Source of the DNA: a virus
Lineage: Duplodnaviria; Caudoviricetes
Length of the DNA: 64,000 nt
IMG/VR virus record: IMGVR_UViG_3300027996_003878
Reading direction: 5' to 3' (one strand)
Part shown: piece by piece, positions 1 to 64,000 of the stretch
Numbering within the stretch: position 1 is the first letter of the stretch
How the letters are laid out: each line of letters opens with the position of its first letter
Notes under the pieces: generated by a model
Told to the model about the DNA's origin: nothing
Databases searched by the model: none
What the model saw: the letters and a program-made list of their open reading frames with translations, nothing else
Position numbers and translations under genes: made by a program

Positions 1-19
1 ATATTTTACTCATAATAGA

Positions 20-859
20 TTAACCCGGATAGTTAGCCACAAAATCAAAATTATCAGTTGAAGCTGTATCAACCTCTTCTCGCCCTTTACCTCGGTCCCA
101 CCGCATGGCATAACCCATATCACTGAGCAGCTGCATGATGGAGGCCTGCTCCCGACCTGTTAGCTCATATTTATCGCACATATGATCAAACGTATCTTCA
201 ATGTCTTTACCAGAGCTAACCATTGAGTTTATACACGTCCGCGCCACATATGACTCAAACATGGGCACACAAACAACAAATGAAGCGGCCTTTGCCTTTT
301 TAACCATACCATCAGCAGCTTCAGATTTTTTTCTCTTTTTACGGTGAGGGTATTTGTTATCGCGAATCTTGGTCAAATGCTCTTCAAGCCTTTTTATTCC
401 ATCTTGGATTTCATCACGCGCTAGCTCAACCGCATCAATGACAATATTATTATCTAAATCCATTCTTACTGCTTTGGATATTTCCGAATCAAGTTTTTCA
501 AGATAAGCAATTGCCCTCTCACAGCCAGAGGTCTCTTTACCCGTATGACTGGGTATTGAGCTTAATTTATCCCTTAACCAATCTAAAAAGTTGATTACCG
601 TCCATTTCCAAGGGTCATCCTCAACCTCAACTTCCTCATCTTCAACGATGAGGCTGCCTGGTTCGTACTCTCCATCACTTCCAGGAATAGAGCCTAACAT
701 TTCAGATAAATTACCTCGCACGTCCTCTTCCTCTACCTCCAAATCACCGTTATCATGAACATAAAATGACTCATTAGAATCGGGAGAATCCACGTACATC
801 AAATCCTGAGCTATTAAACTTTTGAATTTATTATTTTTTGAAGATTTACTAATAGACAT
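20..859 (-). CDS. Hypothetical protein, putative virion/head-associated
   Basis: 279-aa ORF with acidic N-terminus and helical core; first of a block of co-oriented ORFans; KKAKAA motif. Confidence 0.6.
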   Translation of the reverse strand: MSISKSSKNNKFKSLIAQDLMYVDSPDSNESFYVHDNGDLEVEEEDVRGNLSEMLGSIPGSDGEYEPGSLIVEDEEVEVEDDPWKWTVINFLDWLRDKLSSIPSHTGKETSGCERAIAYLEKLDSEISKAVRMDLDNNIVIDAVELARDEIQDGIKRLEEHLTKIRDNKYPHRKKRKKSEAADGMVKKAKAASFVVCVPMFESYVARTCINSMVSSGKDIEDTFDHMCDKYELTGREQASIMQLLSDMGYAMRWDRGKGREEVDTASTDNFDFVANYPG

Positions 860-941
860 AAAATAACCCTGACAATAAGAACTATATTCGATTATATTAC
901 TTTTTATGCAATGATTTTTACTTGCAATAACGCGATACTAT

Positions 942-1469
942 CTAATCGGAGCCGTCTTTTTTTATTTTATTTACATCTTCCTCTGATATTTTCGTTAACT
1001 CATCACGATCATCTGATCCTTCTAAACCAAACAATCCATAATATCTATGCCTGCTCTTACCGCTATCCGAATAATAACCCAACGGATAACTAAAAAGACC
1101 ATCAACCCCTATGCCAGAGAAAAACCTCGGATAATAAGCCGAACCCCTTAATGAGCCCTTTTCATGCACTCCGGCGGCAACAGAGCCCCAATTGCACTCA
1201 ACAATATCTTTATTTGACTCTATCAAATTGCCAGCAAATTTACATATTTCATTTGGACTGTTATAGATAAGCAAATGAACATTTGCCGAGGCAATCATAT
1301 CTTTCTCCCAATCAGACACATCTTTTCCTAAGATAGCAAGAGGCGCCATTTTATCGACAAGTCTTCCCGCCGTTTTACATGCATGAGAAATGGGCAAACC
1401 AAAAGGACAGGGATTATCATTGTCATCCCTAAGCACGGCCAGCCTAACTATAGTTTTATCTTTGGGCAT
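942..1469 (-). CDS. Hypothetical protein (Cys-containing)
   Basis: 175-aa ATG ORF, co-oriented; CPFGLP...C motif. Confidence 0.65.
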   Translation of the reverse strand: MPKDKTIVRLAVLRDDNDNPCPFGLPISHACKTAGRLVDKMAPLAILGKDVSDWEKDMIASANVHLLIYNSPNEICKFAGNLIESNKDIVECNWGSVAAGVHEKGSLRGSAYYPRFFSGIGVDGLFSYPLGYYSDSGKSRHRYYGLFGLEGSDDRDELTKISEEDVNKIKKDGSD

Positions 1470-1531
1470 TTTAACTCGTCAAATTTGCGGCATTTTATCT
1501 ACATCATCACTAACGATATAATAGATAAAAC

Positions 1532-1762
1532 TTAAAGCTTTTTTTCGCTTCTTCCGCTTTTTTCTGTTTTTTTTCGCTTTTTTCTTTTTTCGCTAAGAAA
1601 GTCAGCTACACTTTTATATTTATCCATTGGCCCTGAATACAAGCCTGGTCCGGGAGTGGCTCCTGTAGGATCTTCGTGTTGAGTGTAGTCATAGTTTCTA
1701 AAAAAAACTTCAGGCCTAACGTCTAAATCAACACGCTCATTTCCCTTTTTTGCCCGCTTCAT
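1532..1762 (-). CDS. Small basic hypothetical protein
   Basis: 76 aa; ATG overlaps the stop of the upstream gene (ATGA coupling). Confidence 0.6.
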   Translation of the reverse strand: MKRAKKGNERVDLDVRPEVFFRNYDYTQHEDPTGATPGPGLYSGPMDKYKSVADFLSEKRKKRKKTEKSGRSEKKL

Positions 1763-2520
1763 TGTTTCCTTGCCAAGTTCTGAGCCATACCCTTATAAAG
1801 ACTTGGAAGGGCCGGTATATAGTCCCAAAGATTCATTTCATTAATCAAATGAATGACTTTTTCTTTGTCATATTTTATTGATTTGTTGAGAACCTTTACA
1901 AGGTATCTAACCTTAACTCCATCAGCTATTCGTTCTGGATTAGCTCTAACCCAATCAATAATCCTATCATCAACATCAAAATCTAATTTTGCTGCAATAT
2001 AAATAACTCTAACAATTCTTTTATGCTGACTTCCTAATGTGATTTCTGGAGTAAGATTTGTTCTCACAATACGATCTTCTATATCTCTTAATCCTCGTCC
2101 AAGCGGATCTAGTATATTTTTAAGATCCATAGTCATCAAAAGAGAATTAACAGTAAAATCTCTACTATACAGCTCACGAAGCATGTCTGTAGGATTTTTT
2201 ATATTTAACTGCATTAAATAATAATTTATACCAGGCACTTTAAAGTTACTGGAAAAGTCTAACTTCAAATTGGCTAACTTCATCTGCGAATGACCATCAG
2301 GCATTACCTTGTAACTGCTCACAAAAGGCCAATAACGTTCATTTATTAATTCTGACAGTCGAATGACATCTTTATCACCCGTTGTAATATCAACATCGGT
2401 GAAATCATTAAATCTTTTCAACACTCTATCACGCGGAAGGCCTCCACAAACGTAAGGAGCTGATAAGCCGTTTTCAGAGGCTATATCTTCAATAGATTTC
2501 AACAACGAGCTAATTTTCAT
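1759..2520 (-). CDS. Class II nucleotidyltransferase (CCA-adding/poly(A) polymerase head domain), short form
   Basis: GGLPRD..DVDITT (DxD intact), RDFTVNSL, DPLGRG motifs; the EDxxR templating motif reads SQHKR. Confidence 0.85.
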   Translation of the reverse strand: MKISSLLKSIEDIASENGLSAPYVCGGLPRDRVLKRFNDFTDVDITTGDKDVIRLSELINERYWPFVSSYKVMPDGHSQMKLANLKLDFSSNFKVPGINYYLMQLNIKNPTDMLRELYSRDFTVNSLLMTMDLKNILDPLGRGLRDIEDRIVRTNLTPEITLGSQHKRIVRVIYIAAKLDFDVDDRIIDWVRANPERIADGVKVRYLVKVLNKSIKYDKEKVIHLINEMNLWDYIPALPSLYKGMAQNLARKQ

Positions 2521-2525
2521 ACAAA

Positions 2526-4343
2526 TTACCTCGTTGATTTTAATTGCTGTGGCACCGGAGCTACAGTTACCGGCTCCTCTATTTCCTGAAGATCTGCCTC
2601 AGGGCTTTTTGGCAATGAATCTTGCGACTTTTCTTGATTATCTTGCCTTTTCTTTTGCTCAGCTCTTTCCAAGTTAGCCTGGACCGCCGCAGGATCGACT
2701 TTATCTGCCTCAGAGTCCTCTACGTCAATCTCCAAATCAATAACATCTTCCTGAGGCACCTCTATCGACCCTCTAAGCCTGGACAAAATGCCTTCAATAC
2801 GACTCAAGCCATATTGATTTGACTCTAAAGAAGATCTAGTCGCCTCTGACAAAGCTGGAAAAAATGACGCAATGCCAAGCTTATCCATCATCAAATCAAC
2901 AAGTGACAATTGCCTTGATATCTCTCTATTTTTATACAAATTAGACAAAGCCTCTAATTTGGCAATAACATCCTCGATGGTTACATTCTCTAAATCAAAA
3001 TCTTTATCGCCCCCATTAGACTGCTCACTAACTTCAACAACTTCGTCAGCAGCAACATCCGCAGGTTCTTCTAAATCATCCTCGGAAACCTCAACAGCCT
3101 CAACGGGAGCAGGAGTAGGGGTAGGAGTAGGAGCAGGAGTAGGAGCAGGAGTAGGAGCAGGAGTAGGGGTTGGTAGAACGGCCTCCTGACCCTCTACAAC
3201 AATTATATCAGAACCATCAAAATTACGCTCTTCCTCATTTTCTTGTTTAGACGCAAACTTAACAAAGTTATCCAAAACATTATCATCTGAGCTTCTAAAG
3301 AAATCAGACTCTGCAAGAAATTTAAAAAATATACTCTCTTTAACAAGACCATCTCTTTTAAAACAATTGGCCTGTTTAATAATTAAATCATCAAACAAAC
3401 TAGCATTTTTATTCTTACCGCAAGTAGTGAAATAAGTACTTAAACTATTAATACCATCAAGAAGTTTCTTTGTGCAATCTTCTCCAAGATAATTTGTCGC
3501 CGGGCCTTCTTGAAGTAATTTTCTAATAGAATTAAATCTACTTATAACTTTCTTTCTAAGCTCTGCTGTTTTTTGAGCCTCTGTTTGCGCTTGAGTTTCA
3601 ACTTTAACATCAAGCTCTGCCTCCAGCCTTTCTTCAGGTTTGAAAGAATTCAAATTAGAATTATCAACTCTTTGCGGACGTTGGGGGCCTAAATGCTGAA
3701 GTGGAATGCCGGCAGTGCCATCCCCAACCATTAAATAATCATAATTATTTGCAGTTTTATATTTCAATTGAGCACCTTCGTCATAAAAAGACATCCAATA
3801 CTTAAAATCTTTGATTTCCATATCATCCCAATGAGCTGTTACTTTTTTAAATGAATCATTAAAAGAATGCCCTTGCTGTAATAGCATTCTCAGTCCTTGC
3901 ATAGAAGAGACCCATTTTTGTAAATTATAAGGACTTGCGATATAGCCCCCAAAGCCCCCTTGAGGATATGCTGTTTTTTTAATAGGTATGTTTAATTCGT
4001 TCAAACTATTAGCCACAGCTTTATGAAATTTAGAAATAGTATTAATTGGATACTTATCTCTATTTTTGTAAACTAAACTTGATATCTTTGCTCTCCGCGC
4101 TGGAGAAAACTCTACCCCTGACAAGTCTCGTGCAATTACAGGGGCATGAAGCAATGAATACATAAATATTTTATGATCATTTGGACACGTAACTCCAATA
4201 GAAGTCATTGCTTTTGATTGTCTTATCATCACATCTTTCAACTTCTCAGGCAAATCATCAATTCGATTCCGAATAAGCTCTTTAAAATAAGAGTTCACAT
4301 CGTCCAAATTAAAAGATTTTTTGTTAGTAGCTTTCATTTTCAT
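2526..4343 (-). CDS. Large hypothetical protein with Pro/Thr linker and acidic C-terminus, putative virion protein
   Basis: 605-aa ORF with PTPTPAPTPAP linker. Confidence 0.75.
   Translation of the reverse strand: MKMKATNKKSFNLDDVNSYFKELIRNRIDDLPEKLKDVMIRQSKAMTSIGVTCPNDHKIFMYSLLHAPVIARDLSGVEFSPARRAKISSLVYKNRDKYPINTISKFHKAVANSLNELNIPIKKTAYPQGGFGGYIASPYNLQKWVSSMQGLRMLLQQGHSFNDSFKKVTAHWDDMEIKDFKYWMSFYDEGAQLKYKTANNYDYLMVGDGTAGIPLQHLGPQRPQRVDNSNLNSFKPEERLEAELDVKVETQAQTEAQKTAELRKKVISRFNSIRKLLQEGPATNYLGEDCTKKLLDGINSLSTYFTTCGKNKNASLFDDLIIKQANCFKRDGLVKESIFFKFLAESDFFRSSDDNVLDNFVKFASKQENEEERNFDGSDIIVVEGQEAVLPTPTPAPTPAPTPAPTPTPTPAPVEAVEVSEDDLEEPADVAADEVVEVSEQSNGGDKDFDLENVTIEDVIAKLEALSNLYKNREISRQLSLVDLMMDKLGIASFFPALSEATRSSLESNQYGLSRIEGILSRLRGSIEVPQEDVIDLEIDVEDSEADKVDPAAVQANLERAEQKKRQDNQEKSQDSLPKSPEADLQEIEEPVTVAPVPQQLKSTR
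3106..3174. repeat. GC-rich coding tandem repeat (GGAGCAGGAGTA-type 12-mers, 6-bp periodicity)
   Basis: Directly visible; encodes PTPTPAPTPAPTPAPTPTPTPAP. Confidence 0.95.
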
Positions 4344-4425
4344 TTAAAATTAAAAAATAATGCTTTTTAAATAATTATAAACATCTACACTATTAAGTAT
4401 ATCAATATATGACTAGGGGCAACTA

Positions 4426-5157
4426 TCAGTCAATGTTGGTAATTTTTTCATTCAGCTTCGTTGCCTCTGCCAATCTTCTATCAACTGTAAGTTTTTCTTC
4501 CTGCGGTGGTTTTAACTTGGCTAATCGCTCTGTTAAAAGCTCAACAAACAAAAAAGAAACTTCTGGATCAAAGTGAGTTAATGTTTCTCTTATAACATCT
4601 TGAAAGATAGCCGTGTGCTCTTCAACCGCCTGTATTGTGACGTTATGTTGTATGATTTGATCTGGAGATTGATTTATAATTTTGTCATATTTATCAACTG
4701 CATTGAACAACTGATCAAACCATCTTATTAGAACCGTATCGCCCTTAAAATCTTCAGGATCTTCTTGGATCTTATCAAATACCTGCTCCGCACGATCTCT
4801 AATGAGCGTAATAGTTGACACTAACATTTCGCGAATATCAAGCTCTTTATCAGCGATCTGATTAAGCCTCTCTCTATAAGTTTTATTATTTAAAAGAGAC
4901 TTTGATACTTTTTTATTTAACGTTGCGCCATTTTTAGTATCACTTAAATCAACAGCAAAGCGATTATAAGTATCAAGATATTTGCTATTTACAAAATCTT
5001 TTAATATTTTAATAGATAAAATTAAATGTTTTTGCTCTTTGTCTGGATATTTTAATTTTAACCACTTATTAATTTCTTTAGGAGACGCGCCAGAGACTAA
5101 CTTTGATATTATCTCCTCACCATTAGGGTGGTCTGTTATTGATGAAAAATCAGACAT
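4426..5157 (-). CDS. Hypothetical helical protein (N-terminal HTH-like)
   Basis: 243-aa ORF, co-oriented. Confidence 0.7.
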   Translation of the reverse strand: MSDFSSITDHPNGEEIISKLVSGASPKEINKWLKLKYPDKEQKHLILSIKILKDFVNSKYLDTYNRFAVDLSDTKNGATLNKKVSKSLLNNKTYRERLNQIADKELDIREMLVSTITLIRDRAEQVFDKIQEDPEDFKGDTVLIRWFDQLFNAVDKYDKIINQSPDQIIQHNVTIQAVEEHTAIFQDVIRETLTHFDPEVSFLFVELLTERLAKLKPPQEEKLTVDRRLAEATKLNEKITNID

Positions 5158-5213
5158 ACATCAAAACAATTTCAAATTTTAAATTCTTTCTTACTTGCTT
5201 ATGAAAAGTATAA

Positions 5214-6005
5214 TTACTTCTCAAGCTTAGAATCTAACGAGGCATTTGATGAAAGTCTTTGATTACGATCTGTAAAAGACATTCCCTCTAGCCTACGATC
5301 ATACAATGCACGGGTTTGCTCAGCAACGTCACTACCAGGAACCTTGTTACCCTTAAGTGTAGTAAATCCACTGCTATAGTTATAGATCTTATGATCCATA
5401 CTACACTGAAAAACAGTATCCGCAATACGCGCCATCTGAGCGCCAGGATGATCTGGACATGTTCTCGTAGAAAGAGCAGTCTCAAGAGGTCGATAAGTTT
5501 TAAACCTATTTTCTATCAATTCGGCTGTATTCTTGACATCTAGAGCTTTGTCAGACTCTTCTCTAGCTCTTGTATAAGCTTCATCTCGCTGTTCGCTGCG
5601 AAGTTTAGCTCGAAGCCTGTCTATCTCTTTATCCTGAGCTTCTTTAAACTTTAAGCGTTCTTCCGCTGCATTCAGCTTCATTAGAAGCTGATCGATGACA
5701 GACGCCTGTCTAACTAAAACAGGATCATCACTTTTATCAAACTTATTCGCTACAGCTACAATCGCCTCTAAATCCTCATCATACAAATCATCTATTGACT
5801 TTTCAGCCATGACCTCTATACCATCAGCAGCCTTATTTAATATAGAATCAACAGTCACCAAAACTGAGGCTACATGATTAAGCAGATCTTCATTGCCTGT
5901 TTCTTCTGCTGCTATTATAATTGGATTCTCAGACAAATCAGTACTGATTTTTTCTGAAAAAATTCTAAGCAGATCAGCTACTTTAACAACTTTTTCATGA
6001 CTCAT
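5214..6005 (-). CDS. Hypothetical protein with C-terminal CxxH...CxxxH zinc-finger-like motif
   Basis: 263 aa; TRTCPDHPG...FQCSMDH. Confidence 0.7.
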   Translation of the reverse strand: MSHEKVVKVADLLRIFSEKISTDLSENPIIIAAEETGNEDLLNHVASVLVTVDSILNKAADGIEVMAEKSIDDLYDEDLEAIVAVANKFDKSDDPVLVRQASVIDQLLMKLNAAEERLKFKEAQDKEIDRLRAKLRSEQRDEAYTRAREESDKALDVKNTAELIENRFKTYRPLETALSTRTCPDHPGAQMARIADTVFQCSMDHKIYNYSSGFTTLKGNKVPGSDVAEQTRALYDRRLEGMSFTDRNQRLSSNASLDSKLEK

Positions 6006-6007
6006 AA

Positions 6008-7639
6008 TTACCCCATGTAAATTCTGGAATGTAAGAAAGACCCGCCTTCAGCAGTTTCGCTCATTTTCTTTCTATAAAGCGGGTGGCAATCGCCGTTTTT
6101 GTCTTGATAAACCTTATGAACTGGAAGATTTGTGTGACTGCAAATAAGGTGCTTGCTGTGCTTATGCTTGAAGGTTGCAGCACATTTCGTTACAGGAACA
6201 TCGTTTGATGACTTACCACCAAGACCATCTCTATACGCTTTAAACGCTGTATCAAAGGCAGCCTTGTCGCCAGAGTGCCTTAGAACATTAAGCGCATCTT
6301 CTGCCTTTAAATAATCATTATCTAACATCGCCACACGAACCTGATCGATTAAATCACTCGGCTTTAGCTTGTAAAGCGGAGAGGCTTTTGCCAACTCTCT
6401 CGTATCATTCACGCCCTGAGCCAACAAAGTTGAAATACCCTCTTCAGAGAAATCTAATATATTTCCATTTGCCAAAACAACAGTGGGCTCAACAACCTCA
6501 CCGTTCTTGACTTTAACAGGAACCTTAAAACCAGTAGAACTATCAATTGAAACTGAGTAAAAAATGGTATCTGAATTGTTATCAGAAACTGAAACCTGAC
6601 AATTTCTGTGGCCAAACTTACCCATCAAAAATCTTATTATGTTACGCCCTCTATCAACAGCTTTTTTACCTAACAAAAACTCTGCTGCACCAGCGTGTGA
6701 AGAAAGCCTTGCAGCAATTTCCTTCACCTCTTCAGGTTGCTCAATTTCAATATCTTTAACCGAAGCAGTCAATTTATCAACTTCTTGATAAAGAATACCA
6801 TTAACTGTATGATTTGAAGGAGTTTCCTTGGCCGCCTCTGCCATCATGACAATTCGCTCAACTTCACTCATGGGCTCTGGAGTTCCGTTTTTAGCCTCAG
6901 CAATAACTCCGAGAAGCTTTTGAACATCAACCTTATAAGATTTACCCGCTGTAGACAGCAGATGTTCTTTAAGATCATCTTTGCTAATTGAAACAAAGCC
7001 CGCCTTGCTTAAGAACATAGTGGGAATCAAAGCCCTATCATCCACGACCTCAACTGGAATTAATGCATAACTCTGACCTCGCGGCGTGTCATAAGTTGCC
7101 TGACAAATCAATACATCGCTCTGGCCGGCTACAACATCAATCTTTTTTGGATGAATTCCAGTCTTGTTAAGCTCATGCAAGCAAGTTTTTTGCGCTCGCT
7201 TTGCCACTACTGCTGAATATCGCTTTAGAGGGGTGTCAGTATCGAAGGCAGACTGAAGTGCGTTAGACAAAAGAGGATCTGCCAGCTTTTCAAAACTTTC
7301 ACTAACAAAATCCTTCCCCTCATTGGGATCTCTTTTCATTTTATTCAGAGCAGTTTTCTTCGGAAGAGCTAGCTCCTCAACAAAATGTTCCGCAAACTTA
7401 TTGTTAGATCTATATAATTTATTATATACATCCTTTAGCTCAGCGCGAGTGATAAATAAAGCATCCCCCTCAGCTCTGCGTTTCAAAAAATTTGAAATAC
7501 CCACAACGGTTTGATCCATAGGGAATTGCTGAGCCAACCTGTTAGCCTTTACAGCTAACATATCAACGGAAAACTTCTCATTATCGTAAATTGCCTTAGC
7601 GGCTTTTGTAACAATATCGTTTAATTTATAGAGACTCAT
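6008..7639 (-). CDS. Large hypothetical protein, putative virion/head protein
   Basis: 543 aa; two internally similar beta-rich modules (ALIPVEVVD / FKVPVKVKN); C-terminal Cys/His motif. Confidence 0.75.
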   Translation of the reverse strand: MSLYKLNDIVTKAAKAIYDNEKFSVDMLAVKANRLAQQFPMDQTVVGISNFLKRRAEGDALFITRAELKDVYNKLYRSNNKFAEHFVEELALPKKTALNKMKRDPNEGKDFVSESFEKLADPLLSNALQSAFDTDTPLKRYSAVVAKRAQKTCLHELNKTGIHPKKIDVVAGQSDVLICQATYDTPRGQSYALIPVEVVDDRALIPTMFLSKAGFVSISKDDLKEHLLSTAGKSYKVDVQKLLGVIAEAKNGTPEPMSEVERIVMMAEAAKETPSNHTVNGILYQEVDKLTASVKDIEIEQPEEVKEIAARLSSHAGAAEFLLGKKAVDRGRNIIRFLMGKFGHRNCQVSVSDNNSDTIFYSVSIDSSTGFKVPVKVKNGEVVEPTVVLANGNILDFSEEGISTLLAQGVNDTRELAKASPLYKLKPSDLIDQVRVAMLDNDYLKAEDALNVLRHSGDKAAFDTAFKAYRDGLGGKSSNDVPVTKCAATFKHKHSKHLICSHTNLPVHKVYQDKNGDCHPLYRKKMSETAEGGSFLHSRIYMG

Positions 7640-8163
7640 TATGCGTCTCTCCTTTTTTCAGCTACTTTTGTAAAATATTTCGAATTAAGCTCTTCATGAG
7701 TTGCAAATAAATCTTTCAACTGAGACTCAGGGAGCCCTGCTAATAAACTTACGGTCAAACCTTCACTTGAAGCTAGTTTTTCTGGCAAAAACCCACACAC
7801 TGACTTGGCCTCTTCATTAGGAAGGCCAAGTGATGATAAAGAAATACGAGTCACGGGCGTATCATTATAAAAAATATTTATAAATTTACCGGACTTATCT
7901 GAAACAGCATTCCAATTAGAGCTTGATTTAATTTGCTCACCCTGTTCATTGTCATACATAGCAACAATATAGTCACCATCATTTGACTTATGGATCTGCC
8001 AAAGCCCATCAATACTGTCACTCTTATCTACAAACCGAACGACATCAAAGGCCACTTTCTTTATACGGTGGCTAACATCTTCTAATTTATAAGCTTTCTT
8101 ACGATTAAGCTTATCTTGAAGTTCACTATAATCAACAGACAAATATCTCATCACATACTCCAA
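7639..8163 (-). CDS. Hypothetical protein
   Basis: 174 aa; 1-bp stop/start overlap with the next gene. Confidence 0.7.
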   Translation of the reverse strand: MEYVMRYLSVDYSELQDKLNRKKAYKLEDVSHRIKKVAFDVVRFVDKSDSIDGLWQIHKSNDGDYIVAMYDNEQGEQIKSSSNWNAVSDKSGKFINIFYNDTPVTRISLSSLGLPNEEAKSVCGFLPEKLASSEGLTVSLLAGLPESQLKDLFATHEELNSKYFTKVAEKRRDA

Positions 8164-8261
8164 AATATCTAAGGAATGCTCTTTCCTTTATATATTACAT
8201 AATTACCCGATTTTATGCCTATAAAAATAGCGAAACAAAAAGCCGAAATATTCATATAATT

Positions 8262-8462
8262 TCAAGAAAATGAACAACCATCCATTTTTCTCAATAGAGA
8301 TATTACAGGGTCTATTTTATTTTCAACAATAAAATCAAGAGGCGAGCAATAATATAAATCTGGGCTAGGACACATAAGCCAACTTAACATTTCTGTAGGG
8401 CTTTTAAATATTTTATTTAAAAAAGATAAGCAAATAGAAAATTTTTCAATATCTAACTTCAT
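8262..8462 (-). CDS. Stand-alone Xre/MbcA/ParS-type antitoxin C-terminal domain (DUF2384-like)
   Basis: IFKSPTEMLSWLMCPSPDL..CSPLDFI....DPVISLL fits the F...A..WL..P...L....Pldll.....V..LL pattern. Confidence 0.6.
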   Translation of the reverse strand: MKLDIEKFSICLSFLNKIFKSPTEMLSWLMCPSPDLYYCSPLDFIVENKIDPVISLLRKMDGCSFS

Positions 8463-8518
8463 TTATTTTATAGCTAAAACCCTCTGAATAAATAATGGAG
8501 CATAATAATTATTTTTAT

Positions 8519-8968
8519 TTAATAAGACATTTCTTCATGTAGCTCTGCTATTCTTTTTAAGATCTCATTAACTTCAGGATCTTGAGCCGCTATCCTTTTA
8601 AGCTTCTTTTTTGCGCCGCCATAAATCCTTTTGCCGTGCTTGTAATCGCAATTACCATTTATAGCTTTTGTGATTGAGCTTTGGTTTACATTTAATTTTT
8701 TTGCAATCTCAGTTTGAGTATACCCATCAGCGTACAGCCTAATAACCTGCCTTTGTCTATCAGTTAAATGAGTATCAATAATTCTCCAAAATGCTGCCTT
8801 CAGCTTATCTTGCAAATCATACAACTCTTCGTTGTAATGTGAATAATTTAAGAAGCCAGTCATGCCTTGAGCTTCAGAGAATTCTTTAAGCATATCTGGA
8901 GAGCACGGTGACTCTACTAAAACATATTGATAGCTATCGCTTCTATTTTTCTTTAAATCTCTTCCCAT
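8519..8968 (-). CDS. Sigma-70 region 4 / LuxR-like HTH protein
   Basis: LTDRQRQVIRLYADGYTQTEIAKKLNVNQSSITK. Confidence 0.85.
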   Translation of the reverse strand: MGRDLKKNRSDSYQYVLVESPCSPDMLKEFSEAQGMTGFLNYSHYNEELYDLQDKLKAAFWRIIDTHLTDRQRQVIRLYADGYTQTEIAKKLNVNQSSITKAINGNCDYKHGKRIYGGAKKKLKRIAAQDPEVNEILKRIAELHEEMSY

Positions 8969-8999
8969 AACAATATTTAATTAATATCTAACCAATGAA

Positions 9000-9791
9000 C
9001 TATATATCGAATATATTATAGGTTTTACTATTCTTAAGATACTGATCGACATCTTTATGTTCAGAAGGCAGCTTAATCTTCTCAATATTAATTTCTTTTG
9101 AGTAATTTCTTATTATACTTTGTTCTCCTTTTAATCCAGAATCATCATTATCTAACAATAGATAAATTTTATTGGTATACTTTTTTAGTAAAAAAAGCTG
9201 ATAAAAAGAAAGAGATGAACCACCTAACGCTACCACATTATTAAAACCATTCGCATGACAATTTATACAATCGATCTGACCTTCAACTAAAATAGCACTT
9301 TGATTCTTCAAAATAGCTTTTTTTGCCTGATAAAGGCCAAAAAGGTGCAGCGACTTATTATAATAAGTATTTTTATATTTAGGTATTCCCCTTGACTTTC
9401 TCTCTTCATCCGAAAGGATCGAACGACCAATAAGACCAACTATATTTCCATACTCATCCTTAAAAGGAAAAACCAAATTATGGTAACTTAGATGACCTAT
9501 ATCCAAAAGTTGAACACATCCTTTTTCCGGTCTATATTTTCTATATATTAAAGATAACTCTAATAATATATCTTTATCTACAAATTTAACTATGCTATCC
9601 AGACGCTCATTTGAAGGAAAATAACCAACCCCAAACTTATTAATGCTAAATGAAGACAGCCTCTTCTCTATGTAGTTAGAGAACTCTTTAGCTTCTGGGA
9701 GATTTCTAAGAAGAAACTTACAGGCTCCTACTATTTCAGCAAAGTTCTGCGACTTCAATCTTGCATTATCAGATAATAACTTTAAGTTCAT
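9000..9791 (-). CDS. dnaG: DNA primase catalytic core (Toprim-N + Toprim), no zinc-binding domain
   Basis: FGVGYFP, LVFPFKDEYGNIVGLIGR, PKYKNT, LVEGQIDCI, LLDNDDSG. Confidence 0.9.
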   Translation of the reverse strand: MNLKLLSDNARLKSQNFAEIVGACKFLLRNLPEAKEFSNYIEKRLSSFSINKFGVGYFPSNERLDSIVKFVDKDILLELSLIYRKYRPEKGCVQLLDIGHLSYHNLVFPFKDEYGNIVGLIGRSILSDEERKSRGIPKYKNTYYNKSLHLFGLYQAKKAILKNQSAILVEGQIDCINCHANGFNNVVALGGSSLSFYQLFLLKKYTNKIYLLLDNDDSGLKGEQSIIRNYSKEINIEKIKLPSEHKDVDQYLKNSKTYNIFDI

Positions 9792-10123
9792 TTGCTTTCT
9801 TTGTAAAATGAAGCAAATGCCTGAATGTATGATTTGGATAAATTTTTAAATTCAGTATTACAAAATGAACATTTCAATTTATCATCGTCAATAATTGGAC
9901 GAGCTGCTTTATTGCATGACGTGCATTCCACCGCAAAGGACTCTTGGTGTCCTGTATTTCTTTTTATTTGACCCAATGTTTTCATTTGCACTTTAGCAAA
10001 GCGTGTAATGCTATTGATGGAATTACCGCATTCAGTGCAAAACACTTTGTCAGACTCAACGTCTAACAAAGGCTCTTGATCTTTTCGACACCCTTTATTA
10101 TCACAAAAAACATGAAAGCCCAT
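9788..10123 (-). CDS. Double zinc-ribbon protein
   Basis: CDNKGC, CTEC, CTSC, CSFC; stop overlaps the primase start. Confidence 0.75.
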   Translation of the reverse strand: MGFHVFCDNKGCRKDQEPLLDVESDKVFCTECGNSINSITRFAKVQMKTLGQIKRNTGHQESFAVECTSCNKAARPIIDDDKLKCSFCNTEFKNLSKSYIQAFASFYKESK

Positions 10124-11080
10124 TTAATCCTCTTTTTCTAAAAAACTTACTAAATCAATAACGTTATCAGGATAAATTACATTAATTATAAAAATGTGAT
10201 CGCCTTTTTTTTTCAAGCCATATCCAGACAACTTTACTTCATCTCTGTGTCTCGTATTCTCTCGAATTTTCAAAGACATATCGCCATAGATCGTGTTGAC
10301 TTGAACAACTGTCCCCCTTAAAGCGTCCAAAAGACTTATATCGATGCTAGAAACAACATCATTACCTTTTAGGGTAATATTTTTTTCTGACTCTACGTTC
10401 ACTTTAACAAACAGATCTTTATAATGATTAACTCCTCCTCTAGAAATAAAATCACCAGCATTTGCCAATCGAACTATTTGCTCATTTATTATTCCAGCAG
10501 GAATGGCAATGTCTAATTCAGATTTCACCTTCCTTGTACCGCTAAAATCACAATAACTACATTTAATTATTTTTTTACCCGTACCACGGCAAGTGTTACA
10601 AGCAAATTCAACAGCATTGCAATTAAAAATATTAATTGAACCAGAGCCATTGCAAATATTACAAATACCTGCTTCTTTTTTTACAATACCTCCAACGCCA
10701 TCACATTTAAGACAGTGTATTTTTTTATCAATACTTATTTTCTTAACACAACCAAGAACCGACTCTCTAAATGAAATACTTAACTCTACATCAAATTTAA
10801 CTTCATTAGATGTACTTTTAGAAAAATTAACTGACCAATTTTTCTTTGTTTTTCTTTTTCTTGATTTTTTATTAACAAAATCAAACGCGGGGGGATGCTC
10901 AAGACTCTTCTTTATAACTTCATATGCTTGAGACATTTTTTTATAAAGAGCCTCGGCGTCAGGATCTTTGTTTACGTCAGGGTGACTCTTTGCCGCTAAT
11001 GTTCTAAATGCTTTATTAACGTCGTCTCTAGAGCAATTAATTGTTAGCCCTAAAATTTTATAAGCATCTGCAAGAATCAT
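10124..11080 (-). CDS. dnaJ: DnaJ co-chaperone
   Basis: J-domain with HPD; CxxCxGxG repeats; C-terminal domain. Confidence 0.92.
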   Translation of the reverse strand: MILADAYKILGLTINCSRDDVNKAFRTLAAKSHPDVNKDPDAEALYKKMSQAYEVIKKSLEHPPAFDFVNKKSRKRKTKKNWSVNFSKSTSNEVKFDVELSISFRESVLGCVKKISIDKKIHCLKCDGVGGIVKKEAGICNICNGSGSINIFNCNAVEFACNTCRGTGKKIIKCSYCDFSGTRKVKSELDIAIPAGIINEQIVRLANAGDFISRGGVNHYKDLFVKVNVESEKNITLKGNDVVSSIDISLLDALRGTVVQVNTIYGDMSLKIRENTRHRDEVKLSGYGLKKKGDHIFIINVIYPDNVIDLVSFLEKED

Positions 11081-11102
11081 TGATAAAGAAATATATTAAT
11101 AA

Positions 11103-11657
11103 TTATTCATTTTTTCTTTCATTATTAATATAACAAAGGGCGCAGGCAATACTGTCAGCCACATCAAAGTTCTCCTTACGGGGATTTCCCTTTTTGTTAA
11201 AGACATATGGAAAATCAACATTTAATATTGAAGCTACTACCTCTGGTATTTCTTCCTTTTTTGGCATTTTTTTTTCTTTTTTTATAGAATGCCTTATTTT
11301 TGTTACATTAAATAAAACTGGCTCTTCACCAGTTTTTTCATAAACGGCAAGTCCAACAGTTCGATTAAGTACGGCTAATGAGCTTATTGTCCTTGCAGTG
11401 CTGTTGCCTGCCATAAATAATACAATATCTTCTAAGGCAATAAAATCAGGCTTTAGCTCATCTATTTTTTTAGATATAAACTCACGCACAAAATAAAGCC
11501 TCTCAAAGATTCCGCCTTTCTTTGGAGGCTTGTAATATTCACAATGCTCTAATTGAATATCTGAATCATTATAACGAAGCAGAGACAAGCCAATTGTAGT
11601 AGTACTCGCATCAATGCCTAACACACGCTTGAAACTAAGATCTTCTTTATCTTCCAT
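11103..11657 (-). CDS. RuvC-like Holliday junction resolvase
   Basis: VLGIDAS, IALED, DVADSIACA acidic motifs. Confidence 0.8.
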   Translation of the reverse strand: MEDKEDLSFKRVLGIDASTTTIGLSLLRYNDSDIQLEHCEYYKPPKKGGIFERLYFVREFISKKIDELKPDFIALEDIVLFMAGNSTARTISSLAVLNRTVGLAVYEKTGEEPVLFNVTKIRHSIKKEKKMPKKEEIPEVVASILNVDFPYVFNKKGNPRKENFDVADSIACALCYINNERKNE

Positions 11658-11674
11658 CAAGAGCTATATATCAA

Positions 11675-11714
11675 GCAAAAAAAAACCCACACAATTGTGT
11701 GGGTTTTTTTTTGC
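11675..11714. terminator. Perfect 40-bp palindrome, bidirectional intrinsic terminator
   Basis: GC-A9-CCCACACAA|TTGTGTGGG-T9-GC, downstream of the SSB gene. Confidence 0.85.
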
Positions 11715-11728
11715 CTTATTAATATTTA

Positions 11729-12424
11729 CTACATTGAATCTGTAGCATCAGGAAAAATAACATCATCATCACCAAAAGTAGGCATTGGTGCGGTATTCGA
11801 GCTAGTAGACTGATCAAAATTAGGAGCCACAACCTGATTTCGAACGTTATTCTTCTTCCTTATTGAATCTAATCTTTGCTTAACTTGCTCTGACGTAGGA
11901 GGAGAGCAGCGTCTAAGCAAATCATCAAGATCTGCATCATTCTTTAACTCTAAATCTGCTGGCGACAGAGCGCGATGTGGCAGAGCCACTACCATATAGT
12001 AACCTGAAGGTCCGGCTTCTTTATTTACCTTTATATCTATATCATAACGACCAGGATCGCCCCAGTTTTCATCACGTGAAAGCTCTTGAATGCCTCTAAA
12101 AACCGAAACGCTCATATCAAGGATTTTATAACTTTGAGTTTTACGATCAATGATTCCTACGAGCCATCGACGCTTAGCCCGATCACCCAATTCGCAGACC
12201 GCACAGGCCCCATTAAAGGAGCTACACATTATACGATCTCCAAAACCCTTCTGACCCTCTTCCTTATACTGATGCACCAAGTATTGGTGAGGTCGAGTAA
12301 TAATACGCACAGGATTACTGCCGCTGTTCAATCTCATATACAAATCACGAGATAAAGTTTTATTAAACTTAGGATTAACCTCAACATCATCCCAAGTTGT
12401 AAGACCGAAACTAGACTTTGACAT
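11729..12424 (-). CDS. Phage single-stranded DNA-binding protein (gp32-like)
   Basis: LRLNSGSNPVRI, CAVC, WLVGIIDRK..KILD, WGDPGRYDIDI; acidic tail; next to recA. Confidence 0.75.
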   Translation of the reverse strand: MSKSSFGLTTWDDVEVNPKFNKTLSRDLYMRLNSGSNPVRIITRPHQYLVHQYKEEGQKGFGDRIMCSSFNGACAVCELGDRAKRRWLVGIIDRKTQSYKILDMSVSVFRGIQELSRDENWGDPGRYDIDIKVNKEAGPSGYYMVVALPHRALSPADLELKNDADLDDLLRRCSPPTSEQVKQRLDSIRKKNNVRNQVVAPNFDQSTSSNTAPMPTFGDDDVIFPDATDSM

Positions 12425-12445
12425 ATTCTCTTTCCTTCTGCTTAA

Positions 12446-12745
12446 TTAGACGTTCGCCTTATAAGTTATATTTTTTATACTAACAATTTTGTGCCATGGA
12501 AAAAGTATATTTACCATAGCAATTTTTCTTTCATTTGCATGTTTTATTGCATCATCATAAGATTGAATATTGCTAGCTTTTTGCTCTTCAACTTCAAATC
12601 CCTTAAATTCAACAAAATTAGCACCTTTATCTACCCTCGTAGTCAAAAAGACTCGATAACAAGATTTAACAGGATCATTAATCGTAACCGAATAAAGAGA
12701 TTTATTCGTAGACGAACCCGGCATTCTATTTACTTTATCACTCAT
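12446..12745 (-). CDS. Hypothetical protein
   Basis: 99-aa ATG ORF within the operon. Confidence 0.65.
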   Translation of the reverse strand: MSDKVNRMPGSSTNKSLYSVTINDPVKSCYRVFLTTRVDKGANFVEFKGFEVEEQKASNIQSYDDAIKHANERKIAMVNILFPWHKIVSIKNITYKANV

Positions 12746-12761
12746 TATACAATCTTACCTT

Positions 12762-13733
12762 TTATTCCCAATCACCAGAACTACCTGATCCCTCGCCAGC
12801 CTTCAGAGACTCCAATAATGGGCTTTTTTTATGAATCATGATTCCGCCAGCTGTAATATCTAAATCCAACTCTGCAATAGAATCCTCTCCATCAAAAAGA
12901 TGATTCTTCCTGACCCTCGCACGAGTTACAATTCCAATTTTTCTCTTTATTTTATTCTTTACTCTAAATAAATCAGACTTTCTTGTCAATTGCACAATAA
13001 TACTGGAAAAGTATTCGACCTTTTGACCGCCTGATTCTTTTTGACCAGGAGCGCCGATATTGGCATACGTCTGATTTATTAGAAGAACGGCAATCTTTTC
13101 TTCATTTGAAACTTTATCTTTAAATTTTTCCATCAAATGAATAAATGATCTAAGAACTTGACCATTTTCCTTAGATGCCTCTGCCATTTGCCTTGAAGAA
13201 CGTAAGTTCCTGTCGCCCTCGCTTTTAGCCAAAGTCCCTCCAACAGAGTCCCAAACGACTAAAACTTTTCTATCAGGATACTGACTTAATGTTGAGTCAA
13301 TCAAATAATTGACCATATCAGCTCCCTCTGCAATCAACTTTGAGCTAACAATTAGCAGTTTCTTAGAATCACCACCAAAATAATTATCAAATCTATTTGC
13401 GCTAAATTTACTTTCTGAATCCCACAGAATTACAACAACTCCCTGATCCTGAGCCTGCTTCATAAAAGCCATAGCATGAGTGCTCTTACCGGAGTCCGGT
13501 CTACCTGCAATTTGCACTATACGACCAAAAGGTATACCTTTAATTCCAACCAACATTTCCCAAGGAGACTCCTTCCAACAAACAAAATGTCTATCTTCAG
13601 TAGGTCGAAAGATATCAGAGCCCGTTGATATCTGAGCCCCAAGGCCCTTCTCATTGCGAGAAAAATTAGCCCTAGCTTTATTAATAATATTATCTAAATC
13701 AATCTCAACTGGAGAATTGCTCTGCTTAGCCAT
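12762..13733 (-). CDS. recA: RecA/UvsX recombinase
   Basis: GIPFGRIVQIAGRPDSGKST (Walker A), VVWDSVG (Walker B), INQ, ESGGQKVEYFSS. Confidence 0.92.
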   Translation of the reverse strand: MAKQSNSPVEIDLDNIINKARANFSRNEKGLGAQISTGSDIFRPTEDRHFVCWKESPWEMLVGIKGIPFGRIVQIAGRPDSGKSTHAMAFMKQAQDQGVVVILWDSESKFSANRFDNYFGGDSKKLLIVSSKLIAEGADMVNYLIDSTLSQYPDRKVLVVWDSVGGTLAKSEGDRNLRSSRQMAEASKENGQVLRSFIHLMEKFKDKVSNEEKIAVLLINQTYANIGAPGQKESGGQKVEYFSSIIVQLTRKSDLFRVKNKIKRKIGIVTRARVRKNHLFDGEDSIAELDLDITAGGIMIHKKSPLLESLKAGEGSGSSGDWE

Positions 13734-13743
13734 AATTACCTAT

Positions 13744-14289
13744 TTACTTCGCCAAATTTCTAAAAAATATATGAGCTTCTTTGAAGATATTGAAGACGTA
13801 ATTCCACTTTTTTGAATTTTTCTCACACTTCAATATTTTATTCTTGGCGCTAGTTACGGAGCTATCTATTATAACCTTTTGCTTTAAGGCAACTTCCGTT
13901 ATTCTAGTTTCCGCCTCGCTCCTAATCCTAAGAGCCACTTCAGATTCAACCAACTCTACATCATACTTTGCCTGCTTAACCCTACATTCAGCATCAGAAA
14001 GCAAATCTGATATCTCAATTTGGGCTGACAAAGCTAATGAAGCAACTCGCTCTGCCTTCGAAACATCAAAGGAGCCCGAGTAAACTTTTGACATATAATA
14101 GTTGAGCGCATCCGTAAAAACCTCAACCTTTTTCGCTCTAGTACAATTACTGAAATCAAATAAAAATTTATCAAAATCAAAAACAGGCTCAGTCACACTA
14201 GTAGAAGCGCTTTGCGACGCCGTTACGGATGTCGGCGTATGACCTTCATTATAATTTGACTGAACTACTTCATCCCAAGATGCTGACAT
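13744..14289 (-). CDS. UvsY-like recombination mediator (putative)
   Basis: Long helical hairpin (ITEVALKQKVIIDSSV...KKW..FNIFKEAH) next to recA and SSB. Confidence 0.5.
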   Translation of the reverse strand: MSASWDEVVQSNYNEGHTPTSVTASQSASTSVTEPVFDFDKFLFDFSNCTRAKKVEVFTDALNYYMSKVYSGSFDVSKAERVASLALSAQIEISDLLSDAECRVKQAKYDVELVESEVALRIRSEAETRITEVALKQKVIIDSSVTSAKNKILKCEKNSKKWNYVFNIFKEAHIFFRNLAK

Positions 14290-14307
14290 AAAAGGTTCCC
14301 TTAATCA

Positions 14308-14655
14308 CTAAGATTGATTACTTTTCTTAAGTAACTTCATCTCATCGATTATTTTTTTAGCCTCATTTATTGTCAGCTTTGCATCTTTAATTAAATCATC
14401 AACATGGCTACACGCGGCACCCAAGTGCTGGTGAACCATAACATTAACAAGAAACATATAAATTTCCATACTGGTATATTTTCCAGTCGGAGGTCTTAAA
14501 AATATAATTATACCCTTTTCATTTGTTTCAAATAGACCTTTAAACAAATCCTTTCCAGAGAAATTATTTCTATCATAGGACTTGCAAATTTCATTATATA
14601 ATGCAAACTCAGAGTCAGTTAAATCAATTTTCTTGTTATCAATTATTCTGAGCAT
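14308..14655 (-). CDS. Hypothetical protein
   Basis: 115-aa ORF in the operon. Confidence 0.65.
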   Translation of the reverse strand: MLRIIDNKKIDLTDSEFALYNEICKSYDRNNFSGKDLFKGLFETNEKGIIIFLRPPTGKYTSMEIYMFLVNVMVHQHLGAACSHVDDLIKDAKLTINEAKKIIDEMKLLKKSNQS

Positions 14656-14658
14656 CTG

Positions 14659-15366
14659 TCAGCTGCCCCTTCTAAAGGTACCCTTTCCAGATCCAAAGTC
14701 AGCTGTACCGCCACTAGCTATTGCATCTTGTTTTTTCAGTCTATCAATTCTAGAGCGACGTAACGCCTCGCTGGCGCTCGCATCTCCCCCAGAAAGCCCT
14801 GACACAGACTCCACCATAGCTTTAACCTCATTTGAAGACAAAGGCTCAAGTTCTTTATCGTGCGACACAAGAGAATTGTTCGCAAGAAGCTTTTTTGCTA
14901 AAACTATATCTTTGGGCTCGGCATTTAATTGAATTTCATTTAAATCATCCAATTCAACATCGCTGCCTTCACCGCCATAAAGCGACGAGTCTTGATCAGA
15001 AAGCTTACTTAGCATAGCTTTTAATTTGTTATGATTATCCATTGCATGGGGCGCATTTGTTCGCTTTAAAAACTTTTGAACAGGATTGTCTGCCACTTTT
15101 AATTCAGAGCCTTTAACTAAACTTTCTTTTCTATAAAATAGAGTGGGCTCCGCACTGCCAATTTTCTTTAAAGAGTAATTAGAAAGAAGCCAACCTGCAA
15201 GTCCTTCAGGATCATTCGGCATTCTTTCCATTGCAGACGACAACTCTTCAAGCAGCTCTTTAGTGCTTTCCGACATAATCTCCCCACCGCAAGCAGGGCA
15301 TTCATTTTTAGCAATAACAGTCACCCACGCAGGGGGTATCTCCACTCTACAATTTTCACAAAACAT
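14659..15366 (-). CDS. Hypothetical protein with N-terminal zinc ribbon
   Basis: MFCENC...CPACG. Confidence 0.7.
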   Translation of the reverse strand: MFCENCRVEIPPAWVTVIAKNECPACGGEIMSESTKELLEELSSAMERMPNDPEGLAGWLLSNYSLKKIGSAEPTLFYRKESLVKGSELKVADNPVQKFLKRTNAPHAMDNHNKLKAMLSKLSDQDSSLYGGEGSDVELDDLNEIQLNAEPKDIVLAKKLLANNSLVSHDKELEPLSSNEVKAMVESVSGLSGGDASASEALRRSRIDRLKKQDAIASGGTADFGSGKGTFRRGS

Positions 15367-15434
15367 ATAACACCCTTAATTTGTTAATTATAACTTTATT
15401 TATATTGTATGATCAAAAAAAATCGACAATTAAA

Positions 15435-18400
15435 TCATATTAAGTCTACACAATTAACGTCTACGTTACCTTCTTCTATTAGCTCGCTCTCAATTTCCTC
15501 TAGCACCTTATCAGGGTCTATCTTAGCTACCTTGACTCTTGGCTTTCTTTTGGTTCGAGTTTTTAAGGATACTTTCCTAGACTCTCTGTCTTTAGGCATA
15601 GGGGGGATTGGCGCGCATGTTAATATGTCATCTAAGACAATTGACATGCTTCCTTCGTACCAATTTATAGATCCAGAACAATGCATTGCCACCCCAGCCT
15701 CTAACTTAGACCTTCGTCCCAAGAAATCCCTAACTCTTTTCTTAACAGCAACTAATGTTTGGGGGAAAATAGTAACACTAATAATATTATTATAAGGATC
15801 TTCAAGTGTCATTTTAGCCATCAACTCGCCGTATAACTTACTTGTCTCCTTCTTTATTTTAAACTCAAAAATACTTCGAACTACGCCTTGAATAACGCCG
15901 TCAGATTCATCCAAGTAAAACTTATCTCTTGAATTACCACTATCACCCACAGAGTACTTTTTCTCTAACAAAGAAAAGTTTGAGGCATAACGATTAAAGA
16001 AACCAGGATACTGATCAAGTATTCCGCCAGACAAAGCCTCACCTATGTAATAATTTTCCATCGCACATTTTTCTGCAATGGTCCAGTCACCCACAACTTC
16101 ATCCTCAGGCCAAGGATAAGGAAATGTCTCATCAGGGCCATGCCTCTTTTTCCAAACCTGAATTTTCTTTTTATAGTCTGAAGAATATAAGTAAGCTTTC
16201 TTTCTGGATATCCCAAATCGATCCAAACAACCACATGCAGCAAGACCCTGCACACTTCCAAGGTTAACTTTTCTCCCATCAACCTTTCGCATCATATCTT
16301 CAAAGCTACAAAAAGGTCTTTTAGATAAAATTTCAGGTATAGCCTGCTTTCCCATATTTTTCAAAGCATCTAAGCCCGTAAGAAGCGTATTACGATCAAT
16401 GATTTTATAACTAACATCTGAATCATTAACATCAGGCGGAAGAATTGTTACATCTAAACTTCTTATCTCTTTCTTTATTTTTGAAATATTATCTTTGGCA
16501 ATTTTAGCGTTAGAGTTAACTTCATGCATAAGGTTTGCTGTCAAAAACTCTAACGGAAAATGAGCTTTAAGATATGCAGTCTGATATCCTAAAAAGCCAT
16601 AGAAGACCGCATGCGACTTGTTGAAAGCGTAGCCTTGAAATTTATCTACAATTTCATCCCATATACGAGTAGCAAGAGCCCTATCTAAACCTTTGTTATT
16701 CACACTGCCATTGATAAAGTCTTCTCGCCAATCCGCTACTCGCTTTGGATTTTTGCCCTTTTCCTTAGTCAATTTTCTCAAACGATCAGCCTCGTGCATA
16801 TTCCAACCGGCCACATCTTGAGCTAAATACATTAAGCACTCTTCATAAACGGCAAACCCATAAGTACTTTCAAAAGCTCTCTTTAAAGAAGGATGGAGCA
16901 GATCAACTTTTTTACCAGTATTCCTAAAATCAATAAATGGCTTTCTAATATCACGAGCATTGGGCCTTGCCAGCGCGTTAATAAGCGCTAAATCGGAAAT
17001 GCATTTTGGCTTTAATCTTTTACATAAGTCAATAGTTCCAGAACTCGTTCCAAGCTGAAAAACACAAAAGGTATTACCGCTTGATATCAAATCATATGTC
17101 TTTTGATCATTAGCATCATAATCCAAATGACCGGTAGGAACCTCTGCCCCTGAAACCTTAATCAACTCCAAGGTCTTATCTATAATATCTAAGGTCGATA
17201 CTCCAAGGACATCCATTTTTACGAGACCATTTGCCTCCGCACGAGTCTTTTCGTACTCTATTGCAACATTGCCCTCTTTGTCTCTTCTTATAGGTACAAA
17301 TTCAACCAAAGGCCTCTTTCCAATAACAATACCTCCGGCATGAGTGCTCCAAGTTTTTATCTTTTTATCTAAAAAGCTTGAAAATCTCTTAAGTTCTGAA
17401 TAGTTTGGAGAATTAGCATACTCCATAAATAAAGGCGCTTCTTTTAAAGCGCTTTCTATTGTCTTAATATCAGGAGGAATTGAGTCAGCTATGTTTGTGC
17501 CAATCTCTACTGCCTTTTTTGGGTTACCACCATATTCAAAGGCCCTTGAGATATCACGCGCAAAAATTTTAGGCGTCAGAGTATTGATATTGCTGACGTG
17601 CGCTACATGATTAACACCATATTTATCTCTTATATACTCCCAAACCTTTTCCTTGCCATACGAAGCAAAGTCAACATCAATATCTGGAAACTCTGTCTTG
17701 TATTTATTTAAAAAGCGAGCAAAAATTAAACCATATTTAATTGGATCAGCCTCATGAATGCCAATCAAATATGCAATCATACTGCCACCAACGGAACCTC
17801 TTCCAGGCCCAACCGGAATATTGTTTCTTTTGCAATAATTAATATAGTCAGCGACAATTAACATATAAGAAGAAAATCCATGATACTCAATAACATCATA
17901 TTCTTCTTCTAATCGAGATTTGTACTCTAACGAATCACCTTGGGCTTTACTTGAAATCCCTTCTTCACAAAGATATCTCAAGTAAGAGGCATCTTCATCT
18001 AAGCCCTTTACTTTGTTGCTTTGGCCGCCAAGCCAATTCTTAAAATTTAAATAGTTCTTTTGAATGGAGACATTAAACTTTGGCAACTCTTTTCCAGAAG
18101 GGTTAGAAAATTTAGGATCAATCCAATCAGGCTGCTCGCAAAGATCAGAAAAATATAAAGTATTATCGCAAAATTCATCAGCCTTTTCCTTATAGAGCCT
18201 AAAGAAAAAGTCACGAACTTCTTGTCTAGATTTTACGTAAAACTCATTGTAAGGAGAGTATTTAAGTCTAGCATTAGACCCAACCGGCCTCCCCGCACCA
18301 ATTGCCAACATCACATCATGAGCCTCACTATCTTTTTTGTAAAGATAATGAGCGTCAGTCGCTGCTATAACCCTAATACCTAATTCTTTGCCTATTTTTA

Positions 18401-18998
18401 TAAGCCAATGATTAACTATACTTTGATCTTCGTAATCATTGTAATTACTGGCATTTCTTTTTAAAGCATGCGGCTGAATTTCCAAACCAAGCGAGTCGCC
18501 AAAAATATCTTTTAATCTTTTGGCTTCTTTCTTTGCTTGATCTATTCTTCTAGTATTTATCAATCTAGATAAAATACCACTTCCACAAGCAGTAGTACAA
18601 ATTAAACCTTCACTACACTTTTCTAAGACATTCCAATCTATACGTGGAATAACTTTATTGAATCCGACGACAAATTTATCATTTGCCAACTTATTTGCTA
18701 ATAATAAATTTTTATAGCCAGTGTGGTTTTTAGCTATGAGAATTACATGCCTCAACCTCTCACTTTGATTTTCTAAATCCTCAGTAAAATAAAACTCACA
18801 GCCCATCAAAAGCTTAACGCCATGCTCTTTCGAGGACTTTAGACAGTCCCAAGCCCCTGCTAGTGTTGCGTGATCTGTTACCGCGATAGATTTTTGACCC
18901 AACTCTTTTGCGCGCTTAAATAAATCGGATGGCTCAATCAAACTATCCATCAAAGAATAGACTGTATGATTATGGAGAGAGCAATAATCATTTGTCAT
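15435..18998 (-). CDS. dnaE: DNA polymerase III alpha subunit (family C) with PHP domain
   Basis: HNHTVYSLMDS, TDH, GRGSVGGS, FPDIDVDF, THAGGIVI, KMDVLG, YAFNKSH; no intein evident. Confidence 0.97.
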   Translation of the reverse strand: MTNDYCSLHNHTVYSLMDSLIEPSDLFKRAKELGQKSIAVTDHATLAGAWDCLKSSKEHGVKLLMGCEFYFTEDLENQSERLRHVILIAKNHTGYKNLLLANKLANDKFVVGFNKVIPRIDWNVLEKCSEGLICTTACGSGILSRLINTRRIDQAKKEAKRLKDIFGDSLGLEIQPHALKRNASNYNDYEDQSIVNHWLIKIGKELGIRVIAATDAHYLYKKDSEAHDVMLAIGAGRPVGSNARLKYSPYNEFYVKSRQEVRDFFFRLYKEKADEFCDNTLYFSDLCEQPDWIDPKFSNPSGKELPKFNVSIQKNYLNFKNWLGGQSNKVKGLDEDASYLRYLCEEGISSKAQGDSLEYKSRLEEEYDVIEYHGFSSYMLIVADYINYCKRNNIPVGPGRGSVGGSMIAYLIGIHEADPIKYGLIFARFLNKYKTEFPDIDVDFASYGKEKVWEYIRDKYGVNHVAHVSNINTLTPKIFARDISRAFEYGGNPKKAVEIGTNIADSIPPDIKTIESALKEAPLFMEYANSPNYSELKRFSSFLDKKIKTWSTHAGGIVIGKRPLVEFVPIRRDKEGNVAIEYEKTRAEANGLVKMDVLGVSTLDIIDKTLELIKVSGAEVPTGHLDYDANDQKTYDLISSGNTFCVFQLGTSSGTIDLCKRLKPKCISDLALINALARPNARDIRKPFIDFRNTGKKVDLLHPSLKRAFESTYGFAVYEECLMYLAQDVAGWNMHEADRLRKLTKEKGKNPKRVADWREDFINGSVNNKGLDRALATRIWDEIVDKFQGYAFNKSHAVFYGFLGYQTAYLKAHFPLEFLTANLMHEVNSNAKIAKDNISKIKKEIRSLDVTILPPDVNDSDVSYKIIDRNTLLTGLDALKNMGKQAIPEILSKRPFCSFEDMMRKVDGRKVNLGSVQGLAACGCLDRFGISRKKAYLYSSDYKKKIQVWKKRHGPDETFPYPWPEDEVVGDWTIAEKCAMENYYIGEALSGGILDQYPGFFNRYASNFSLLEKKYSVGDSGNSRDKFYLDESDGVIQGVVRSIFEFKIKKETSKLYGELMAKMTLEDPYNNIISVTIFPQTLVAVKKRVRDFLGRRSKLEAGVAMHCSGSINWYEGSMSIVLDDILTCAPIPPMPKDRESRKVSLKTRTKRKPRVKVAKIDPDKVLEEIESELIEEGNVDVNCVDLI

Positions 18999-19279
18999 GA
19001 ATTTACAGCTTTATCTAATGTTTTCTCAAAAAAATCTAACTGCTCGATGCAACCTTTTCCAGAACATCGGACATTAATACGATTAGAGCCATAAGCTGAA
19101 GTCGCAACCAAATTACCTCTTCTTGCATAAAACACACCTGCAACTTTAAAGTTAGAAGGTAAGGTATAATTATGCCTTTCAAAGATATATATTTGATTTT
19201 TTCGAATCGGCTTATTAGCCTCAAATATAAAGGCCTTGCTGCCACAGCAAGACCTTACTATATGCCTCTTGATGGACAC
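18995..19279 (-). CDS. Hypothetical protein
   Basis: 94 aa; overlaps the dnaE start by 4 bp. Confidence 0.65.
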   Translation of the reverse strand: MSIKRHIVRSCCGSKAFIFEANKPIRKNQIYIFERHNYTLPSNFKVAGVFYARRGNLVATSAYGSNRINVRCSGKGCIEQLDFFEKTLDKAVNS

Positions 19280-19284
19280 AGTTA

Positions 19285-19572
19285 CTAAAAAGCCCCACGG
19301 CCTTCCATAACATATATCAAATATTTTATCATTGCTTTGTGAGTATTTATAACATCTCTATACCCGCCATTTAGCTCTTTAACCATTTCTTTTAAATCTT
19401 TAAGCTTCTCGTCACTCTCCATGTCCTTTTCAGTAGAAGAAATCTCTCTCTCATACTCTATGAGGCGGGCTTTTGCCTCTTCGGTAGACAGTGATTCTGC
19501 CGTTTTCTCAAAACCTTCGGGCAGCTTAACTCGCCATTTTTTCGGAAAAACCGTTGTTACATTCTCTGACAT
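19285..19572 (-). CDS. Small coiled-coil hypothetical protein
   Basis: 95 aa; GGAGAG SD upstream. Confidence 0.7.
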   Translation of the reverse strand: MSENVTTVFPKKWRVKLPEGFEKTAESLSTEEAKARLIEYEREISSTEKDMESDEKLKDLKEMVKELNGGYRDVINTHKAMIKYLIYVMEGRGAF

Positions 19573-19586
19573 CTTTCTCTCCTCAG

Positions 19587-20864
19587 CTATTCAACAATTT
19601 CAACTTTACTAAGCAACCACTCCAATGTGGCCTGATCTTTCCATGCCGCTACCATCCCTACCAACCGACCACTACTTTGTAGTTGTTGAATAATAGCATT
19701 GGCATCTTGACCTGGATTATTCGATGCCAGCTGACTTTGCACAACTCGCATAATCTCTTCATCAGAAAATGAACAATCTGGCTCTCTATCTCGAATTGAA
19801 TCTAAAATTAAAGATAGCTTGACGCTCTTAACGGCATATTTATTTAAATTGACCCTGGTTTCTTCTGGAGCATTGCTCCAATCAACCCCACTTTGACGAG
19901 CCAATTGCTGAGCCTCCATTAGAGCCAGCCACGAAGGAACATCAATAGAATTCATCTCAACTAATTTATTTGTTAATTGCTGCAAGATAAGCTGCCTATA
20001 AGACTCCTGGCTCTTTTTTGCAGCTACTCCCTGCGCATTGTCCCTCAGTTGCTCAAAACTTTCAAAGTTAAGCTTTTTAGCAAGCTCATCATCTAATGCG
20101 CACGGGACATTCTTTATACCCATATGGAGATTGACTTTAAATGTCAAATTTTCAACATCTTCATCAAAAGTCAAATTCAACTCTTTATTGAAAACATCCC
20201 TAAACGATTCATTCAAAGGAATGTCAAATGATCGCTCTTCTCCGACTTCCATGCCGTAAAGGTTAACATCAAAATTTGGCAACCAATTTTGACCAACATC
20301 ATAAACAACGCCCTCTTTACTTAGCTCTTCAACAGATTCAGTTCCAGCCGTACATTGGACGTCAAAAGTAATCTTGTCACCTTCCTGGCAAAAATCACCA
20401 TCACCAAAAGGAACTACATCGCCGTGCTTAACTCTTAACTCTTGCAGCATGAGCTGCGCCATCTCAACGGCAGAAGAGGGCTGATGAGGTTTTGGTATTT
20501 TTATACCAACATAATCCACCAATTCAAAATCTGGCTTCTTTAAGAAAAACAAGTCACAATAAAAATTAGTACCATCAAGTGAAACATTATTTACCTGAGG
20601 GTAACCAATTGGCTTCATTTTAGTCTCGAACAAAACTTCATCGTAAGCCAGGGCGACTATTTCTTTAGTCATGACTTGCTCAATTTCGCGCTTCATCACT
20701 TGCTTTATAACCCTGTCAGGGGCTTTATTTTTTCGAAAGCCCTTGGCCTTAACACCGCGAAAACGCTCGACAGCTTCCTGTCTCTTTTCTCTAACGACGT
20801 CAACATCAGCGACGTATTCAACACTAATCTTGCAAGGCTCTACTTCTTTTATCTGAAAAGGCAA
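19587..20864 (-). CDS. tig: Trigger factor (ribosome-associated chaperone/PPIase)
   Basis: GFRKNKAP ribosome-binding motif, FKBP domain (GDKITFD..LYGMEVGE), C-terminal chaperone domain; probable TTG start at 20864 after GGGGTG SD. Confidence 0.92.
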   Translation of the reverse strand: MPFQIKEVEPCKISVEYVADVDVVREKRQEAVERFRGVKAKGFRKNKAPDRVIKQVMKREIEQVMTKEIVALAYDEVLFETKMKPIGYPQVNNVSLDGTNFYCDLFFLKKPDFELVDYVGIKIPKPHQPSSAVEMAQLMLQELRVKHGDVVPFGDGDFCQEGDKITFDVQCTAGTESVEELSKEGVVYDVGQNWLPNFDVNLYGMEVGEERSFDIPLNESFRDVFNKELNLTFDEDVENLTFKVNLHMGIKNVPCALDDELAKKLNFESFEQLRDNAQGVAAKKSQESYRQLILQQLTNKLVEMNSIDVPSWLALMEAQQLARQSGVDWSNAPEETRVNLNKYAVKSVKLSLILDSIRDREPDCSFSDEEIMRVVQSQLASNNPGQDANAIIQQLQSSGRLVGMVAAWKDQATLEWLLSKVEIVE

Positions 20865-20865
20865 C

Positions 20866-21696
20866 TCAATCACCCCAATCACTAACGCCAAACTTTATTA
20901 AGTTGGCTTCATTAATAAATTTACGACCAGAATCACACGATGATAAGAAATCACAAAACCCACATAATTTATTAGGGCTTGGCCTCCATAATTTTTCTTT
21001 ATTTATTTCGCCCGCATGGTGTAATAGCTTATCAGCCATCTTTAAGACTTCATCTCTAGAGAACTCTTTTGAGATCGCCTCGAAAGAGTGTCTCAACATA
21101 ATGTATGATGTTCTAACTCTGTCTATCGACGGATCCTCTAAACATATAACGTAAGCATAAACCAATAATTGAAAAAAATCTTTTTTAAGATATTTTTTAC
21201 TTTTTGATGTTTTGTAATCTGCAACATGAATTACACCATCACAATCTCGCTGAACAACGTCTATAAAGCCGTTTAATAAAATTTGATCATTTATATTAAT
21301 ATAAAAATCTTTTTCAACGCACAATACAGTCGGAAGTTGGCCTTTATTTTTATCCAACTGTATTTTTTTTAAATAATTATTACATATATCCCAAGCCTCT
21401 CTTTTTTGGGGCTCAGAGACATTGTACTCTTTTAATGCAGATAAAAAGCAATTTGACATCAAAAAATGATAAGGATCTTTATTCCCCTCAATAATTTGTT
21501 GATGAAAATCCTCTAAAATTTTATGACAGAACTTGCCAAAAACATGAAAATGCCACTCTTTTCTAGGTAACTTTTCAATATAAGAAAATCTATATTTAGC
21601 AGCGCAATCTTTGAATGTTTTTATTTTACTAGAAGATAAAGACAATAAATTACTTGTATTATCCTTATTAGGAAGAAACTCTTGCTTTAAAATCAT
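20866..21696 (-). CDS. PD-(D/E)XK RecB/Cas4-like exonuclease with four-Cys cluster
   Basis: LSSSKIKTFKDC, GFIDVV, VADYKT, QLLVY, LCGFCDFLSSC. Confidence 0.88.
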   Translation of the reverse strand: MILKQEFLPNKDNTSNLLSLSSSKIKTFKDCAAKYRFSYIEKLPRKEWHFHVFGKFCHKILEDFHQQIIEGNKDPYHFLMSNCFLSALKEYNVSEPQKREAWDICNNYLKKIQLDKNKGQLPTVLCVEKDFYININDQILLNGFIDVVQRDCDGVIHVADYKTSKSKKYLKKDFFQLLVYAYVICLEDPSIDRVRTSYIMLRHSFEAISKEFSRDEVLKMADKLLHHAGEINKEKLWRPSPNKLCGFCDFLSSCDSGRKFINEANLIKFGVSDWGD

Positions 21697-21699
21697 AAA

Positions 21700-22680
21700 C
21701 TAAGGCAGCCTTTGTCCTTTAAATGGAATCCATCGAAATACATTACGATCCCCACGCTTTCTCGATGAAAATACAATATTAAAAAGGCCCGGCGCTCTTG
21801 GGTTTGGTTTATATGGCTCTTTAGAAATAATCCACCTTAATGTGGCAGAATCATGGTAATAATAAGTAATGGTATGCTCTCTTGGATTATAATGAGCCCT
21901 TACAAAGCTACCGGTAGGGCCTAAAACTTGTGCATCTAGAAGAACTCCGTCCCTAACGATTTCAGGATTTTCCAAAGAAAAATAATTTCTATTTATCTGC
22001 AATATATCATCATCAAAAGGCTCTTTCGTATTGTCCTGATAAATAACTAAAGCTCTTGGATTGAAATATCTGCTATTTGCATCAGTAGATTCTGGGCCAT
22101 AATTTGGCTCAGGGACATGAATAGTAACCTCTGCGGGCAAAGTTCCTATCCCATGACCCCTTTCTCCTAGATAATCAGAGTCTGAAAATAATATTTCATA
22201 TTCATTTATTGGCTTGTCGGTATAATTTGCATACTCTCCCGTGCCTGAGCCGTCAAACCCATCCGGTATGCCTGGAACGTCCGGCCTATCAACTACATCG
22301 CCTCCAATATTTCCATATTGAACCTCAACAGAGGGAGAGGCATCTCCAAATGGATATAAATTAATAGTCTTATCAGAAATATTACTTCCAGTCACCTCAT
22401 CATGAGACTGCCTAAGTGGGACTATATTTGGGGCATATTCTTTGGTAACAATTGGAGAGCTATCTGTTCCGTCAGTAGCAAATATTTTTAATGTTACAGA
22501 GTTGACATTAGTGGGCATCTCTATCGGATTTAAATATAATGTAGAAGATGCAGATGGATCTGTACCATCAAGAGTATAAAATATTGAAGAAGGAATATTT
22601 GTAGTTATAGTTACGGTCTTAGGTATTCCAGATAAAAGCTGATCTGAACTATCCGTCACTGTTATTACTATTACCGCCAT
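21700..22680 (-). CDS. Hypothetical protein with Fn3-associated (chitobiase C-terminal-like) domain, putative virion protein
   Basis: IFYTLDGTDPS...LY..PI motif. Confidence 0.65.
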   Translation of the reverse strand: MAVIVITVTDSSDQLLSGIPKTVTITTNIPSSIFYTLDGTDPSASSTLYLNPIEMPTNVNSVTLKIFATDGTDSSPIVTKEYAPNIVPLRQSHDEVTGSNISDKTINLYPFGDASPSVEVQYGNIGGDVVDRPDVPGIPDGFDGSGTGEYANYTDKPINEYEILFSDSDYLGERGHGIGTLPAEVTIHVPEPNYGPESTDANSRYFNPRALVIYQDNTKEPFDDDILQINRNYFSLENPEIVRDGVLLDAQVLGPTGSFVRAHYNPREHTITYYYHDSATLRWIISKEPYKPNPRAPGLFNIVFSSRKRGDRNVFRWIPFKGQRLP

Positions 22681-22713
22681 ATAATCCTAAAATAAAAATC
22701 TATTAATATTTGA

Positions 22714-23049
22714 TTAAGTCAACTCTTTTTTACAAATAGAAAGAAACCTTGCATCTTTCTCTGCCTTATTTTGCCTAACCAGCTCACGATAGACGGCATG
22801 ACCCGCTCGTCTTAGTATCTTTGCAATGTCAAAATATACACCTTCACCAGTCCTACGAGCCAGCTTAAAGAAGCATTCCGAAAGCTCAAGTAATTCAACG
22901 TGCGGAGAGGCGCTTACCTCATCTGCCTTTCGAATAAATGCAAGGCCTACGACTTTTTTATAAAAAACATCGTCTCCGTGCTTTTTTAATGATTTCAAAT
23001 AAGAATTTAAAACCACATCTGAAAGTTTTTTTTGCATTGTTAAGCTCAT
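22714..23049 (-). CDS. Hypothetical protein
   Basis: 111-aa ATG ORF. Confidence 0.65.
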   Translation of the reverse strand: MSLTMQKKLSDVVLNSYLKSLKKHGDDVFYKKVVGLAFIRKADEVSASPHVELLELSECFFKLARRTGEGVYFDIAKILRRAGHAVYRELVRQNKAEKDARFLSICKKELT

Positions 23050-23100
23050 AAGTTCATTTAACTACAAGTAAATACAATAAAAACGATATATTAATATAAA

Positions 23101-25281
23101 CTACCAAGAAGAAACAAGCCTGCCCCTGGACCCTTCTTCTTCATCATGCTCAACTAATATTGCATTAGAAAATTTATCCTTTAGAGCATCATTATGAGTT
23201 ATTACAAATATCTTAAAATTATTTTGCCAGGATTTTATTACATCCGCAAAAGCGTCAACTCCCGCCTTATCAAGCGGCTGATCTACCTCATCTAACTCTA
23301 AAAACCGTATATCAACCCCTAATCGCTTTTGAATGATCAAAGAAAGCGCCAACTTCAAACTAAGAGATATAAATAGCTTTTGGCCGCCAGATAGTTGCTC
23401 ATAGTCGCGCTCAATACCGTTTATTCTATAAGCAATATCTAAAGTATCCTCTTCTTTTCCTTTTGCAGTGTCTTTAGCGACAACAAACCTAATCTCCAAA
23501 CCAGGGCGAAGTTGAGATAAAAGATTGTTAGTTTCAATTTGAATGTCATCTAATATAGTATATATAATCATTGTAGGAATGCCACGAGAACTAAACGCCC
23601 TACAAACATGCTTGTGAATCTTTAAATCTAGCTCTAGGGCCTTTTTGCTTTTATTTAATTTTTTTAATTCCTTCTCGTCACGCTCTCTTGAGGATATTTT
23701 TTCTGTGTAAATGCCTAAGTAAGTATTCAGGGAAGATATTTCCCTCAAAGACAGCTCAAGGCTATTCTCTTTTTCCAAAATAATTTCTTGAATCTTGTCC
23801 GCTTCACTTGAATGCTCGCTTCCTTTTGTACTATTAACCAAAGCGGCGATATCTGCCCGCTCTGACATCATTGCTTTTTTATCAACCGATGCATTTTTAA
23901 GATCAGACTTTAAATCAACTATAAGCTCTGATAACTGCTGGGAGTAATCTTGAGAGTTTTTTATTTCGTCTTTTGTCGCTTGAATTTTATTGAAAATTCC
24001 ATTTTTCTTGGAATTAATACTTTCTATATTCTTTATTTCTTGTTCAAGTGATTCTCTTTTAGACGTAACAACTTTTAACTTGTTGCTATTTTCAAATATC
24101 TTTGAATCTAAAGACTGTATCTCTTCAGCTATTTGTCTTAGGCATTCATTTTTATGCTCTTCCGTAAGGGGCTGCCGGCAATGAGGGCAAGAATCTTCAT
24201 CCGGCATAGGAAGCCTAAGCTCTTCAACTTTGGCTTCTAATGATCCAATATAAGCCCTTCCATTTATTTCATTTTTTATAGATTTTTTTAAAATCTCTTT
24301 TACATTATCTAAATCTCTCAACTCAACTAAATCAAGAGCCTTAAACTCTTCATTTAAAGAATTAAACTGATTAACCTTAACTCCCAAACCTTTAGTTAAA
24401 GACTGCAATTTACTTTCTTTTGAAGAAAGATTCGCCTCTAAAGAAGATATGTTAGAATTAACTCTACAAATCTTTTCATCTAAAGATTTTAGATTAGCTT
24501 TTAATTTTGGAAGATTACTGTCATCTTTCTGCTGTAGTGCGAATAACTTTTCCCTATATATTGATAAACTTTTTTGCAGACCATCCCGCTCTTCAATAAA
24601 ACTGTTCGTCTTTTCTTTAATTTCTTTTAGCTTAGAATTAAAATCATCAATATCTGACTTTGGATCTCCAATATTTAGTATCAAAGACTCAATGTTAGTC
24701 AATTTGTTAACCAAATCTGAAGTTTTCTTTTTTGCAATCTTTTCAAATTTAATATAATTATTTAAATTTAAAATCTCTTTAAGTATACCCTTTCTAGCCT
24801 CAGGAGAGGCCGAAGCCAGACCGCTTAAGTCCGATTGGGCAAACACAACAGAATTATGAAAAGTTTTATAATTTATTTTAATAATTTTATTAGACAGCTC
24901 ATTTTCTGTCTCTGTCGGTGTTTTTTGACTAATATCAACCCACTCTTCTTTATTTTTTTTATATAGCCTTAAATCTGATTTAGATGACTTTAAAGAGCGA
25001 GTTCGAACTACACGATAAATGTCCGAATTAACCTCAAATTCAAATTTGACCTTACAAAGATCACGGCCATCTCTCACAACCTTATCAATAGTCTTTGTTG
25101 GGTACTTGCCGAATAAAACATAATCTATTGCATGAAAAATAGTGCTTTTACCAACGCCATTTGATTCATTAGGATTATTCCTATTACGACCCACAATAAG
25201 AGTGCTTTCAAATGCATTACAGTCAATATCAGTTAAAGAATGACTCATAAAGTTTTCTATATAAATACGTAAGGGCTTCAT
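23101..25281 (-). CDS. sbcC: SbcC/Rad50/gp46-like SMC ATPase
   Basis: NGVGKST Walker A, CPHC zinc hook, LSGGQK signature, LDEVD Walker B. Confidence 0.93.
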   Translation of the reverse strand: MKPLRIYIENFMSHSLTDIDCNAFESTLIVGRNRNNPNESNGVGKSTIFHAIDYVLFGKYPTKTIDKVVRDGRDLCKVKFEFEVNSDIYRVVRTRSLKSSKSDLRLYKKNKEEWVDISQKTPTETENELSNKIIKINYKTFHNSVVFAQSDLSGLASASPEARKGILKEILNLNNYIKFEKIAKKKTSDLVNKLTNIESLILNIGDPKSDIDDFNSKLKEIKEKTNSFIEERDGLQKSLSIYREKLFALQQKDDSNLPKLKANLKSLDEKICRVNSNISSLEANLSSKESKLQSLTKGLGVKVNQFNSLNEEFKALDLVELRDLDNVKEILKKSIKNEINGRAYIGSLEAKVEELRLPMPDEDSCPHCRQPLTEEHKNECLRQIAEEIQSLDSKIFENSNKLKVVTSKRESLEQEIKNIESINSKKNGIFNKIQATKDEIKNSQDYSQQLSELIVDLKSDLKNASVDKKAMMSERADIAALVNSTKGSEHSSEADKIQEIILEKENSLELSLREISSLNTYLGIYTEKISSRERDEKELKKLNKSKKALELDLKIHKHVCRAFSSRGIPTMIIYTILDDIQIETNNLLSQLRPGLEIRFVVAKDTAKGKEEDTLDIAYRINGIERDYEQLSGGQKLFISLSLKLALSLIIQKRLGVDIRFLELDEVDQPLDKAGVDAFADVIKSWQNNFKIFVITHNDALKDKFSNAILVEHDEEEGSRGRLVSSW

Positions 25282-25285
25282 AAAA

Positions 25286-26494
25286 TCACCTTGTTATACT
25301 AGCTAAATATTGATCTACAATCTCATTAGATATTGAGATAAACTTTGATTTTTCTTTTTTACTTGATAGCTTTAGCTGATCATTTGCATATAACTTAATA
25401 GCAGTTCTTGGATCTATTGAATTATCTTTGACTGTTTGCTTTTCAAGAGGTACTACCAAAATATTCTTTGACTCAGAAAAGCTACATATATAATATACAC
25501 CTAACTCAATTAAACAATTTTCTATCTTTTTTCTATCAACATTTTTAGAAGAAGGATCTAATAGATGTAATTCAATTTTAACAATTGAATTTTTAAAAGA
25601 GTTTACTTTGTTTATTTCATTTATCTTATCTAATACAAATTCAGTAGGATCAAAGCCCTCCAAAACCTGTAAGGATAGTTTTCTAAGTGGCCTTGATGGA
25701 ACCTCAATCTCATTGAATTTACTATCATTTTCCGTGTCAAAATGAATCAATATTTTCTTATGATTCGTCTCTCCAAAATCCGACAAATCCATACTGCCAA
25801 TATGAGCAACATAAGGCTCCCTAGACCTCACCTGAGGTCTATGGACATGCCCCATCCATACATAATCATAATCTTTAAACATATTTACAGGGCACATTAA
25901 CTCATTTGCGTGACTGTCAATCTCATCGCCAACAAACAAAGAACCCTCTATAGCCAAGTGACCTATTAAAACTTTATCATTGTTAATAGGAATGCTAGAT
26001 GACTCATAAATCAACTGTTTATACAGAAAGCTCAAAGCGTCTACATTTTTATCTTTATCTAGGGATCTTCGATCTCTAAAAGGCATCATAGTAAATGAAA
26101 CACCATCTCTGTGAATTGTATTGATGTTTTTATAAACAAAAACATTGTCAAAATCAGCAGTTTCTATTAAATCAAGGGGAGAGCTGTAATTAGCGCCACT
26201 TCTTTTGATATCATGATTCCCAGCTATTACGTGAACCTCTATATTATTTACTTTACATCTTTTTAAGAATTTAAAAAATAAATCAACTAAAGCATAATGA
26301 GGCTTTACATCTTCCCAAATGTCACCTGTTAAGATAATTAGTTCTGCATCAACGCTTAGGCACTGATCAACAATCCAATCTAATAACTTAACTTGATCTA
26401 GAACTCTACTATTTAGCGCATTGCCTATGCCAGGCTTTCCAATATTCACACCTTTGCCTAAATGAACATCTCCAACAATTATACCAACAGTCAT
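25286..26494 (-). CDS. sbcD: SbcD/Mre11/gp47-like nuclease
   Basis: GDVHLG, GDIWE, GNHD, GHLA, GHVH motifs intact. Confidence 0.92.
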   Translation of the reverse strand: MTVGIIVGDVHLGKGVNIGKPGIGNALNSRVLDQVKLLDWIVDQCLSVDAELIILTGDIWEDVKPHYALVDLFFKFLKRCKVNNIEVHVIAGNHDIKRSGANYSSPLDLIETADFDNVFVYKNINTIHRDGVSFTMMPFRDRRSLDKDKNVDALSFLYKQLIYESSSIPINNDKVLIGHLAIEGSLFVGDEIDSHANELMCPVNMFKDYDYVWMGHVHRPQVRSREPYVAHIGSMDLSDFGETNHKKILIHFDTENDSKFNEIEVPSRPLRKLSLQVLEGFDPTEFVLDKINEINKVNSFKNSIVKIELHLLDPSSKNVDRKKIENCLIELGVYYICSFSESKNILVVPLEKQTVKDNSIDPRTAIKLYANDQLKLSSKKEKSKFISISNEIVDQYLASITR

Positions 26495-26504
26495 AATAAA
26501 TTCT

Positions 26505-27146
26505 CTACTTATCCTGATACAGTTCGATAAATTCTTTTAATTTATAAATTCTAGCCTCTAAGTCATTGCAATTTAATGAACTAAAGTTGAACGCACTTGA
26601 CATATAAACATCAAGGTTCCAATTTAAATTATTGATATATTCAAAAGCCTGATCTTTGCATTCATTTCTAATCAAAAAAGACCTTACACAATCAGCATAC
26701 TCAAATAATATTTTCTTTATCTCTGATAAGTCTACAACGTCAGTGCCATTAATTTCTTCTTTTTTAAAATTTACTGGTAGCAACTTCTTTGCTACATCTA
26801 TCTGGCTAACCCCCTCCATATAAGATATAAATTGAACCGCTCTTCCGCTTTTTTTACAGCCAAAACAGTAAAACCTATCTTCAGTATAGTTGAAGCCGAA
26901 TGAAGGCGTCGAATCATTGTGATCCTGAAAGGGGCACTGAATACAAGGAAGCCATCCGTTCAAATCACTTTCTAAATTAGAAATTAAATTATAATGTTTT
27001 AATATGGAATAGAGCGTAACTTTTTTGTTCGCCAAATTAATAATTTTATTATTTAATCCTCTAAATTTTTCATCGTATTCATCGAATCTTGGGTCATCTT
27101 CCCATCCAGAAGACTCTTTAGTACACTTATCTTGGCCGTATGACAT
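26505..27146 (-). CDS. Stand-alone CHC2 zinc-finger (DnaG zinc-binding domain) protein
   Basis: CPFQDHNDSTPSF...FYCFGCKKSG; start uncertain (overlaps the upstream ORF). Confidence 0.85.
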   Translation of the reverse strand: MSYGQDKCTKESSGWEDDPRFDEYDEKFRGLNNKIINLANKKVTLYSILKHYNLISNLESDLNGWLPCIQCPFQDHNDSTPSFGFNYTEDRFYCFGCKKSGRAVQFISYMEGVSQIDVAKKLLPVNFKKEEINGTDVVDLSEIKKILFEYADCVRSFLIRNECKDQAFEYINNLNWNLDVYMSSAFNFSSLNCNDLEARIYKLKEFIELYQDK

Positions 27147-27262
27147 GAAGTTGCAATAGGATCTGGAATGATATCAAAATGAGCGCATAGGCGTAAATAA
27201 TCACTATACACCTCCTTCTCGTAAGTAATTAGATCAAGAATTCTTGCCCTTGAAATATCCAT
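27053..27262 (-). CDS. Small hypothetical protein
   Basis: 69 aa; 94-bp overlap with the CHC2 ORF. Confidence 0.45.
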   Translation of the reverse strand: MDISRARILDLITYEKEVYSDYLRLCAHFDIIPDPIATSCHTAKISVLKSLLDGKMTQDSMNTMKNLED

Positions 27263-27267
27263 ACAAG

Positions 27268-27777
27268 TTATTGCTCACCGACACCGCTAGCATCGACGCT
27301 AGCATCAGTAGCTTGCTCAGAATTGCCACTCGACAATCTTAATTCTTTTTCCAACCTATCAACCTTGAAAGACAATTCATTATAATTGTCTCTAAAAATT
27401 ATTAAAGCCTTATAAAGCAAAGTAAGCAAACTAACAGAGCCCATGCCCTCTTGCTCATTTTCATCCGTATTGATGCTGATGGCAAAATTTATTAAGTCAC
27501 TTATAACTTCACGCTCAAGCTCAGAACTTATTGGTCCTTTATTTTGCTTTAGAGTAGTATCATTAATGACAGCCAAAAACTTCTTACCAAGCTCAAAAGC
27601 TAATTGCTGTCTATTTTGTGACTTTTCATGAAAATTTTTAACCTTCTCATCAAAGGCCTCTTTTTCCATAATTTTTTTCGCAAACTTAGACTTGCTTTTG
27701 TCTATTTTAAGAGGCCTAGTTGTTTCTTTAGGCTCCTCTGTACTATCAAAACTTATACGCGGCTCACTTGCTTTCAA
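27268..27777 (-). CDS. Hypothetical protein
   Basis: 169-aa ORF. Confidence 0.7.
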   Translation of the reverse strand: MKASEPRISFDSTEEPKETTRPLKIDKSKSKFAKKIMEKEAFDEKVKNFHEKSQNRQQLAFELGKKFLAVINDTTLKQNKGPISSELEREVISDLINFAISINTDENEQEGMGSVSLLTLLYKALIIFRDNYNELSFKVDRLEKELRLSSGNSEQATDASVDASGVGEQ

Positions 27778-28192
27778 CGTCTTCCTCTACCTTCAAGACA
27801 ACACTCTGCCTGTTCTGACCCGGCAAGTTAGGCTCATAAGCGCCCACACCATGCGAGATTCCTAACTTTACTCTTAAATCGTCTAACAGCCCCTCTGTGA
27901 CTGCCTCTGCGCATTTCTGAGCCACAGCTATATCAGGACAAACATTGTAAAAATCAGCAATTCGAATAATTGCATTCCAAATGTTTTCTTCCACATCTGC
28001 TTTAAGATCAGAGCTAGAGTAAACATAAAACTCATCATTAGAACGAAGATTATCTGAGTATTTATCTATTTGCTTTGAAACATTAGAAGAAACCTTTTCC
28101 ATCTTATGTAACTCCGCCTCTTTATTCTGGGCTACAAGCCTATTAATCATAGTTTTATTAATACTTCTCATTTTATCCTTATTGCGATCCAT
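27764..28192 (-). CDS. Hypothetical protein
   Basis: ORF 27764-28207; internal ATG preferred. Confidence 0.65.
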   Translation of the reverse strand: MDRNKDKMRSINKTMINRLVAQNKEAELHKMEKVSSNVSKQIDKYSDNLRSNDEFYVYSSSDLKADVEENIWNAIIRIADFYNVCPDIAVAQKCAEAVTEGLLDDLRVKLGISHGVGAYEPNLPGQNRQSVVLKVEEDVESK

Positions 28193-28415
28193 AATTACCT
28201 GCCCCAATCTCTCCAGAGGTCATATAACCATAATTATAAGAACTTCTATCCAGCGGGCTAAAATATTGATTTCTGTTCGGCAAATAGTCTTTGTAAACAA
28301 GATGAGGGTCTAAATATTGCAAATCAAAATCTCCATTTAAAATCTTATTCACAATAAACCGTAACACCGCTATTCTTTTTTTACGATTATCACTTATCTC
28401 ACTGATACGTTCCAC
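28179..28415 (-). CDS. Small hypothetical protein
   Basis: 78-aa ORF. Confidence 0.55.
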   Translation of the reverse strand: MERISEISDNRKKRIAVLRFIVNKILNGDFDLQYLDPHLVYKDYLPNRNQYFSPLDRSSYNYGYMTSGEIGAGNYGSQ

Positions 28416-28448
28416 AAAATAATATCTATATATTATATGTTATCAATA

Positions 28449-28907
28449 TCATCTCTTATAGAGCCTAAGCAAGGGCCTATGAGGCCGATCATCACTCTCT
28501 TCTACATTAGAAGAGTCCGATGCCTTTATAAAAACACCTCTCATGCCAGAATCACTAACCTCAGCTTCAACCTCATGACTATCAAGAGTTAGCTTCAAAA
28601 ATAAACCACAAAGCCGATGATTTATTATAAATTTCTCATACAACCTAAACTCACTCTCTAGCCACAACGGCCTTGTGGGCAACTGATACCTATCTCTAAG
28701 GTTAAATATAAAATGTCTAATGGCATTTGCATCAAACATGGGTCGATCAAAAAGACGACAATTATCGAAATAGTCAGTTATAGCTTCGTAGTTAGAGAGT
28801 GATTCATCTACTTTTAAAATTACGTTTTCAACACTAGGGCAGCTTATAAAGTTGCCCTGCCGCAAACCAAAGCAGCCAAGTACAACATTAACAGTCCCGC
28901 CATTCAC
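28449..28907 (-). CDS. Hypothetical protein
   Basis: 152 aa, GTG start. Confidence 0.65.
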   Translation of the reverse strand: MNGGTVNVVLGCFGLRQGNFISCPSVENVILKVDESLSNYEAITDYFDNCRLFDRPMFDANAIRHFIFNLRDRYQLPTRPLWLESEFRLYEKFIINHRLCGLFLKLTLDSHEVEAEVSDSGMRGVFIKASDSSNVEESDDRPHRPLLRLYKR

Positions 28908-28932
28908 TCAAAAAACATTAACGTAAAAGTTA

Positions 28933-29280
28933 TTACATTCTTTTTACAACAACAAAATCATCAGCTTGCTCAACAGTGAACTTACTCGCCAGCGCCTCTT
29001 CCAGGGAGACTATCACGGCTGTTGAACTTAGCTTTAAGTAAAGCTCATCTGAGCCCGACTTAACTTTTACTGCATGATTTTGAATTTCTTGATTTGGCAA
29101 AGAAAATGCATTTATTTTAATACCTTTTATTTCTTCCCATATTTTATCTGCATCAGACATAACTTCTTCCTCCGTATCAGTTAGAATTGGCTTTAGACTT
29201 TTAAAAAAAACATTTTCTTCAACCAAATCATCTTCGTTCAATTGAACATCTTCACTATTATTTGACTCTTCTGCGTTCAT
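28933..29280 (-). CDS. Hypothetical acidic protein
   Basis: 115 aa; GAGG SD. Confidence 0.65.
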   Translation of the reverse strand: MNAEESNNSEDVQLNEDDLVEENVFFKSLKPILTDTEEEVMSDADKIWEEIKGIKINAFSLPNQEIQNHAVKVKSGSDELYLKLSSTAVIVSLEEALASKFTVEQADDFVVVKRM

Positions 29281-29302
29281 CTTTTACCTCAAAATTTAAA
29301 AA

Positions 29303-29608
29303 TTATCCAACTAAATCATTGAATAGCTGTCTAAAATTACTTATATAAGACAGACCAACGACTCTATTTACTTCATTCCCATTTTCTAAAACAACCAACG
29401 TGGGAACAGTTTTTATGGAATATTTAGTAGCAAGATCTGGAACTTCGTCTATATCAACAGATATGAACTTCACACAATCGAACTCCTCTTCAAGCTTAGC
29501 TATAACGCCATTCATCATTTTACATGGCTGACACCACGAAGCAGAAAACTTCAAGCCGATTACACCTTGCTCTGAAATTAAATCATCAGAATTATTTAAA
29601 TTTATCAT
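29303..29608 (-). CDS. trxA: Thioredoxin
   Basis: FSASWCQPCK, VDIDEVPDLA, VPTL. Confidence 0.92.
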   Translation of the reverse strand: MINLNNSDDLISEQGVIGLKFSASWCQPCKMMNGVIAKLEEEFDCVKFISVDIDEVPDLATKYSIKTVPTLVVLENGNEVNRVVGLSYISNFRQLFNDLVG

Positions 29609-29619
29609 ATTTAATACTC

Positions 29620-29838
29620 TTAGTTAGATAATTTATTGTTTTTTATTAAACTCATAAAATTCTCTACATATTTAGAAGAAGATTTTTCAATTTCATCTAT
29701 AATCTCGTCTTCTGTAACAATTCCCTTATTAACAAGCAATTTTTCTAAAGAGTATATTCGTATAAGAGTTTCGATTACCAGCTGTTGCATTTGCTGATCA
29801 ACATCATTTTTACTAAAATCATCATCAAATTTCGACAT
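29620..29838 (-). CDS. Small hypothetical protein
   Basis: 72 aa; LEKLLVNKGIVTEDE helix motif. Confidence 0.65.
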   Translation of the reverse strand: MSKFDDDFSKNDVDQQMQQLVIETLIRIYSLEKLLVNKGIVTEDEIIDEIEKSSSKYVENFMSLIKNNKLSN

Positions 29839-29840
29839 AA

Positions 29841-30287
29841 TTAAACCTTTATAGCTACATCCGATAAGAGTATTCCCCTTGTGTGATCTAGCTCATGCTG
29901 ACAGCAAACAGCTGCCAGGCCCGTAACGATAAAATTAAAAGGAGGAACCAAATTATCTATAACATGTATTTCTCTATAACGCTTTGTCTTTACAATTTTA
30001 CCTGGAAAAGACAGACAGCCCTCTTCCTCGAACAAAGACTCATCATAAGCACTTGCTATACGACAATTAACAAGATCTATATTTATATTTAAATTACTAG
30101 TTGGAACCCTTACAATTGCCATTTTCTTAGGAATACCTATCTGTGGTGCGGCAAGGCCTATACCGGGCATTCCCATGTCAGCAGATCGCTGCAACTCATA
30201 CTCAAGTTTATCTCTTAAAGAACTAACTTCATCTAAAGTCACATCTTCACATTTTACCCTCAATAAGGACTCATCTGTAATTATCAT
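29841..30287 (-). CDS. def: Peptide deformylase
   Basis: GIGLAAPQIG, EGCLS, QHELDH. Confidence 0.95.
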   Translation of the reverse strand: MIITDESLLRVKCEDVTLDEVSSLRDKLEYELQRSADMGMPGIGLAAPQIGIPKKMAIVRVPTSNLNINIDLVNCRIASAYDESLFEEEGCLSFPGKIVKTKRYREIHVIDNLVPPFNFIVTGLAAVCCQHELDHTRGILLSDVAIKV

Positions 30288-30294
30288 ACTTAAA

Positions 30295-30852
30295 CTAACC
30301 AGTAGAGTCGCTCTTAGATATAATTGTAATTAAATTACGGCCATCCTGAGTAGGCGCACTCAGGATCACAAATTCTTCTATCAAATTTAAGAAATCTTCT
30401 AATCTCTTAAATCCTAATTTTTTTAAAGCTAACTCTCGTCCTTTGAACGTCACAGTGACCTTTACCCTGCACCCATCATCTAAAAATAACTTAGCCCTCT
30501 TCGCCTTGATTTTTAAATCATTACCATCAGTGCAAGGTCGAAATTTTACTTCCTTTAATTTTATTACACTTTCACGTTGCTTCTTTGAAAGAATTTTTTT
30601 CTTTTTAGAAAGATTATATTTATATTTGCCATAGTCCAAAATTTTACAAGCAGGAACATTCCACTCATTTGAAAATGAAATTTGTACCAAATCTAAATTT
30701 TCTTTATACGCTAAAGCTAAAGCATCTTTTGTCTCAACAACGCCAATATTATTATTGTTGCTATCAATACATAAAACTTTTTTAGAACGGATTTCCTCAT
30801 TAACACGCTCTCTAAAAGACTTACTCTTAGCCTTGTTTTTGTAACCTTTCAA
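30295..30852 (-). CDS. infC: Translation initiation factor IF-3 (TTG start)
   Basis: VNEEIR, LDLVQI, CKILDYGKYKY, KEVKFRP, KVTVTFKGRE; no Met codon in the ORF. Confidence 0.95.
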   Translation of the reverse strand: MKGYKNKAKSKSFRERVNEEIRSKKVLCIDSNNNNIGVVETKDALALAYKENLDLVQISFSNEWNVPACKILDYGKYKYNLSKKKKILSKKQRESVIKLKEVKFRPCTDGNDLKIKAKRAKLFLDDGCRVKVTVTFKGRELALKKLGFKRLEDFLNLIEEFVILSAPTQDGRNLITIISKSDSTG

Positions 30853-30853
30853 A

Positions 30854-31867
30854 TTAACAATTCTCCCTTAATTCAGAATAATTAAATTCTTTTTTATCAA
30901 ATTCCTTTATGTAACTTTCTAACTCTTTAAATGAAAGCTTCATTAAACCTTTTTCTTCTTTCGTTAACGCTTGTCTACTTTTTAATTTCATAATATTAAT
31001 TCCACCTTGCTTTGAGTAATATATTTTAAATAAATTATCGTTACTAAAATTTATATTTCCGCTTTTAACGTATAGATTATTACATTTATCTTTTTTAGCA
31101 GTAAACTTACTACACTCACTAAGCAATACTTCGCAAGTACTACTGCCGAAAGGAACGCTAAAGCTCAACAATGTAGGTCGCGCATAGTGCTGTTTAAAAT
31201 TATAACCAATGACAGGAAACCAATAAGTTGTTTTTACAATTGGTAGATTTTTACTACAAAATTTACAATTATCTCCCTCACAATAAAGCAGGCTCATCGA
31301 TGAGTCATGAATATCTTGATGATACTTTTCACACCAATATTCTCCAATCAATTTAAACCCAAGCTCTGTAGGAAATATACTATGGTTAGCGCTGGCGCAA
31401 TGAATGTGTAAAATACTTCTAGAAGATCTAAGAATGTAAGGGCCTAACTCCTCTATCGAGGACGAGCTATATATATGAGAACCCGCAGGTGGTATGAACG
31501 GCTCTGCTTCAAGCGCAACTTCATCTCCATAACGAAAAGCGCGAAACCCAACTTTACACGCTAGTAGTATTCTTAAAGGAGCCTTGCTAAGCCTTAGCCT
31601 CCATTTAGTCTTACCATCTATGCCAGAGCCATAAGTTGCCGTAGCAATGACTCTATCTTCATGTTGTTTTATTGGATTTCGCGCTATAATTATAGAGCTT
31701 CTATCATTTATAATACTAAATTCTTCTCCCAAAACAGGAGATAAAAGATTAATACATGTCCGATCTAGCTCTAGACGACCATCTGATTGCAAAGCTACAA
31801 CAGAAATATATCTTCTATGAAGATCTTTCTTAATAGCTGATATTACTACATCTTTATTCGGCAACAT
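30854..31867 (-). CDS. Hypothetical protein; possible AbrB-like N-terminus fused to a gp32-like Zn/OB module
   Basis: LQSDGRLEL; CEGDNCKFC...YWFPVIGY. Confidence 0.55.
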   Translation of the reverse strand: MLPNKDVVISAIKKDLHRRYISVVALQSDGRLELDRTCINLLSPVLGEEFSIINDRSSIIIARNPIKQHEDRVIATATYGSGIDGKTKWRLRLSKAPLRILLACKVGFRAFRYGDEVALEAEPFIPPAGSHIYSSSSIEELGPYILRSSRSILHIHCASANHSIFPTELGFKLIGEYWCEKYHQDIHDSSMSLLYCEGDNCKFCSKNLPIVKTTYWFPVIGYNFKQHYARPTLLSFSVPFGSSTCEVLLSECSKFTAKKDKCNNLYVKSGNINFSNDNLFKIYYSKQGGINIMKLKSRQALTKEEKGLMKLSFKELESYIKEFDKKEFNYSELRENC

Positions 31868-31900
31868 CAAATTTCTTACACATAACTTACAAATTATTGT

Positions 31901-32089
31901 TTAATCAAATATATTTATAACAACAACCTGATGCTCATCTTCTTCCAGTTGTCTTTTTTTCTTAATATTCTCTAATCTTTCTAATTCTTCTTTTGTTTCA
32001 GGTATATATCTCTCGATATACAAATACTCATATTGAAAATTATCTGATTTTTTCTGAGTCATGGTGTCCTTTTGTTTGAGGTTAAACAC
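31901..32089 (-). CDS. Small hypothetical protein
   Basis: 62-aa ORF; start uncertain. Confidence 0.55.
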   Translation of the reverse strand: MFNLKQKDTMTQKKSDNFQYEYLYIERYIPETKEELERLENIKKKRQLEEDEHQVVVINIFD

Positions 32090-32173
32090 TGCTCTTTCAA
32101 AATCTTAAATTGAAATAATCTTAAAATGCACATGATCGCACATCATAAAAATGCGAAAATATGCGCTCAAGCA

Positions 32174-33211
32174 TCAAAGGCCTACTTTAACTCCCGCCAA
32201 AACGCTAAATGATCCAGATGTATTGACTGAAACAGATGGCCCAACATAAACATTATCCATGAATGGAATATGCTTAGCTACATTGTAATTAACGGGACTT
32301 AATATCACTCCAAGCTTCTTATCTTGAGATTCAAAACCTAACCCAACGCCAAGAAAAGTCCATTTTGGATTAATCTTTGTTCTTCCATATGAAAAAATTG
32401 ACACTTGCAAGTTGGGCGTAACCTCGGCCTTTGGCGCTGGATTAACGTGAGCACCAGCGTCAACACCTAAGTAAACTCGGGGTGAAAGTCTAAATTCAGG
32501 ATCAGGGAAAGTTTCTAAAAATTTAGAATTAGTAATCTTTATAGGATGATCGTTACCATTTGCTTTTATAGAAAATTTATTATATACAATATGTTTTCCC
32601 TCAACATCATGACCTAAAACTGTAGTAAGAGAGTAAGATCTAGGATAAACCTCCAGATCCCAAGGCTTCTTTTTCCAAGATCGAAACTTAACACGACCAA
32701 AAGGCACAGACAAATCACCACCAAAAGGCTCACTCACCCTCAGAACCTGCACTGTAGATAAATAGCCAAATGGATCTGGGCAATCAAGCTTTGAGCCATC
32801 ATTGCATTTTACTTTATACGGCTTTGAGCTAGAGTCTTCAGACGAAGGATCTTCAGATGTACCAGAAACACCTCTACTTATAACGCCCGGAGTAACAACG
32901 CTCACATTATTAACACCAACCATTTTTGCATTTAAATCACTTAAATCTTTTATAATTTCTTTTAAATCAAGACCAACGTCTTTTGAGAATTTATTCAAAT
33001 CTTTTTTTGTAACAAGAGACGAGCTACTTCTTGTTACTTCATCACGCAAACGCTTCATTTCCAACAAAGATTGATTCAAATTATTTTCATATAAATATAA
33101 ATCATAATTTGTTTTAACCAAAAGCAATGCCAAGAAAAATATTACAAATATTGATATTACAAATTTAACTTTATCTGAAATAACGAATGTACTGCTTGAA
33201 TTATTACTCAT
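32174..33211 (-). CDS. Membrane-anchored protein with coiled coil and C-terminal amphipathic beta strands (spanin-like candidate)
   Basis: N-terminal TM (FVISIFVIFFLALLLV); ends SVLAGVKVGL. Confidence 0.6.
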   Translation of the reverse strand: MSNNSSSTFVISDKVKFVISIFVIFFLALLLVKTNYDLYLYENNLNQSLLEMKRLRDEVTRSSSSLVTKKDLNKFSKDVGLDLKEIIKDLSDLNAKMVGVNNVSVVTPGVISRGVSGTSEDPSSEDSSSKPYKVKCNDGSKLDCPDPFGYLSTVQVLRVSEPFGGDLSVPFGRVKFRSWKKKPWDLEVYPRSYSLTTVLGHDVEGKHIVYNKFSIKANGNDHPIKITNSKFLETFPDPEFRLSPRVYLGVDAGAHVNPAPKAEVTPNLQVSIFSYGRTKINPKWTFLGVGLGFESQDKKLGVILSPVNYNVAKHIPFMDNVYVGPSVSVNTSGSFSVLAGVKVGL

Positions 33212-33242
33212 ATTAATATTATATAACTATTTAGACGATTTT

Positions 33243-33788
33243 TTAAAAAGAACCAGTAGAACCAAATCCGCCCACACCACGACTTCCATTTCGAATACTT
33301 GAAAGACTATCAAAATCCGACCTGTTTATAATCTCACATCCCATTGTTTCTCTTTTTACAGGAATAAGTTGCGCAATTCGTTCGCCAAACAATATAGACT
33401 TAGTAGAATCATCATCACTCACATCAGGAATGTACTGACCTACGAAAAAGAACTGATTTTCATAGCTTTCGTCTATAACACCATAGAGTGCATGAATCTT
33501 TCTTTTAATCATAGTACTAGAGCGAGGGGTCAACTTTAACCACCAACCATCTGGACTAAAAGCCCTGAAACCTAAAGGTATTTTAACGTAAGAATAGGGC
33601 TTAAACTCTACCCCATTAGGTTCTGCACATCTAACATCATAACCAGTGGCTTGCGACTCGGATCTACAAGGCAAGAAACTGCTAGGACGTAAGGGCTCTA
33701 TATTAGGATGCCTTTCATTAAAGGCAATACAGCTAGACTCAAGGTTATCATTTAAAAGAAATTTAAAAACAGGAATATTATTTGACAT
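33243..33788 (-). CDS. dut: dUTPase (trimeric)
   Basis: GYDV, PRSS, GVIDESY, RIAQL, RGVGGFGSTG. Confidence 0.93.
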   Translation of the reverse strand: MSNNIPVFKFLLNDNLESSCIAFNERHPNIEPLRPSSFLPCRSESQATGYDVRCAEPNGVEFKPYSYVKIPLGFRAFSPDGWWLKLTPRSSTMIKRKIHALYGVIDESYENQFFFVGQYIPDVSDDDSTKSILFGERIAQLIPVKRETMGCEIINRSDFDSLSSIRNGSRGVGGFGSTGSF

Positions 33789-33825
33789 TTAACTCTCCAG
33801 GCTTTAACTACAAAGGGCCTGAATG

Positions 33826-34143
33826 TCATCGACCTAATTCAAATTTTTTTTTAGCAATTTTTTTCAACATTGCTAGTATTTTTTTAAATTCATTAAATTG
33901 ATATTTTGAATTTTTTCCATGACCATAAATATCATGAAATGTCATATGGCAATTTTTACAAAGAGTTACACCATTGTTGGTATTGAATCTTTTATCAATA
34001 TAAATATCCCAAGAATCTTTATGGTGGGCATGTATCTCTCCACCTGTTTTATTACATAACTGACACGTATAACTATCTCTTTCCTTAACCAGCTTCGACC
34101 ATTCTATATACTTTGGGTCATTAAATCTATTATAGTTAGACAT
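33826..34143 (-). CDS. HNH endonuclease
   Basis: CQLC..HAHH..NGVTLCKNCH. Confidence 0.85.
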   Translation of the reverse strand: MSNYNRFNDPKYIEWSKLVKERDSYTCQLCNKTGGEIHAHHKDSWDIYIDKRFNTNNGVTLCKNCHMTFHDIYGHGKNSKYQFNEFKKILAMLKKIAKKKFELGR

Positions 34144-34647
34144 TTAGTAATTAATATAATGACGCCAGTCATTATGTTTATTTTTAATTAAAATATGATC
34201 ATAAAACAATCTCGTCTTAGGTTTTTTTGGCTTTTTTATCAATTTAAACCCGACCTCTTGAAGCGTTTTATTTCCCTTTTTATTATTACAACCGGCACAA
34301 CATGCAACGCAATTATCCCAAGTAGTGCCGCCTCCTTTACATTTTGGTATAATATGATCTATCGTTAATCTTGTTTTATGAACCTTTCGATTGCAATACT
34401 GACACCTATAAGAATCGCGCATAAATAAAATATTTTTATTAAACCTTGACTCCTGCCTTCGATGATTCACACGGGATTTTAACCGCAGAACTGCCGGCAA
34501 ATTCATCGATCCAGAAGGCCAAAAAACCTGCTCATCCCAATTAGCAAGTATTTCAACCTTGTCTTTTAAAATAAATTTAAATATTTTTCTCTCAGAAATA
34601 AAAGATATACACTCATAAGTAGAATTCAAAAGCAAAGCAAAGAACAT
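34144..34647 (-). CDS. HNH endonuclease (McrA-like)
   Basis: CQYC..TIDHIIPKCKGG..WDNCVACC..CNNKKG. Confidence 0.9.
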   Translation of the reverse strand: MFFALLLNSTYECISFISERKIFKFILKDKVEILANWDEQVFWPSGSMNLPAVLRLKSRVNHRRQESRFNKNILFMRDSYRCQYCNRKVHKTRLTIDHIIPKCKGGGTTWDNCVACCAGCNNKKGNKTLQEVGFKLIKKPKKPKTRLFYDHILIKNKHNDWRHYINY

Positions 34648-34747
34648 ATATTTATAATAAAATAATCAAATAATATAGTAATATAATTTGTCAAAACAAC
34701 TATATAATACTAATCAATAAGCATTATTTTAGTTTTAGGCGGTGAAT

Positions 34748-35189
34748 ATGAAAATTAACAATATTACAAAGCTAGCAGATCAATTCTTACGAATTGCAAA
34801 ATCTGCATCGACTGAAGGCAAATACAAACACATCAACTTCGTGCCCCCTAAGTCTGTCGCAAAAGAGGCGGAGGAGGGTCTTAAATTACGCCAAATGGCC
34901 GGCGGAAAAGGCGGCCTGTCAGTAAGTCAGGCAAAAAAAGAAGGCGTTGGAAGCGGACCAGCGAGCTGTAAATTTAAAAAATAGAGACAAATTAAGCCCT
35001 AAGACTGTAAGAAGAATGAAGGCATTCTTTGACAGGCATCAAAAAAATAAAAAAATTGATAAAGGAAAAAAGCCACATGAAGATAGAGGATACGTAGCTC
35101 ACAAGTTATGGGGCGGTGATTCCGGGTACAGATGGGCAAAAAAAATAGTAAGACAAATGAACGCAGCTGACAATAAAGATAATAAATAA
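34748..35189 (+). pseudogene. Phage basic protein (PP..RA..L..RM..FF.RH..LWGG type) split by a frameshift near 34958
   Basis: ORFs 34742-34984 and 34947-35189 give consecutive halves of one motif string; 442 nt is not a multiple of 3. Confidence 0.75.
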
Positions 35190-35191
35190 TT

Positions 35192-36001
35192 ATGAATAAC
35201 GAAAACATAAATAAACTTGCTGACCTATTTTTTTTAAAAACAACAGCGAAGAAGAAAAAAAAGAAGAAGAACATACCAAAAAACAAAAAACTTTGGGAAA
35301 AGGCCAAGTCATTAGCTAAATCCAAATTTGATGTATACCCTAGCATCTACGCGAATGCTTGGGCTGCCAAATGGTACAAAAGTAAGGGCGGCGAATGGAA
35401 AAAAGGGTATGCGGCTGATGACGGCCTTGCGGCAGACGATTACCATACTAACGATCAACCACGAGGCCTCTACCAAGATAATAATGAAGTTTTTGAAAAC
35501 GATAAAGGCAAGCTAGAATCTCACGGAAAAGTATATTCTGACAGCGGGCTTGGCAGATGGTTTGCAGAAGAGTGGGTTAATATTGGAAAGAAAGAAAAAG
35601 GTAAGCACCCACCATGCGGCAGAGATGACGCAGATGAAGGAGGGTATCCAAAGTGCGTTCCAAAATCAAAAGCAAAAAAAATGTCTAAAAAACAAAAAGA
35701 ATCAGCTACGAGAAGAAAAAGAAAAGTAGAGCGATCTAAAAAGAGAAAAGATAAAAAGCCACATTTTGTAAGCACAAAAAAAGCTGGACAAGAAACAATA
35801 GTAAAAGAGCATAAAAATGCTGAAAAATCTTACATGTCAAAAAGAAACTTAGAGAGCATTCACAGATACAGTCGCAAACTTATGGAAATGCTTAACGAAA
35901 AAGATGATATGCCTGATTAGTGCGATGACAAACTCTCCGTCGCAAAAAGTCTACTTAGCGACGTTTATAATTATATAGCTAACGAAAAAAACATACGCTA
36001 A
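35192..36001 (+). pseudogene. DUF5872-like basic protein with an in-frame TAG at 35918-35920
   Basis: LWEKAK..YPSIYANAW, GLGRWFAEEW, YPKCVP; frame continues past the TAG (MPD*CDDKLSVAKSLLSDVYNYI) to TAA at 35999-36001. Confidence 0.7.
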
Positions 36002-36056
36002 ATATTAAATCAAAACAACTTTGGGCCTCTAATTGAATGATGAAGATAACTCAATT

Positions 36057-36200
36057 ATGTCATTAGCCTTCATGCTGCTTTGCTTGGGCTCAATAATCAT
36101 TGTAGCCGCTAGTATTATTGATGAAAAATGGTACCTAGTCGGACTATCGCCCGTGATATCTTCTTTTATCATAATGCTTCATATTTTATACAGAAAATAA
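36057..36200 (+). CDS. 47-aa membrane protein with two TM segments (not in the ORF track)
   Basis: MSLAFMLLCLGSIIIVAASIIDEKWYLVGLSPVISSFIIMLHILYRK; fills the intergenic gap. Confidence 0.55.
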   Translation: MSLAFMLLCLGSIIIVAASIIDEKWYLVGLSPVISSFIIMLHILYRK

Positions 36201-36201
36201 A

Positions 36202-36597
36202 CTAAAGATAACCCTCGCAGCACTTAACTTTCGCTAATAGCAAATCTATATTAAGAATGTAAATCTGCTCATTCAATCTAGCCAGCTCCTTAAAATTACC
36301 TTCTCTTTTTTTTTCTAAAACATGTCGCTCTTTAAGAATATTTAAATTGTAATCAATTTTTTTACCTTGCGAAAAGTCGCAAAGCTCGCGAAGTGATTCA
36401 ATTGGAAGTTTATCTGCCCAATCGAAATCACACCCTACAAAAGCCTTGCTGTTAAAATCGTCAACAATGACTTTGTCATATTTTTTCGCCTGTCTTTGCT
36501 TTTTCTTTAAAGCCTTTAGCTGAGATTTAATTGAGCATATGTCTCTATTTCTAAAGAAATAGCTCCTTACTTTTGATTTTTTATTTAGATCATTCAT
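36202..36597 (-). CDS. Hypothetical basic protein
   Basis: 131-aa ORF. Confidence 0.6.
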   Translation of the reverse strand: MNDLNKKSKVRSYFFRNRDICSIKSQLKALKKKQRQAKKYDKVIVDDFNSKAFVGCDFDWADKLPIESLRELCDFSQGKKIDYNLNILKERHVLEKKREGNFKELARLNEQIYILNIDLLLAKVKCCEGYL

Positions 36598-36992
36598 TTA
36601 CTTACAACTTCAAAGCCTAATTTGACCATAAACTCGGCCAACTGCCCCCTGTAATGTGTGTTATAAGATCTTTCCCATGAAACTAACGTGTCTCCATCAT
36701 TAAAAGGCAAAAGATCTACTATATTATCATTAGAGCTTTTTGACAATGAAGCCAATTCACTGTAACATAAGTCCAACTGCTCTTGATATTTAGAAACAAA
36801 ATATGACCCTGCCTGTTCAGGATCCTTCTTTACCATCTCATAATAACTATCTAAAAGATCACAAGAAGGGGTAAATGGCTCAAATAAATAATCAATATTT
36901 AAATTTTTAGACTTATCTCCATAATATACACCAATAACTCTACCCGGTCCAAAGTTATCTGGCTCTAATATTGACGCTAAGAACACTTTCAT
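36594..36992 (-). CDS. DUF488-like protein (divergent)
   Basis: FTPSCDLL..Y..KYQEQL..TLVSWE..HYRGQLA resembles APS.ell..Y..ql..LlC.E..CHR. Confidence 0.5.
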   Translation of the reverse strand: MKVFLASILEPDNFGPGRVIGVYYGDKSKNLNIDYLFEPFTPSCDLLDSYYEMVKKDPEQAGSYFVSKYQEQLDLCYSELASLSKSSNDNIVDLLPFNDGDTLVSWERSYNTHYRGQLAEFMVKLGFEVVSK

Positions 36993-37531
36993 TTTACTAT
37001 AATTTGATCTAAAACAAGAGGATGAGCGTCGGAAGAAACGTTTATAAAAAACTCTTTACTGAGAGCGGGTCGTTTTGTCGATCCTGGTTTATTTAAAACA
37101 ACCTTATACTTACCCTCACCAAGACCAACACTCCATTTGCCAGAAGAACTTGTCCTCGTCTTTTGAATTAAATTATTATCAGAATCAAAGATATGAATAT
37201 TAACCAGTATTACATTCTTATCGTCGCTATAAGTTATTTTCTGTTGAACTAAATATTTTTGAGCGCTATTTTTTTGATCATTCTCTGAATCACTATTATC
37301 AGAGACTATACCCCCCACGGGAGAGACCGACGGCTGAACGCTTGGTGTCGAAGCAGTTCGCTTTTGCACTTTTGAGCCAACTTCGACCGGAACTTTGCCG
37401 CCCTCCAGCTTAGATATTCTTTGAATAATTAATTTATTATTAAAATCAATATTTCTTATATACCCCAATATATTATCTAACTTACTTTCAATTTCAATAA
37501 GCACATCTGAGGCCATTCTTTTTTTATTCAT
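36989..37531 (-). CDS. Hypothetical protein with C-terminal carboxypeptidase-regulatory-like beta-sandwich
   Basis: IHIFDSDNNLIQKTRTSSSGKW..GKYKV. Confidence 0.65.
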   Translation of the reverse strand: MNKKRMASDVLIEIESKLDNILGYIRNIDFNNKLIIQRISKLEGGKVPVEVGSKVQKRTASTPSVQPSVSPVGGIVSDNSDSENDQKNSAQKYLVQQKITYSDDKNVILVNIHIFDSDNNLIQKTRTSSSGKWSVGLGEGKYKVVLNKPGSTKRPALSKEFFINVSSDAHPLVLDQIIVK

Positions 37532-38226
37532 AATGAAACACAAACACCAACCTTTAGCGGTAACCTCTTCATAACGACAAAATCACCCTGCTTCAGGCCC
37601 CCTTGATCTTTGAAGATAATACTTTCAATATAATTCTCTATGTCATCTATATTGTCAGATCCAAAAACTATTTGACCACGAATGGCGACAAAAAAATTAA
37701 AAGCAAAATAATTATGAGAAGACTCTTTCTCCGAAGAGCTAACCCATTTTCTAGAACCTACCTGTTCATCTTCCTTTGACTGAACATGATCAGGCTGTGT
37801 GTCAAATGAAACGGTCTCCTTATCGCTTGGTAAAGAGACTTCATCATAAAATATTTGATCTTCATTTACATCTATCTCAGCCTGCTCTCTTTGAGGCACC
37901 CAGGCGTGCTCCATACTGTTTCCACTTGCAACAAAATTACTTTTAGGAATATTTTTTTCCTCAAATGGGACGCTTGGAGGAGTCTTGCTTATAACATTCG
38001 GAATATTTTGTTTTAACATTTCTTTTGAATTAACAGATCTGCCTTGGCGATTGTTATTTCTATTTCTATTCGAATAAAAATGATCTGCTTCAGAAACCTG
38101 ACGAGGTCTAAGCGGCTCTACACCCAGTCGAACATATTCTGGCTGATATGGCTCTTCTTTAAGACCCATGTCTCTATGCTCTTGTCGAAGCGACCGAGTT
38201 TTATTTTTTATATAGTTATTTCCCAT
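37528..38226 (-). CDS. Hypothetical protein
   Basis: 232 aa; disordered middle region. Confidence 0.65.
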   Translation of the reverse strand: MGNNYIKNKTRSLRQEHRDMGLKEEPYQPEYVRLGVEPLRPRQVSEADHFYSNRNRNNNRQGRSVNSKEMLKQNIPNVISKTPPSVPFEEKNIPKSNFVASGNSMEHAWVPQREQAEIDVNEDQIFYDEVSLPSDKETVSFDTQPDHVQSKEDEQVGSRKWVSSSEKESSHNYFAFNFFVAIRGQIVFGSDNIDDIENYIESIIFKDQGGLKQGDFVVMKRLPLKVGVCVSL

Positions 38227-38231
38227 TATGA

Positions 38232-38567
38232 TTACGAATTACTAAAATTCGCCTGCCTTTTAAGCCTATCTTCCATCTTTTTTCTCAGCTTTTCCTCTTT
38301 CTTACGCTGCTTTTTACCCCACTCACCCGATTTAACCTGAGCAGCTCGAAGATCCATAATTCTTTTACGCTCTTGCTGTTCTCTAAATTTTCTTCTCTTT
38401 TTAGCAGAAGGCTTTTCGTAACTCTGCCTGTCTCTAACTTGATTTATAATTTTTTCTTTTTGAACTATAGTTCTGAATTGCCTCATGGCATCCTCAGAAC
38501 GATCTTTATAAATCTTTACCTCAACACATTTGAACGTATCAAGATAGCTATCATCAAATTTATCCAT
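38232..38567 (-). CDS. rpsU: Ribosomal protein bS21 with terminal extensions
   Basis: VEVK..EDAMRQFR..VRDRQSYEKPSAKKRRK. Confidence 0.88.
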   Translation of the reverse strand: MDKFDDSYLDTFKCVEVKIYKDRSEDAMRQFRTIVQKEKIINQVRDRQSYEKPSAKKRRKFREQQERKRIMDLRAAQVKSGEWGKKQRKKEEKLRKKMEDRLKRQANFSNS

Positions 38568-38575
38568 AATATATC

Positions 38576-39874
38576 CTATATTCCTATCTTTCTGCGAGCC
38601 GTATAAGAATTATCGAGCGCAGCTTCTTTTTCTAAAACAAGCCTCTCAATAGAAGACTTAATGTCTATATCATTTATTTTATTTCTACCATCTGACATAG
38701 CCTGAAACATCGACATTAAATACAATTCTTTTAAATACGCATAAGAGAATCCCTTATCCACAACTGTTTCAGTAATAACTTTATAAGCCGATGAAGAGAT
38801 TCCTTTTCCGCACCAATTTTTCAAAAACTTTTTAGCAAGCACTGAATCTGGCAGCGGAATGTGAAACTTTCGATCAAATCTTGAAGGCCTATCCACTATA
38901 GAACTCTTTAGTGAGCTTATGTCATTCGCAGTTCCTACAATAAATAAACCGTTCTTTGTATTTATACCATCCAAAAGATTTAAAAAATAAGACATATTAA
39001 CACTGTCATCTAATACAGAGTCAATGTCTTCTATGTAAAGGAGAGCTGGGTTTTGCTCTTGGGCATAATCAAAAGCATCATGAATAGTATCAGGATCAAT
39101 ATGATCTGATATATCCACCGTAACTGGCTTAAAATCATAATTAGAAATTATAGTTCTTATTATGCTAGTCTTACCACAACCTGGTGGGCCATACAAAAGC
39201 ATGCCTCTTTTCCAAGGAATTTTAGCATCTGAATAAAAACTTTCAGAATCTAACCACGACTCAACAGAATTTTTAATACTTAATTTTAAATCGTCTGGCA
39301 AAAACACATCATCCCAGGAATGATTTTTTTCATATGATATACTAGATCCGCCAGCTACATAAACCTGACAAGATTCCCTGTCTCTTGCCATACACCAATC
39401 GTCATATTTATTTCTAAAATCTAAATATTCTTGATAATTATCATCATTTATCAAAATGAAGGATAAAACGCCCTCTTCATCCGCGTACTTTTGATAAGCC
39501 AACGACGCCTGGACGAACTCTAAATCGCCACTTTTAATTACAAAAATACCTTGAGCAAAAAATCGCTCATTAATTCCATCCATCGCCCTCCACGATGTAA
39601 TACACTCCCTGAAAAGACATTCTAACTGAACATCATTTTCCTCACAAAATGATAAAAATGAGCCATCAATAGTTATACGGTTTTGAATGTAAGGACTTAC
39701 ATTGTCACCCCGCAACTCAGCTGAAAAGCAAGACAAAACCCATCGAATTAAAGAAGCAGAATCATTTGGGCGTCTTTTCGTTAAATCTATATAACTTCGA
39801 CCCTTAATTCTGGGAGACAGTTTATTTAAATTATCCGAACTTAAATGAAAGTAGCTAAATTCTTTTTCTTTCAT
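38576..39874 (-). CDS. AAA+ ATPase (single classical AAA domain, BCS1/FtsH-like)
   Basis: LLYGPPGCGKT, LYIEDID, GTAN, DRPSRFD. Confidence 0.9.
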   Translation of the reverse strand: MKEKEFSYFHLSSDNLNKLSPRIKGRSYIDLTKRRPNDSASLIRWVLSCFSAELRGDNVSPYIQNRITIDGSFLSFCEENDVQLECLFRECITSWRAMDGINERFFAQGIFVIKSGDLEFVQASLAYQKYADEEGVLSFILINDDNYQEYLDFRNKYDDWCMARDRESCQVYVAGGSSISYEKNHSWDDVFLPDDLKLSIKNSVESWLDSESFYSDAKIPWKRGMLLYGPPGCGKTSIIRTIISNYDFKPVTVDISDHIDPDTIHDAFDYAQEQNPALLYIEDIDSVLDDSVNMSYFLNLLDGINTKNGLFIVGTANDISSLKSSIVDRPSRFDRKFHIPLPDSVLAKKFLKNWCGKGISSSAYKVITETVVDKGFSYAYLKELYLMSMFQAMSDGRNKINDIDIKSSIERLVLEKEAALDNSYTARRKIGI

Positions 39875-39988
39875 GTTAAAACAGCTTTCACGCAAACAGA
39901 AATATTAAACAGATAATCTTAACCCTGCTCACAATTATTCAAAATAAAATACCAAGTTTTTGGTTAATCTCGACAACAACAATTAAGG

Positions 39989-42133
39989 CTATTTTATAAT
40001 TTTTTTTATATCAGAGTGAATTTTATTGCTCAAACATAACTTTTCAGGATTTGCAATAAAATTGTCAGGAAGTGGCTCAGAGTGCGTACAGTTAGGATAA
40101 TTCATACAGAATAAAATATTCTGATCATTAAATATAGTTGCATAAAGCTCTCCGTTGCACTTATTGCACTTCTTTCCAAATGGGACCTTGCGAGATCCAT
40201 TGCAGCGCGGATACTTAGAGCAAGAATAAAAAGGCCCCCACTTCCCATTTCTCTTAGACATAGGCGCACTGCACTTTGGGCAAAGCACATTATCAACAAT
40301 ATCTAATTTACTGTCCTTTAAAACTACATCACCATCAACAACATCACAACTCAACGTATTTTTACAATCTGGGTAGTTGTAACAAGCTAAATAAAATCCA
40401 AAAGAACCATGCTTAAGAAGCATTCTTTCATCACAAATGTCACAATTATATCCATAATCTTTTTCCTGAGACAAGTAAGCCTTCTTTAATTGCAATTTAA
40501 ATGAATCATAGAAATTATTCAACATCTCTATGTAAGTCAACTTACCATTTGCAATTAAATCTAAACCCCTCTCTAGCTTTGCAGTGTATTTCACCTCCAT
40601 AAAGTCAAAAAAAGGAACTAACGTTTCTATAACTTTAATACCAATCTCAGTAGGTAAAAAAGAACCTTTATTCTTTTTTACATAATTTCTAATTGATAAT
40701 TTATTTATCGTTTCCGCATATGTCGAAGATCTTCCTATTCCTTTATTCTCTAGCTCTTTAATTAAATGACCTTCGCTAAATCTACTTGGCGGTTTCGTCT
40801 TTTTGCTTACTACATCTACACCGCCTTTATTTAATACAAACCTCTCCCCCTCACTCAAAGAAGGTATTATCTTATTTTTTTTATTACGATCTGCAATAAC
40901 ACCCTCAGCGACATCAAGCCAACCTTTCACCCTTAGAATTCGACCATCTAATTTGAACTTATGCCCGCTTGATGACTGAATCTCAACCGAAGAAACATCA
41001 TATTTAGCCGCAATCATCTGACTTGCAACAAACCTTCTCCAAATTAAATTATAGATTTTTAACTCGTCTTGAGATAAAAATACTTTATCTGGCGTTCGCG
41101 TTACATCTGTGGGCCTAATAGCCTCATGGGCATCTTGAGCGTTATTTTTATTCTTATATGCATTTGACCTAGCTGGAGTTTCGTAACTATTAGCCTTTAG
41201 CCACTTTCTACAAGCAACCACTGATTCTTTTGAACTTCTAACAGAATCAGTGCGCATATACGTTATTAGACCGCTTTCATATAAAACTTGCGCTATCTGC
41301 ATCGTTTTCTTCGTTGTAAACTTATACAAAGAAGAGGCTGATGTCGCCAAGGCAGACGTAATAAGAGGCGGCAACGGCTGTCTGTCTTTGGAATAATTAT
41401 CTATTTTTACAATTTTAAATTGATCATAATCTAAATCACTAGTTATTTTTAATAATTTTTTATTATCTTTTATTGTAGACTCATAATTAGCAACAATTAT
41501 TTTATCTGGAGACGATTTACTCTTCAAACTAACATTAATAGTCCAAAAATCTTCAGACTTAAAATTATTTATATCCTTCTCTCTATCAACAATAAGCCTC
41601 AAAGCAACTGACTGAACTCTCCCTGCCGACAGTTTAGAGCTTAAAACTGAACTTAAATATGGAGAGACCAAAAAACCAACAATCCTATCAAGAACACGTC
41701 TTGCTTGTTGCGAGTCATACAAGTTTGAATTTAAACTAGTCGCGTTCTTTACTGCTTTTTTTACCTCTCTGGAGGTTACTTCATGAAATAAGACTCTATG
41801 AATTGGCACGCCCGTAGAATCCAAGGCGTCAGCTAAGTGCCATGCTATCGCCTCGCCCTCTCTATCAGGGTCAGATGCTATATAAATGTTTTCAATACCA
41901 TGAGCGCTCTCAATAATAACCCTTAATTTATCCTTCTTTCCCTCAATCAAACGATATTTAGGCGTAAAATTATTATCAATATTGATCCCAAGATTAAATT
42001 TACCAGACGTACTAAGGTCCATAATATGACCATAACTTGCACGCACCATATAGTCCTTACCTAAATACTTAGAAATTGTTTTAGCCTTAGCGGGTGACTC
42101 TACAATAAGCAAATTTTTCGGATGATTACCCAT
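39989..42133 (-). CDS. topA: Type IA DNA topoisomerase with C-terminal zinc ribbons
   Basis: LIVESPAKAKTI, DPDREGE, SAGRVQS, LITYMRTDS, AHEAIRPT, GIGRSSTY. Confidence 0.97.
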   Translation of the reverse strand: MGNHPKNLLIVESPAKAKTISKYLGKDYMVRASYGHIMDLSTSGKFNLGINIDNNFTPKYRLIEGKKDKLRVIIESAHGIENIYIASDPDREGEAIAWHLADALDSTGVPIHRVLFHEVTSREVKKAVKNATSLNSNLYDSQQARRVLDRIVGFLVSPYLSSVLSSKLSAGRVQSVALRLIVDREKDINNFKSEDFWTINVSLKSKSSPDKIIVANYESTIKDNKKLLKITSDLDYDQFKIVKIDNYSKDRQPLPPLITSALATSASSLYKFTTKKTMQIAQVLYESGLITYMRTDSVRSSKESVVACRKWLKANSYETPARSNAYKNKNNAQDAHEAIRPTDVTRTPDKVFLSQDELKIYNLIWRRFVASQMIAAKYDVSSVEIQSSSGHKFKLDGRILRVKGWLDVAEGVIADRNKKNKIIPSLSEGERFVLNKGGVDVVSKKTKPPSRFSEGHLIKELENKGIGRSSTYAETINKLSIRNYVKKNKGSFLPTEIGIKVIETLVPFFDFMEVKYTAKLERGLDLIANGKLTYIEMLNNFYDSFKLQLKKAYLSQEKDYGYNCDICDERMLLKHGSFGFYLACYNYPDCKNTLSCDVVDGDVVLKDSKLDIVDNVLCPKCSAPMSKRNGKWGPFYSCSKYPRCNGSRKVPFGKKCNKCNGELYATIFNDQNILFCMNYPNCTHSEPLPDNFIANPEKLCLSNKIHSDIKKIIK

Positions 42134-42145
42134 AGATAACACCTA

Positions 42146-42691
42146 TTGCTTAGCCAGCTTAGCATCGACAAAGCTTTAAGGAGCCGCCCTGCGATGCCAA
42201 TAAATATATATATAACCATGAACAATGAAGGCGTAATTCAAGCCCTAAGTTTATTGGACTTCTTTAAAGAAGACATCCAAAATATACCAAATTGCAGCTC
42301 TGAAACGAAATCGTATATATTACAGGTACTAAAAGAACCAGAAAAATTTTATCAGGAAATTTCCGGTAAGAGCATCACTTTGCTGTACGCCGATGCCAGC
42401 TTCAACTTCGACTTCAAATTATTTCAAATGATTGGTGACTTTTTGTTATTTTCAAAAGGAATACTGCCTAACTCGTTAAACGGTGCGTCTTTAAATTATT
42501 ATAATAATATAGCAATTAGCTCTTATAGGTCTTGTCATTTATTGCTTCAAAAGCAATGGCCCTTATTCGCAGAGCTTGCAAGCAATTTTTTAATAATAAC
42601 AAAATATATACAATCAATACTTGAAATTAAAATAAAAGAAAGCGAAGAAGATAAAGGTGAATTAATAAAAATAATTAATCCAAAAAAATAA
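42146..42691 (+). CDS. Hypothetical protein
   Basis: 181-aa ORF, first of a plus-strand island; start uncertain. Confidence 0.55.
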   Translation: MLSQLSIDKALRSRPAMPINIYITMNNEGVIQALSLLDFFKEDIQNIPNCSSETKSYILQVLKEPEKFYQEISGKSITLLYADASFNFDFKLFQMIGDFLLFSKGILPNSLNGASLNYYNNIAISSYRSCHLLLQKQWPLFAELASNFLIITKYIQSILEIKIKESEEDKGELIKIINPKK

Positions 42692-42693
42692 TT

Positions 42694-43062
42694 ATGTATA
42701 TATTTAATTTTATAACTCTAACCGCCGCCAAGATAATAAGTGATTCTGACGTTTTTGCTATTGAAAGAATCTTTACTGACCTTATTGGCAAATATGGGTG
42801 GCTATTTATTGGGGCTTTCTTTACTTTGTTATTTAAAAACCTTGTATCTAATATTTTAGCTGGCATGATGTTCATGTTTGGAAGTGATTTTGATACAGAT
42901 GATGTTGTATTTATCGATGGTGAGAAAAAAGCAAGGATAGTAAGACAAACTCCCACAAAAACCGTATTTCATATTATCGAAAGCGACAGAAAGCTAATAG
43001 TTCCAAATATTGATCTATATAAACTAAAAATAGAAAAGATTCTTCCAGAAGCAAAAGATTAA
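42694..43062 (+). CDS. Minimal MscS-like protein (TM + Sm-like beta domain)
   Basis: LFKNLVSNILAGMMF..FDTDDVVFIDG..T.T.F...RKLIVPN. Confidence 0.65.
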   Translation: MYIFNFITLTAAKIISDSDVFAIERIFTDLIGKYGWLFIGAFFTLLFKNLVSNILAGMMFMFGSDFDTDDVVFIDGEKKARIVRQTPTKTVFHIIESDRKLIVPNIDLYKLKIEKILPEAKD

Positions 43063-43069
43063 TAAGGTG

Positions 43070-43968
43070 ATGAGTAAGTTTAATAAAGTTGTGGGGAACA
43101 CGCCGTTAATAATGATTAATGAACGTGTATACGGAAAGCTTGAAACATACAACCCAACAGGTTCCGTAAAAGATAGAGTGATAAGCTATATTGTTGATGA
43201 AGCAGTCTCTAATAATATAATAAATAATAAAACAATTCTCTGTGAGGCAACAAGCGGTAATCAGGAATTGCCCTTAGCGCTATAGCTGCATCATTAGGTT
43301 TAAAATGTAAAATATTTATGCCATCCAATATGTCAGATGAGCGTAAAAAAATGATGAAGGTCTTCGGATCAGAGATAATCGAATCACCTCCAAACGATTT
43401 TGAGCATGCAATTAATTCTCGCGACCAATTCATATCCAAGACAGAAAACGCCTGGTCTCCGATGCAATTTAGCAACCCTAAGAACATCGAGTGTCACCGA
43501 AAAACAACGGCACCAGAAATTTGCAAGAACGCTTGCGGAATTTCAAAAAATCTTAGCGCATTTATACACGGCTCAGGTACCGGCGGAACAATAGAGGGAG
43601 TAAGGCAATTTTTTCAAAACAAAGACCCAGTTAGATGTTGGGGTAAATGTCAGTATAAATCAAGCGAGCAAAGCCCTAAAATAATAATGGTAGTGCCAGA
43701 CGAAGAGATACATGGAATACAAGGTATCGCTGATGGGAAAGATTTTCTAGCCAAATCATCAGACATGGATGAGGTGATTAGAATTACAACACAAGATGCG
43801 ATTGACAGGGCAAAACTTTTTGCAAAAGAGACAGGTATACTCGTCGGGATAAGCTCAGGAGCAAACATTTTAGCATCCGAAAGATGGGTTAAAGAAAACG
43901 ACCCAGACGGAATAGTAATCACTATTCTATGTGATCGAGGCGAAAGGTATATGTCTATTTATAATTAA
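43070..43968 (+). pseudogene. cysK: Cysteine synthase (PLP), frameshifted by a 1-nt deletion near 43260
   Basis: GNTPL, NPTGSVKDR, EATSGN | SGIAL, GSGTGGT, GISSGAN; 899 nt in total. Confidence 0.9.
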
Positions 43969-43975
43969 TTTATAA

Positions 43976-44179
43976 TTATTTTTTTTTCAATTCATCATAA
44001 CCACCATACAATTGAGTTAATTCTTGCAACTCATCCAATTTAGATTTTTTTCTATACGGGCAATGCCGACAATCATTGTCACAACAATAACCTCTCTTCA
44101 GCAAGAACGATGCAGTCAGAACGACAAAGCCATCTTCAATATAAAAATCTTTGCCTTCAATTAATTTTTTATTACTCAT
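43976..44179 (-). CDS. DUF5522-like Cys-rich small protein
   Basis: DFYIEDG.VVLT..FLLKRGYCCDNDCRHCPY. Confidence 0.8.
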   Translation of the reverse strand: MSNKKLIEGKDFYIEDGFVVLTASFLLKRGYCCDNDCRHCPYRKKSKLDELQELTQLYGGYDELKKK

Positions 44180-44186
44180 AAATATT

Positions 44187-45044
44187 TTAATTTTTAAATT
44201 TAAAAGAAGACTCGTGTAATGTTTGGCGAATTAATCTCTTCTTTCTTTTTTTTGCTAAAAAGGCATCCATAGAGCGTAATTCAACAACTAATAGTCGGCT
44301 AGGCGAGCCACAATCTAGCATCATGAATTCTTCTCTTATTAAAGGCTTATAACTTGAACTGCCTAATTTTACCAACTCCTTATAATTGGCGCCGGCAACA
44401 ATTGTTTTACCACTTAATGCACTTACTTTCTCGCCCATACCAATGCTTCTAATTACACTAGTGCAAAGCTTCCTATCAAAAAACAAGCTCTGGAAAGAGC
44501 TGCCTTCCAGATCTTTATCTAAATCTAAGCCAGCATGTACAAAAATATAATCCTCTAAATGGTAGTAATTAATTGTATGATTTATTAAAAAATTAACATG
44601 AACTTCGGGTATTAAATTTAATATCCTGTCAGTCGTCAAACAATGAGGGTTTACATCTGATACGTTAAATCTTTTAAGATACCCAGAGATAGTCTCGTAG
44701 CCGCCACTACGAAGCCAAACGCTGATTGCATCCTCGCTGCACTCAAACGAAAATGGCTTGTCAATGACACCTAGCTTCCTTAAAATACACGCCTCTGTCG
44801 CGCCTCTTAAAAAGACAACCCTATCACCAAATTTCTCTTTTATGTCAATTAAATAATCAAAAACATAAGCAGATTGCTCTGTTTTGCCTGTATAATTGCC
44901 TAAAAATACTAAAGTATCATTGCCGCCATCGCTCTTACGTAGCGGTAAGATTCGAGCACAAATATTTTTTAATAAATCTAAAGAGCCGCGTATATCAGGA
45001 ATTACATATATGCAATTCAGAAAGGACGGACGCCACTTACTCAT
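44187..45044 (-). CDS. PPP-family (calcineurin-like) phosphatase homologue with degenerate active site
   Basis: DIRG/GNYTGK/RGATE in place of DIHG/GDYVDRG/GNHE; FVHAG retained. Confidence 0.85.
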   Translation of the reverse strand: MSKWRPSFLNCIYVIPDIRGSLDLLKNICARILPLRKSDGGNDTLVFLGNYTGKTEQSAYVFDYLIDIKEKFGDRVVFLRGATEACILRKLGVIDKPFSFECSEDAISVWLRSGGYETISGYLKRFNVSDVNPHCLTTDRILNLIPEVHVNFLINHTINYYHLEDYIFVHAGLDLDKDLEGSSFQSLFFDRKLCTSVIRSIGMGEKVSALSGKTIVAGANYKELVKLGSSSYKPLIREEFMMLDCGSPSRLLVVELRSMDAFLAKKRKKRLIRQTLHESSFKFKN

Positions 45045-45052
45045 TAAATTGC

Positions 45053-45517
45053 TTAAAATGAATCAAATGCTTTGACAACACCTTCAACGACAGAAGGATC
45101 TGACGAAACACAAGTATAATCAAGGGTATCACTTACAACATCACTTTTAGATCTCTTAACGTACAATGCCCCTGACTCAAAAACATAAAATGATTCACTG
45201 ACACTTCGTGAAGTTTCGCTCTTATAAATCAGCCTGCCGTCCATAGACCTCACAAGCTTAAGAACATCAGCATCTTTTGAAGAAGTTGAAATATACCGAC
45301 TAACATCATGCAAACACGAATTCGTAGATAACGATTGAAAAAATAAAGACAATCGAGTGAAATTTATCAGATTACTAGGACTGAATTCTTTAGTATCTGG
45401 ATAAGAGTAAAATTGCCACCACTTTGGCTTTGCCGGCTGTCCAGCGGCAGTGCCGCCTAAACCTTTTAGCATTTCCATTAACTCATTCATATCAGGCATT
45501 TTAGTTTGATTCATCAA
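45053..45517 (-). CDS. Hypothetical protein
   Basis: 154 aa; GGAGAGG SD. Confidence 0.65.
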   Translation of the reverse strand: MMNQTKMPDMNELMEMLKGLGGTAAGQPAKPKWWQFYSYPDTKEFSPSNLINFTRLSLFFQSLSTNSCLHDVSRYISTSSKDADVLKLVRSMDGRLIYKSETSRSVSESFYVFESGALYVKRSKSDVVSDTLDYTCVSSDPSVVEGVVKAFDSF

Positions 45518-45577
45518 TAATTCCTCTCCATATAAGTTCCACTAAAAAGCTTGTGTTATCGAAGAATAAAGTTAAAA

Positions 45578-47077
45578 TTAACATCTCTTTTTTCTAACTT
45601 CTCTTTTTTTATTGTTTAATCTAAAATAAACGCTATCAACTATTTGCCTCCTGATTCGTTGCAAGAATACAAGACTATCTATCTCATAATGTGATGGAAT
45701 TCTAAAATGAGTTACATGAACCGGAGTTCCCGGCAACACAGTGTCATTCATAGATATCTTAGAAAAACTATACTCTTTTACAGCGCCCATTAAAGATTCC
45801 TCAGCGTCTAGGCTCTTTACATCTATAAGCCTACCAATAAAACAAGGCCCATAATCCTTAAACTTTCTACCACCAATATATTTTTCTTCGGTTTTGTTTG
45901 GAATTGTTCTTTTTTCAGTGACATGAGCCTTAAACTCACTGATGCCTAAAAACAATGCTAAATTAGGATCTGTTAAAGAGACAATATCAATTGTTTCGCC
46001 ATTTTTTACAATAGAGAATGGCAAGTAATTTTCAACTAATTTTGAATATTCTTGAAAAATTCTTGCATGGATAGGAAAATCTGCCGTTTGATGTTTTAAA
46101 TGAACAAGATAAGAAATCATTTCTTCTGGAAAGTTTGCAAGCATTATCTTAAATGCTTCGTACATCAACTTCTTCTTCACAAAGGTAGACTTGTTCTGAT
46201 TTCTTGATATTAATCTAATTTGATTTTCGATGACATCTTTAAGGACATCATGCTCACGTATGAATCTTTGCTTATGCTCCAACTGATCGTCAGCAAAAAC
46301 GATTTTATAATCTGTTAAAGTATCCTCAAGCGTAAAATCGCCTCCGTCACCTTGGTTTAAACTGAAATTAAGGCTTAAAATATTTCTTGAAAATTGCTTA
46401 GTGGGGTGACTTTTTTTATCTAAATTATAACTTGCCCCGCAGTAAGAGCAATTAATGTAAGGGCAAGAGACACCAAACTCTGTCGCAGATGATTCAGGAA
46501 TAAACCGGACGCATTCTGGACAGCGATAGCCTTTCTTGGAATGCTTAACAAAGGCCCTATGAAGCATGAGTCTAGACTCCAGAGAGGCCTTTTCTTCAAC
46601 AGATGTAACTCTATCAATTTTATTCGAAATGATATTTATTTCTTTCGCACACTCCTTACACCGAAAATACTTTCCATCTTTATCAAGCCTCTCAATTTTT
46701 CCATAACACCTACAAGCGGGACATATAGGGGCAGTGACTTTTTCTTGCGTATTATTTTCTTTGTAAATTTTTATTGGAAGAATATTAATACATTTTAATA
46801 AGTATAAATTTAAATCTCTTCCGTCCCTCCAATGCTGTAATTTACAAAAGAAAACATAAAGAGCATTTCTAAGCTCTTGCTTTGCTCTTGCTCGAAACGA
46901 GCGTAACAAACTTTCCGGTACCTCGTCCGACAATTTTAAATTGTAAGCTTTGTATATCAAACGATCTATTTTCGACTTATACAATTCAAAAATATCATTT
47001 AATATCCAATTATCTATGTCGTTTTCAGTAATTTTATCGATAATTTGATTAAGCTTGAAAAAAATATTGTCAACCAT
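45578..47077 (-). CDS. Large Zn-ribbon protein, possibly sigma-factor-like
   Basis: CPAC/CKEC/CPEC/CPYINCSYC; SLN..GD.TLED linker; ATG at 47077 lies downstream of a terminator. Confidence 0.7.
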   Translation of the reverse strand: MVDNIFFKLNQIIDKITENDIDNWILNDIFELYKSKIDRLIYKAYNLKLSDEVPESLLRSFRARAKQELRNALYVFFCKLQHWRDGRDLNLYLLKCINILPIKIYKENNTQEKVTAPICPACRCYGKIERLDKDGKYFRCKECAKEINIISNKIDRVTSVEEKASLESRLMLHRAFVKHSKKGYRCPECVRFIPESSATEFGVSCPYINCSYCGASYNLDKKSHPTKQFSRNILSLNFSLNQGDGGDFTLEDTLTDYKIVFADDQLEHKQRFIREHDVLKDVIENQIRLISRNQNKSTFVKKKLMYEAFKIMLANFPEEMISYLVHLKHQTADFPIHARIFQEYSKLVENYLPFSIVKNGETIDIVSLTDPNLALFLGISEFKAHVTEKRTIPNKTEEKYIGGRKFKDYGPCFIGRLIDVKSLDAEESLMGAVKEYSFSKISMNDTVLPGTPVHVTHFRIPSHYEIDSLVFLQRIRRQIVDSVYFRLNNKKREVRKKRC

Positions 47078-47140
47078 GCTTTTGTCTGTGATTAAAGGCA
47101 GATTAATTAACCGAACGACGCTTTTTAGGCTAATTAGAAG

Positions 47141-47173
47141 CAAAAAAAAGCCGAGATATGACCTATCTCGGCT
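47141..47173 (-). terminator. Intrinsic terminator after the FtsK-like gene
   Basis: AGCCGAGATA-GGTCA-TATCTCGGCT plus T-tract on the minus strand. Confidence 0.85.
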
Positions 47174-47239
47174 CATTGTCGTAACTCGACTAAAGCATAA
47201 TGCACGTATAACAAATACACAAATTCATTATTTTTTCAT

Positions 47240-48223
47240 CTAAGGCGCTATGTAAGCTGATTGAAACCGTACCTCTCCAAGCGAGGGGCTAATTAAAATG
47301 GCATCACCCTTACCCGCCAACAATTCGGCCCCTGGCCGGTCGATGATAACCTGAGAGTCCACTCTAGAGCTTGTACGGCACGCAATTCGTGCAGGAAAGT
47401 TCGCCTTAATTAGGCCCGTCAAGATGTCAACTGAAGGCCTCTGCGTCGCCACAATAATATGAATTCCGCATGCTCTTGATTTCTGAGCAATTTTAACAAG
47501 AAGTCTTTCAAATAAATTATTCTTATCATCCGTAATTAAATCAGCCACTTCGTCAATTACAATTAATATTTTTGAAAACAAGTTAGGCTTTTTCTTCAAG
47601 TCATTGACTCCACGCCTACTCATGATCGCATATCTTTTTTCCATTATTTTTTGGATTTTTTCAAGCATTTTTATTGTCGCATTAAGATCATTGCAAATTA
47701 CTTTCGCCTTGCGTTTATAAGAAGAAAATTCTACACGCTTAGGATCTACCAAATACAAATCAATATTCTGAAAATTCAATGCATTATAAATTAGGTTATG
47801 CAAAAGAACGCTTTTGCCAGAACCCGTTGTACCTGCAATTAGCAAATGGGGGTTATCACTCATATCCAAATGCAATGGCATACCGTGATCTGTCTCTCCA
47901 ATAACAAGCGGGAAAAAACCTCTTAAATTATTACGCTCACGCTTGTACAGTTCTTTGAGACATAGGGCCTTAGAGTCCCCACGAGTTCCCTGAAGCCGAA
48001 CAACCCCTTCTTCAGGGATTAGTTTACATGTCAGATTAGATTTTGTTTTTAAATACAAAGAGATTTCATCTATATATTTTTTAATCTCAGCTACACGATG
48101 GCCAGTTTTAATCATCGCATCATAGCTAACAAAATGACGATGCTCTCGTGCATTAACACAAACAGCGCCGATCTTAAAAGACTGAAACGCTTTATTTAAC
48201 TCCAACCTCATTGCAGAACTCAT
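47240..48223 (-). CDS. FtsK/SpoIIIE motor domain only (no TM, no gamma domain)
   Basis: PHLLIAGTTGSGKS, VDPK, IDEVADL, ATQRPS, LLAGKGD. Confidence 0.92.
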   Translation of the reverse strand: MSSAMRLELNKAFQSFKIGAVCVNAREHRHFVSYDAMIKTGHRVAEIKKYIDEISLYLKTKSNLTCKLIPEEGVVRLQGTRGDSKALCLKELYKRERNNLRGFFPLVIGETDHGMPLHLDMSDNPHLLIAGTTGSGKSVLLHNLIYNALNFQNIDLYLVDPKRVEFSSYKRKAKVICNDLNATIKMLEKIQKIMEKRYAIMSRRGVNDLKKKPNLFSKILIVIDEVADLITDDKNNLFERLLVKIAQKSRACGIHIIVATQRPSVDILTGLIKANFPARIACRTSSRVDSQVIIDRPGAELLAGKGDAILISPSLGEVRFQSAYIAP

Positions 48224-48411
48224 GACAGCATCGCAACCTTTCCAGACCATCTACCCTGATGCATACTCCACTCAAGTATCCGCCTGAACATAAAAACATG
48301 ATCAGAATTATAATAATTAATCCTTAACGGCTCTTGATCAATAAATTCTTTGATTTTTTTATTGCTAAATATACTTTTATAAGTTGACTTACGCATCTTA
48401 ATTAAATTCAA
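48220..48411 (-). CDS. Small hypothetical protein
   Basis: 63 aa; 4-bp overlaps on both sides. Confidence 0.5.
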   Translation of the reverse strand: MNLIKMRKSTYKSIFSNKKIKEFIDQEPLRINYYNSDHVFMFRRILEWSMHQGRWSGKVAMLS

Positions 48412-48674
48412 TTTTTTTTTACCAAGTCTTTGTTGAAAAAATGAGCGCTAATATCTTTGTAAAGAAAATGCACATCCATGGACAATTCTTTACATACTCG
48501 CCTATGATCTTTTTTAAAAAGATCTTTTCCCTCATTGAACAAAAACTGATTACTTTTACCAGTAACTCTGTCGTTTGCCCGTAATTTAGCCCTAACGACT
48601 CTTTTCAACTCATCGCATCTTTCGCCATTTCCAGATGCAACTAAAACACTAAATAATTTTGGTATTGTCACCAC
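48408..48674 (-). CDS. Small hypothetical protein
   Basis: 88-aa ORF. Confidence 0.55.
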   Translation of the reverse strand: MVTIPKLFSVLVASGNGERCDELKRVVRAKLRANDRVTGKSNQFLFNEGKDLFKKDHRRVCKELSMDVHFLYKDISAHFFNKDLVKKN

Positions 48675-48741
48675 AACTTTGAACTCCTCATGATTATAAA
48701 TTTAACCACTGAAGCTCACAGTGCAAGTTTTTTAATAATTA

Positions 48742-49152
48742 CTAGTGCTGTTTTTTTATTTTTTGAGCAATTTTTAATAATTTATCACTTCTTGAGATAC
48801 TAGAATCTTTTAACAATTCAACCTTATCTCCTAATTTAATTTTAAATTTGATTGCATGGCCAAAAGGTAACTCGATAACCATGTCAGAAGGCTCATTCGG
48901 GCCAACAGACTCTGTACTGAAGGGCACTCCCTTACAGATATCTATAATCTTACCTTTTTTACAGAAAATGATATCTAAAGGCGACGGCGTATCCTTCATC
49001 CAAAACTTCCTAACCATTGGAGTTCTGTAGGGAAAGACCATGCAATTTGGCGGCCACTCAACGCCCATCAATCCCTTTTGATACTCAAGTGAGCAAGTGG
49101 GAATAATTACATCAAAAATATGTTCATTTATTTTTATAATACCAGACTTCAT
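48742..49152 (-). CDS. DUF192 family protein
   Basis: KGLM..MVF..FWMKDTPSPLDIIF..VIELPFG. Confidence 0.88.
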   Translation of the reverse strand: MKSGIIKINEHIFDVIIPTCSLEYQKGLMGVEWPPNCMVFPYRTPMVRKFWMKDTPSPLDIIFCKKGKIIDICKGVPFSTESVGPNEPSDMVIELPFGHAIKFKIKLGDKVELLKDSSISRSDKLLKIAQKIKKQH

Positions 49153-49203
49153 TACTACCAACCTTGCTAATTAATATTATATAGTTAATAACAAATTATT
49201 AAT

Positions 49204-49857
49204 TTATTTTATCTTTGATGCCTTGTCAGTAATTTTCTTTTTTTTTAATGGCTTATCAATAAGTCTAGGTATGTCTTTTTTAGGTCTTATTATTTTATCA
49301 ATTAAACCATAATTCAGCGCCTCTTCCGCTGTAAAATATTTATCCGTAACACAGTCTTTTCTTATTTTGTCCAAAGTCTTGCCGCAATGTCTGGCCAAAA
49401 TATTCATAAGCACTTCGTTCAACTCCTTAACTCTATTTGATTCCAGTTCAATTTCTTTTTGACTGCCCTGAATTCCCCAAACTTGAACTGCATGAATCAT
49501 TACCTTAGAGTGCTGGTAGGCAAATCGCTTACCCTTAGTGCCTGCCGATAAAATAACAGCAGCAGCAGAGTAGGCTTCTCCTATACAAATCGTCCTAACC
49601 GGAGATTCAATAAATTGAATTGTATCATATATAGTTAATAAACCATCATTAACAGTGCCGCCTGGACTATTAATATAAATTGAAATATCTTCTTTATTAT
49701 TTTGCGAATCAAGCCAAAATAAAGTAGCAGTGAATGCAGTTGCGACTTCGGCGTCAATTTCGTCATGCAAAAATAGTATTCTATCTTTTGCTAATCGAGA
49801 ATAAATATCATATACAGCTTCACCGCCCTTGACTTTTTCATAAATCATCGGATGCAT
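49204..49857 (-). CDS. clpP: ClpP protease subunit
   Basis: DIYSRLAKDRILFL, YINSPGG, AYSAA (Ser), MIH (His), DKYFTAEEA. Confidence 0.95.
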   Translation of the reverse strand: MHPMIYEKVKGGEAVYDIYSRLAKDRILFLHDEIDAEVATAFTATLFWLDSQNNKEDISIYINSPGGTVNDGLLTIYDTIQFIESPVRTICIGEAYSAAAVILSAGTKGKRFAYQHSKVMIHAVQVWGIQGSQKEIELESNRVKELNEVLMNILARHCGKTLDKIRKDCVTDKYFTAEEALNYGLIDKIIRPKKDIPRLIDKPLKKKKITDKASKIK

Positions 49858-49904
49858 ATTTGTAATAATTAAATGTTAAAGATCTTCACGACATAAAAAG
49901 AAAA

Positions 49905-49937
49905 ATAAAAAACCCGCCAAATTGGCGGGCTTTTTTA
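49905..49937. terminator. Bidirectional intrinsic terminator
   Basis: A-tract, CCCGCCAA-A-TTGGCGGG, T-tract. Confidence 0.85.
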
Positions 49938-49959
49938 TGACTAATATTTTAAGCTTAAA

Positions 49960-50481
49960 TCAGTCAGCGGGTGAGATGTTTTCTAGTGCAGATATTTCGA
50001 TAATCTTAGGAGCAGGCGTGCTTCTTTTTTTATCTGATCTTGGACTCACTTCATGCGTGAAAATAAAATAAGCCGCAATATCGCTATTCTCCAAATAATT
50101 AGCAACGCCACACCAACCGTTAAATACAGCTTCTTTGCGAACGCCATTAAAACGAAGATCTGCAAGGTTCATTTTTACACTTGCGCGCTTTTTAACCTTG
50201 CTTGCAGAGCCACCCTTCTTATCAAAGAACGGACCATAAACAACTTGAGGCTCGACATTCCATTTTTCCACAAAAATATCTACGACATTCTTTTTAGAAA
50301 AATTATCGTTTTCGTTGTCCTTTAGCTTGTCTTTATAATCTATAGAGCGATATCTTTCAGAAACCAGCTCGTTATTGATTAACGATGAACAAACCCAAAT
50401 AACCGGGCGCGACCCCTTCGGCGCCCCTCTTTTTTTCTTTTGAATATTTTCAGATTCAGTTGAATTTTCAATTTGATTCAT
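49960..50481 (-). CDS. Hypothetical basic protein
   Basis: 173 aa; own promoter and terminator. Confidence 0.7.
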   Translation of the reverse strand: MNQIENSTESENIQKKKRGAPKGSRPVIWVCSSLINNELVSERYRSIDYKDKLKDNENDNFSKKNVVDIFVEKWNVEPQVVYGPFFDKKGGSASKVKKRASVKMNLADLRFNGVRKEAVFNGWCGVANYLENSDIAAYFIFTHEVSPRSDKKRSTPAPKIIEISALENISPAD

Positions 50482-50580
50482 TTAATTATTACCCTACCCC
50501 TGAACTTTTATTTAGTAACGTAATATTAATAATTTAAAAAAATTACTAAATAATTGTTCAGCGTTTCTTTGTACCTGAAG

Positions 50581-50609
50581 ATATTAAGCACCGCTCAAAA
50601 AGATGTCAA
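50581..50609 (-). promoter_or_regulatory. Sigma70-type promoter TTGACA-N17-TAATAT
   Basis: Near-consensus match in an intergenic gap upstream of 50481. Confidence 0.75.
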
Positions 50610-50746
50610 GAGAATGTAGTGAGATGTAGCAAAATAATCCAAAAAGCCCAGTTTTATTGAAAATTAACGAATAAAACCAATAACTTGTTAGTGTTTTGTC
50701 AATGTTCTGCAAAACCAATGACAAAGAGGAAAAAGAAACAACGATC

Positions 50747-51073
50747 TTACTTTTTTTTAAAAAAGTCTTTTTTCTCTCTAATTAAATTACTGAACTCAGA
50801 GTCAGGTATAAATTTGGTACTATTAAAGCTTTCAACATATTTTGCCTCATCTGAGAATGGTAATTTTGCAGAATGTCCATGAAATACGTAATTAAATAAT
50901 GTTCCAAAATTTTTTATGTATATAGCATTGTTATTCAATAATTCATTTTCTAAAAAATTGGAAATTATTCTACAAGAATCAATCAAATATTTTTTTGGCA
51001 CTTGGCCGTCCAACTTTTCGTATAGAATATTCACCAGCTTAGTTCTATTGATTCTCAAGATTCTCCTTTTCAA
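50747..51073 (-). CDS. HU/IHF-like DNA-binding protein 1
   Basis: RTKLVNIL..AIYIKNFGTL..TKFIP; TTG start. Confidence 0.7.
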   Translation of the reverse strand: MKRRILRINRTKLVNILYEKLDGQVPKKYLIDSCRIISNFLENELLNNNAIYIKNFGTLFNYVFHGHSAKLPFSDEAKYVESFNSTKFIPDSEFSNLIREKKDFFKKK

Positions 51074-51230
51074 TTAACTTCAATCTTGCATAAAGCTCTT
51101 CTCTAAGGGGGATGATTTTAGTATCAAGCGTGCGAACCTCCCTCATAAGTAGATCTTTTAATTTTCTTAATTTTTTTAATTCATGCTCTATATCTTCACA
51201 TGTGCAATCTTCAATATTTTTAAATTTCAT
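51045..51230 (-). CDS. Small coiled-coil protein
   Basis: 61 aa. Confidence 0.55.
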   Translation of the reverse strand: MKFKNIEDCTCEDIEHELKKLRKLKDLLMREVRTLDTKIIPLREELYARLKLIEKENLENQ

Positions 51231-51242
51231 TTAATGAAATAT

Positions 51243-51725
51243 TTATGCCAATGGTCGTTTATCCCAATTTTCACCCTTAACAATCGGGCGGCTAACATTA
51301 TCCTCAATGCGAGTTATTATACCATGCCTCCACAGCCACTTTATGGCGGTATAAGACACCTTATTCTCCTTGACGCTAGTAACCTCATCCATAATATCTC
51401 TTGGGGTCACATAAGAAGGGTGCTTTTCTTCAATAAATGTACAAATTTTTGCACACAAATTTCTCATATAATCATCAAGCTTATTTTCAGGAATATTAAA
51501 ATCTAAAGCCGGAGATCTGCCCTCCTCGGCCCCTCTAGCCTTACCGCCTAAAGTTCTGACAATTGAATTAAGCTTTAATTGACGATTTCGAAGCTTTTCT
51601 ATTTCAAATATTTCATTATCAATATCTTTAATTTCTTTCTTAGCACACTCACAGATTTCATGCGGCGCTTTTTTACCAATACTAATACACTCATTCATAT
51701 ACTCTAAAAGAAAACTATCAGACAT
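51243..51725 (-). CDS. Coiled-coil protein with C-terminal winged-helix-like segment
   Basis: VTPRDIMDEV..YTAIKWLWRHGIITR. Confidence 0.65.
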   Translation of the reverse strand: MSDSFLLEYMNECISIGKKAPHEICECAKKEIKDIDNEIFEIEKLRNRQLKLNSIVRTLGGKARGAEEGRSPALDFNIPENKLDDYMRNLCAKICTFIEEKHPSYVTPRDIMDEVTSVKENKVSYTAIKWLWRHGIITRIEDNVSRPIVKGENWDKRPLA

Positions 51726-51743
51726 TTTTCCTCCAAAAAAAAG

Positions 51744-52244
51744 TTAGCTCAACTCAGCAAGTTTAAAAATAGATTCATAAAGATAAGGACAATCGTTACA
51801 AGAAGACCATTCTATACCTAAATAATTAAACCTATCAATCACAGATAAAACATTAGCTTGCGTGAATGTATCAACATCAAACCACATTTCTTTATTTTCA
51901 TCCAGAACGATGAATTTGTTATCTACAGACCCATCGGGTAGATTAAAATCACAACTCAAAGCCATTATTTTAGAATCATCCAAGCAAATCCCAAAAAGAA
52001 ACTCGGAACTGTCATCAATAGATAAATCAACGAGACACCCATGAAATATAGAGTCCCCGAGATCTATCCTAGCTGTATAAACAGCATGAGCTACGTCACC
52101 AGAACCATCGTATGTTAATACCAACTCTTGGTTTGGCAACCGAAAAGTTGGATCAGCCAGCCCGCGACCACTAACCCCCTTAGCGCTAACCCCTACGCAA
52201 TTTAAAATATGCTTAATTATTTCATTCTTTAAAAAATGATTCAT
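51744..52244 (-). CDS. Hypothetical protein
   Basis: 166 aa. Confidence 0.65.
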   Translation of the reverse strand: MNHFLKNEIIKHILNCVGVSAKGVSGRGLADPTFRLPNQELVLTYDGSGDVAHAVYTARIDLGDSIFHGCLVDLSIDDSSEFLFGICLDDSKIMALSCDFNLPDGSVDNKFIVLDENKEMWFDVDTFTQANVLSVIDRFNYLGIEWSSCNDCPYLYESIFKLAELS

Positions 52245-52567
52245 AACTTGATTTTGAAATTAGCCAACAATGACTGGAGACTATCACTAACAATGCCAAA
52301 TGAGCCCTTAAAACCTGAAAGGTTTTGTATTTTCGGAAGCTTATCTAACTCCTCTGAAATAAAAGACTGATAGTCAAAATCATCCCCAGCCAGCTTCCGT
52401 CTTGCCAATTCCTGCATACATTCTAGAGCAAACTCTCGATTCATTCCTAATGATTTATATATTATCACTTGAGATGCTAAAAACTTAGAATCGCTCTCAC
52501 TGATTCTTTTTATTGCATCTTCAATAGATTTTTTTAAAAAAGTACCCTCGGAGCTATCTTCATTCAT
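52241..52567 (-). CDS. Hypothetical protein
   Basis: 108 aa; overlaps neighbours at both ends. Confidence 0.65.
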   Translation of the reverse strand: MNEDSSEGTFLKKSIEDAIKRISESDSKFLASQVIIYKSLGMNREFALECMQELARRKLAGDDFDYQSFISEELDKLPKIQNLSGFKGSFGIVSDSLQSLLANFKIKL

Positions 52568-52871
52568 TTAGTTTATCCATCAAACCTTTGTGCGGATCAA
52601 ATTTTGCAAAAACTTGAACTTTATTACCAGTAACAAGAGGGCTTGATACATAAAAAGAGCCAAACCCACGCAATGAAACAACGTCACCCTTTAACATAGA
52701 AGTCCGTATTTCTTGAAAAAATGACCTTATAATAACCTTGCATAAATCCATAGAAATATTAGAATTGGCATGTAACTTAAACACCAACTCATCAAGTCCG
52801 TCCAAAGTTACAGCTCTACCGTCATATATCGAGCCAATAAAATCATCAATATCTGGATAAAATTCATTCAT
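52560..52871 (-). CDS. HU/IHF-like DNA-binding protein 2
   Basis: LDELV..ISMDLCKVII..GDVVSLRGFGSF..AKFDP. Confidence 0.8.
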   Translation of the reverse strand: MNEFYPDIDDFIGSIYDGRAVTLDGLDELVFKLHANSNISMDLCKVIIRSFFQEIRTSMLKGDVVSLRGFGSFYVSSPLVTGNKVQVFAKFDPHKGLMDKLNE

Positions 52872-53002
52872 ATTAACGATATAATAAAACCTCGTAAATC
52901 ATATATAACGTAAAAATGCTGAAAGTAATCAAAAAAATAAAGTACCGATACTTACAGCAAGGTGATTAATTAAAAATTAATCTTTTAATAAAGAGCAGAA
53001 TT

Positions 53003-53929
53003 ATGGATATTGTTATTGAACGTGGCAAAGTTGTTGATATTGAAACTCTGCCAGAATTCTCTATTGCTCTTGACGGTTATGTTCAAGGCCCCAGAATCGA
53101 TTCAAAACACAAAAGATATAGTTTCGATCATCACGGAGACTGCATTCGCTTTTGCACCACTTCAGCCTGCATGCAAACTTGGACCGCAATACTCTTAGGT
53201 CTAAATCCCCAAGATTACACAGTATTTGCAAATGATATCGATGCTGATGTCTGCGTCAGCGTATGGTGCCTAAAAAACCCCGAAAGATGCACAGAGCCAC
53301 TAGTGAAGAAGCTCGTAGATGCCGTTGGCATAGGCGACATGCACGGAGGGGCGCTAACAAGTAATGGAATGACCAAAACGGTCGAATGGATTAGCGCTCC
53401 AGAAACTGATTCAAAAAGAAACAACGATTACCACAAGCTATCCAATGACGGCCTCGGTACTATTATGGAGTCGGTTCTCCATCGAATTGACATGTACGTC
53501 AACGGAGAGGCTTCGGCAGAAATAGCAAAGCAGGCAAAGCACGGAGAGTATAAAATTCTCAGAAATGAAAATAACTGGGTCTTAGCAGAGTCTCAGGACC
53601 CTCATGCGCTATCTTCTCTTTATCAAGGTGGTTTTGATCGTATTTTGCTAACAAGGCCTCAAGAAGACGGCTCTATCGCCGTAACAATCGCAAAGAGGAG
53701 CGACTTTATAAGCAGCTTCCCAATAACTAAAATGTATGATGAGCTTAACAAATTAGAAGATGGCTGGGGAGGAAGCTCAATTATTGGTGGTGCGCCAAGA
53801 AATGATGATGGCTCAAGAACTAGATTATCTTTAGATAAGATTTGTGAAATAATTGATAACTGCGTGCTCAATAAAAAAGTTCAAAGCGTAACAAAAAGAT
53901 CTAAAAAAACAAGATCAAAAAAAAGCTAA
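53003..53929 (+). CDS. DHH-like phosphoesterase
   Basis: ALDG, FDHH, NDIDAD, GWGG..IGG C-terminal motif. Confidence 0.65.
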   Translation: MDIVIERGKVVDIETLPEFSIALDGYVQGPRIDSKHKRYSFDHHGDCIRFCTTSACMQTWTAILLGLNPQDYTVFANDIDADVCVSVWCLKNPERCTEPLVKKLVDAVGIGDMHGGALTSNGMTKTVEWISAPETDSKRNNDYHKLSNDGLGTIMESVLHRIDMYVNGEASAEIAKQAKHGEYKILRNENNWVLAESQDPHALSSLYQGGFDRILLTRPQEDGSIAVTIAKRSDFISSFPITKMYDELNKLEDGWGGSSIIGGAPRNDDGSRTRLSLDKICEIIDNCVLNKKVQSVTKRSKKTRSKKS

Positions 53930-53933
53930 AGAA

Positions 53934-54593
53934 TTATATTAAAGTAGATTCTATACGATTCTGATTAAAGATTTGAACACACAAGCGCCCAGTTTTCTCA
54001 GGCCGAGTATTTATATTACAAGAATATGAGTAATACTTTGGAAGGCCGTCAGAGTCAGAGCTACCTCCACTTACCACATAACCAAACCTGCCATCATAAT
54101 AATGATGCCATGACTTAGAGCTTACCTCTGCCTCCTTGTCCGGCAAGATATCATTTACAAAGCAAGAATCTATATCATTTGAAATATTGTACCAAGAAGA
54201 ATTGGGCTTAATTCCCCCGTGAAGTACAGTCACGCTGTTAGTTGAATTAAATGAAAACCCCACAACTAAAGGCTGTTTCTCCATCCAAAGAACAAGATCA
54301 GTTATTTCTCTTCTCTCCCTCGCCTTTCTAATGTGAGCCAATTCATTCACACCGCGAACAAAAAATACTTTACCAGACTTTTGTAAATCAATTATTTTTT
54401 TATAAATAGAAATATCTTCAATAGTGTAATCTACACTGGAAGCATTTCCAACAAAGCATATATAATTATCCCTCAACAAAGAATCTAAAGAACCCAACAA
54501 GCCCAGCTTTTTAAAAAAAAGCTGGGCTTGTCCATTTATATTACCAAAAACAATTAACTTGCCATTATTTAAAATATCAACCTTACCAAGCAT
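53934..54593 (-). CDS. Second PPP-family phosphatase homologue with degenerate active site
   Basis: GNING/GNASSVD/RGVNE; VLHGG retained. Confidence 0.75.
   Translation of the reverse strand: MLGKVDILNNGKLIVFGNINGQAQLFFKKLGLLGSLDSLLRDNYICFVGNASSVDYTIEDISIYKKIIDLQKSGKVFFVRGVNELAHIRKARERREITDLVLWMEKQPLVVGFSFNSTNSVTVLHGGIKPNSSWYNISNDIDSCFVNDILPDKEAEVSSKSWHHYYDGRFGYVVSGGSSDSDGLPKYYSYSCNINTRPEKTGRLCVQIFNQNRIESTLI
54498..54530. repeat. Perfect 15-bp inverted repeat within coding sequence
   Basis: CAAGCCCAGCTTTTT-AAA-AAAAAGCTGGGCTTG. Confidence 0.9.
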
Positions 54594-54596
54594 ACA

Positions 54597-55328
54597 TCAA
54601 AATTTATAAGGAGTTAAAAATCCAATTTCTTCGGTAAATTGCCTCGCCATTTTCTCTTCAAGACTTTGCGCCTTGTACCCAAGCTTATGGTACAATCCGT
54701 ATTTATAACTAAGCGCATGATAAAGCTCATGAGCAAAAGCATGATGAAACTCATTCACTCTAATTTTCGCCTTCCCAAACCGAATTACGGTGCGATGTTT
54801 ATTCAACACGTCATTTCTTACATAAAGATGGCTTGATTGCCTAGAATAATAACCCCAAAGATTACCTTTACCCAACGATTTTGCCCTCTCACGAAAGCGA
54901 TACTTATAATCGTTCAAATTTCTGGCAGATCGACCTCCATCATAACTAGCAAAGGGAAGAAGAGAGACATCTATTCTTGAAGGGAGTTCATATTTATATT
55001 TATTAGACGAAACTCTTTTAATATTCAATCTAACTTTGTATTTTTTGATAAAGTGGGCAACCACATAGTTACAAGTCGCATTTAACTCTTTAACACTATG
55101 ATACGTTCTCTTTGAAATATTATACTCAATATTTGACGGACGCCACTCCACAATACGTACATTCTTACACAAATATTTAAGTTTAATTGTTTTTCGCAAA
55201 CGCTCCGATGGCATTGTCTCCTCCATACAGAAAGACTTTGACTTAAAAGTACAAGCATCCAATGCAAAAGAGTTATTTGAAAAAGAAATAACACTCAAAG
55301 CTACAAATAAAAAATAAAAAATTCTCAT
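54597..55328 (-). CDS. Secreted putative zinc metallopeptidase
   Basis: Signal peptide MRIFYFLFVALSVISFSNNSFA; HELYH (HExxH). Confidence 0.6.
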   Translation of the reverse strand: MRIFYFLFVALSVISFSNNSFALDACTFKSKSFCMEETMPSERLRKTIKLKYLCKNVRIVEWRPSNIEYNISKRTYHSVKELNATCNYVVAHFIKKYKVRLNIKRVSSNKYKYELPSRIDVSLLPFASYDGGRSARNLNDYKYRFRERAKSLGKGNLWGYYSRQSSHLYVRNDVLNKHRTVIRFGKAKIRVNEFHHAFAHELYHALSYKYGLYHKLGYKAQSLEEKMARQFTEEIGFLTPYKF

Positions 55329-55334
55329 GAATAT

Positions 55335-55362
55335 AATATAACTATTGTTATTTACATGTCAA
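55335..55362 (-). promoter_or_regulatory. Sigma70-type promoter TTGACA-N16-TATTAT, 6 nt upstream of ATG (leaderless candidate)
   Basis: Directly visible. Confidence 0.6.
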
Positions 55363-55375
55363 TATTAAATCGTTA

Positions 55376-55666
55376 CTAAATGGCTTTTTTTCTTTCTTTT
55401 TCAATCCGAGAGCTTTGCCAGTGCCAAATTGTTTTTTGTAGCTCCGAGTAAGAATTTATATTTAAATTTGAAGAAAGAAAGCAAATAATCATAACAATTT
55501 CGCCATAAACTACTCCGATAGCCTCCTCAGACAACTCACCGCTGATAAGCTCACTGATAAGATTGTTGAGCCTGGCCGCGCTATCCAGAAGTGATAGATT
55601 GTGCTTTTCAGCCTCACGCTCAGCTTCCTCCCACAAAACCTCAAAATGCTTCAAATTAGACCTCAC
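55376..55666 (-). CDS. MazG-like helical protein (divergent)
   Basis: LWEEAE..EEAIG..YGEIVMIICFLSSNLNINSYSEL. Confidence 0.4.
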   Translation of the reverse strand: MRSNLKHFEVLWEEAEREAEKHNLSLLDSAARLNNLISELISGELSEEAIGVVYGEIVMIICFLSSNLNINSYSELQKTIWHWQSSRIEKERKKAI

Positions 55667-55670
55667 AAAT

Positions 55671-55705
55671 AAAAAACCCTTGTTTTTTTATAACAAGGGT
55701 TTTAT
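55671..55705. terminator. Intrinsic terminator
   Basis: AAAACCCTTGTT-loop-AACAAGGGTTTT. Confidence 0.8.
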
Positions 55706-55730
55706 TTTTCTTTATTATTTATACGCCGCT

Positions 55731-56264
55731 TCACCTTGCAATGCTATAAACATAAGATCCTCGTGTTCCATCGACAACAATATCACCACGCTTTTTCAAT
55801 TGAAACAAATAACTATTAAGCATAGATCTTTTAATATCTACCTTTTGCTGTTTTAGGTAGGACTCAAGATCTCCAGCGGAGATGCCTTTATTATGACTGC
55901 CAATGGCGCTCAAAACAGCTGAAGTTTTTGTATTAGCACGTTTTTTAGACTTCGGCTTAGCCTTATTAACATGACTTTTTACCAACCCCTTAGTCTCTTG
56001 AGGGCGCTTATTTTCTTGAGGGCGCTTGCTAGCAGGAGCTGAATCAATATCAGATGACTTTGATCGATTTTTTGACTTACGATTCAAGGACTTATTATTG
56101 TCACTAAAATTAAATGCGTCTACAACATTACGCAATTCATAATAACTTTTTTCAGCTTGAATCATTTTTCGCTGAAGATGCCCTTCAATCAAATTTCTAA
56201 ACTTTTCATCATTCTGAATCATTTCATTCAAAAGAGCTACCTGGTTTTTGGTCAATTGCTTCAT
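55731..56264 (-). CDS. DNA-binding protein with C-terminal winged helix
   Basis: ATG at 56264 with AAGGA SD; GISAGDL..LNSYLFQLKKRGDI. Confidence 0.65.
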   Translation of the reverse strand: MKQLTKNQVALLNEMIQNDEKFRNLIEGHLQRKMIQAEKSYYELRNVVDAFNFSDNNKSLNRKSKNRSKSSDIDSAPASKRPQENKRPQETKGLVKSHVNKAKPKSKKRANTKTSAVLSAIGSHNKGISAGDLESYLKQQKVDIKRSMLNSYLFQLKKRGDIVVDGTRGSYVYSIAR

Positions 56265-56321
56265 AGTTTTCCTTATCATTAAAAAGATTTTGGCCTTATT
56301 TAAAGGCCGCTTACAGAGAGT

Positions 56322-56349
56322 ATAATAATAACAAAAATACACAAGTCAA
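56322..56349 (-). promoter_or_regulatory. Sigma70-type promoter TTGACT-N16-TATTAT
   Basis: Lies immediately downstream of the terminator at 56371-56397. Confidence 0.55.
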
Positions 56350-56370
56350 TAGCATTACTTGTAAAAAAAT

Positions 56371-56397
56371 AAAAAAGCCTCAATAAAACATTGAGGC
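56371..56397 (-). terminator. Intrinsic terminator
   Basis: GCCTCAAT-loop-ATTGAGGC plus T6 on the minus strand. Confidence 0.8.
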
Positions 56398-56430
56398 CTT
56401 TAAATTTATGATTTAAAATAAATAATACCT

Positions 56431-56973
56431 TTAGTAGTCCTTAGGGTAGTCTCTGAAATTATTGAAGCTATCATTAAAGTCACGACCCGATTGGTAATCA
56501 AAACCATCAGATCCGCGATTATAATCACCACCTCGAACTACAACATCATAATTACTACGATTATAATTTTGACGTGAACGATGAGGTCGGTTGTACTCCT
56601 TAATCGGACCTACAACCTGCAATTCCTCACAGCCATCCTTACTTGTGAAGATGATAAAGATCATTCCTTTGCTGCAATCAATTGCACCTCGAAACATCAA
56701 CTTTCCAACATAAAACTTTTTCCCATACTTATCTTTTCTGGAGTCAAGGCTAACTCTAACCCTATCATTTCTTTTCGAATATTTGGAGAATGTTGTATTA
56801 TCATTATTTATAGTTGCAACCTGCAACTCCTCCTCACCATCTTCAGAAAGAAAAATCAAAAACGTCACACCGTCAGAGCAATTAATCGATCCAGGAAACT
56901 GAAGCTTCCCTAAATGAAACATACTACCGTTTTTATCTTCTCTTGGATGTAATTCTACTTTCATATTAACCAT
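56431..56973 (-). CDS. Protein with a tandemly duplicated ~55-aa beta domain and an R/G/D/Y-rich tail
   Basis: EDKNG..HLGKLQFPGSINCSDG..FL..DGEEELQV repeated as KDKYG..YVGKLMFRGAIDCSKG..FI..DGCEELQV. Confidence 0.8.
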   Translation of the reverse strand: MVNMKVELHPREDKNGSMFHLGKLQFPGSINCSDGVTFLIFLSEDGEEELQVATINNDNTTFSKYSKRNDRVRVSLDSRKDKYGKKFYVGKLMFRGAIDCSKGMIFIIFTSKDGCEELQVVGPIKEYNRPHRSRQNYNRSNYDVVVRGGDYNRGSDGFDYQSGRDFNDSFNNFRDYPKDY

Positions 56974-57050
56974 AATACCTATCCTATTTTTTTTAATTTA
57001 ACTAATTGCCTAAATAATAATCCTTGCAACAAACAATCAAGGCTACGTAT

Positions 57051-57079
57051 ATAATAACCTTAAAGGCATTCCTAGTCAA
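57051..57079 (-). promoter_or_regulatory. Sigma70-type promoter TTGACT-N17-TATTAT
   Basis: Intergenic, upstream of 56973. Confidence 0.7.
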
Positions 57080-57206
57080 GTGCAGCGTAAACCCCTAGAA
57101 TCATTGAAAAAAAATAAAGGTGTAATAAAAACATTGTAAGTTGCAATAAATCTTTATTTATAATTAAAATTATAATTAACAAAAATATATGAAATTATTA
57201 ATATTT

Positions 57207-58010
57207 TTATTTTTCATTGAATAGATTTTTCGCTCTAAATACGTCATAACCATTAAGCAATATATTATATATAAAATCTTTGTCATCTAAAAAGACTGGT
57301 ATGTCGCTATCAAGCGTCCATTTATTTTTTTTTAATTCCTTATTATTGTTATTGATTAATGTTGGTACTTTATAAGCCGCTGTACCTCGAACAAAGCTAG
57401 TCGGGTATAAATTGTAAAAATTAATATCACAAATTTCAAACAACAAATCTATTTTTTCTTCAACTGTCTTTCCGCTAATTAATCTTTCAGCTTCATGTCT
57501 GCCATAAACATCTGATATGTAATAAAAGCAAGAGTCATAAATTATTGATCTAATAGACTTCTGTTGCCTGTACATTAGATAATTGTAAACCTCAGCCAAA
57601 GACGGTAATGCAAATGCCTTTGAATAGAAGGCCACATCACCAGAATTACTTAAATCTGCCCTACACTTATTGAGTGACTTAATAAACCCTAGCGTAACCA
57701 AGCTTGCTGATATTGAAGATATTTTTTGAACGTTATTTTGATACCAAGAGTCATTGTCATTTTTAATGATTAAATTAATCTCATCATAACATTGTAATAC
57801 AAAAACTGCGCTTTGAACGTTAGTAGCCAAAAAAAGAGAAGCATCACCCATGCATTCCATTAGAAATGCATCAAACGAGCCATATTCTAAATCAAATATC
57901 TTTTTTAAATTTCTTGCTTGTATTCTTATAGCTAAAGGTAGTCCGCTTGTAATTTTATAATCATAACAGTCCTCATAAATTAACTGTCTTTTAGCTAGTG
58001 ATAATGACAT
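57207..58010 (-). CDS. Thg1-like (tRNA-His guanylyltransferase-like) protein, first catalytic Asp replaced
   Basis: AIRIQARNL (normally RxDGxxF), QCYDEINL (SDE), YLMYRQ, RGT. Confidence 0.8.
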   Translation of the reverse strand: MSLSLAKRQLIYEDCYDYKITSGLPLAIRIQARNLKKIFDLEYGSFDAFLMECMGDASLFLATNVQSAVFVLQCYDEINLIIKNDNDSWYQNNVQKISSISASLVTLGFIKSLNKCRADLSNSGDVAFYSKAFALPSLAEVYNYLMYRQQKSIRSIIYDSCFYYISDVYGRHEAERLISGKTVEEKIDLLFEICDINFYNLYPTSFVRGTAAYKVPTLINNNNKELKKNKWTLDSDIPVFLDDKDFIYNILLNGYDVFRAKNLFNEK

Positions 58011-58012
58011 TT

Positions 58013-58591
58013 TTAAAATTTAGAATCTAGTAATTTTATAAAAGAATTTATACTACCCAGCTTATTGACTGGGATGCTTATACCAAGATGACCTCCTGTT
58101 CTAGGAATCTCGATAATTTTTTCACAATAATCATTCCAAATCTTGCTATTTCGAGCGCACCACCCTGCAATGTGAAAGTGGGGTTCAAAAAAACCATCAT
58201 TAAACTTTGGCTCTTTCAAATGAATAAAAACCTGAATGTAAGCATCAATTTCTTTTGTAATTTCTTCCTTTTTTATAAAAAGGTTCAAATTATCACGGTA
58301 AGGATAATAGCTACTAGTTTTTATATTAATAAGCTTTGTTGCATTATTAACCTTTACTACTAAATCTGATTCGTCGCCCGTCCCTACACAAAATTCAATG
58401 CTACACTTTTTATGCTGGCGACTTAAAATATCAAAGATTAGCAAGCTTCCAATCAAATCTAAAAGATCACCCTCACCGCGCTCTTGATCTTGAGTCTCAT
58501 TAAATCCAGAATACCTTTTATGCGGAGTATAATTTAAATAAGTATATTGAGCGTAGTCTAAAATTTGAGAAGGAATTATATTTTCATTCAT
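58013..58591 (-). CDS. Hypothetical protein, PD-(D/E)XK-like fold
   Basis: GDESDLVV..LINIKTS..FHIAGW. Confidence 0.5.
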   Translation of the reverse strand: MNENIIPSQILDYAQYTYLNYTPHKRYSGFNETQDQERGEGDLLDLIGSLLIFDILSRQHKKCSIEFCVGTGDESDLVVKVNNATKLINIKTSSYYPYRDNLNLFIKKEEITKEIDAYIQVFIHLKEPKFNDGFFEPHFHIAGWCARNSKIWNDYCEKIIEIPRTGGHLGISIPVNKLGSINSFIKLLDSKF

Positions 58592-58653
58592 GATAAATAA
58601 TTGTAAGTGAGAGCTTTAAACCCTCACTTATACAAAATAATTAAAATTAAAAT

Positions 58654-58899
58654 CTAAACTTCAAAGTTTAGATTTATATCTAAATCGTTATTATCAACAG
58701 TTAACTTATCATTCAGAACAAACCATTGATCAAGATTACACCGCATAGCCATTACTGCTCTATCTGAGCAACGATACAATGTGTTATTAACCTCTGGTTC
58801 TTCGCTATGCAGAGCCTCTAGCGCGGAAAGTATATCGTAATGATGACTCAAAACTTCACCAGAAAACGACTCAATCTCAAAATTAATCTTACTGCTCAT
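58654..58899 (-). CDS. Small hypothetical protein
   Basis: 81 aa; GGGGAG SD. Confidence 0.65.
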   Translation of the reverse strand: MSSKINFEIESFSGEVLSHHYDILSALEALHSEEPEVNNTLYRCSDRAVMAMRCNLDQWFVLNDKLTVDNNDLDINLNFEV

Positions 58900-59063
58900 T
58901 TAAACTCCCCGTTTATTCGCACACATCAGCGTTGATGAGACATCAACCCCTTTAAGGTTATACAAAGCAAGGAAAAAGTCAAACAAAAACGAACAAATCA
59001 CAGCACAATGAACAGGTTATCAACAGCTTAAATTATACATAAACAAGAGATATATAAAAATAC

Positions 59064-59321
59064 ATGAGACTTAATGCATTATTTATGCTAACTATCTTGC
59101 TAAGCGGTTGCAACTTTGGTAATTTTCATCTTGAGTATATAGCAAATAGAAAATTCGAATATTGTATACTGTTAGACATGGCGCAAAAAATAAATGATGG
59201 CGAAAAATTAGGTTGCTGGATAAAATGGCTATACTACAATTATGAGCATGCCAGCGAAGAAAGAAAAAAATATGGAGCAAAGAGGGTTAATGATATTTAC
59301 TCCATAATTAAATTCAAATAG
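59064..59321 (+). CDS. Putative lipoprotein
   Basis: MRLNALFMLTILLSGC lipobox. Confidence 0.55.
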   Translation: MRLNALFMLTILLSGCNFGNFHLEYIANRKFEYCILLDMAQKINDGEKLGCWIKWLYYNYEHASEERKKYGAKRVNDIYSIIKFK

Positions 59322-59505
59322 ATCTAATTCTACCTGTAGCTATACCTTCTCCATTCAAGGTGTCAATAATATTATTGATAATAGCGCCGACAAGCAATAA
59401 TTGCCCGGATAATTCATCACAATCAATTAAATTATCGTTCAAGTAGTCAATTTTAGATTTTAAATCACCAAGCTCTTTAGCAATATTTTTTTTAGAGCCA
59501 AGCAT
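59314..59505 (-). CDS. Small helical hypothetical protein
   Basis: 63 aa. Confidence 0.5.
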   Translation of the reverse strand: MLGSKKNIAKELGDLKSKIDYLNDNLIDCDELSGQLLLVGAIINNIIDTLNGEGIATGRIRSI

Positions 59506-59509
59506 ATAA

Positions 59510-59905
59510 TTAATTGGTAAGATAATTTACCACAAGACTATGAATCGAGCTATCTACATTTGACTTCCAGCTATCATCATTATTTTTTATTGACTCTCTA
59601 ATTGCCGTGGCGGAGATAAAACCAATATCCGCCGGAGGCTTATGCTCAATCGTGCCGTAGCCTACGCCTCTCCCCCAATTGACGCTTTCTATGTCGGGGA
59701 TGACCATTACCTCCACATCTTGATCTTTATAAACTTCTTTGATCATTTTCACAGTTTGATCTGTGGTGAATGGGTTTTTCTCATCAGGAGGAATGTCTCG
59801 AACACAGATCAAAACAGGGGTTCCCTCATCAAGCTTTTGACTAATAAGCCACTTGTGGCCGTTATGCATCGGCTGCCATCTACCTATAAACATAGCTCTT
59901 TTCAT
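59510..59905 (-). CDS. Cytidylyltransferase-like (HxGH) nucleotidyltransferase
   Basis: FIGRWQPMHNGH, ISATAIR. Confidence 0.85.
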   Translation of the reverse strand: MKRAMFIGRWQPMHNGHKWLISQKLDEGTPVLICVRDIPPDEKNPFTTDQTVKMIKEVYKDQDVEVMVIPDIESVNWGRGVGYGTIEHKPPADIGFISATAIRESIKNNDDSWKSNVDSSIHSLVVNYLTN

Positions 59906-59906
59906 A

Positions 59907-60266
59907 TTAACCCTCATCACCTAATAATTGACTTTCAACTTGAGACCAGCTTTCAAATCTCAAAGCATGATCATCAATATAATAACTAGCAGCTATCTTC
60001 GTATTTGTAACATCATCAAAATAAGAAGAAAGATTATATTTTTCCAACCAGGGAACAATATACTTAACTGGCCTGCTTGACATAACGACCAAGCGGTAAC
60101 CTTTACTCTTTAATTTTTTTAAAGAAGCCTCTACCCCCTCCATTGGAGGATCATAAGCATTATCTAAACCTTGAAAGCCCCTGGAATATCGATGAATTAC
60201 TCCATCAAAATCAATTGCAAGGGTTTTTCTTTTTTGCTCTAGTGGTATCTCTTTAATCTCAGACAT
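59907..60266 (-). CDS. HAD-superfamily phosphatase (small)
   Basis: LAIDFDGVIH, MSSR, YYIDD. Confidence 0.85.
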   Translation of the reverse strand: MSEIKEIPLEQKRKTLAIDFDGVIHRYSRGFQGLDNAYDPPMEGVEASLKKLKSKGYRLVVMSSRPVKYIVPWLEKYNLSSYFDDVTNTKIAASYYIDDHALRFESWSQVESQLLGDEG

Positions 60267-60317
60267 AACAAATAACCAATGTCTAAAAACACATAAGAAA
60301 ATTAATGTATCGACAAA

Positions 60318-60665
60318 TTAAAAATTTATAACCTCAATACCATCTTCGGTTGTATAATAAATTTTATTAACTTTTTTTGTTTTTATTGCACTCATGCAGC
60401 GCGCACAAGGCCTGGCAAGGCCGTAAGATCCATCCCTCTTAACCCTAGCGACGTAAAGAGTACATCCAAAACCACACTTTCTTAGCACCCTTGTCTCTGC
60501 ATGAATATACGGAGTAACGACTCGATTTGAAGTATTTCGTGATGTTACAATAACACCATCTGCCCGAACAGCAGCCGCCCCCAAATAAAAATGACGACGA
60601 CGATCATTATTAAATTTAGCAGCGCTCGCCGCCAAATCAATCATTCTTTTAATTTTCAAAGACAT
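60318..60665 (-). CDS. Cytidine/deoxycytidylate deaminase-family protein
   Basis: HAE, ARPCARC. Confidence 0.85.
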   Translation of the reverse strand: MSLKIKRMIDLAASAAKFNNDRRRHFYLGAAAVRADGVIVTSRNTSNRVVTPYIHAETRVLRKCGFGCTLYVARVKRDGSYGLARPCARCMSAIKTKKVNKIYYTTEDGIEVINF

Positions 60666-60952
60666 CAATTACGGCTAATCGAACTATCAATACTTCCGTC
60701 ATCCTGTGCAACTTTTAAGAGCACCAAATATCCTATTAAATCCATAACCGTATCTTCATCTAAGTCATTTCCATGACCGTTAGAAATTCTGGACAATTTA
60801 TCATCAATGCGGATTTTTATTTGCTCAACAGAATCCGCTCTTGAAAAAACTCTGATTGGAGAAATTGCCGAATCTCCATATTTACGATTTTTTGAAATTA
60901 ATAAATCTTTAACTTGATCTACTACAGATAATATTTTATCTTCTGTACTCAT
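60665..60952 (-). CDS. DUF1599 / nucleotide-modification-associated domain 1 protein
   Basis: KNRKYGDS..RIDDKLSRI..DTVMDLIGY. Confidence 0.8.
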   Translation of the reverse strand: MSTEDKILSVVDQVKDLLISKNRKYGDSAISPIRVFSRADSVEQIKIRIDDKLSRISNGHGNDLDEDTVMDLIGYLVLLKVAQDDGSIDSSISRN

Positions 60953-60958
60953 TAATAA

Positions 60959-61834
60959 CTAATCTTCAAACTTTGAAGCCTCTCGTTTTCTATCTAAATA
61001 TACAGAAGCTCCGTTGTACAAAAAATCTGAAATCTTACGAAGATCTAACTTAGATGTATAAACAATATGACCTAGTTCTTTATTGTTTTTCGATCTTTTT
61101 ACTTTAATATCTCTTTCCCCAACACCACAATGGTTTTTCAGGACCGCCATGAAAGATTGTAAAAACTCAACAGGGCCGCTTGTTTTAAAGTATACAACCC
61201 TACCGGTATCTTTATCTTTATAAAAGTTACCCTTGGCATCCACCCACCCTCTAAGAAAATGTCGAACCAAAGAATGATTCTTAACCCAATCAGGCATGTT
61301 ATAGTTATAAGTTTTAGAAGAGGTTACATTGAATTCTTCTTCTAAATCTGTAACCATCTCCTTTGAAGATACCAAAAACCTTACCGTCAAATAAGGGTTT
61401 GTATTTTTGTTAATGGTCAATTTTTTTACAGGGGCCTCGGATTTGATCGCATTCTTTAACTTATTTAAAAACGCCTCTTCTCTAAAAGACATATTAACAA
61501 AAATTCTATAGCTAGACTTTCCGCTTGTATTTCGAGAGATATTTCCATTTCCCGCTAAAAAGCCAGCCCAATAAAACTGCTCCTCCCCTTCTCTTGAAAA
61601 GAAGCGATGATCGCAATCATATTTTCTAAAAGAAAAACCATATTTAATATTATTTTTCTTAAATAGGCCAACCATTTTTGACCGACTCATATTATACTTT
61701 TTCGCTACTTTAGAAATATTCTTGTATTTTAAGTAATCATCCTGCAATGCTTTTCTAACATCACCGCTAAGGACCCCCTCAAAATCAACAAGACTATTTA
61801 AACTTAAATCATCAAATAAAATATTTTCACTCAT
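60959..61834 (-). CDS. Two-motif LAGLIDADG-fold protein with N-terminal HTH, predicted nuclease-dead
   Basis: YWAGFLAGNG and FLRGWVDAKG. Confidence 0.8.
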   Translation of the reverse strand: MSENILFDDLSLNSLVDFEGVLSGDVRKALQDDYLKYKNISKVAKKYNMSRSKMVGLFKKNNIKYGFSFRKYDCDHRFFSREGEEQFYWAGFLAGNGNISRNTSGKSSYRIFVNMSFREEAFLNKLKNAIKSEAPVKKLTINKNTNPYLTVRFLVSSKEMVTDLEEEFNVTSSKTYNYNMPDWVKNHSLVRHFLRGWVDAKGNFYKDKDTGRVVYFKTSGPVEFLQSFMAVLKNHCGVGERDIKVKRSKNNKELGHIVYTSKLDLRKISDFLYNGASVYLDRKREASKFED

Positions 61835-61904
61835 AGGGATAATCTAACCACCCTGGTCGTAATTGCAATAGTAAAAAATCTATTAAATTAAAAAGTAAAT
61901 ACAG

Positions 61905-62252
61905 TTAGTTTGACTTTTTTGAGCGCTCCTTCATTCGAGCTGATTTGTAATTCAAATCAAAGTTATTATTGGTTTTTAATTTTAATTTAGAATGAAGCTC
62001 TTTGAGAGCTGCCTGTGGCGCACCCATAATACTTATAGTTACAAAATCTTCAAAGCCGTCTGGGTTCTTTAGTACCGCCTTTGCAATAACGCTTTCCCCT
62101 ACGCCATCTTCGCCTTCGGAATAACAGTAAACGAAAGAAATTAAAACATGATCAGTTTTAAACGGCTTTGTGGTGTCGTAATAAATACTAGCAAGGTTAA
62201 TAATATCTTTAATGGTTTCTTTAAACCCCCTACTATCAAATTTCAATTCCAT
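61905..62252 (-). CDS. Hypothetical protein
   Basis: 115 aa. Confidence 0.6.
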   Translation of the reverse strand: MELKFDSRGFKETIKDIINLASIYYDTTKPFKTDHVLISFVYCYSEGEDGVGESVIAKAVLKNPDGFEDFVTISIMGAPQAALKELHSKLKLKTNNNFDLNYKSARMKERSKKSN

Positions 62253-62304
62253 ACTTGTGAATATAACACTATTGATTCAATCAATAAAACAACATTGTTT
62301 TGAA

Positions 62305-62715
62305 ATGAAAAAGGACAGAAATTACTTTAATAATCGAAGAAAAAAGAGAAGAAAAGAATTTCTAGATACTCTTGGTGGCAAATGTGACAGCTGCGGAGCC
62401 ATTGATGGGTTGCAATTTGATCACATAGATCCAAAAACTAAAAAATTCAATATATCAAAAAAAATAGATGCCCCAAGAGAAATTATTATTGAAGAATTGA
62501 AAAAATGCAAAATACTGTGCGAGTCTTGTCATAGAAAAAAGACAAGAGATAATTGGGAATATGGAAGACCAAAAGCAGAACACGGCTCTTTATGGATGTA
62601 TAAAAAGTACAAATGTCGTTGCGATAAATGCAAAAAAACAATGAGCGATTACAATAAAAACAAAAGAATTCAGCTAATTAAAGAAATATCTGACCTTCTT
62701 AAAATTATGCTTTAA
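62305..62715 (+). CDS. HNH endonuclease with C-terminal CRC.C zinc motif
   Basis: CDSCG..FDHIDP..LCESCHRKKT..HG..Y..KCRCDKC. Confidence 0.85.
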   Translation: MKKDRNYFNNRRKKRRKEFLDTLGGKCDSCGAIDGLQFDHIDPKTKKFNISKKIDAPREIIIEELKKCKILCESCHRKKTRDNWEYGRPKAEHGSLWMYKKYKCRCDKCKKTMSDYNKNKRIQLIKEISDLLKIML

Positions 62716-62745
62716 TTATATTTTTTAAATATTTTTATAATTATT

Positions 62746-62788
62746 AATAATAATTTATTATAATTGTGTAAGATAATAAATTATTATT
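62746..62788. repeat. All-A/T perfect 16-bp inverted repeat with an 11-nt loop
   Basis: AATAATAATTTATTAT-N11-ATAATAAATTATTATT. Confidence 0.8.
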
Positions 62789-62803
62789 TATTTAGGAGTA
62801 AAA

Positions 62804-63559
62804 TTGAAAAATATATATTTGTTTCTTTTTTTATTATTATTTTCATTTGGATGTTGCATTAATAAAACTAAGTCTCCTGAGGTAAAGCCGCCGAAATTAA
62901 GTCAGCAAAGCAGTGAAGTATCTGAAGCTCTAGCTTTAAAGTATCAAAACTCATCTGTGGCGTTAATTGTAAATTTGCCAAACACCTACAAAACCTATTG
63001 TAGCGGTGTGTGGGTTTCTAAGTACACAATGGTCACAGCCAAACATTGCGTTGAGCTTGAAGGATTGCTTGAAGGAGAGGATGTAATAGGAATGCCTTTA
63101 AGCTTAATAAGCTACAACGAATTCAGAGCCACTTTTCCACCAAAAAAGCGCGCAAAAGCCTTCAGCGCTATTGTTAGTGGCATATCTGAAGGCTCCGACA
63201 TCGCTCTTCTTACTACAAAAGAAGAAGTTGCTCATGAGACAGTAAGGGTGCCTGAAAGGCCAATCGCCGTTGGAGGGCCAGCTTATATAGTCGGAAGCAC
63301 CGCTGGCTTTCCATTTACGTTTATGAAGGGCGTTGTTTCTCAGATAAGAAAAATGAATATTTTTAAAAATAAGCCACCAATGAAAACGGTTCACATAACC
63401 GCTCATGTATGGTTTGGGAATTCAGGAGGCCCTGCTATTGACTCAAACGGAAACCTGCTGGGAATATGCTCTTTTATGATGAGGGCTCCAGGAGCCACAT
63501 TCTTCGTACACAGAGACGAGGTAATAAAGTTATTAGATAAATACGAAATAGAATTCTAA
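62804..63559 (+). CDS. Trypsin-like serine protease, probable lipoprotein
   Basis: Lipobox SFGC; TAKHC, SDIALL, GNSGGP triad intact; AGGAG SD, TTG start. Confidence 0.9.
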   Translation: MKNIYLFLFLLLFSFGCCINKTKSPEVKPPKLSQQSSEVSEALALKYQNSSVALIVNLPNTYKTYCSGVWVSKYTMVTAKHCVELEGLLEGEDVIGMPLSLISYNEFRATFPPKKRAKAFSAIVSGISEGSDIALLTTKEEVAHETVRVPERPIAVGGPAYIVGSTAGFPFTFMKGVVSQIRKMNIFKNKPPMKTVHITAHVWFGNSGGPAIDSNGNLLGICSFMMRAPGATFFVHRDEVIKLLDKYEIEF

Positions 63560-64000
63560 TCTTCATCGCTATAAGAATAAAACTCTAAAATCTTATCAGA
63601 AATTGATTTTAGAGTTTTTTGTTCAATTTTCCTAACGCCCTCCCGACTTAGATCTAACATCTCAGCGACTTTAACAAGGCTCGCGCATTCATTCTCAGAG
63701 TTAAATCCAAATCTTTGTTGGATAATAAACTTCTGCCTGTCATTTAATTGATTTAAAATAAAATTAACATCATCAATTAAACGCTTTTTCAGCAATGAGC
63801 CGTCTGGACTCTGAAATACATTGCTCTGAAGGGAGTCAGAGCTGCTTTTAAACAATGCAACATTTGTTGAAAATCCTTTTCCGAAGTCTTCTGCTTTATT
63901 TGGATGCTCCTCAAAGGAAGAATAGTTGAAATTATTTAAAACAACGTTTATAATGTCTTTTGTATTTCCTGTAATTTCTTTATATTCTTCTTCATTTAAA
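63556..64000 (-). CDS. Sigma-70 family RNA polymerase sigma factor, C-terminal part (5' end outside the window)
   Basis: LNDRQKFIIQQRFG..SLVKVAEMLDLSREGVRKIEQKTL; frame stays open to the window edge. Confidence 0.85.
   Translation of the reverse strand, partial: LNEEEYKEITGNTKDIINVVLNNFNYSSFEEHPNKAEDFGKGFSTNVALFKSSSDSLQSNVFQSPDGSLLKKRLIDDVNFILNQLNDRQKFIIQQRFGFNSENECASLVKVAEMLDLSREGVRKIEQKTLKSISDKILEFYSYSDED

What the first reader, a model, noticed from the sequence alone, without database searches (positions are those of the whole stretch)
19587..38567. Translation-initiation and nascent-chain processing kit: IF-3, bS21, peptide deformylase, trigger factor (plus DnaJ, ClpP, thioredoxin)
Seen: intact infC, def, tig and rpsU, each lacking its bacterial operon partners (no rpmI/rplT, fmt or clpX). 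Established: IF-3 and bS21 act in 30S initiation and SD selection; PDF and trigger factor dock at the ribosomal exit tunnel. bS21, IF-3 and def have each been reported in large phages, and trigger factor seems less usual. Inference: the element could take over both the entry and the exit of the host ribosome and so favour its own mRNAs and proteins.
Basis: partly seen in the sequence, partly recalled or inferred. Interest (0 to 1): 0.65.

Follow-up and report, generated by a model that had tools for sequence, protein, structure and literature searches.

The report
Jumbo phage ribosome-exit protein maturation genes
A widespread family of giant bacterial viruses keeps its own copies of the proteins that trim and fold a new protein as it leaves the ribosome, including the chaperone trigger factor, which I could not find described for any virus; most likely this adds capacity during infection rather than selecting the virus's own messages.

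Summary
The genes are real and intact: tig, def, infC and rpsU (plus trxA, dnaJ, clpP), none with its bacterial operon partner. The window belongs to a ~296 kb marine tailed phage (terminase and portal follow directly) that matches the Judaphage clade by synteny. They are not one kit: four genes spread over 19 kb of replication genes, and only infC-def are adjacent.

Across 42 relatives picked on trigger factor, bS21 is in 42, PDF in 41 and IF-3 in 28; trigger factor is also in 13 of 14 records picked on capsid or terminase. All four are under purifying selection.

Best reading: added, non-selective N-terminal processing and folding capacity on host ribosomes. Preference for phage mRNAs is unsupported; there is no expression data. 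IF-3, bS21 and PDF are known in huge phages. The scan had not noted this on other DNA.

The parts
19587..20864 (-). Trigger factor (tig), about 425 aa; longest ORF runs to 20891. Three domains, ribosome-binding motif GFRKNKAP, eroded PPIase pocket
   Evidence: Pfam; NCBIfam; AlphaFold pLDDT 95.8; Foldseek best hit E. coli TF 1w26 E 2.7e-20; alignments
29841..30287 (-). Peptide deformylase (def), 148 aa; motifs GIGLAAPQ, EGCLS, HELDH intact; ends 13 residues after HELDH, so no alpha-3 docking helix and no SEC-C tail
30295..30852 (-). Initiation factor IF-3 (infC), 185 aa, TTG start, 7 bp upstream of def
38232..38567 (-). Ribosomal protein bS21 (rpsU), 111 aa, with a basic C-terminal extension of about 40 residues
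29303..29608 (-). Thioredoxin (WCQPC), two genes downstream of def
10124..11080 (-). DnaJ co-chaperone (J domain with HPD, zinc region, C domain); no DnaK in 16 relatives, so it would use the host's
49204..49857 (-). ClpP protease subunit; present in 14 of 16 relatives, often as two tandem copies
15435..18998 (-). Context: DNA polymerase III alpha (DnaE), two small genes downstream of tig in most relatives inspected
20866..27146 (-). Context: conserved block upstream of tig (PD-(D/E)xK nuclease, Fn3-like protein, SbcC, SbcD, primase zinc domain)

Best explanation
Judaphage-type jumbo phages carry an old, vertically inherited set of ribosome-associated factors that adds capacity to the host ribosome during infection. 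SHOWN: the genes, their folds or catalytic motifs, their near-universal presence in the clade and purifying selection. FROM KNOWN BIOCHEMISTRY: PDF removes the formyl group, MetAP then removes Met, and trigger factor docks on uL23 and holds the emerging chain before hand-off to DnaJ/DnaK. INFERRED: the phage makes these so that the burst of phage protein synthesis is not limited by host factors; they act on any nascent chain, and the benefit goes to the phage because its mRNAs dominate. In most relatives the SEC-C zinc motif serves as a substitute ribosome tether for PDF; this genome's PDF has lost it and works untethered or weakly bound, like other short viral PDFs. Trigger factor works as a holdase with little or no prolyl isomerase activity. 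bS21 (core) and IF-1/IF-3 (accessory) support initiation on leaders with weak SD signals.
For: Phage identity: TerL and portal follow the window on a contig 99.99% identical to it. About 100 trigger factors at 32-46% identity, then a gap to others at 24-28%; they form one branch (SH-aLRT 99) apart from the bacterial-type ones. bS21 42/42, PDF 41/42, IF-3 28/42; MetAP 18/22 and 11/12 near-complete, above the TIGR00500 cut-off in the three tested, metal ligands intact in 17/18. Records picked on capsid or terminase and long enough to reach the site carry tig in 9/9 and 4/5, the miss being borderline in length. dN/dS 0.02-0.2 for all four genes. Motif G 175/175, R 171/175, G[FY]RxGK in 123/175. 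SEC-C on 34/41 PDFs; the top such Atlas clusters are at least 95% viral among members with a record; the SecA motif alone co-sediments with ribosomes and binds near uL23, with weak affinity (PMC6620043). Order of PDF, MAP, TF action and dispensability of the PPIase domain: PMC8185961. Some short viral PDFs are active in vivo (PMC5591237).
Against: No expression, binding or activity data. The genes are scattered (MetAP is about 140-180 kb from tig in relatives), so co-regulation is not shown. MetAP was not located in this genome. This genome's trigger factor has Asn for the motif's second Gly (13/175 share it) and its PDF has no known tether. Two of four short viral PDFs failed to complement E. 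coli in PMC5591237. No GroEL or DnaK in the relatives searched. The host is unknown (best bacterial IF-3 identity 46%, mixed phyla).
Confidence: 0.55

Rival explanations
1. Selective takeover: phage bS21 and IF-3 replace host copies so that ribosomes prefer phage mRNAs, and phage trigger factor plus SEC-C-tethered PDF crowd host TF, SRP and SecA off uL23, steering processing to phage proteins and disturbing host protein export.
For: bS21 is in every relative and has long basic N- and/or C-terminal extensions with conserved motifs. SEC-C mimics the SecA ribosome-binding module and TF, SRP and SecA share uL23. Substitution of phage bS21 into host ribosomes has been proposed for Bacteroidetes phages (PMC9723584). 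Earlier unchecked scan notes report leaderless early genes and an anti-SD RNA elsewhere in this genome (leads only).
Against: No distinctive leader signal in the window: SD core 14/65, no excess of start codons just after a -10 box. IF-3 is absent from 5/12 near-complete genomes. SEC-C was lost in at least two branches, including this one. PDF has loose substrate specificity.
Confidence: 0.2
2. Not one system: each gene has its own job away from the tunnel. Trigger factor acts as a soluble assembly chaperone for the replisome or virion, PDF and MetAP as free enzymes, and the genes only look like a pathway because large phages keep many host-like genes.
For: tig sits fixed between a nuclease and DnaE in the replication block. 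The PPIase pocket is eroded. The invariant bacterial Pro ending the motif varies (P 72, T 49, S 38 of 175). This genome's PDF has no tether. One relative keeps a MetAP with its ligands replaced.
Against: The ribosome-binding loop is one of the best conserved parts of the phage trigger factors; most PDFs carry a ribosome-binding module; TF, IF-3 and MetAP trees show the same subgroups, and among 50,697 INPHARED records only 9 had weak (22-26%) tig matches.
Confidence: 0.2
3. The contig is cellular DNA, or the genes are decayed recent pick-ups from a host.
For: The window itself holds many host-like genes (DnaE, RecA-like, TopA, ClpP, HU) and none annotated as a virion gene; tig and def fall below their NCBIfam equivalog cut-offs.
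Against: TerL and portal on the continuing contig; a syntenic relative has terminase, portal, capsid and sheath; complete terminal-repeat genomes of 428 and 452 kb carry the same genes; no close bacterial relatives; dN/dS at most 0.2.
Confidence: 0.02

Closest known systems
Judaphage clade of huge phages (Al-Shayeb et al. 2020, PMC7162821), e.g. SR-VP_PHAGE_40_16
   Same: Same gene order SbcC, Fn3-like, PD-(D/E)xK, trigger factor, two small genes, DnaE, with PDF and S21 upstream and MetAP far away; automatic annotations in the supplement name all four. The paper names IF1, IF3, S21 and PDF as translation-redirecting genes.
   Different: The main text does not mention trigger factor, aminopeptidase or nascent-chain folding. 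This genome's assemblies are about 296 kb against 400-480 kb, marine, and its PDF lacks SEC-C.
Bacterial exit-tunnel pathway PDF, MAP, trigger factor (E. coli; PMC8185961; PDB 1w26, 6j45)
   Same: Same three factors, same trigger factor fold (Foldseek E 2.7e-20), catalytic motifs kept in PDF and MetAP.
   Different: 21% identity; PPIase pocket eroded; PDF has no alpha-3 helix and mostly carries SEC-C; no def-fmt, tig-clpP-clpX or infC-rpmI-rplT operons; infC starts at ATG/TTG/GTG, not the autoregulatory AUU of E. coli (own knowledge).
Short viral PDFs: Vibrio phage Vp16 (5mtc) and cyanophage S-SSM7 (3uwa) (PMC5591237, PMC3660681)
   Same: Catalytic core without the ribosome-binding helix; second and fifth best PDB hits.
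   Different: This PDF keeps the short eta-3 segment; its clade's usual form has a SEC-C tail, for which a paper search returned no relevant paper.
bS21-encoding Bacteroidetes phages (Chen et al. 2022, PMC9723584)
   Same: Phage bS21 conserved across a clade of large phages.
   Different: There bS21 lies in the head-gene region and resembles host bS21; here it lies about 39 kb from the terminase among replication-side genes and is 110-130 aa with long extensions.
SecA C-terminal metal-binding domain (SEC-C, PF02810; PMC6620043)
   Same: CxCx8CC-type motif with conserved lysines; binds 70S ribosomes near uL23 and SecB.
   Different: Fused to PDF, not SecA; absent from this window; binding of the phage version is untested.

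Membership tests
Trigger factor | N, FKBP-type PPIase and C domains in the TF fold | tested here: met
   Pfam; model pLDDT 95.8, pTM 0.82; top Foldseek hits are all TFs
Trigger factor | Ribosome-binding signature GFRxGxxP | tested here: inconclusive
   Window has GFRKNKAP: FRK kept, second Gly is Asn; clade keeps G[FY]RxGK in 123/175
Trigger factor | Intact PPIase active site | tested here: inconclusive
   Against E. coli: F198 and F233 kept; F168, F177, F185 are Val, F217 Leu, Y221 Phe; the Y221 column is a gap in 98/175. Residue roles are from my own knowledge; activity not tested
Trigger factor | NCBIfam equivalog cut-off TIGR00115 | tested here: not met
   170.6 vs 180.2 bits over model positions 2-410 of 410; divergent orthologue
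Trigger factor | Binds uL23 and nascent chains | not testable with these tools
   needs co-sedimentation or cryo-EM
Peptide deformylase | Motifs I, II, III | tested here: met
   GIGLAAPQ, EGCLS, HELDH
Type 1B (E. coli-like) ribosome-docking PDF | C-terminal alpha-3 helix binding uL22 | tested here: not met
   Protein ends 13 residues after HELDH; helix role from PMC12690207 and PMC5591237
IF-3 | N and C domains, TIGR00168 cut-off | tested here: met
bS21 | PF01165 and TIGR00030 cut-offs | tested here: met
   37.1 vs 27 and 35.5 vs 28.95 bits; Atlas neighbours are viral S21 clusters
Type I MetAP (relatives) | TIGR00500 cut-off and metal ligands | tested here: met
   213-232 bits vs 171.35; ligands intact in 17/18
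Complete PDF-MetAP-TF set in this genome | A map gene on the window's own contig | tested here: inconclusive
   Not in the window; expected about 120 kb or more beyond its start; not identified; contig not searchable
Judaphage clade | Shared core gene order and orthologous trigger factor with a named member | tested here: met
   N-terminal 77 aa vs clade profile E 2e-18, 35% identity, against 1e-9, 19% for an outgroup TF
Judaphage clade | Placement in the terminase or capsid tree used to define the clade | not tested
   reference sequences not available by reference
Bacteroidetes bS21 phages (Chen 2022) | bS21 within the terminase-portal-capsid region | tested here: not met
   rpsU at 38.2 kb; TerL lies just beyond window position 1

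The most novel reading that the evidence does not exclude
This clade encodes a complete ribosome-exit pathway of its own (PDF tethered by a SecA-derived zinc motif, MetAP, trigger factor) plus an extended bS21, and uses it to occupy the uL23 site and the 30S platform, excluding host TF, SRP and SecA so that infected ribosomes are converted to phage service at both ends.
Probability: 0.2. Interest if true: 0.85.

Novelty: new variant of a known kind. Interest (0 to 1): 0.6.

Why it matters
Translation genes in huge phages are usually described as a scattered inventory. Here a whole clade holds trigger factor, PDF, MetAP and bS21 as near-core genes, which says that co-translational maturation is limiting or contested during infection. 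The proteins are small and testable in E. coli mutants. The natural series of PDFs with and without SEC-C, and MetAPs with and without ligands, gives a direct test of whether the SecA zinc motif is a portable ribosome tether and whether MetAP has a non-catalytic role at the tunnel.

Tried and rejected
No whole genome held; ENA and NCBI contigs not searchable. No RNA holder listed, which says nothing on expression. Finding this genome's MetAP: two homologue searches, one representative search and two cluster look-ups showed no hit with a 295,897 or 296,223 bp contig; only top hits are listed, so this is not absence. Two origins of IF-3: it falls in two groups (next to def, or 14-34 kb away) but one clade is not rejected, p-AU 0.72. 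Host from IF-3: no signal. Leaderless starts in the window or in relatives' tig regions: no peak. Promoter and terminator counts near shuffle levels; no tRNA, Rfam hit or meaningful repeat. The SEC-C loss is not a frameshift: the next ORF starts 2 bp after the stop and is unrelated. Trees are quick-mode with SH-aLRT only. Literature: searches for trigger factor with huge, jumbo or mega phage gave no relevant paper; the jumbo-phage review PMC7824862 mentions IF3 and DnaJ but not trigger factor; subscription journals are mostly not searched. No complex prediction was run: TF-uL23 is a textbook pair and the host is unknown.
Full report
OBSERVATION. infC and rpsU pass their NCBIfam cut-offs; tig (170.6 vs 180.2) and def (87.4 vs 103.95) fall short as divergent orthologues. 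Thioredoxin is two genes after def; dnaJ and clpP are outside the stated range. No operon partner is adjacent. The word kit overstates the layout: tig to def is 8.95 kb, infC to rpsU 7.4 kb, with SbcCD, a primase zinc domain, dUTPase and HNH genes between; only infC-def touch.

WHAT THE ELEMENT IS. The window matches ENA ERZ4199535 NODE_4 (295,897 bp). A JGI contig 99.99% identical to window 1-10859 continues into a large terminase and a portal protein. An IMG/VR relative is collinear with the first 22.7 kb and carries terminase, portal, major head and tail sheath. The runs that hold at least half of the sampled words are seawater, marine or estuary metagenomes. The gene order around tig is that of SR-VP_PHAGE_40_16, classed as Judaphage in the supplement of PMC7162821; I did not place it in the marker trees. 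The host is unknown.

TRIGGER FACTOR. About 100 homologues at 32-46% identity are followed by a gap to others at 24-28%. In a quick tree the 41 phage rows form one branch (SH-aLRT 99); three other viral TFs sit apart. The gene lies between a PD-(D/E)xK nuclease and DnaE in all lineages inspected. Because those records were picked on tig, I also picked records on capsid and on terminase: those long enough to reach the site have tig in 9 of 9 and 4 of 5, the miss having only about 25 kb on that side. The model is confident (pLDDT 95.8) and matches E. coli TF best. The ribosome-binding loop is conserved (G 175/175, R 171/175), here GFRKNKAP. The isomerase pocket has lost several aromatic residues, which fits a holdase, as that domain is dispensable for chaperoning (PMC8185961).

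THE REST OF THE SET. In 42 records: bS21 42, PDF 41, IF-3 28 (one of them partial); in the 12 near-complete ones 12, 12 and 7. These records are not independent; some are near-copies. An M24 peptidase is in 18 of 22 large records and 11 of 12 near-complete; it is a type I MetAP with intact ligands in 17 of 18, lying about 140-180 kb from tig. IF-1 is in 4 of 5, ClpP in 14 of 16; DnaK 0 of 16, GroEL, ClpX and L20 0 of 5 each. dN/dS between close relatives is 0.02-0.2 for tig, def, infC and rpsU (simple counting, several pairs near saturation, the window itself not in a pair). IF-3 and MetAP trees repeat the TF subgroups, which points to vertical descent. I could not locate MetAP in this genome.

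PDF. The window's enzyme has the three motifs and stops 13 residues after HELDH, so it lacks the helix by which E. coli PDF binds uL22. Of 41 relatives, 34 continue into a SEC-C zinc motif. The seven without it, and the window, fall in two branches of the TF tree, while the earliest-branching row has it, so two losses is the simplest reading (inference from a quick, midpoint-rooted tree). The SecA version of this motif co-sediments with ribosomes near uL23, weakly (PMC6620043). The top Atlas clusters with this fusion are at least 95% viral among members with a record; a paper search found no description. I infer a substitute tether.

ENTRY SIDE. bS21 is 110-130 aa with basic extensions at one or both ends. 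The window's genes use SD weakly (14 of 65 vs 9% background) and show no leaderless signature. Earlier notes on this genome mention leaderless early genes and an anti-SD RNA outside the window; I could not check those loci. Nothing here shows selectivity, and IF-3 is dispensable in the clade.

MECHANISM AND RIVALS. Most likely (0.55) the phage adds non-selective initiation, N-terminal processing and folding capacity to host ribosomes. Selective takeover (0.2) and independent off-ribosome roles (0.2) remain open; a cellular or decayed origin is excluded (0.02). Gene identity, distribution and selection are shown; docking, activity, timing and benefit are inferred.

NOVELTY. IF1, IF3, S21 and PDF in huge phages are published. 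Trigger factor and MetAP appear as automatic labels in that paper's GenBank supplement but not in its main text, and five searches found no paper on phage trigger factor. Verdict: new variant of a known kind; interest 0.6, resting on the clade-wide PDF-MetAP-TF set and the PDF-SEC-C fusion, both seen fully only in relatives.

Noticed in passing
L282:1225-1974 (+), IMGVR_UViG_3300036770_007539: MetAP homologue with six of seven checked active-site and metal-ligand residues replaced but full length kept; a pseudo-enzyme, recalling eukaryotic Ebp1/Arx1 that bind the tunnel exit (own knowledge). It is in the window's own TF subgroup.
   Followed up: partly
L097-L123, relatives' infC loci: IF-3 comes in two sequence groups: one mostly right next to def (as in the window), one 14-34 kb away; one origin is not rejected.
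   Followed up: yes
window 9000-9791 and 26505-27146: Primase split into catalytic core and zinc domain 17 kb apart; relatives have the separate zinc-domain gene beside SbcD too.
   Followed up: partly
window 43067-43285 and 43318-43968 (+): A cysteine-synthase-like PLP enzyme appears split over two frames; pseudogene or assembly error.
   Followed up: no
window 34742-34984 and 34947-35189 (+): Two overlapping short basic ORFs on the opposite strand that read like one gene broken by a frameshift, followed by a basic 242 aa ORF.
   Followed up: no
G005, G013, G015, G017, G018, G022, G024: Two tandem clpP genes in one subgroup, as in bacteria with ClpP1/ClpP2; no ClpX found in the five genomes searched.
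   Followed up: no
L009:1404-2573 (-); G015 67398-68252: EF-Tu in one relative, about 7 kb from tig, and a 705 aa translational GTPase in another; patchy.
   Followed up: no
P0015, P0031, P0051 (alignment A1): Some phage trigger factors have a 30-40 residue lysine-rich insertion right inside the ribosome-binding loop.
   Followed up: no
L091, L094, L096: A second, separate group of viral trigger factors, about 25% identical to this clade; other huge-phage genomes in the 2020 supplement also have TF labels.
   Followed up: partly
window 45578-47176, 47240-48250, 50747-51073, 52560-52871, 1759-2520: A 532 aa zinc-ribbon protein with no NCBIfam or PHROG hit, a short FtsK-like ATPase, two HU-like proteins and a CCA/poly(A) polymerase head domain.
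   Followed up: no
window's own assemblies: Longest contigs are 295,897 and 296,223 bp, which may mean a complete genome of about 296 kb, much smaller than the 400-480 kb relatives.
   Followed up: no

Follow-up and report, generated by a model that had tools for sequence, protein, structure and literature searches.

Calcineurin-like metallophosphoesterases (PF00149) include NinI, PrpA/PrpB, ApaH/PrpE and the phosphatase domain of Pnkp, and theirs is the fold family of two phage proteins described here, PPP1 and PPP2. Among this kin, RLPH2 (5VJV) is the closest solved structure by sequence. In eukaryotic replicative polymerases, the B-subunits are catalytically incomplete scaffolds with the metallophosphoesterase fold. 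VPS29 of the retromer has this fold with an incomplete catalytic site and serves as a binding platform (PMC5748213). A few jumbo phages have been noted to carry Thg1, an enzyme that repairs tRNA 5' ends (PMC7824862). In BtTLP of Bacillus thuringiensis (4KGK), metal is coordinated by two aspartates, D30 and D75, and E76 is the third carboxylate; the two aspartates are described as strictly conserved in Thg1/TLP enzymes, and activity is lost in the D75A mutant (PMC3701042). Among LAGLIDADG proteins, I-CreI D20N is catalytically inactive (PMC2655683). Pseudoenzymes are common knowledge in cells, but in phages they have seldom been documented with evolutionary evidence.

We analysed a stretch of 64,000 nucleotides (the window) from an uncultured marine jumbo phage. 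Sequence comparison confirmed four intact genes as those of apparently dead enzyme homologues, two related to phosphatases, one to a tRNA-repair polymerase and one to a homing nuclease (Table 1). An earlier note on this DNA had reported, with correct coordinates, at least four full-length ORFs without metal or catalytic residues (two PPPs, Thg1 and LAGLIDADG), and the homologues do keep these residues: orthologues of PPP1, PPP2 and the Thg1-like protein from related jumbo-phage contigs, at 28-45% identity, carry canonical motifs. The dead residues of the window's genes are identical in near-identical strains. The note had also taken the genes for disabled homologues and excluded general decay, and the controls agree. 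The window's SbcD keeps DVH, GNHD and GHVH, and the motifs of ClpP, TopA, a deaminase, a HAD protein, an NMNAT-like protein and a trypsin-like protein are intact. CysK is frameshifted in the window and intact in a 96%-identical strain, so some real decay does occur in this genome.

Table 1. Features of the window discussed in the text.
Feature	Coordinates	Strand	Length	Description
DUF488-fold protein	36594..36992	-	132 aa	backbone gene conserved across all relatives
PPP1	44187..45044	-	285 aa	putative PPP-family (lambda-phosphatase/ApaH-like) pseudo-phosphoesterase
PPP2	53934..54593	-	219 aa	second PPP-type phosphoesterase family
Palindrome	54496..54532	.	37 nt	perfect, hairpin-forming, 17-pair stem; within 5' part of PPP2 ORF
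Candidate MazG-like ORF	55376..55666	-	96 aa	helical
Thg1-like protein	57207..58010	-	267 aa	Q31 and G44-S45 replacements; D76 and E77 kept
Candidate PD-(D/E)XK-like ORF	58013..58591	-	192 aa	lineage-specific
LAGLIDADG-type protein	60959..61834	-	291 aa	N-terminal HTH-like segment; lineage-specific insert

In PPP1, seven of nine catalytic positions are replaced (D-R-N-G-K-A-T-H-A versus D-H-D-D-R-N-H-H-H), and the motifs read PDIRG, GNYTGK, GATE and GAN, in contrast to PDIHG, GDYxDR, GNH[ED] and GHN in four syntenic orthologues. The motif table gave the canonical pattern in 105 of 120 PPP1 homologues. PPP1 shares 35-47% identity with PF00149-positive proteins and matches phrog_246 'NinI-like phosphatase' (4.8e-10) and the RLPH2 structure 5VJV (2.6e-5); against PF00149 itself it scores 19.3 bits, under the cut-off of 21.5. 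Retention was 2/9 at catalytic positions versus 50/55 (91%) at other conserved columns (Fisher p = 3.9e-5), and six other dead members of the family show the same contrast. All seven dead forms have a His to Arg and an Asp to Asn replacement at the metal site in common. Dead PPP1 is under purifying selection: compared with the 96.5%-identical L018/L019, its dN/dS is 0.12 (21 synonymous and 10 non-synonymous changes; binomial p = 2.8e-8), beside values of 0.09 for TopA and 0.11 for a 532-aa neighbour. Measured against TopA, the window's PPP1 branch shows no lengthening. A dN/dS near 1, which the earlier note had named as speaking against its reading, is not what PPP1 shows; distant relatives are active, and the dead lineage has a TopA-like ratio.

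Eight of nine motif positions are replaced in PPP2 (N-N-N-S-V-V-N-H-G versus D-H-D-D-K-N-H-H-H), with GNINGQ, GNASSV, GVNE and SGG in place of the orthologues' SDIHEH, GDxxDKG, GNHE and SGH. The protein itself has no Pfam match; its orthologues match PF00149 at 1e-14, and it shares 28-41% identity with PF00149-positive proteins and is the top match of the family profile. Retention was 1/7 at catalytic versus 14/18 (78%) at other conserved columns (p = 0.007). According to the survey and tree, at least three of seven core residues are lost in 61 of the 137 aligned sequences of this family. The closest relative of PPP2, P0152 (41% identity), is likewise dead, and both share a motif-II D to N change with P0157 and P0004. 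Dead PPP2 forms persist over 28-41% identity, and the window's branch shows no lengthening. For PPP2, dN/dS comes to about 0.8-1 from 4-5 changes (~1 synonymous versus 4 non-synonymous), a number with little or no power. The palindrome in the 5' part of the gene has a 3-nt loop that is inverted (TTT/AAA) between strains, and this flip accounts for the F27K difference of PPP2 in L010 and L024. The palindrome could disturb PPP2 expression.

Active orthologues of PPP1 and PPP2 match PF00149 at 1e-13 to 1e-14, with weak matches to the PrpA/B, ApaH/PrpE and Pnkp models. In the window's PPPs, the motif I-III and motif V residues of PF00149 enzymes are missing; the two proteins are homologues and probably not functional members. 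One downstream His ligand is kept in each, and the other is replaced (A in PPP1, G in PPP2). With 7-8 of nine catalytic positions gone, the PPPs have no plausible two-metal site. The loss singles out the active site and spares the fold and other family-conserved surfaces, and dead forms arise repeatedly in both families. VPS29 has an incomplete metallophosphoesterase site as the phage PPPs do, but no specific sequence relationship to them. The phage loss is recent and recurrent, unlike the ancient loss of the VPS29 type, because sister lineages hold active orthologues.

The Thg1-like protein has both Pfam domains found in TLPs, N-terminal and C-terminal, namely PF04446 (42.7 bits; cut-off 29.2) and PF14413 (27.5 bits; cut-off 26.3), and matches BtTLP 4KGK over its full length (1.5e-17). 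It differs from TLPs in three respects: Gln at the D30 equivalent, Gly-Ser for Lys-Pro and a remodelled 23-45 segment. Q31 stands at the first metal-binding Asp (BtTLP D30), whereas the second and third carboxylates, D76-E77, are retained, as is R29 in comparison with 4KGK. G44-S45 is found where 12 of 12 relatives have [KR]-P; read from this conserved KP motif, G44 would occupy the place of the activation-step lysine (ScThg1 K44). The protein keeps 44 of 53 clade-conserved columns, and its changes are concentrated between residues 23 and 45, around the metal/NTP site. Asn is present at the first carboxylate in 5 of 12 relatives from the phage Thg1-like clade, with all else kept, so the first carboxylate is no strict marker of activity within this clade. 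Against L024, 4 synonymous and 1 non-synonymous changes give a dN/dS of 0.06, which at 5 changes carries little or no power.

The LAGLIDADG protein has the same two-domain architecture as phage LAGLIDADG homing endonucleases such as ORF036 of Bacillus phage 0305phi8-36. The protein scores 27.0 bits with PF14528 (cut-off 22.5) and 22.6 bits with PF00961 (just below the cut-off of 23.1). It also matches phrog_4645 at 2.6e-31 and shares 24-28% identity with phage 'mobile intron' endonucleases. It departs from these enzymes at both motifs: five phage homologues carry A-D-G and G-D-G, and the window's protein reads G-N-G and A-K-G at the same places. It also differs in that its gene is free-standing between unrelated genes. 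Both catalytic Asp residues, at positions equivalent to I-CreI D20, are replaced (N and K), and I-CreI D20N is the comparable cleavage-dead form. A syntenic copy is absent from four related phage contigs (G001-G004). The copy in L024 is 98% identical, with a dN/dS of 0.24 on 5 versus 5 changes, again of little or no power.

The earlier note had joined the dead enzymes into one repertoire, concentrated in an accessory region that carries sigma70-type promoters. None of these three points held. PPP1, PPP2, the Thg1-like gene and the DUF488-fold gene sit in a conserved syntenic backbone together with TopA, ClpP, HU and FtsK, and backbone synteny extends to G001-G004, L011, L021-L023 and L027; the block from 58013 onwards, and only that block, is absent from G001-G004. 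Promoter-like matches occur at chance level (85 versus 79.6 +/- 9.5 in shuffles). The losses are also uncoupled. L022 has a dead PPP1 alongside a canonical PPP2, and L011 and L027 have a degenerate PPP2, but motifs II-V of their PPP1 are canonical and their Thg1-like protein keeps both D and K. Because related phages combine dead and active forms freely, the four are not linked into one system.

We defined a pseudoenzyme operationally as an enzyme homologue that has lost its catalytic residues and is maintained by selection; dN/dS gave purifying selection on the dead form for PPP1 only. Our favoured reading, with a probability of about 0.6, is that the region holds four separate pseudoenzymes rather than one system, each retained for a non-catalytic role. 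PPP1, PPP2 and the Thg1-like protein are encoded by backbone genes of a marine jumbo-phage clade, and in the window's lineage their metal or catalytic residues have been replaced. Each may still engage its ancestral ligand or partner without turnover, or act as a scaffold; the ligand could be a phosphorylated end or a nucleotide for the PPPs and a tRNA or RNA 5' end for the Thg1-like protein. The LAGLIDADG gene would be a homing-endonuclease gene specific to the lineage, whose product no longer cleaves DNA and persists either as a remnant that binds DNA or as a binder that was domesticated. As such, the four would be further members of a known category. What stands out is that two conserved jumbo-phage phosphoesterase families lose catalysis repeatedly and keep the remainder of the protein; together with measurable purifying selection on one dead form, this implies a second, undescribed, non-catalytic job for these backbone proteins. 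The transferred annotations 'serine/threonine phosphatase', 'tRNA-His guanylyltransferase' and 'endonuclease' would be wrong for this phage, and the pairs of active and dead orthologues offer ready material for probing the second job.

Neutral decay, in which activities such as tRNA or RNA end repair became dispensable and the genes are young, still unbroken pseudogenes, would fit a phage with all three backbone enzymes dead, the PPP2 ratio of about 0.8-1 on its 4-5 changes, and the CysK frameshift. A degenerating homing endonuclease is, moreover, an expected stage of the homing cycle. Nevertheless, neutrality is rejected for PPP1 by its dN/dS, non-catalytic conserved residues are kept in both PPPs, the window's branches are not longer, dead PPP2 forms persist across divergent relatives, and every ORF is intact although a 35% GC genome gains stop codons easily. 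We consider decay unlikely. It is very unlikely that some of the proteins are still enzymes with non-canonical chemistry, for example a Thg1-like protein with Gln or Asn at the first metal site, or variant active sites in the PD-(D/E)XK-like and DUF488-fold proteins. The Asn-bearing Thg1-like relatives with the rest kept, and a clade-invariant SWER...YR block in the DUF488-fold protein that resembles a conserved functional site, point that way; the strict conservation described for the Thg1/TLP aspartates and the inactivity of BtTLP D75A (PMC3701042) argue against it, as does the missing activation lysine of the window's protein.

The idea that the dead enzymes are coordinated anti-defence decoys or sponges, directed at immune signalling nucleotides, tRNA fragments or host phospho-proteins, seems quite unlikely. 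The parent families have been proposed for jumbo-phage RNA repair or counter-nucleotide functions (PMC7824862). The His to Arg and Asp to Asn replacements in all seven dead PPP1 forms would suit a metal-free phosphate-binding pocket, and purifying selection on PPP1 means that the protein still does something. On the other hand, both replacements are single transitions whose recurrence could be explained by mutational bias, losses are uncoupled across related phages, and three of the four genes belong to the backbone, none of them accessory. The PADLOC scan gave no resemblance to any defence-related model, and scans of Pfam, PHROGs and PADLOC returned the parent enzyme families or nothing, with no homology to sponge families. 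Tad1, Tad2 and Acb2 resemble the window's proteins in idea only, as non-catalytic phage proteins that bind a small molecule; they have no sequence or family relationship to these enzyme-derived proteins, and to our knowledge all three are small dedicated binders and none is an ex-enzyme. A narrower version, in which the dead PPPs and possibly the Thg1-like protein are metal-free traps from repeated, independent counter-defence conversion in marine jumbo phages, is similarly doubtful. In such a trap, Arg and Asn, standing where the metal site used to be, would bind a phosphorylated ligand; candidates are immune second messengers, Ap4A and damaged RNA ends.

Three weaker cases from the earlier note complete the set. 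For its DUF488-like protein, the fold stood and a window-specific residue loss did not. The model (pLDDT 89) has AFDB matches that are mostly DUF488 (E 6e-5, TM 0.66), and the residues are identical across the clade, with the LPFxDGDTLxSWER...YR block identical in six phage lineages. The protein has no Pfam match, including DUF488 (PF04343), and a literature search found no paper establishing DUF488 catalytic residues. The ORF at 55376 has no family match in Pfam or PHROGs; its Atlas feature scores are 0.85-0.89, an L001 orthologue has 77 aa at 32% identity, and the MazG-like label is a lead only. Neither the phage collection nor G001-G004 contains a homologue of the ORF at 58013, whose AF2 model has a pLDDT of 32. 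A PD-(D/E)XK-like fold is likewise only a lead for this ORF, suggested by an Atlas model with TM 0.46-0.57 to the PDDEXK_5, PDDEXK_14 and Hjc clusters.

Motif alignments confirmed the proposal of the earlier note that four full-length enzyme homologues in the window lack their catalytic or metal-binding residues: two PPP-family phosphoesterase homologues (PPP1 and PPP2), a homologue of the tRNA-repair polymerase Thg1, and a LAGLIDADG homing nuclease homologue. Proteins in which these residues are replaced are referred to here as dead. Judged from their sequences, the four genes appear to encode genuine pseudoenzymes of a known kind and not a new system.

Coordinates and strands of the four genes encoding dead enzyme homologues
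Gene	Coordinates	Strand
PPP1	44187-45044	minus
PPP2	53934-54593	minus
Thg1-like	57207-58010	minus
LAGLIDADG	60959-61834	minus

The PPP1 motifs read PDIRG, GNYTGK, GATE, and GAN in the window versus PDIHG, GDYxDR, GNH[ED], and GHN in syntenic orthologues (35-42% identity). The canonical nine-residue pattern DHDDRNHHH is present in 105 of 120 PPP1 homologues from a large protein collection; in the window protein and its 96%-identical relative P0006 it is DRNGKATHA. Across the 64 columns at least 90% conserved among non-dead homologues, the window protein retains 2 of 9 catalytic columns versus 50 of the 55 others (Fisher p = 3.9e-5), the retained ones including the N-terminal MSxWRP and the RILPLR block. 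A 96.5%-identical strain (loci L018 and L019) carries identical dead residues. Comparison with this strain revealed 21 synonymous and 10 non-synonymous changes (dS 0.127, dN 0.015, dN/dS 0.12), a clear departure from neutrality (binomial p = 2.8e-8), and the purifying selection on a dead form that the earlier note proposed to look for thus holds for PPP1. The same comparison gave dN/dS values of 0.09 for TopA and 0.11 for the neighboring 532-aa protein. Relative to the related jumbo-phage contig G004, the window terminal branch is not longer in PPP1 (0.75) than in TopA (0.80). At the sequence level, this pattern reads as the signature of a pseudoenzyme still in use. No homology was detectable between the window and locus L001 in the gene upstream of PPP1.

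Five further members of the PPP1 family are degenerate (P0037, P0055, P0075, P0088, and P0096; loci L021-L023), and all seven degenerate forms have in common a motif I His19 to Arg and a motif II Asp50 to Asn replacement. By parsimony, the protein tree requires 5 changes, but a single clade of dead forms is not rejected by the AU test (p = 0.31). On the TopA tree the dead state requires 2 changes; G004, which has an active-type PPP1, is nested among the dead-PPP1 phages (support 87/92), and these phages therefore do not lie on one side of a branch. The Arg/Asn pattern may have arisen once or several times. In a separate set of five PPP1-family proteins, His is replaced by Gln alone.

PPP2 itself had no match in a Pfam search. 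Syntenic orthologues do match PF00149 (about 1e-14) and read SDIHEH, GDxxDKG, GNHE, VHGG, and SGH, where the window protein reads GNINGQ, GNASSV, GVNE, LHGG, and SGG. We searched 1.8 billion representative proteins with a profile and aligned the full-length matches with the window copy and earlier homologues (n = 137). The canonical core pattern was found in 71 of the 137, and at least 3 of the 7 core sites were altered in 61, with 3-7 changes of state required on the family tree. The closest relative of window PPP2, P0152 (41% identity), is likewise dead, and both share the motif II Asp to Asn change with P0157 and P0004. Of the conserved columns, window PPP2 retains 1 of the 7 catalytic ones versus 14 of the 18 others (p = 0.007); the length of its end branch is unremarkable (0.54 versus a median of 0.52). 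The near-identical strains L010 and L024 differ from it by just 4-5 changes, too few for dN/dS to inform; taken singly, contig L010 (99% identity) likewise offers too few changes. A PPP2 query of metagenome_contigs returned no match. Inside the PPP2 coding sequence, positions 54496-54532 form a perfect hairpin-forming palindrome with a 17-pair stem and a 3-nt loop, encoding QAQLFFKKLGL; it is not a typical terminator because it has no clear T-tract. The loop is TTT in the window versus AAA in L010 and L024, as if flipped. On the opposite strand, a 308-aa ORF (53003-53929, plus) runs towards PPP2, with 4 nt separating the stop ends of the two; its FDHHGD and DIDAD strings recall DHH phosphoesterases, and it had no Pfam or PHROG match.

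The Thg1-like protein scores above cut-off for both Pfam domains and is matched over its full length by BtTLP (4KGK), in which two Mg2+ ions are coordinated by D30 and D75, residues reported to be strictly conserved (PMC3701042). In the window protein, Q31 occupies the first metal position, and D76 and E77 are retained. At the first carboxylate position, 7 of 12 clade relatives have D and 5 have N, so this position was already variable in the phage clade. The window alone among the clade sequences compared has G-S in place of the [KR]-P motif, which we take to hold the activation lysine. The protein retains 44 of 53 conserved columns. Six of the nine changes at clade-conserved columns lie near residues 23-45 (R23G, G32A, F35L, L42E, P45S, and, just outside, G67S), and Q31 and G44 are two further changes in this segment. 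Comparison with L024 gave 4 synonymous changes and 1 non-synonymous change (dN/dS 0.06, p = 0.0065), which is suggestive of purifying selection, although on few changes (n = 5). A Thg1-like query of viral_contigs returned no match. The Thg1-like proteins of two relatives, L011 (4768-5553) and L027 (7803-8588), keep both aspartates and have Lys where the third conserved carboxylate would be (SDK versus SDE); an NAD-dependent DNA ligase is encoded directly upstream in both.

The LAGLIDADG protein has an above-cut-off match to PF14528 and also matches phrog_4645 (2.6e-31). Its LAGLIDADG helices end in G-N-G and A-K-G versus A-D-G and G-D-G in five phage homologues, among them the intron-encoded ORF036 of Bacillus phage 0305phi8-36. 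I-CreI with the equivalent D20N substitution has no catalytic activity (PMC2655683). Strain L024 (98% identity) carries the gene with the same residues (dN/dS 0.24 on 10 changes), and no syntenic counterpart was found in the jumbo-phage contigs G001-G004. In the homing cycle, homing-endonuclease genes are expected to pass through a stage in which cleavage has been lost; an alternative to such decay is that the protein may be a domesticated DNA binder.

The losses are selective, as the earlier note had argued against general decay. The window SbcD, also a calcineurin-like enzyme, retains all motifs, and motifs read as intact in ClpP, TopA, the FtsK-like and AAA ATPases, a deaminase, a HAD protein, a cytidylyltransferase-like protein, an HNH protein, and a trypsin-like protease. 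One gene departs from this, encoding a cysteine synthase (PALP/CysK; 43067-43968, plus) of host-like type: the loss of one base near 43262 (GGTAAT-CAGG versus GGTAATACAGG) splits it in the window. Strain L018 (96% identity) has the intact gene (299 aa), with 14 synonymous versus 1 non-synonymous change in the C-terminal part. The syntenic loci L001-L004 contain no match to CysK or its plus-strand neighbors (42694-43968). The split would reflect an assembly error or else decay of very recent date.

None of the three weaker cases of the earlier note is established as a dead enzyme. At 36594-36992, the 132-aa protein has a DUF488-like fold (model pLDDT 89; AFDB matches E 6e-5, TM 0.66), with no Foldseek match in the PDB; six phage lineages share an identical LPFxDGDTLxSWER...YR block, so nothing has been lost in the window. 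A literature search found no paper defining DUF488 catalytic residues. The MazG-like ORF (55376-55666) had only sub-threshold Atlas feature scores. The PD-(D/E)XK-like ORF (58013-58591) had Atlas structural leads only (TM 0.46-0.57), a single-sequence AF2 model of pLDDT 32, and no phage homologue by tblastn.

A near-identity search of the phage collection with the window returned no match. Protein searches recovered the related jumbo-phage contigs G001 (301 kb), G002, G003, and G004 from IMG/VR, and L011, L021, L022, L023, and L027 from assemblies. All-against-all BLAST revealed a common gene order: Thg1-like, PPP2, HU, ClpP, DUF192, FtsK-like, the 532-aa zinc-ribbon protein, PPP1, TopA, S21-like, and the 132-aa DUF488-fold protein. 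Since this order is shared, PPP1, PPP2, Thg1-like, and the DUF488-fold gene are backbone genes of the phage clade, which contradicts the idea that the dead homologues are concentrated in an accessory region. In the block from 58013 on, searches of G001-G004, which are incomplete contigs, with the PD-(D/E)XK-like, DUF1599-like, and LAGLIDADG genes gave either no match at all or none in a syntenic position.

The replacements are specific to active sites, both PPP families show recurrent and persistent dead forms, and PPP1 is under purifying selection. A non-catalytic job would keep these proteins; most economically, the ancestral ligand or partner would still be recognized without turnover, or the protein would act as a scaffold in the manner of VPS29 (PMC5748213). 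For the calcineurin-like phosphoesterases and Thg1 of jumbo phages, a proposed role is RNA-end repair or the countering of nucleotide signals (PMC7824862), which makes damaged RNA ends and nucleotides the leading candidate ligands. The window is the sole lineage here in which PPP1, PPP2, and Thg1-like are all dead; given that dead forms are common in each family, this co-occurrence may be no more than chance. The states are uncoupled in four relatives: L022 combines a dead PPP1 with a fully canonical PPP2, L021 a dead PPP1 with a PF00149-positive PPP2, L011 a degenerate PPP2 (P0004) with a PPP1 canonical in motifs II-V and a Thg1-like protein keeping D and K, and L027 a degenerate PPP2 with a Thg1-like protein of the L011 type. 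Joint loss of the PPPs and Thg1-like as one RNA-repair pathway was therefore rejected, and the notion of one coordinated repertoire is likewise not supported. A sponge or decoy function is conceivable but has no direct support, and the window proteins had no match among defence-related models (PADLOC).

The suggested link to sigma70-type promoters was not borne out either, with promoter-like sites in 44-64 kb at shuffle level (85 versus 79.6 +/- 9.5). Terminator-like hairpins are enriched about 3-fold at 44000-63999 (34 versus 11.5 +/- 3.4 in shuffled sequence), among them several bidirectional sites of the classic A-tract/stem/T-tract type. Orthologues of a 111-aa basic protein (38232-38567, minus) carry a ribosomal protein S21 domain (PF01165) in relatives, and in those examined the gene lies directly after TopA or one gene beyond. 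A 180-aa backbone protein without assigned function (56431-56973, minus) contains two copies of a module of about 50 residues, one being YVGKLMFRGAIDCSKGMIFIIFTSKDGCEELQV, and is kept at 42-48% identity in G001-G003.
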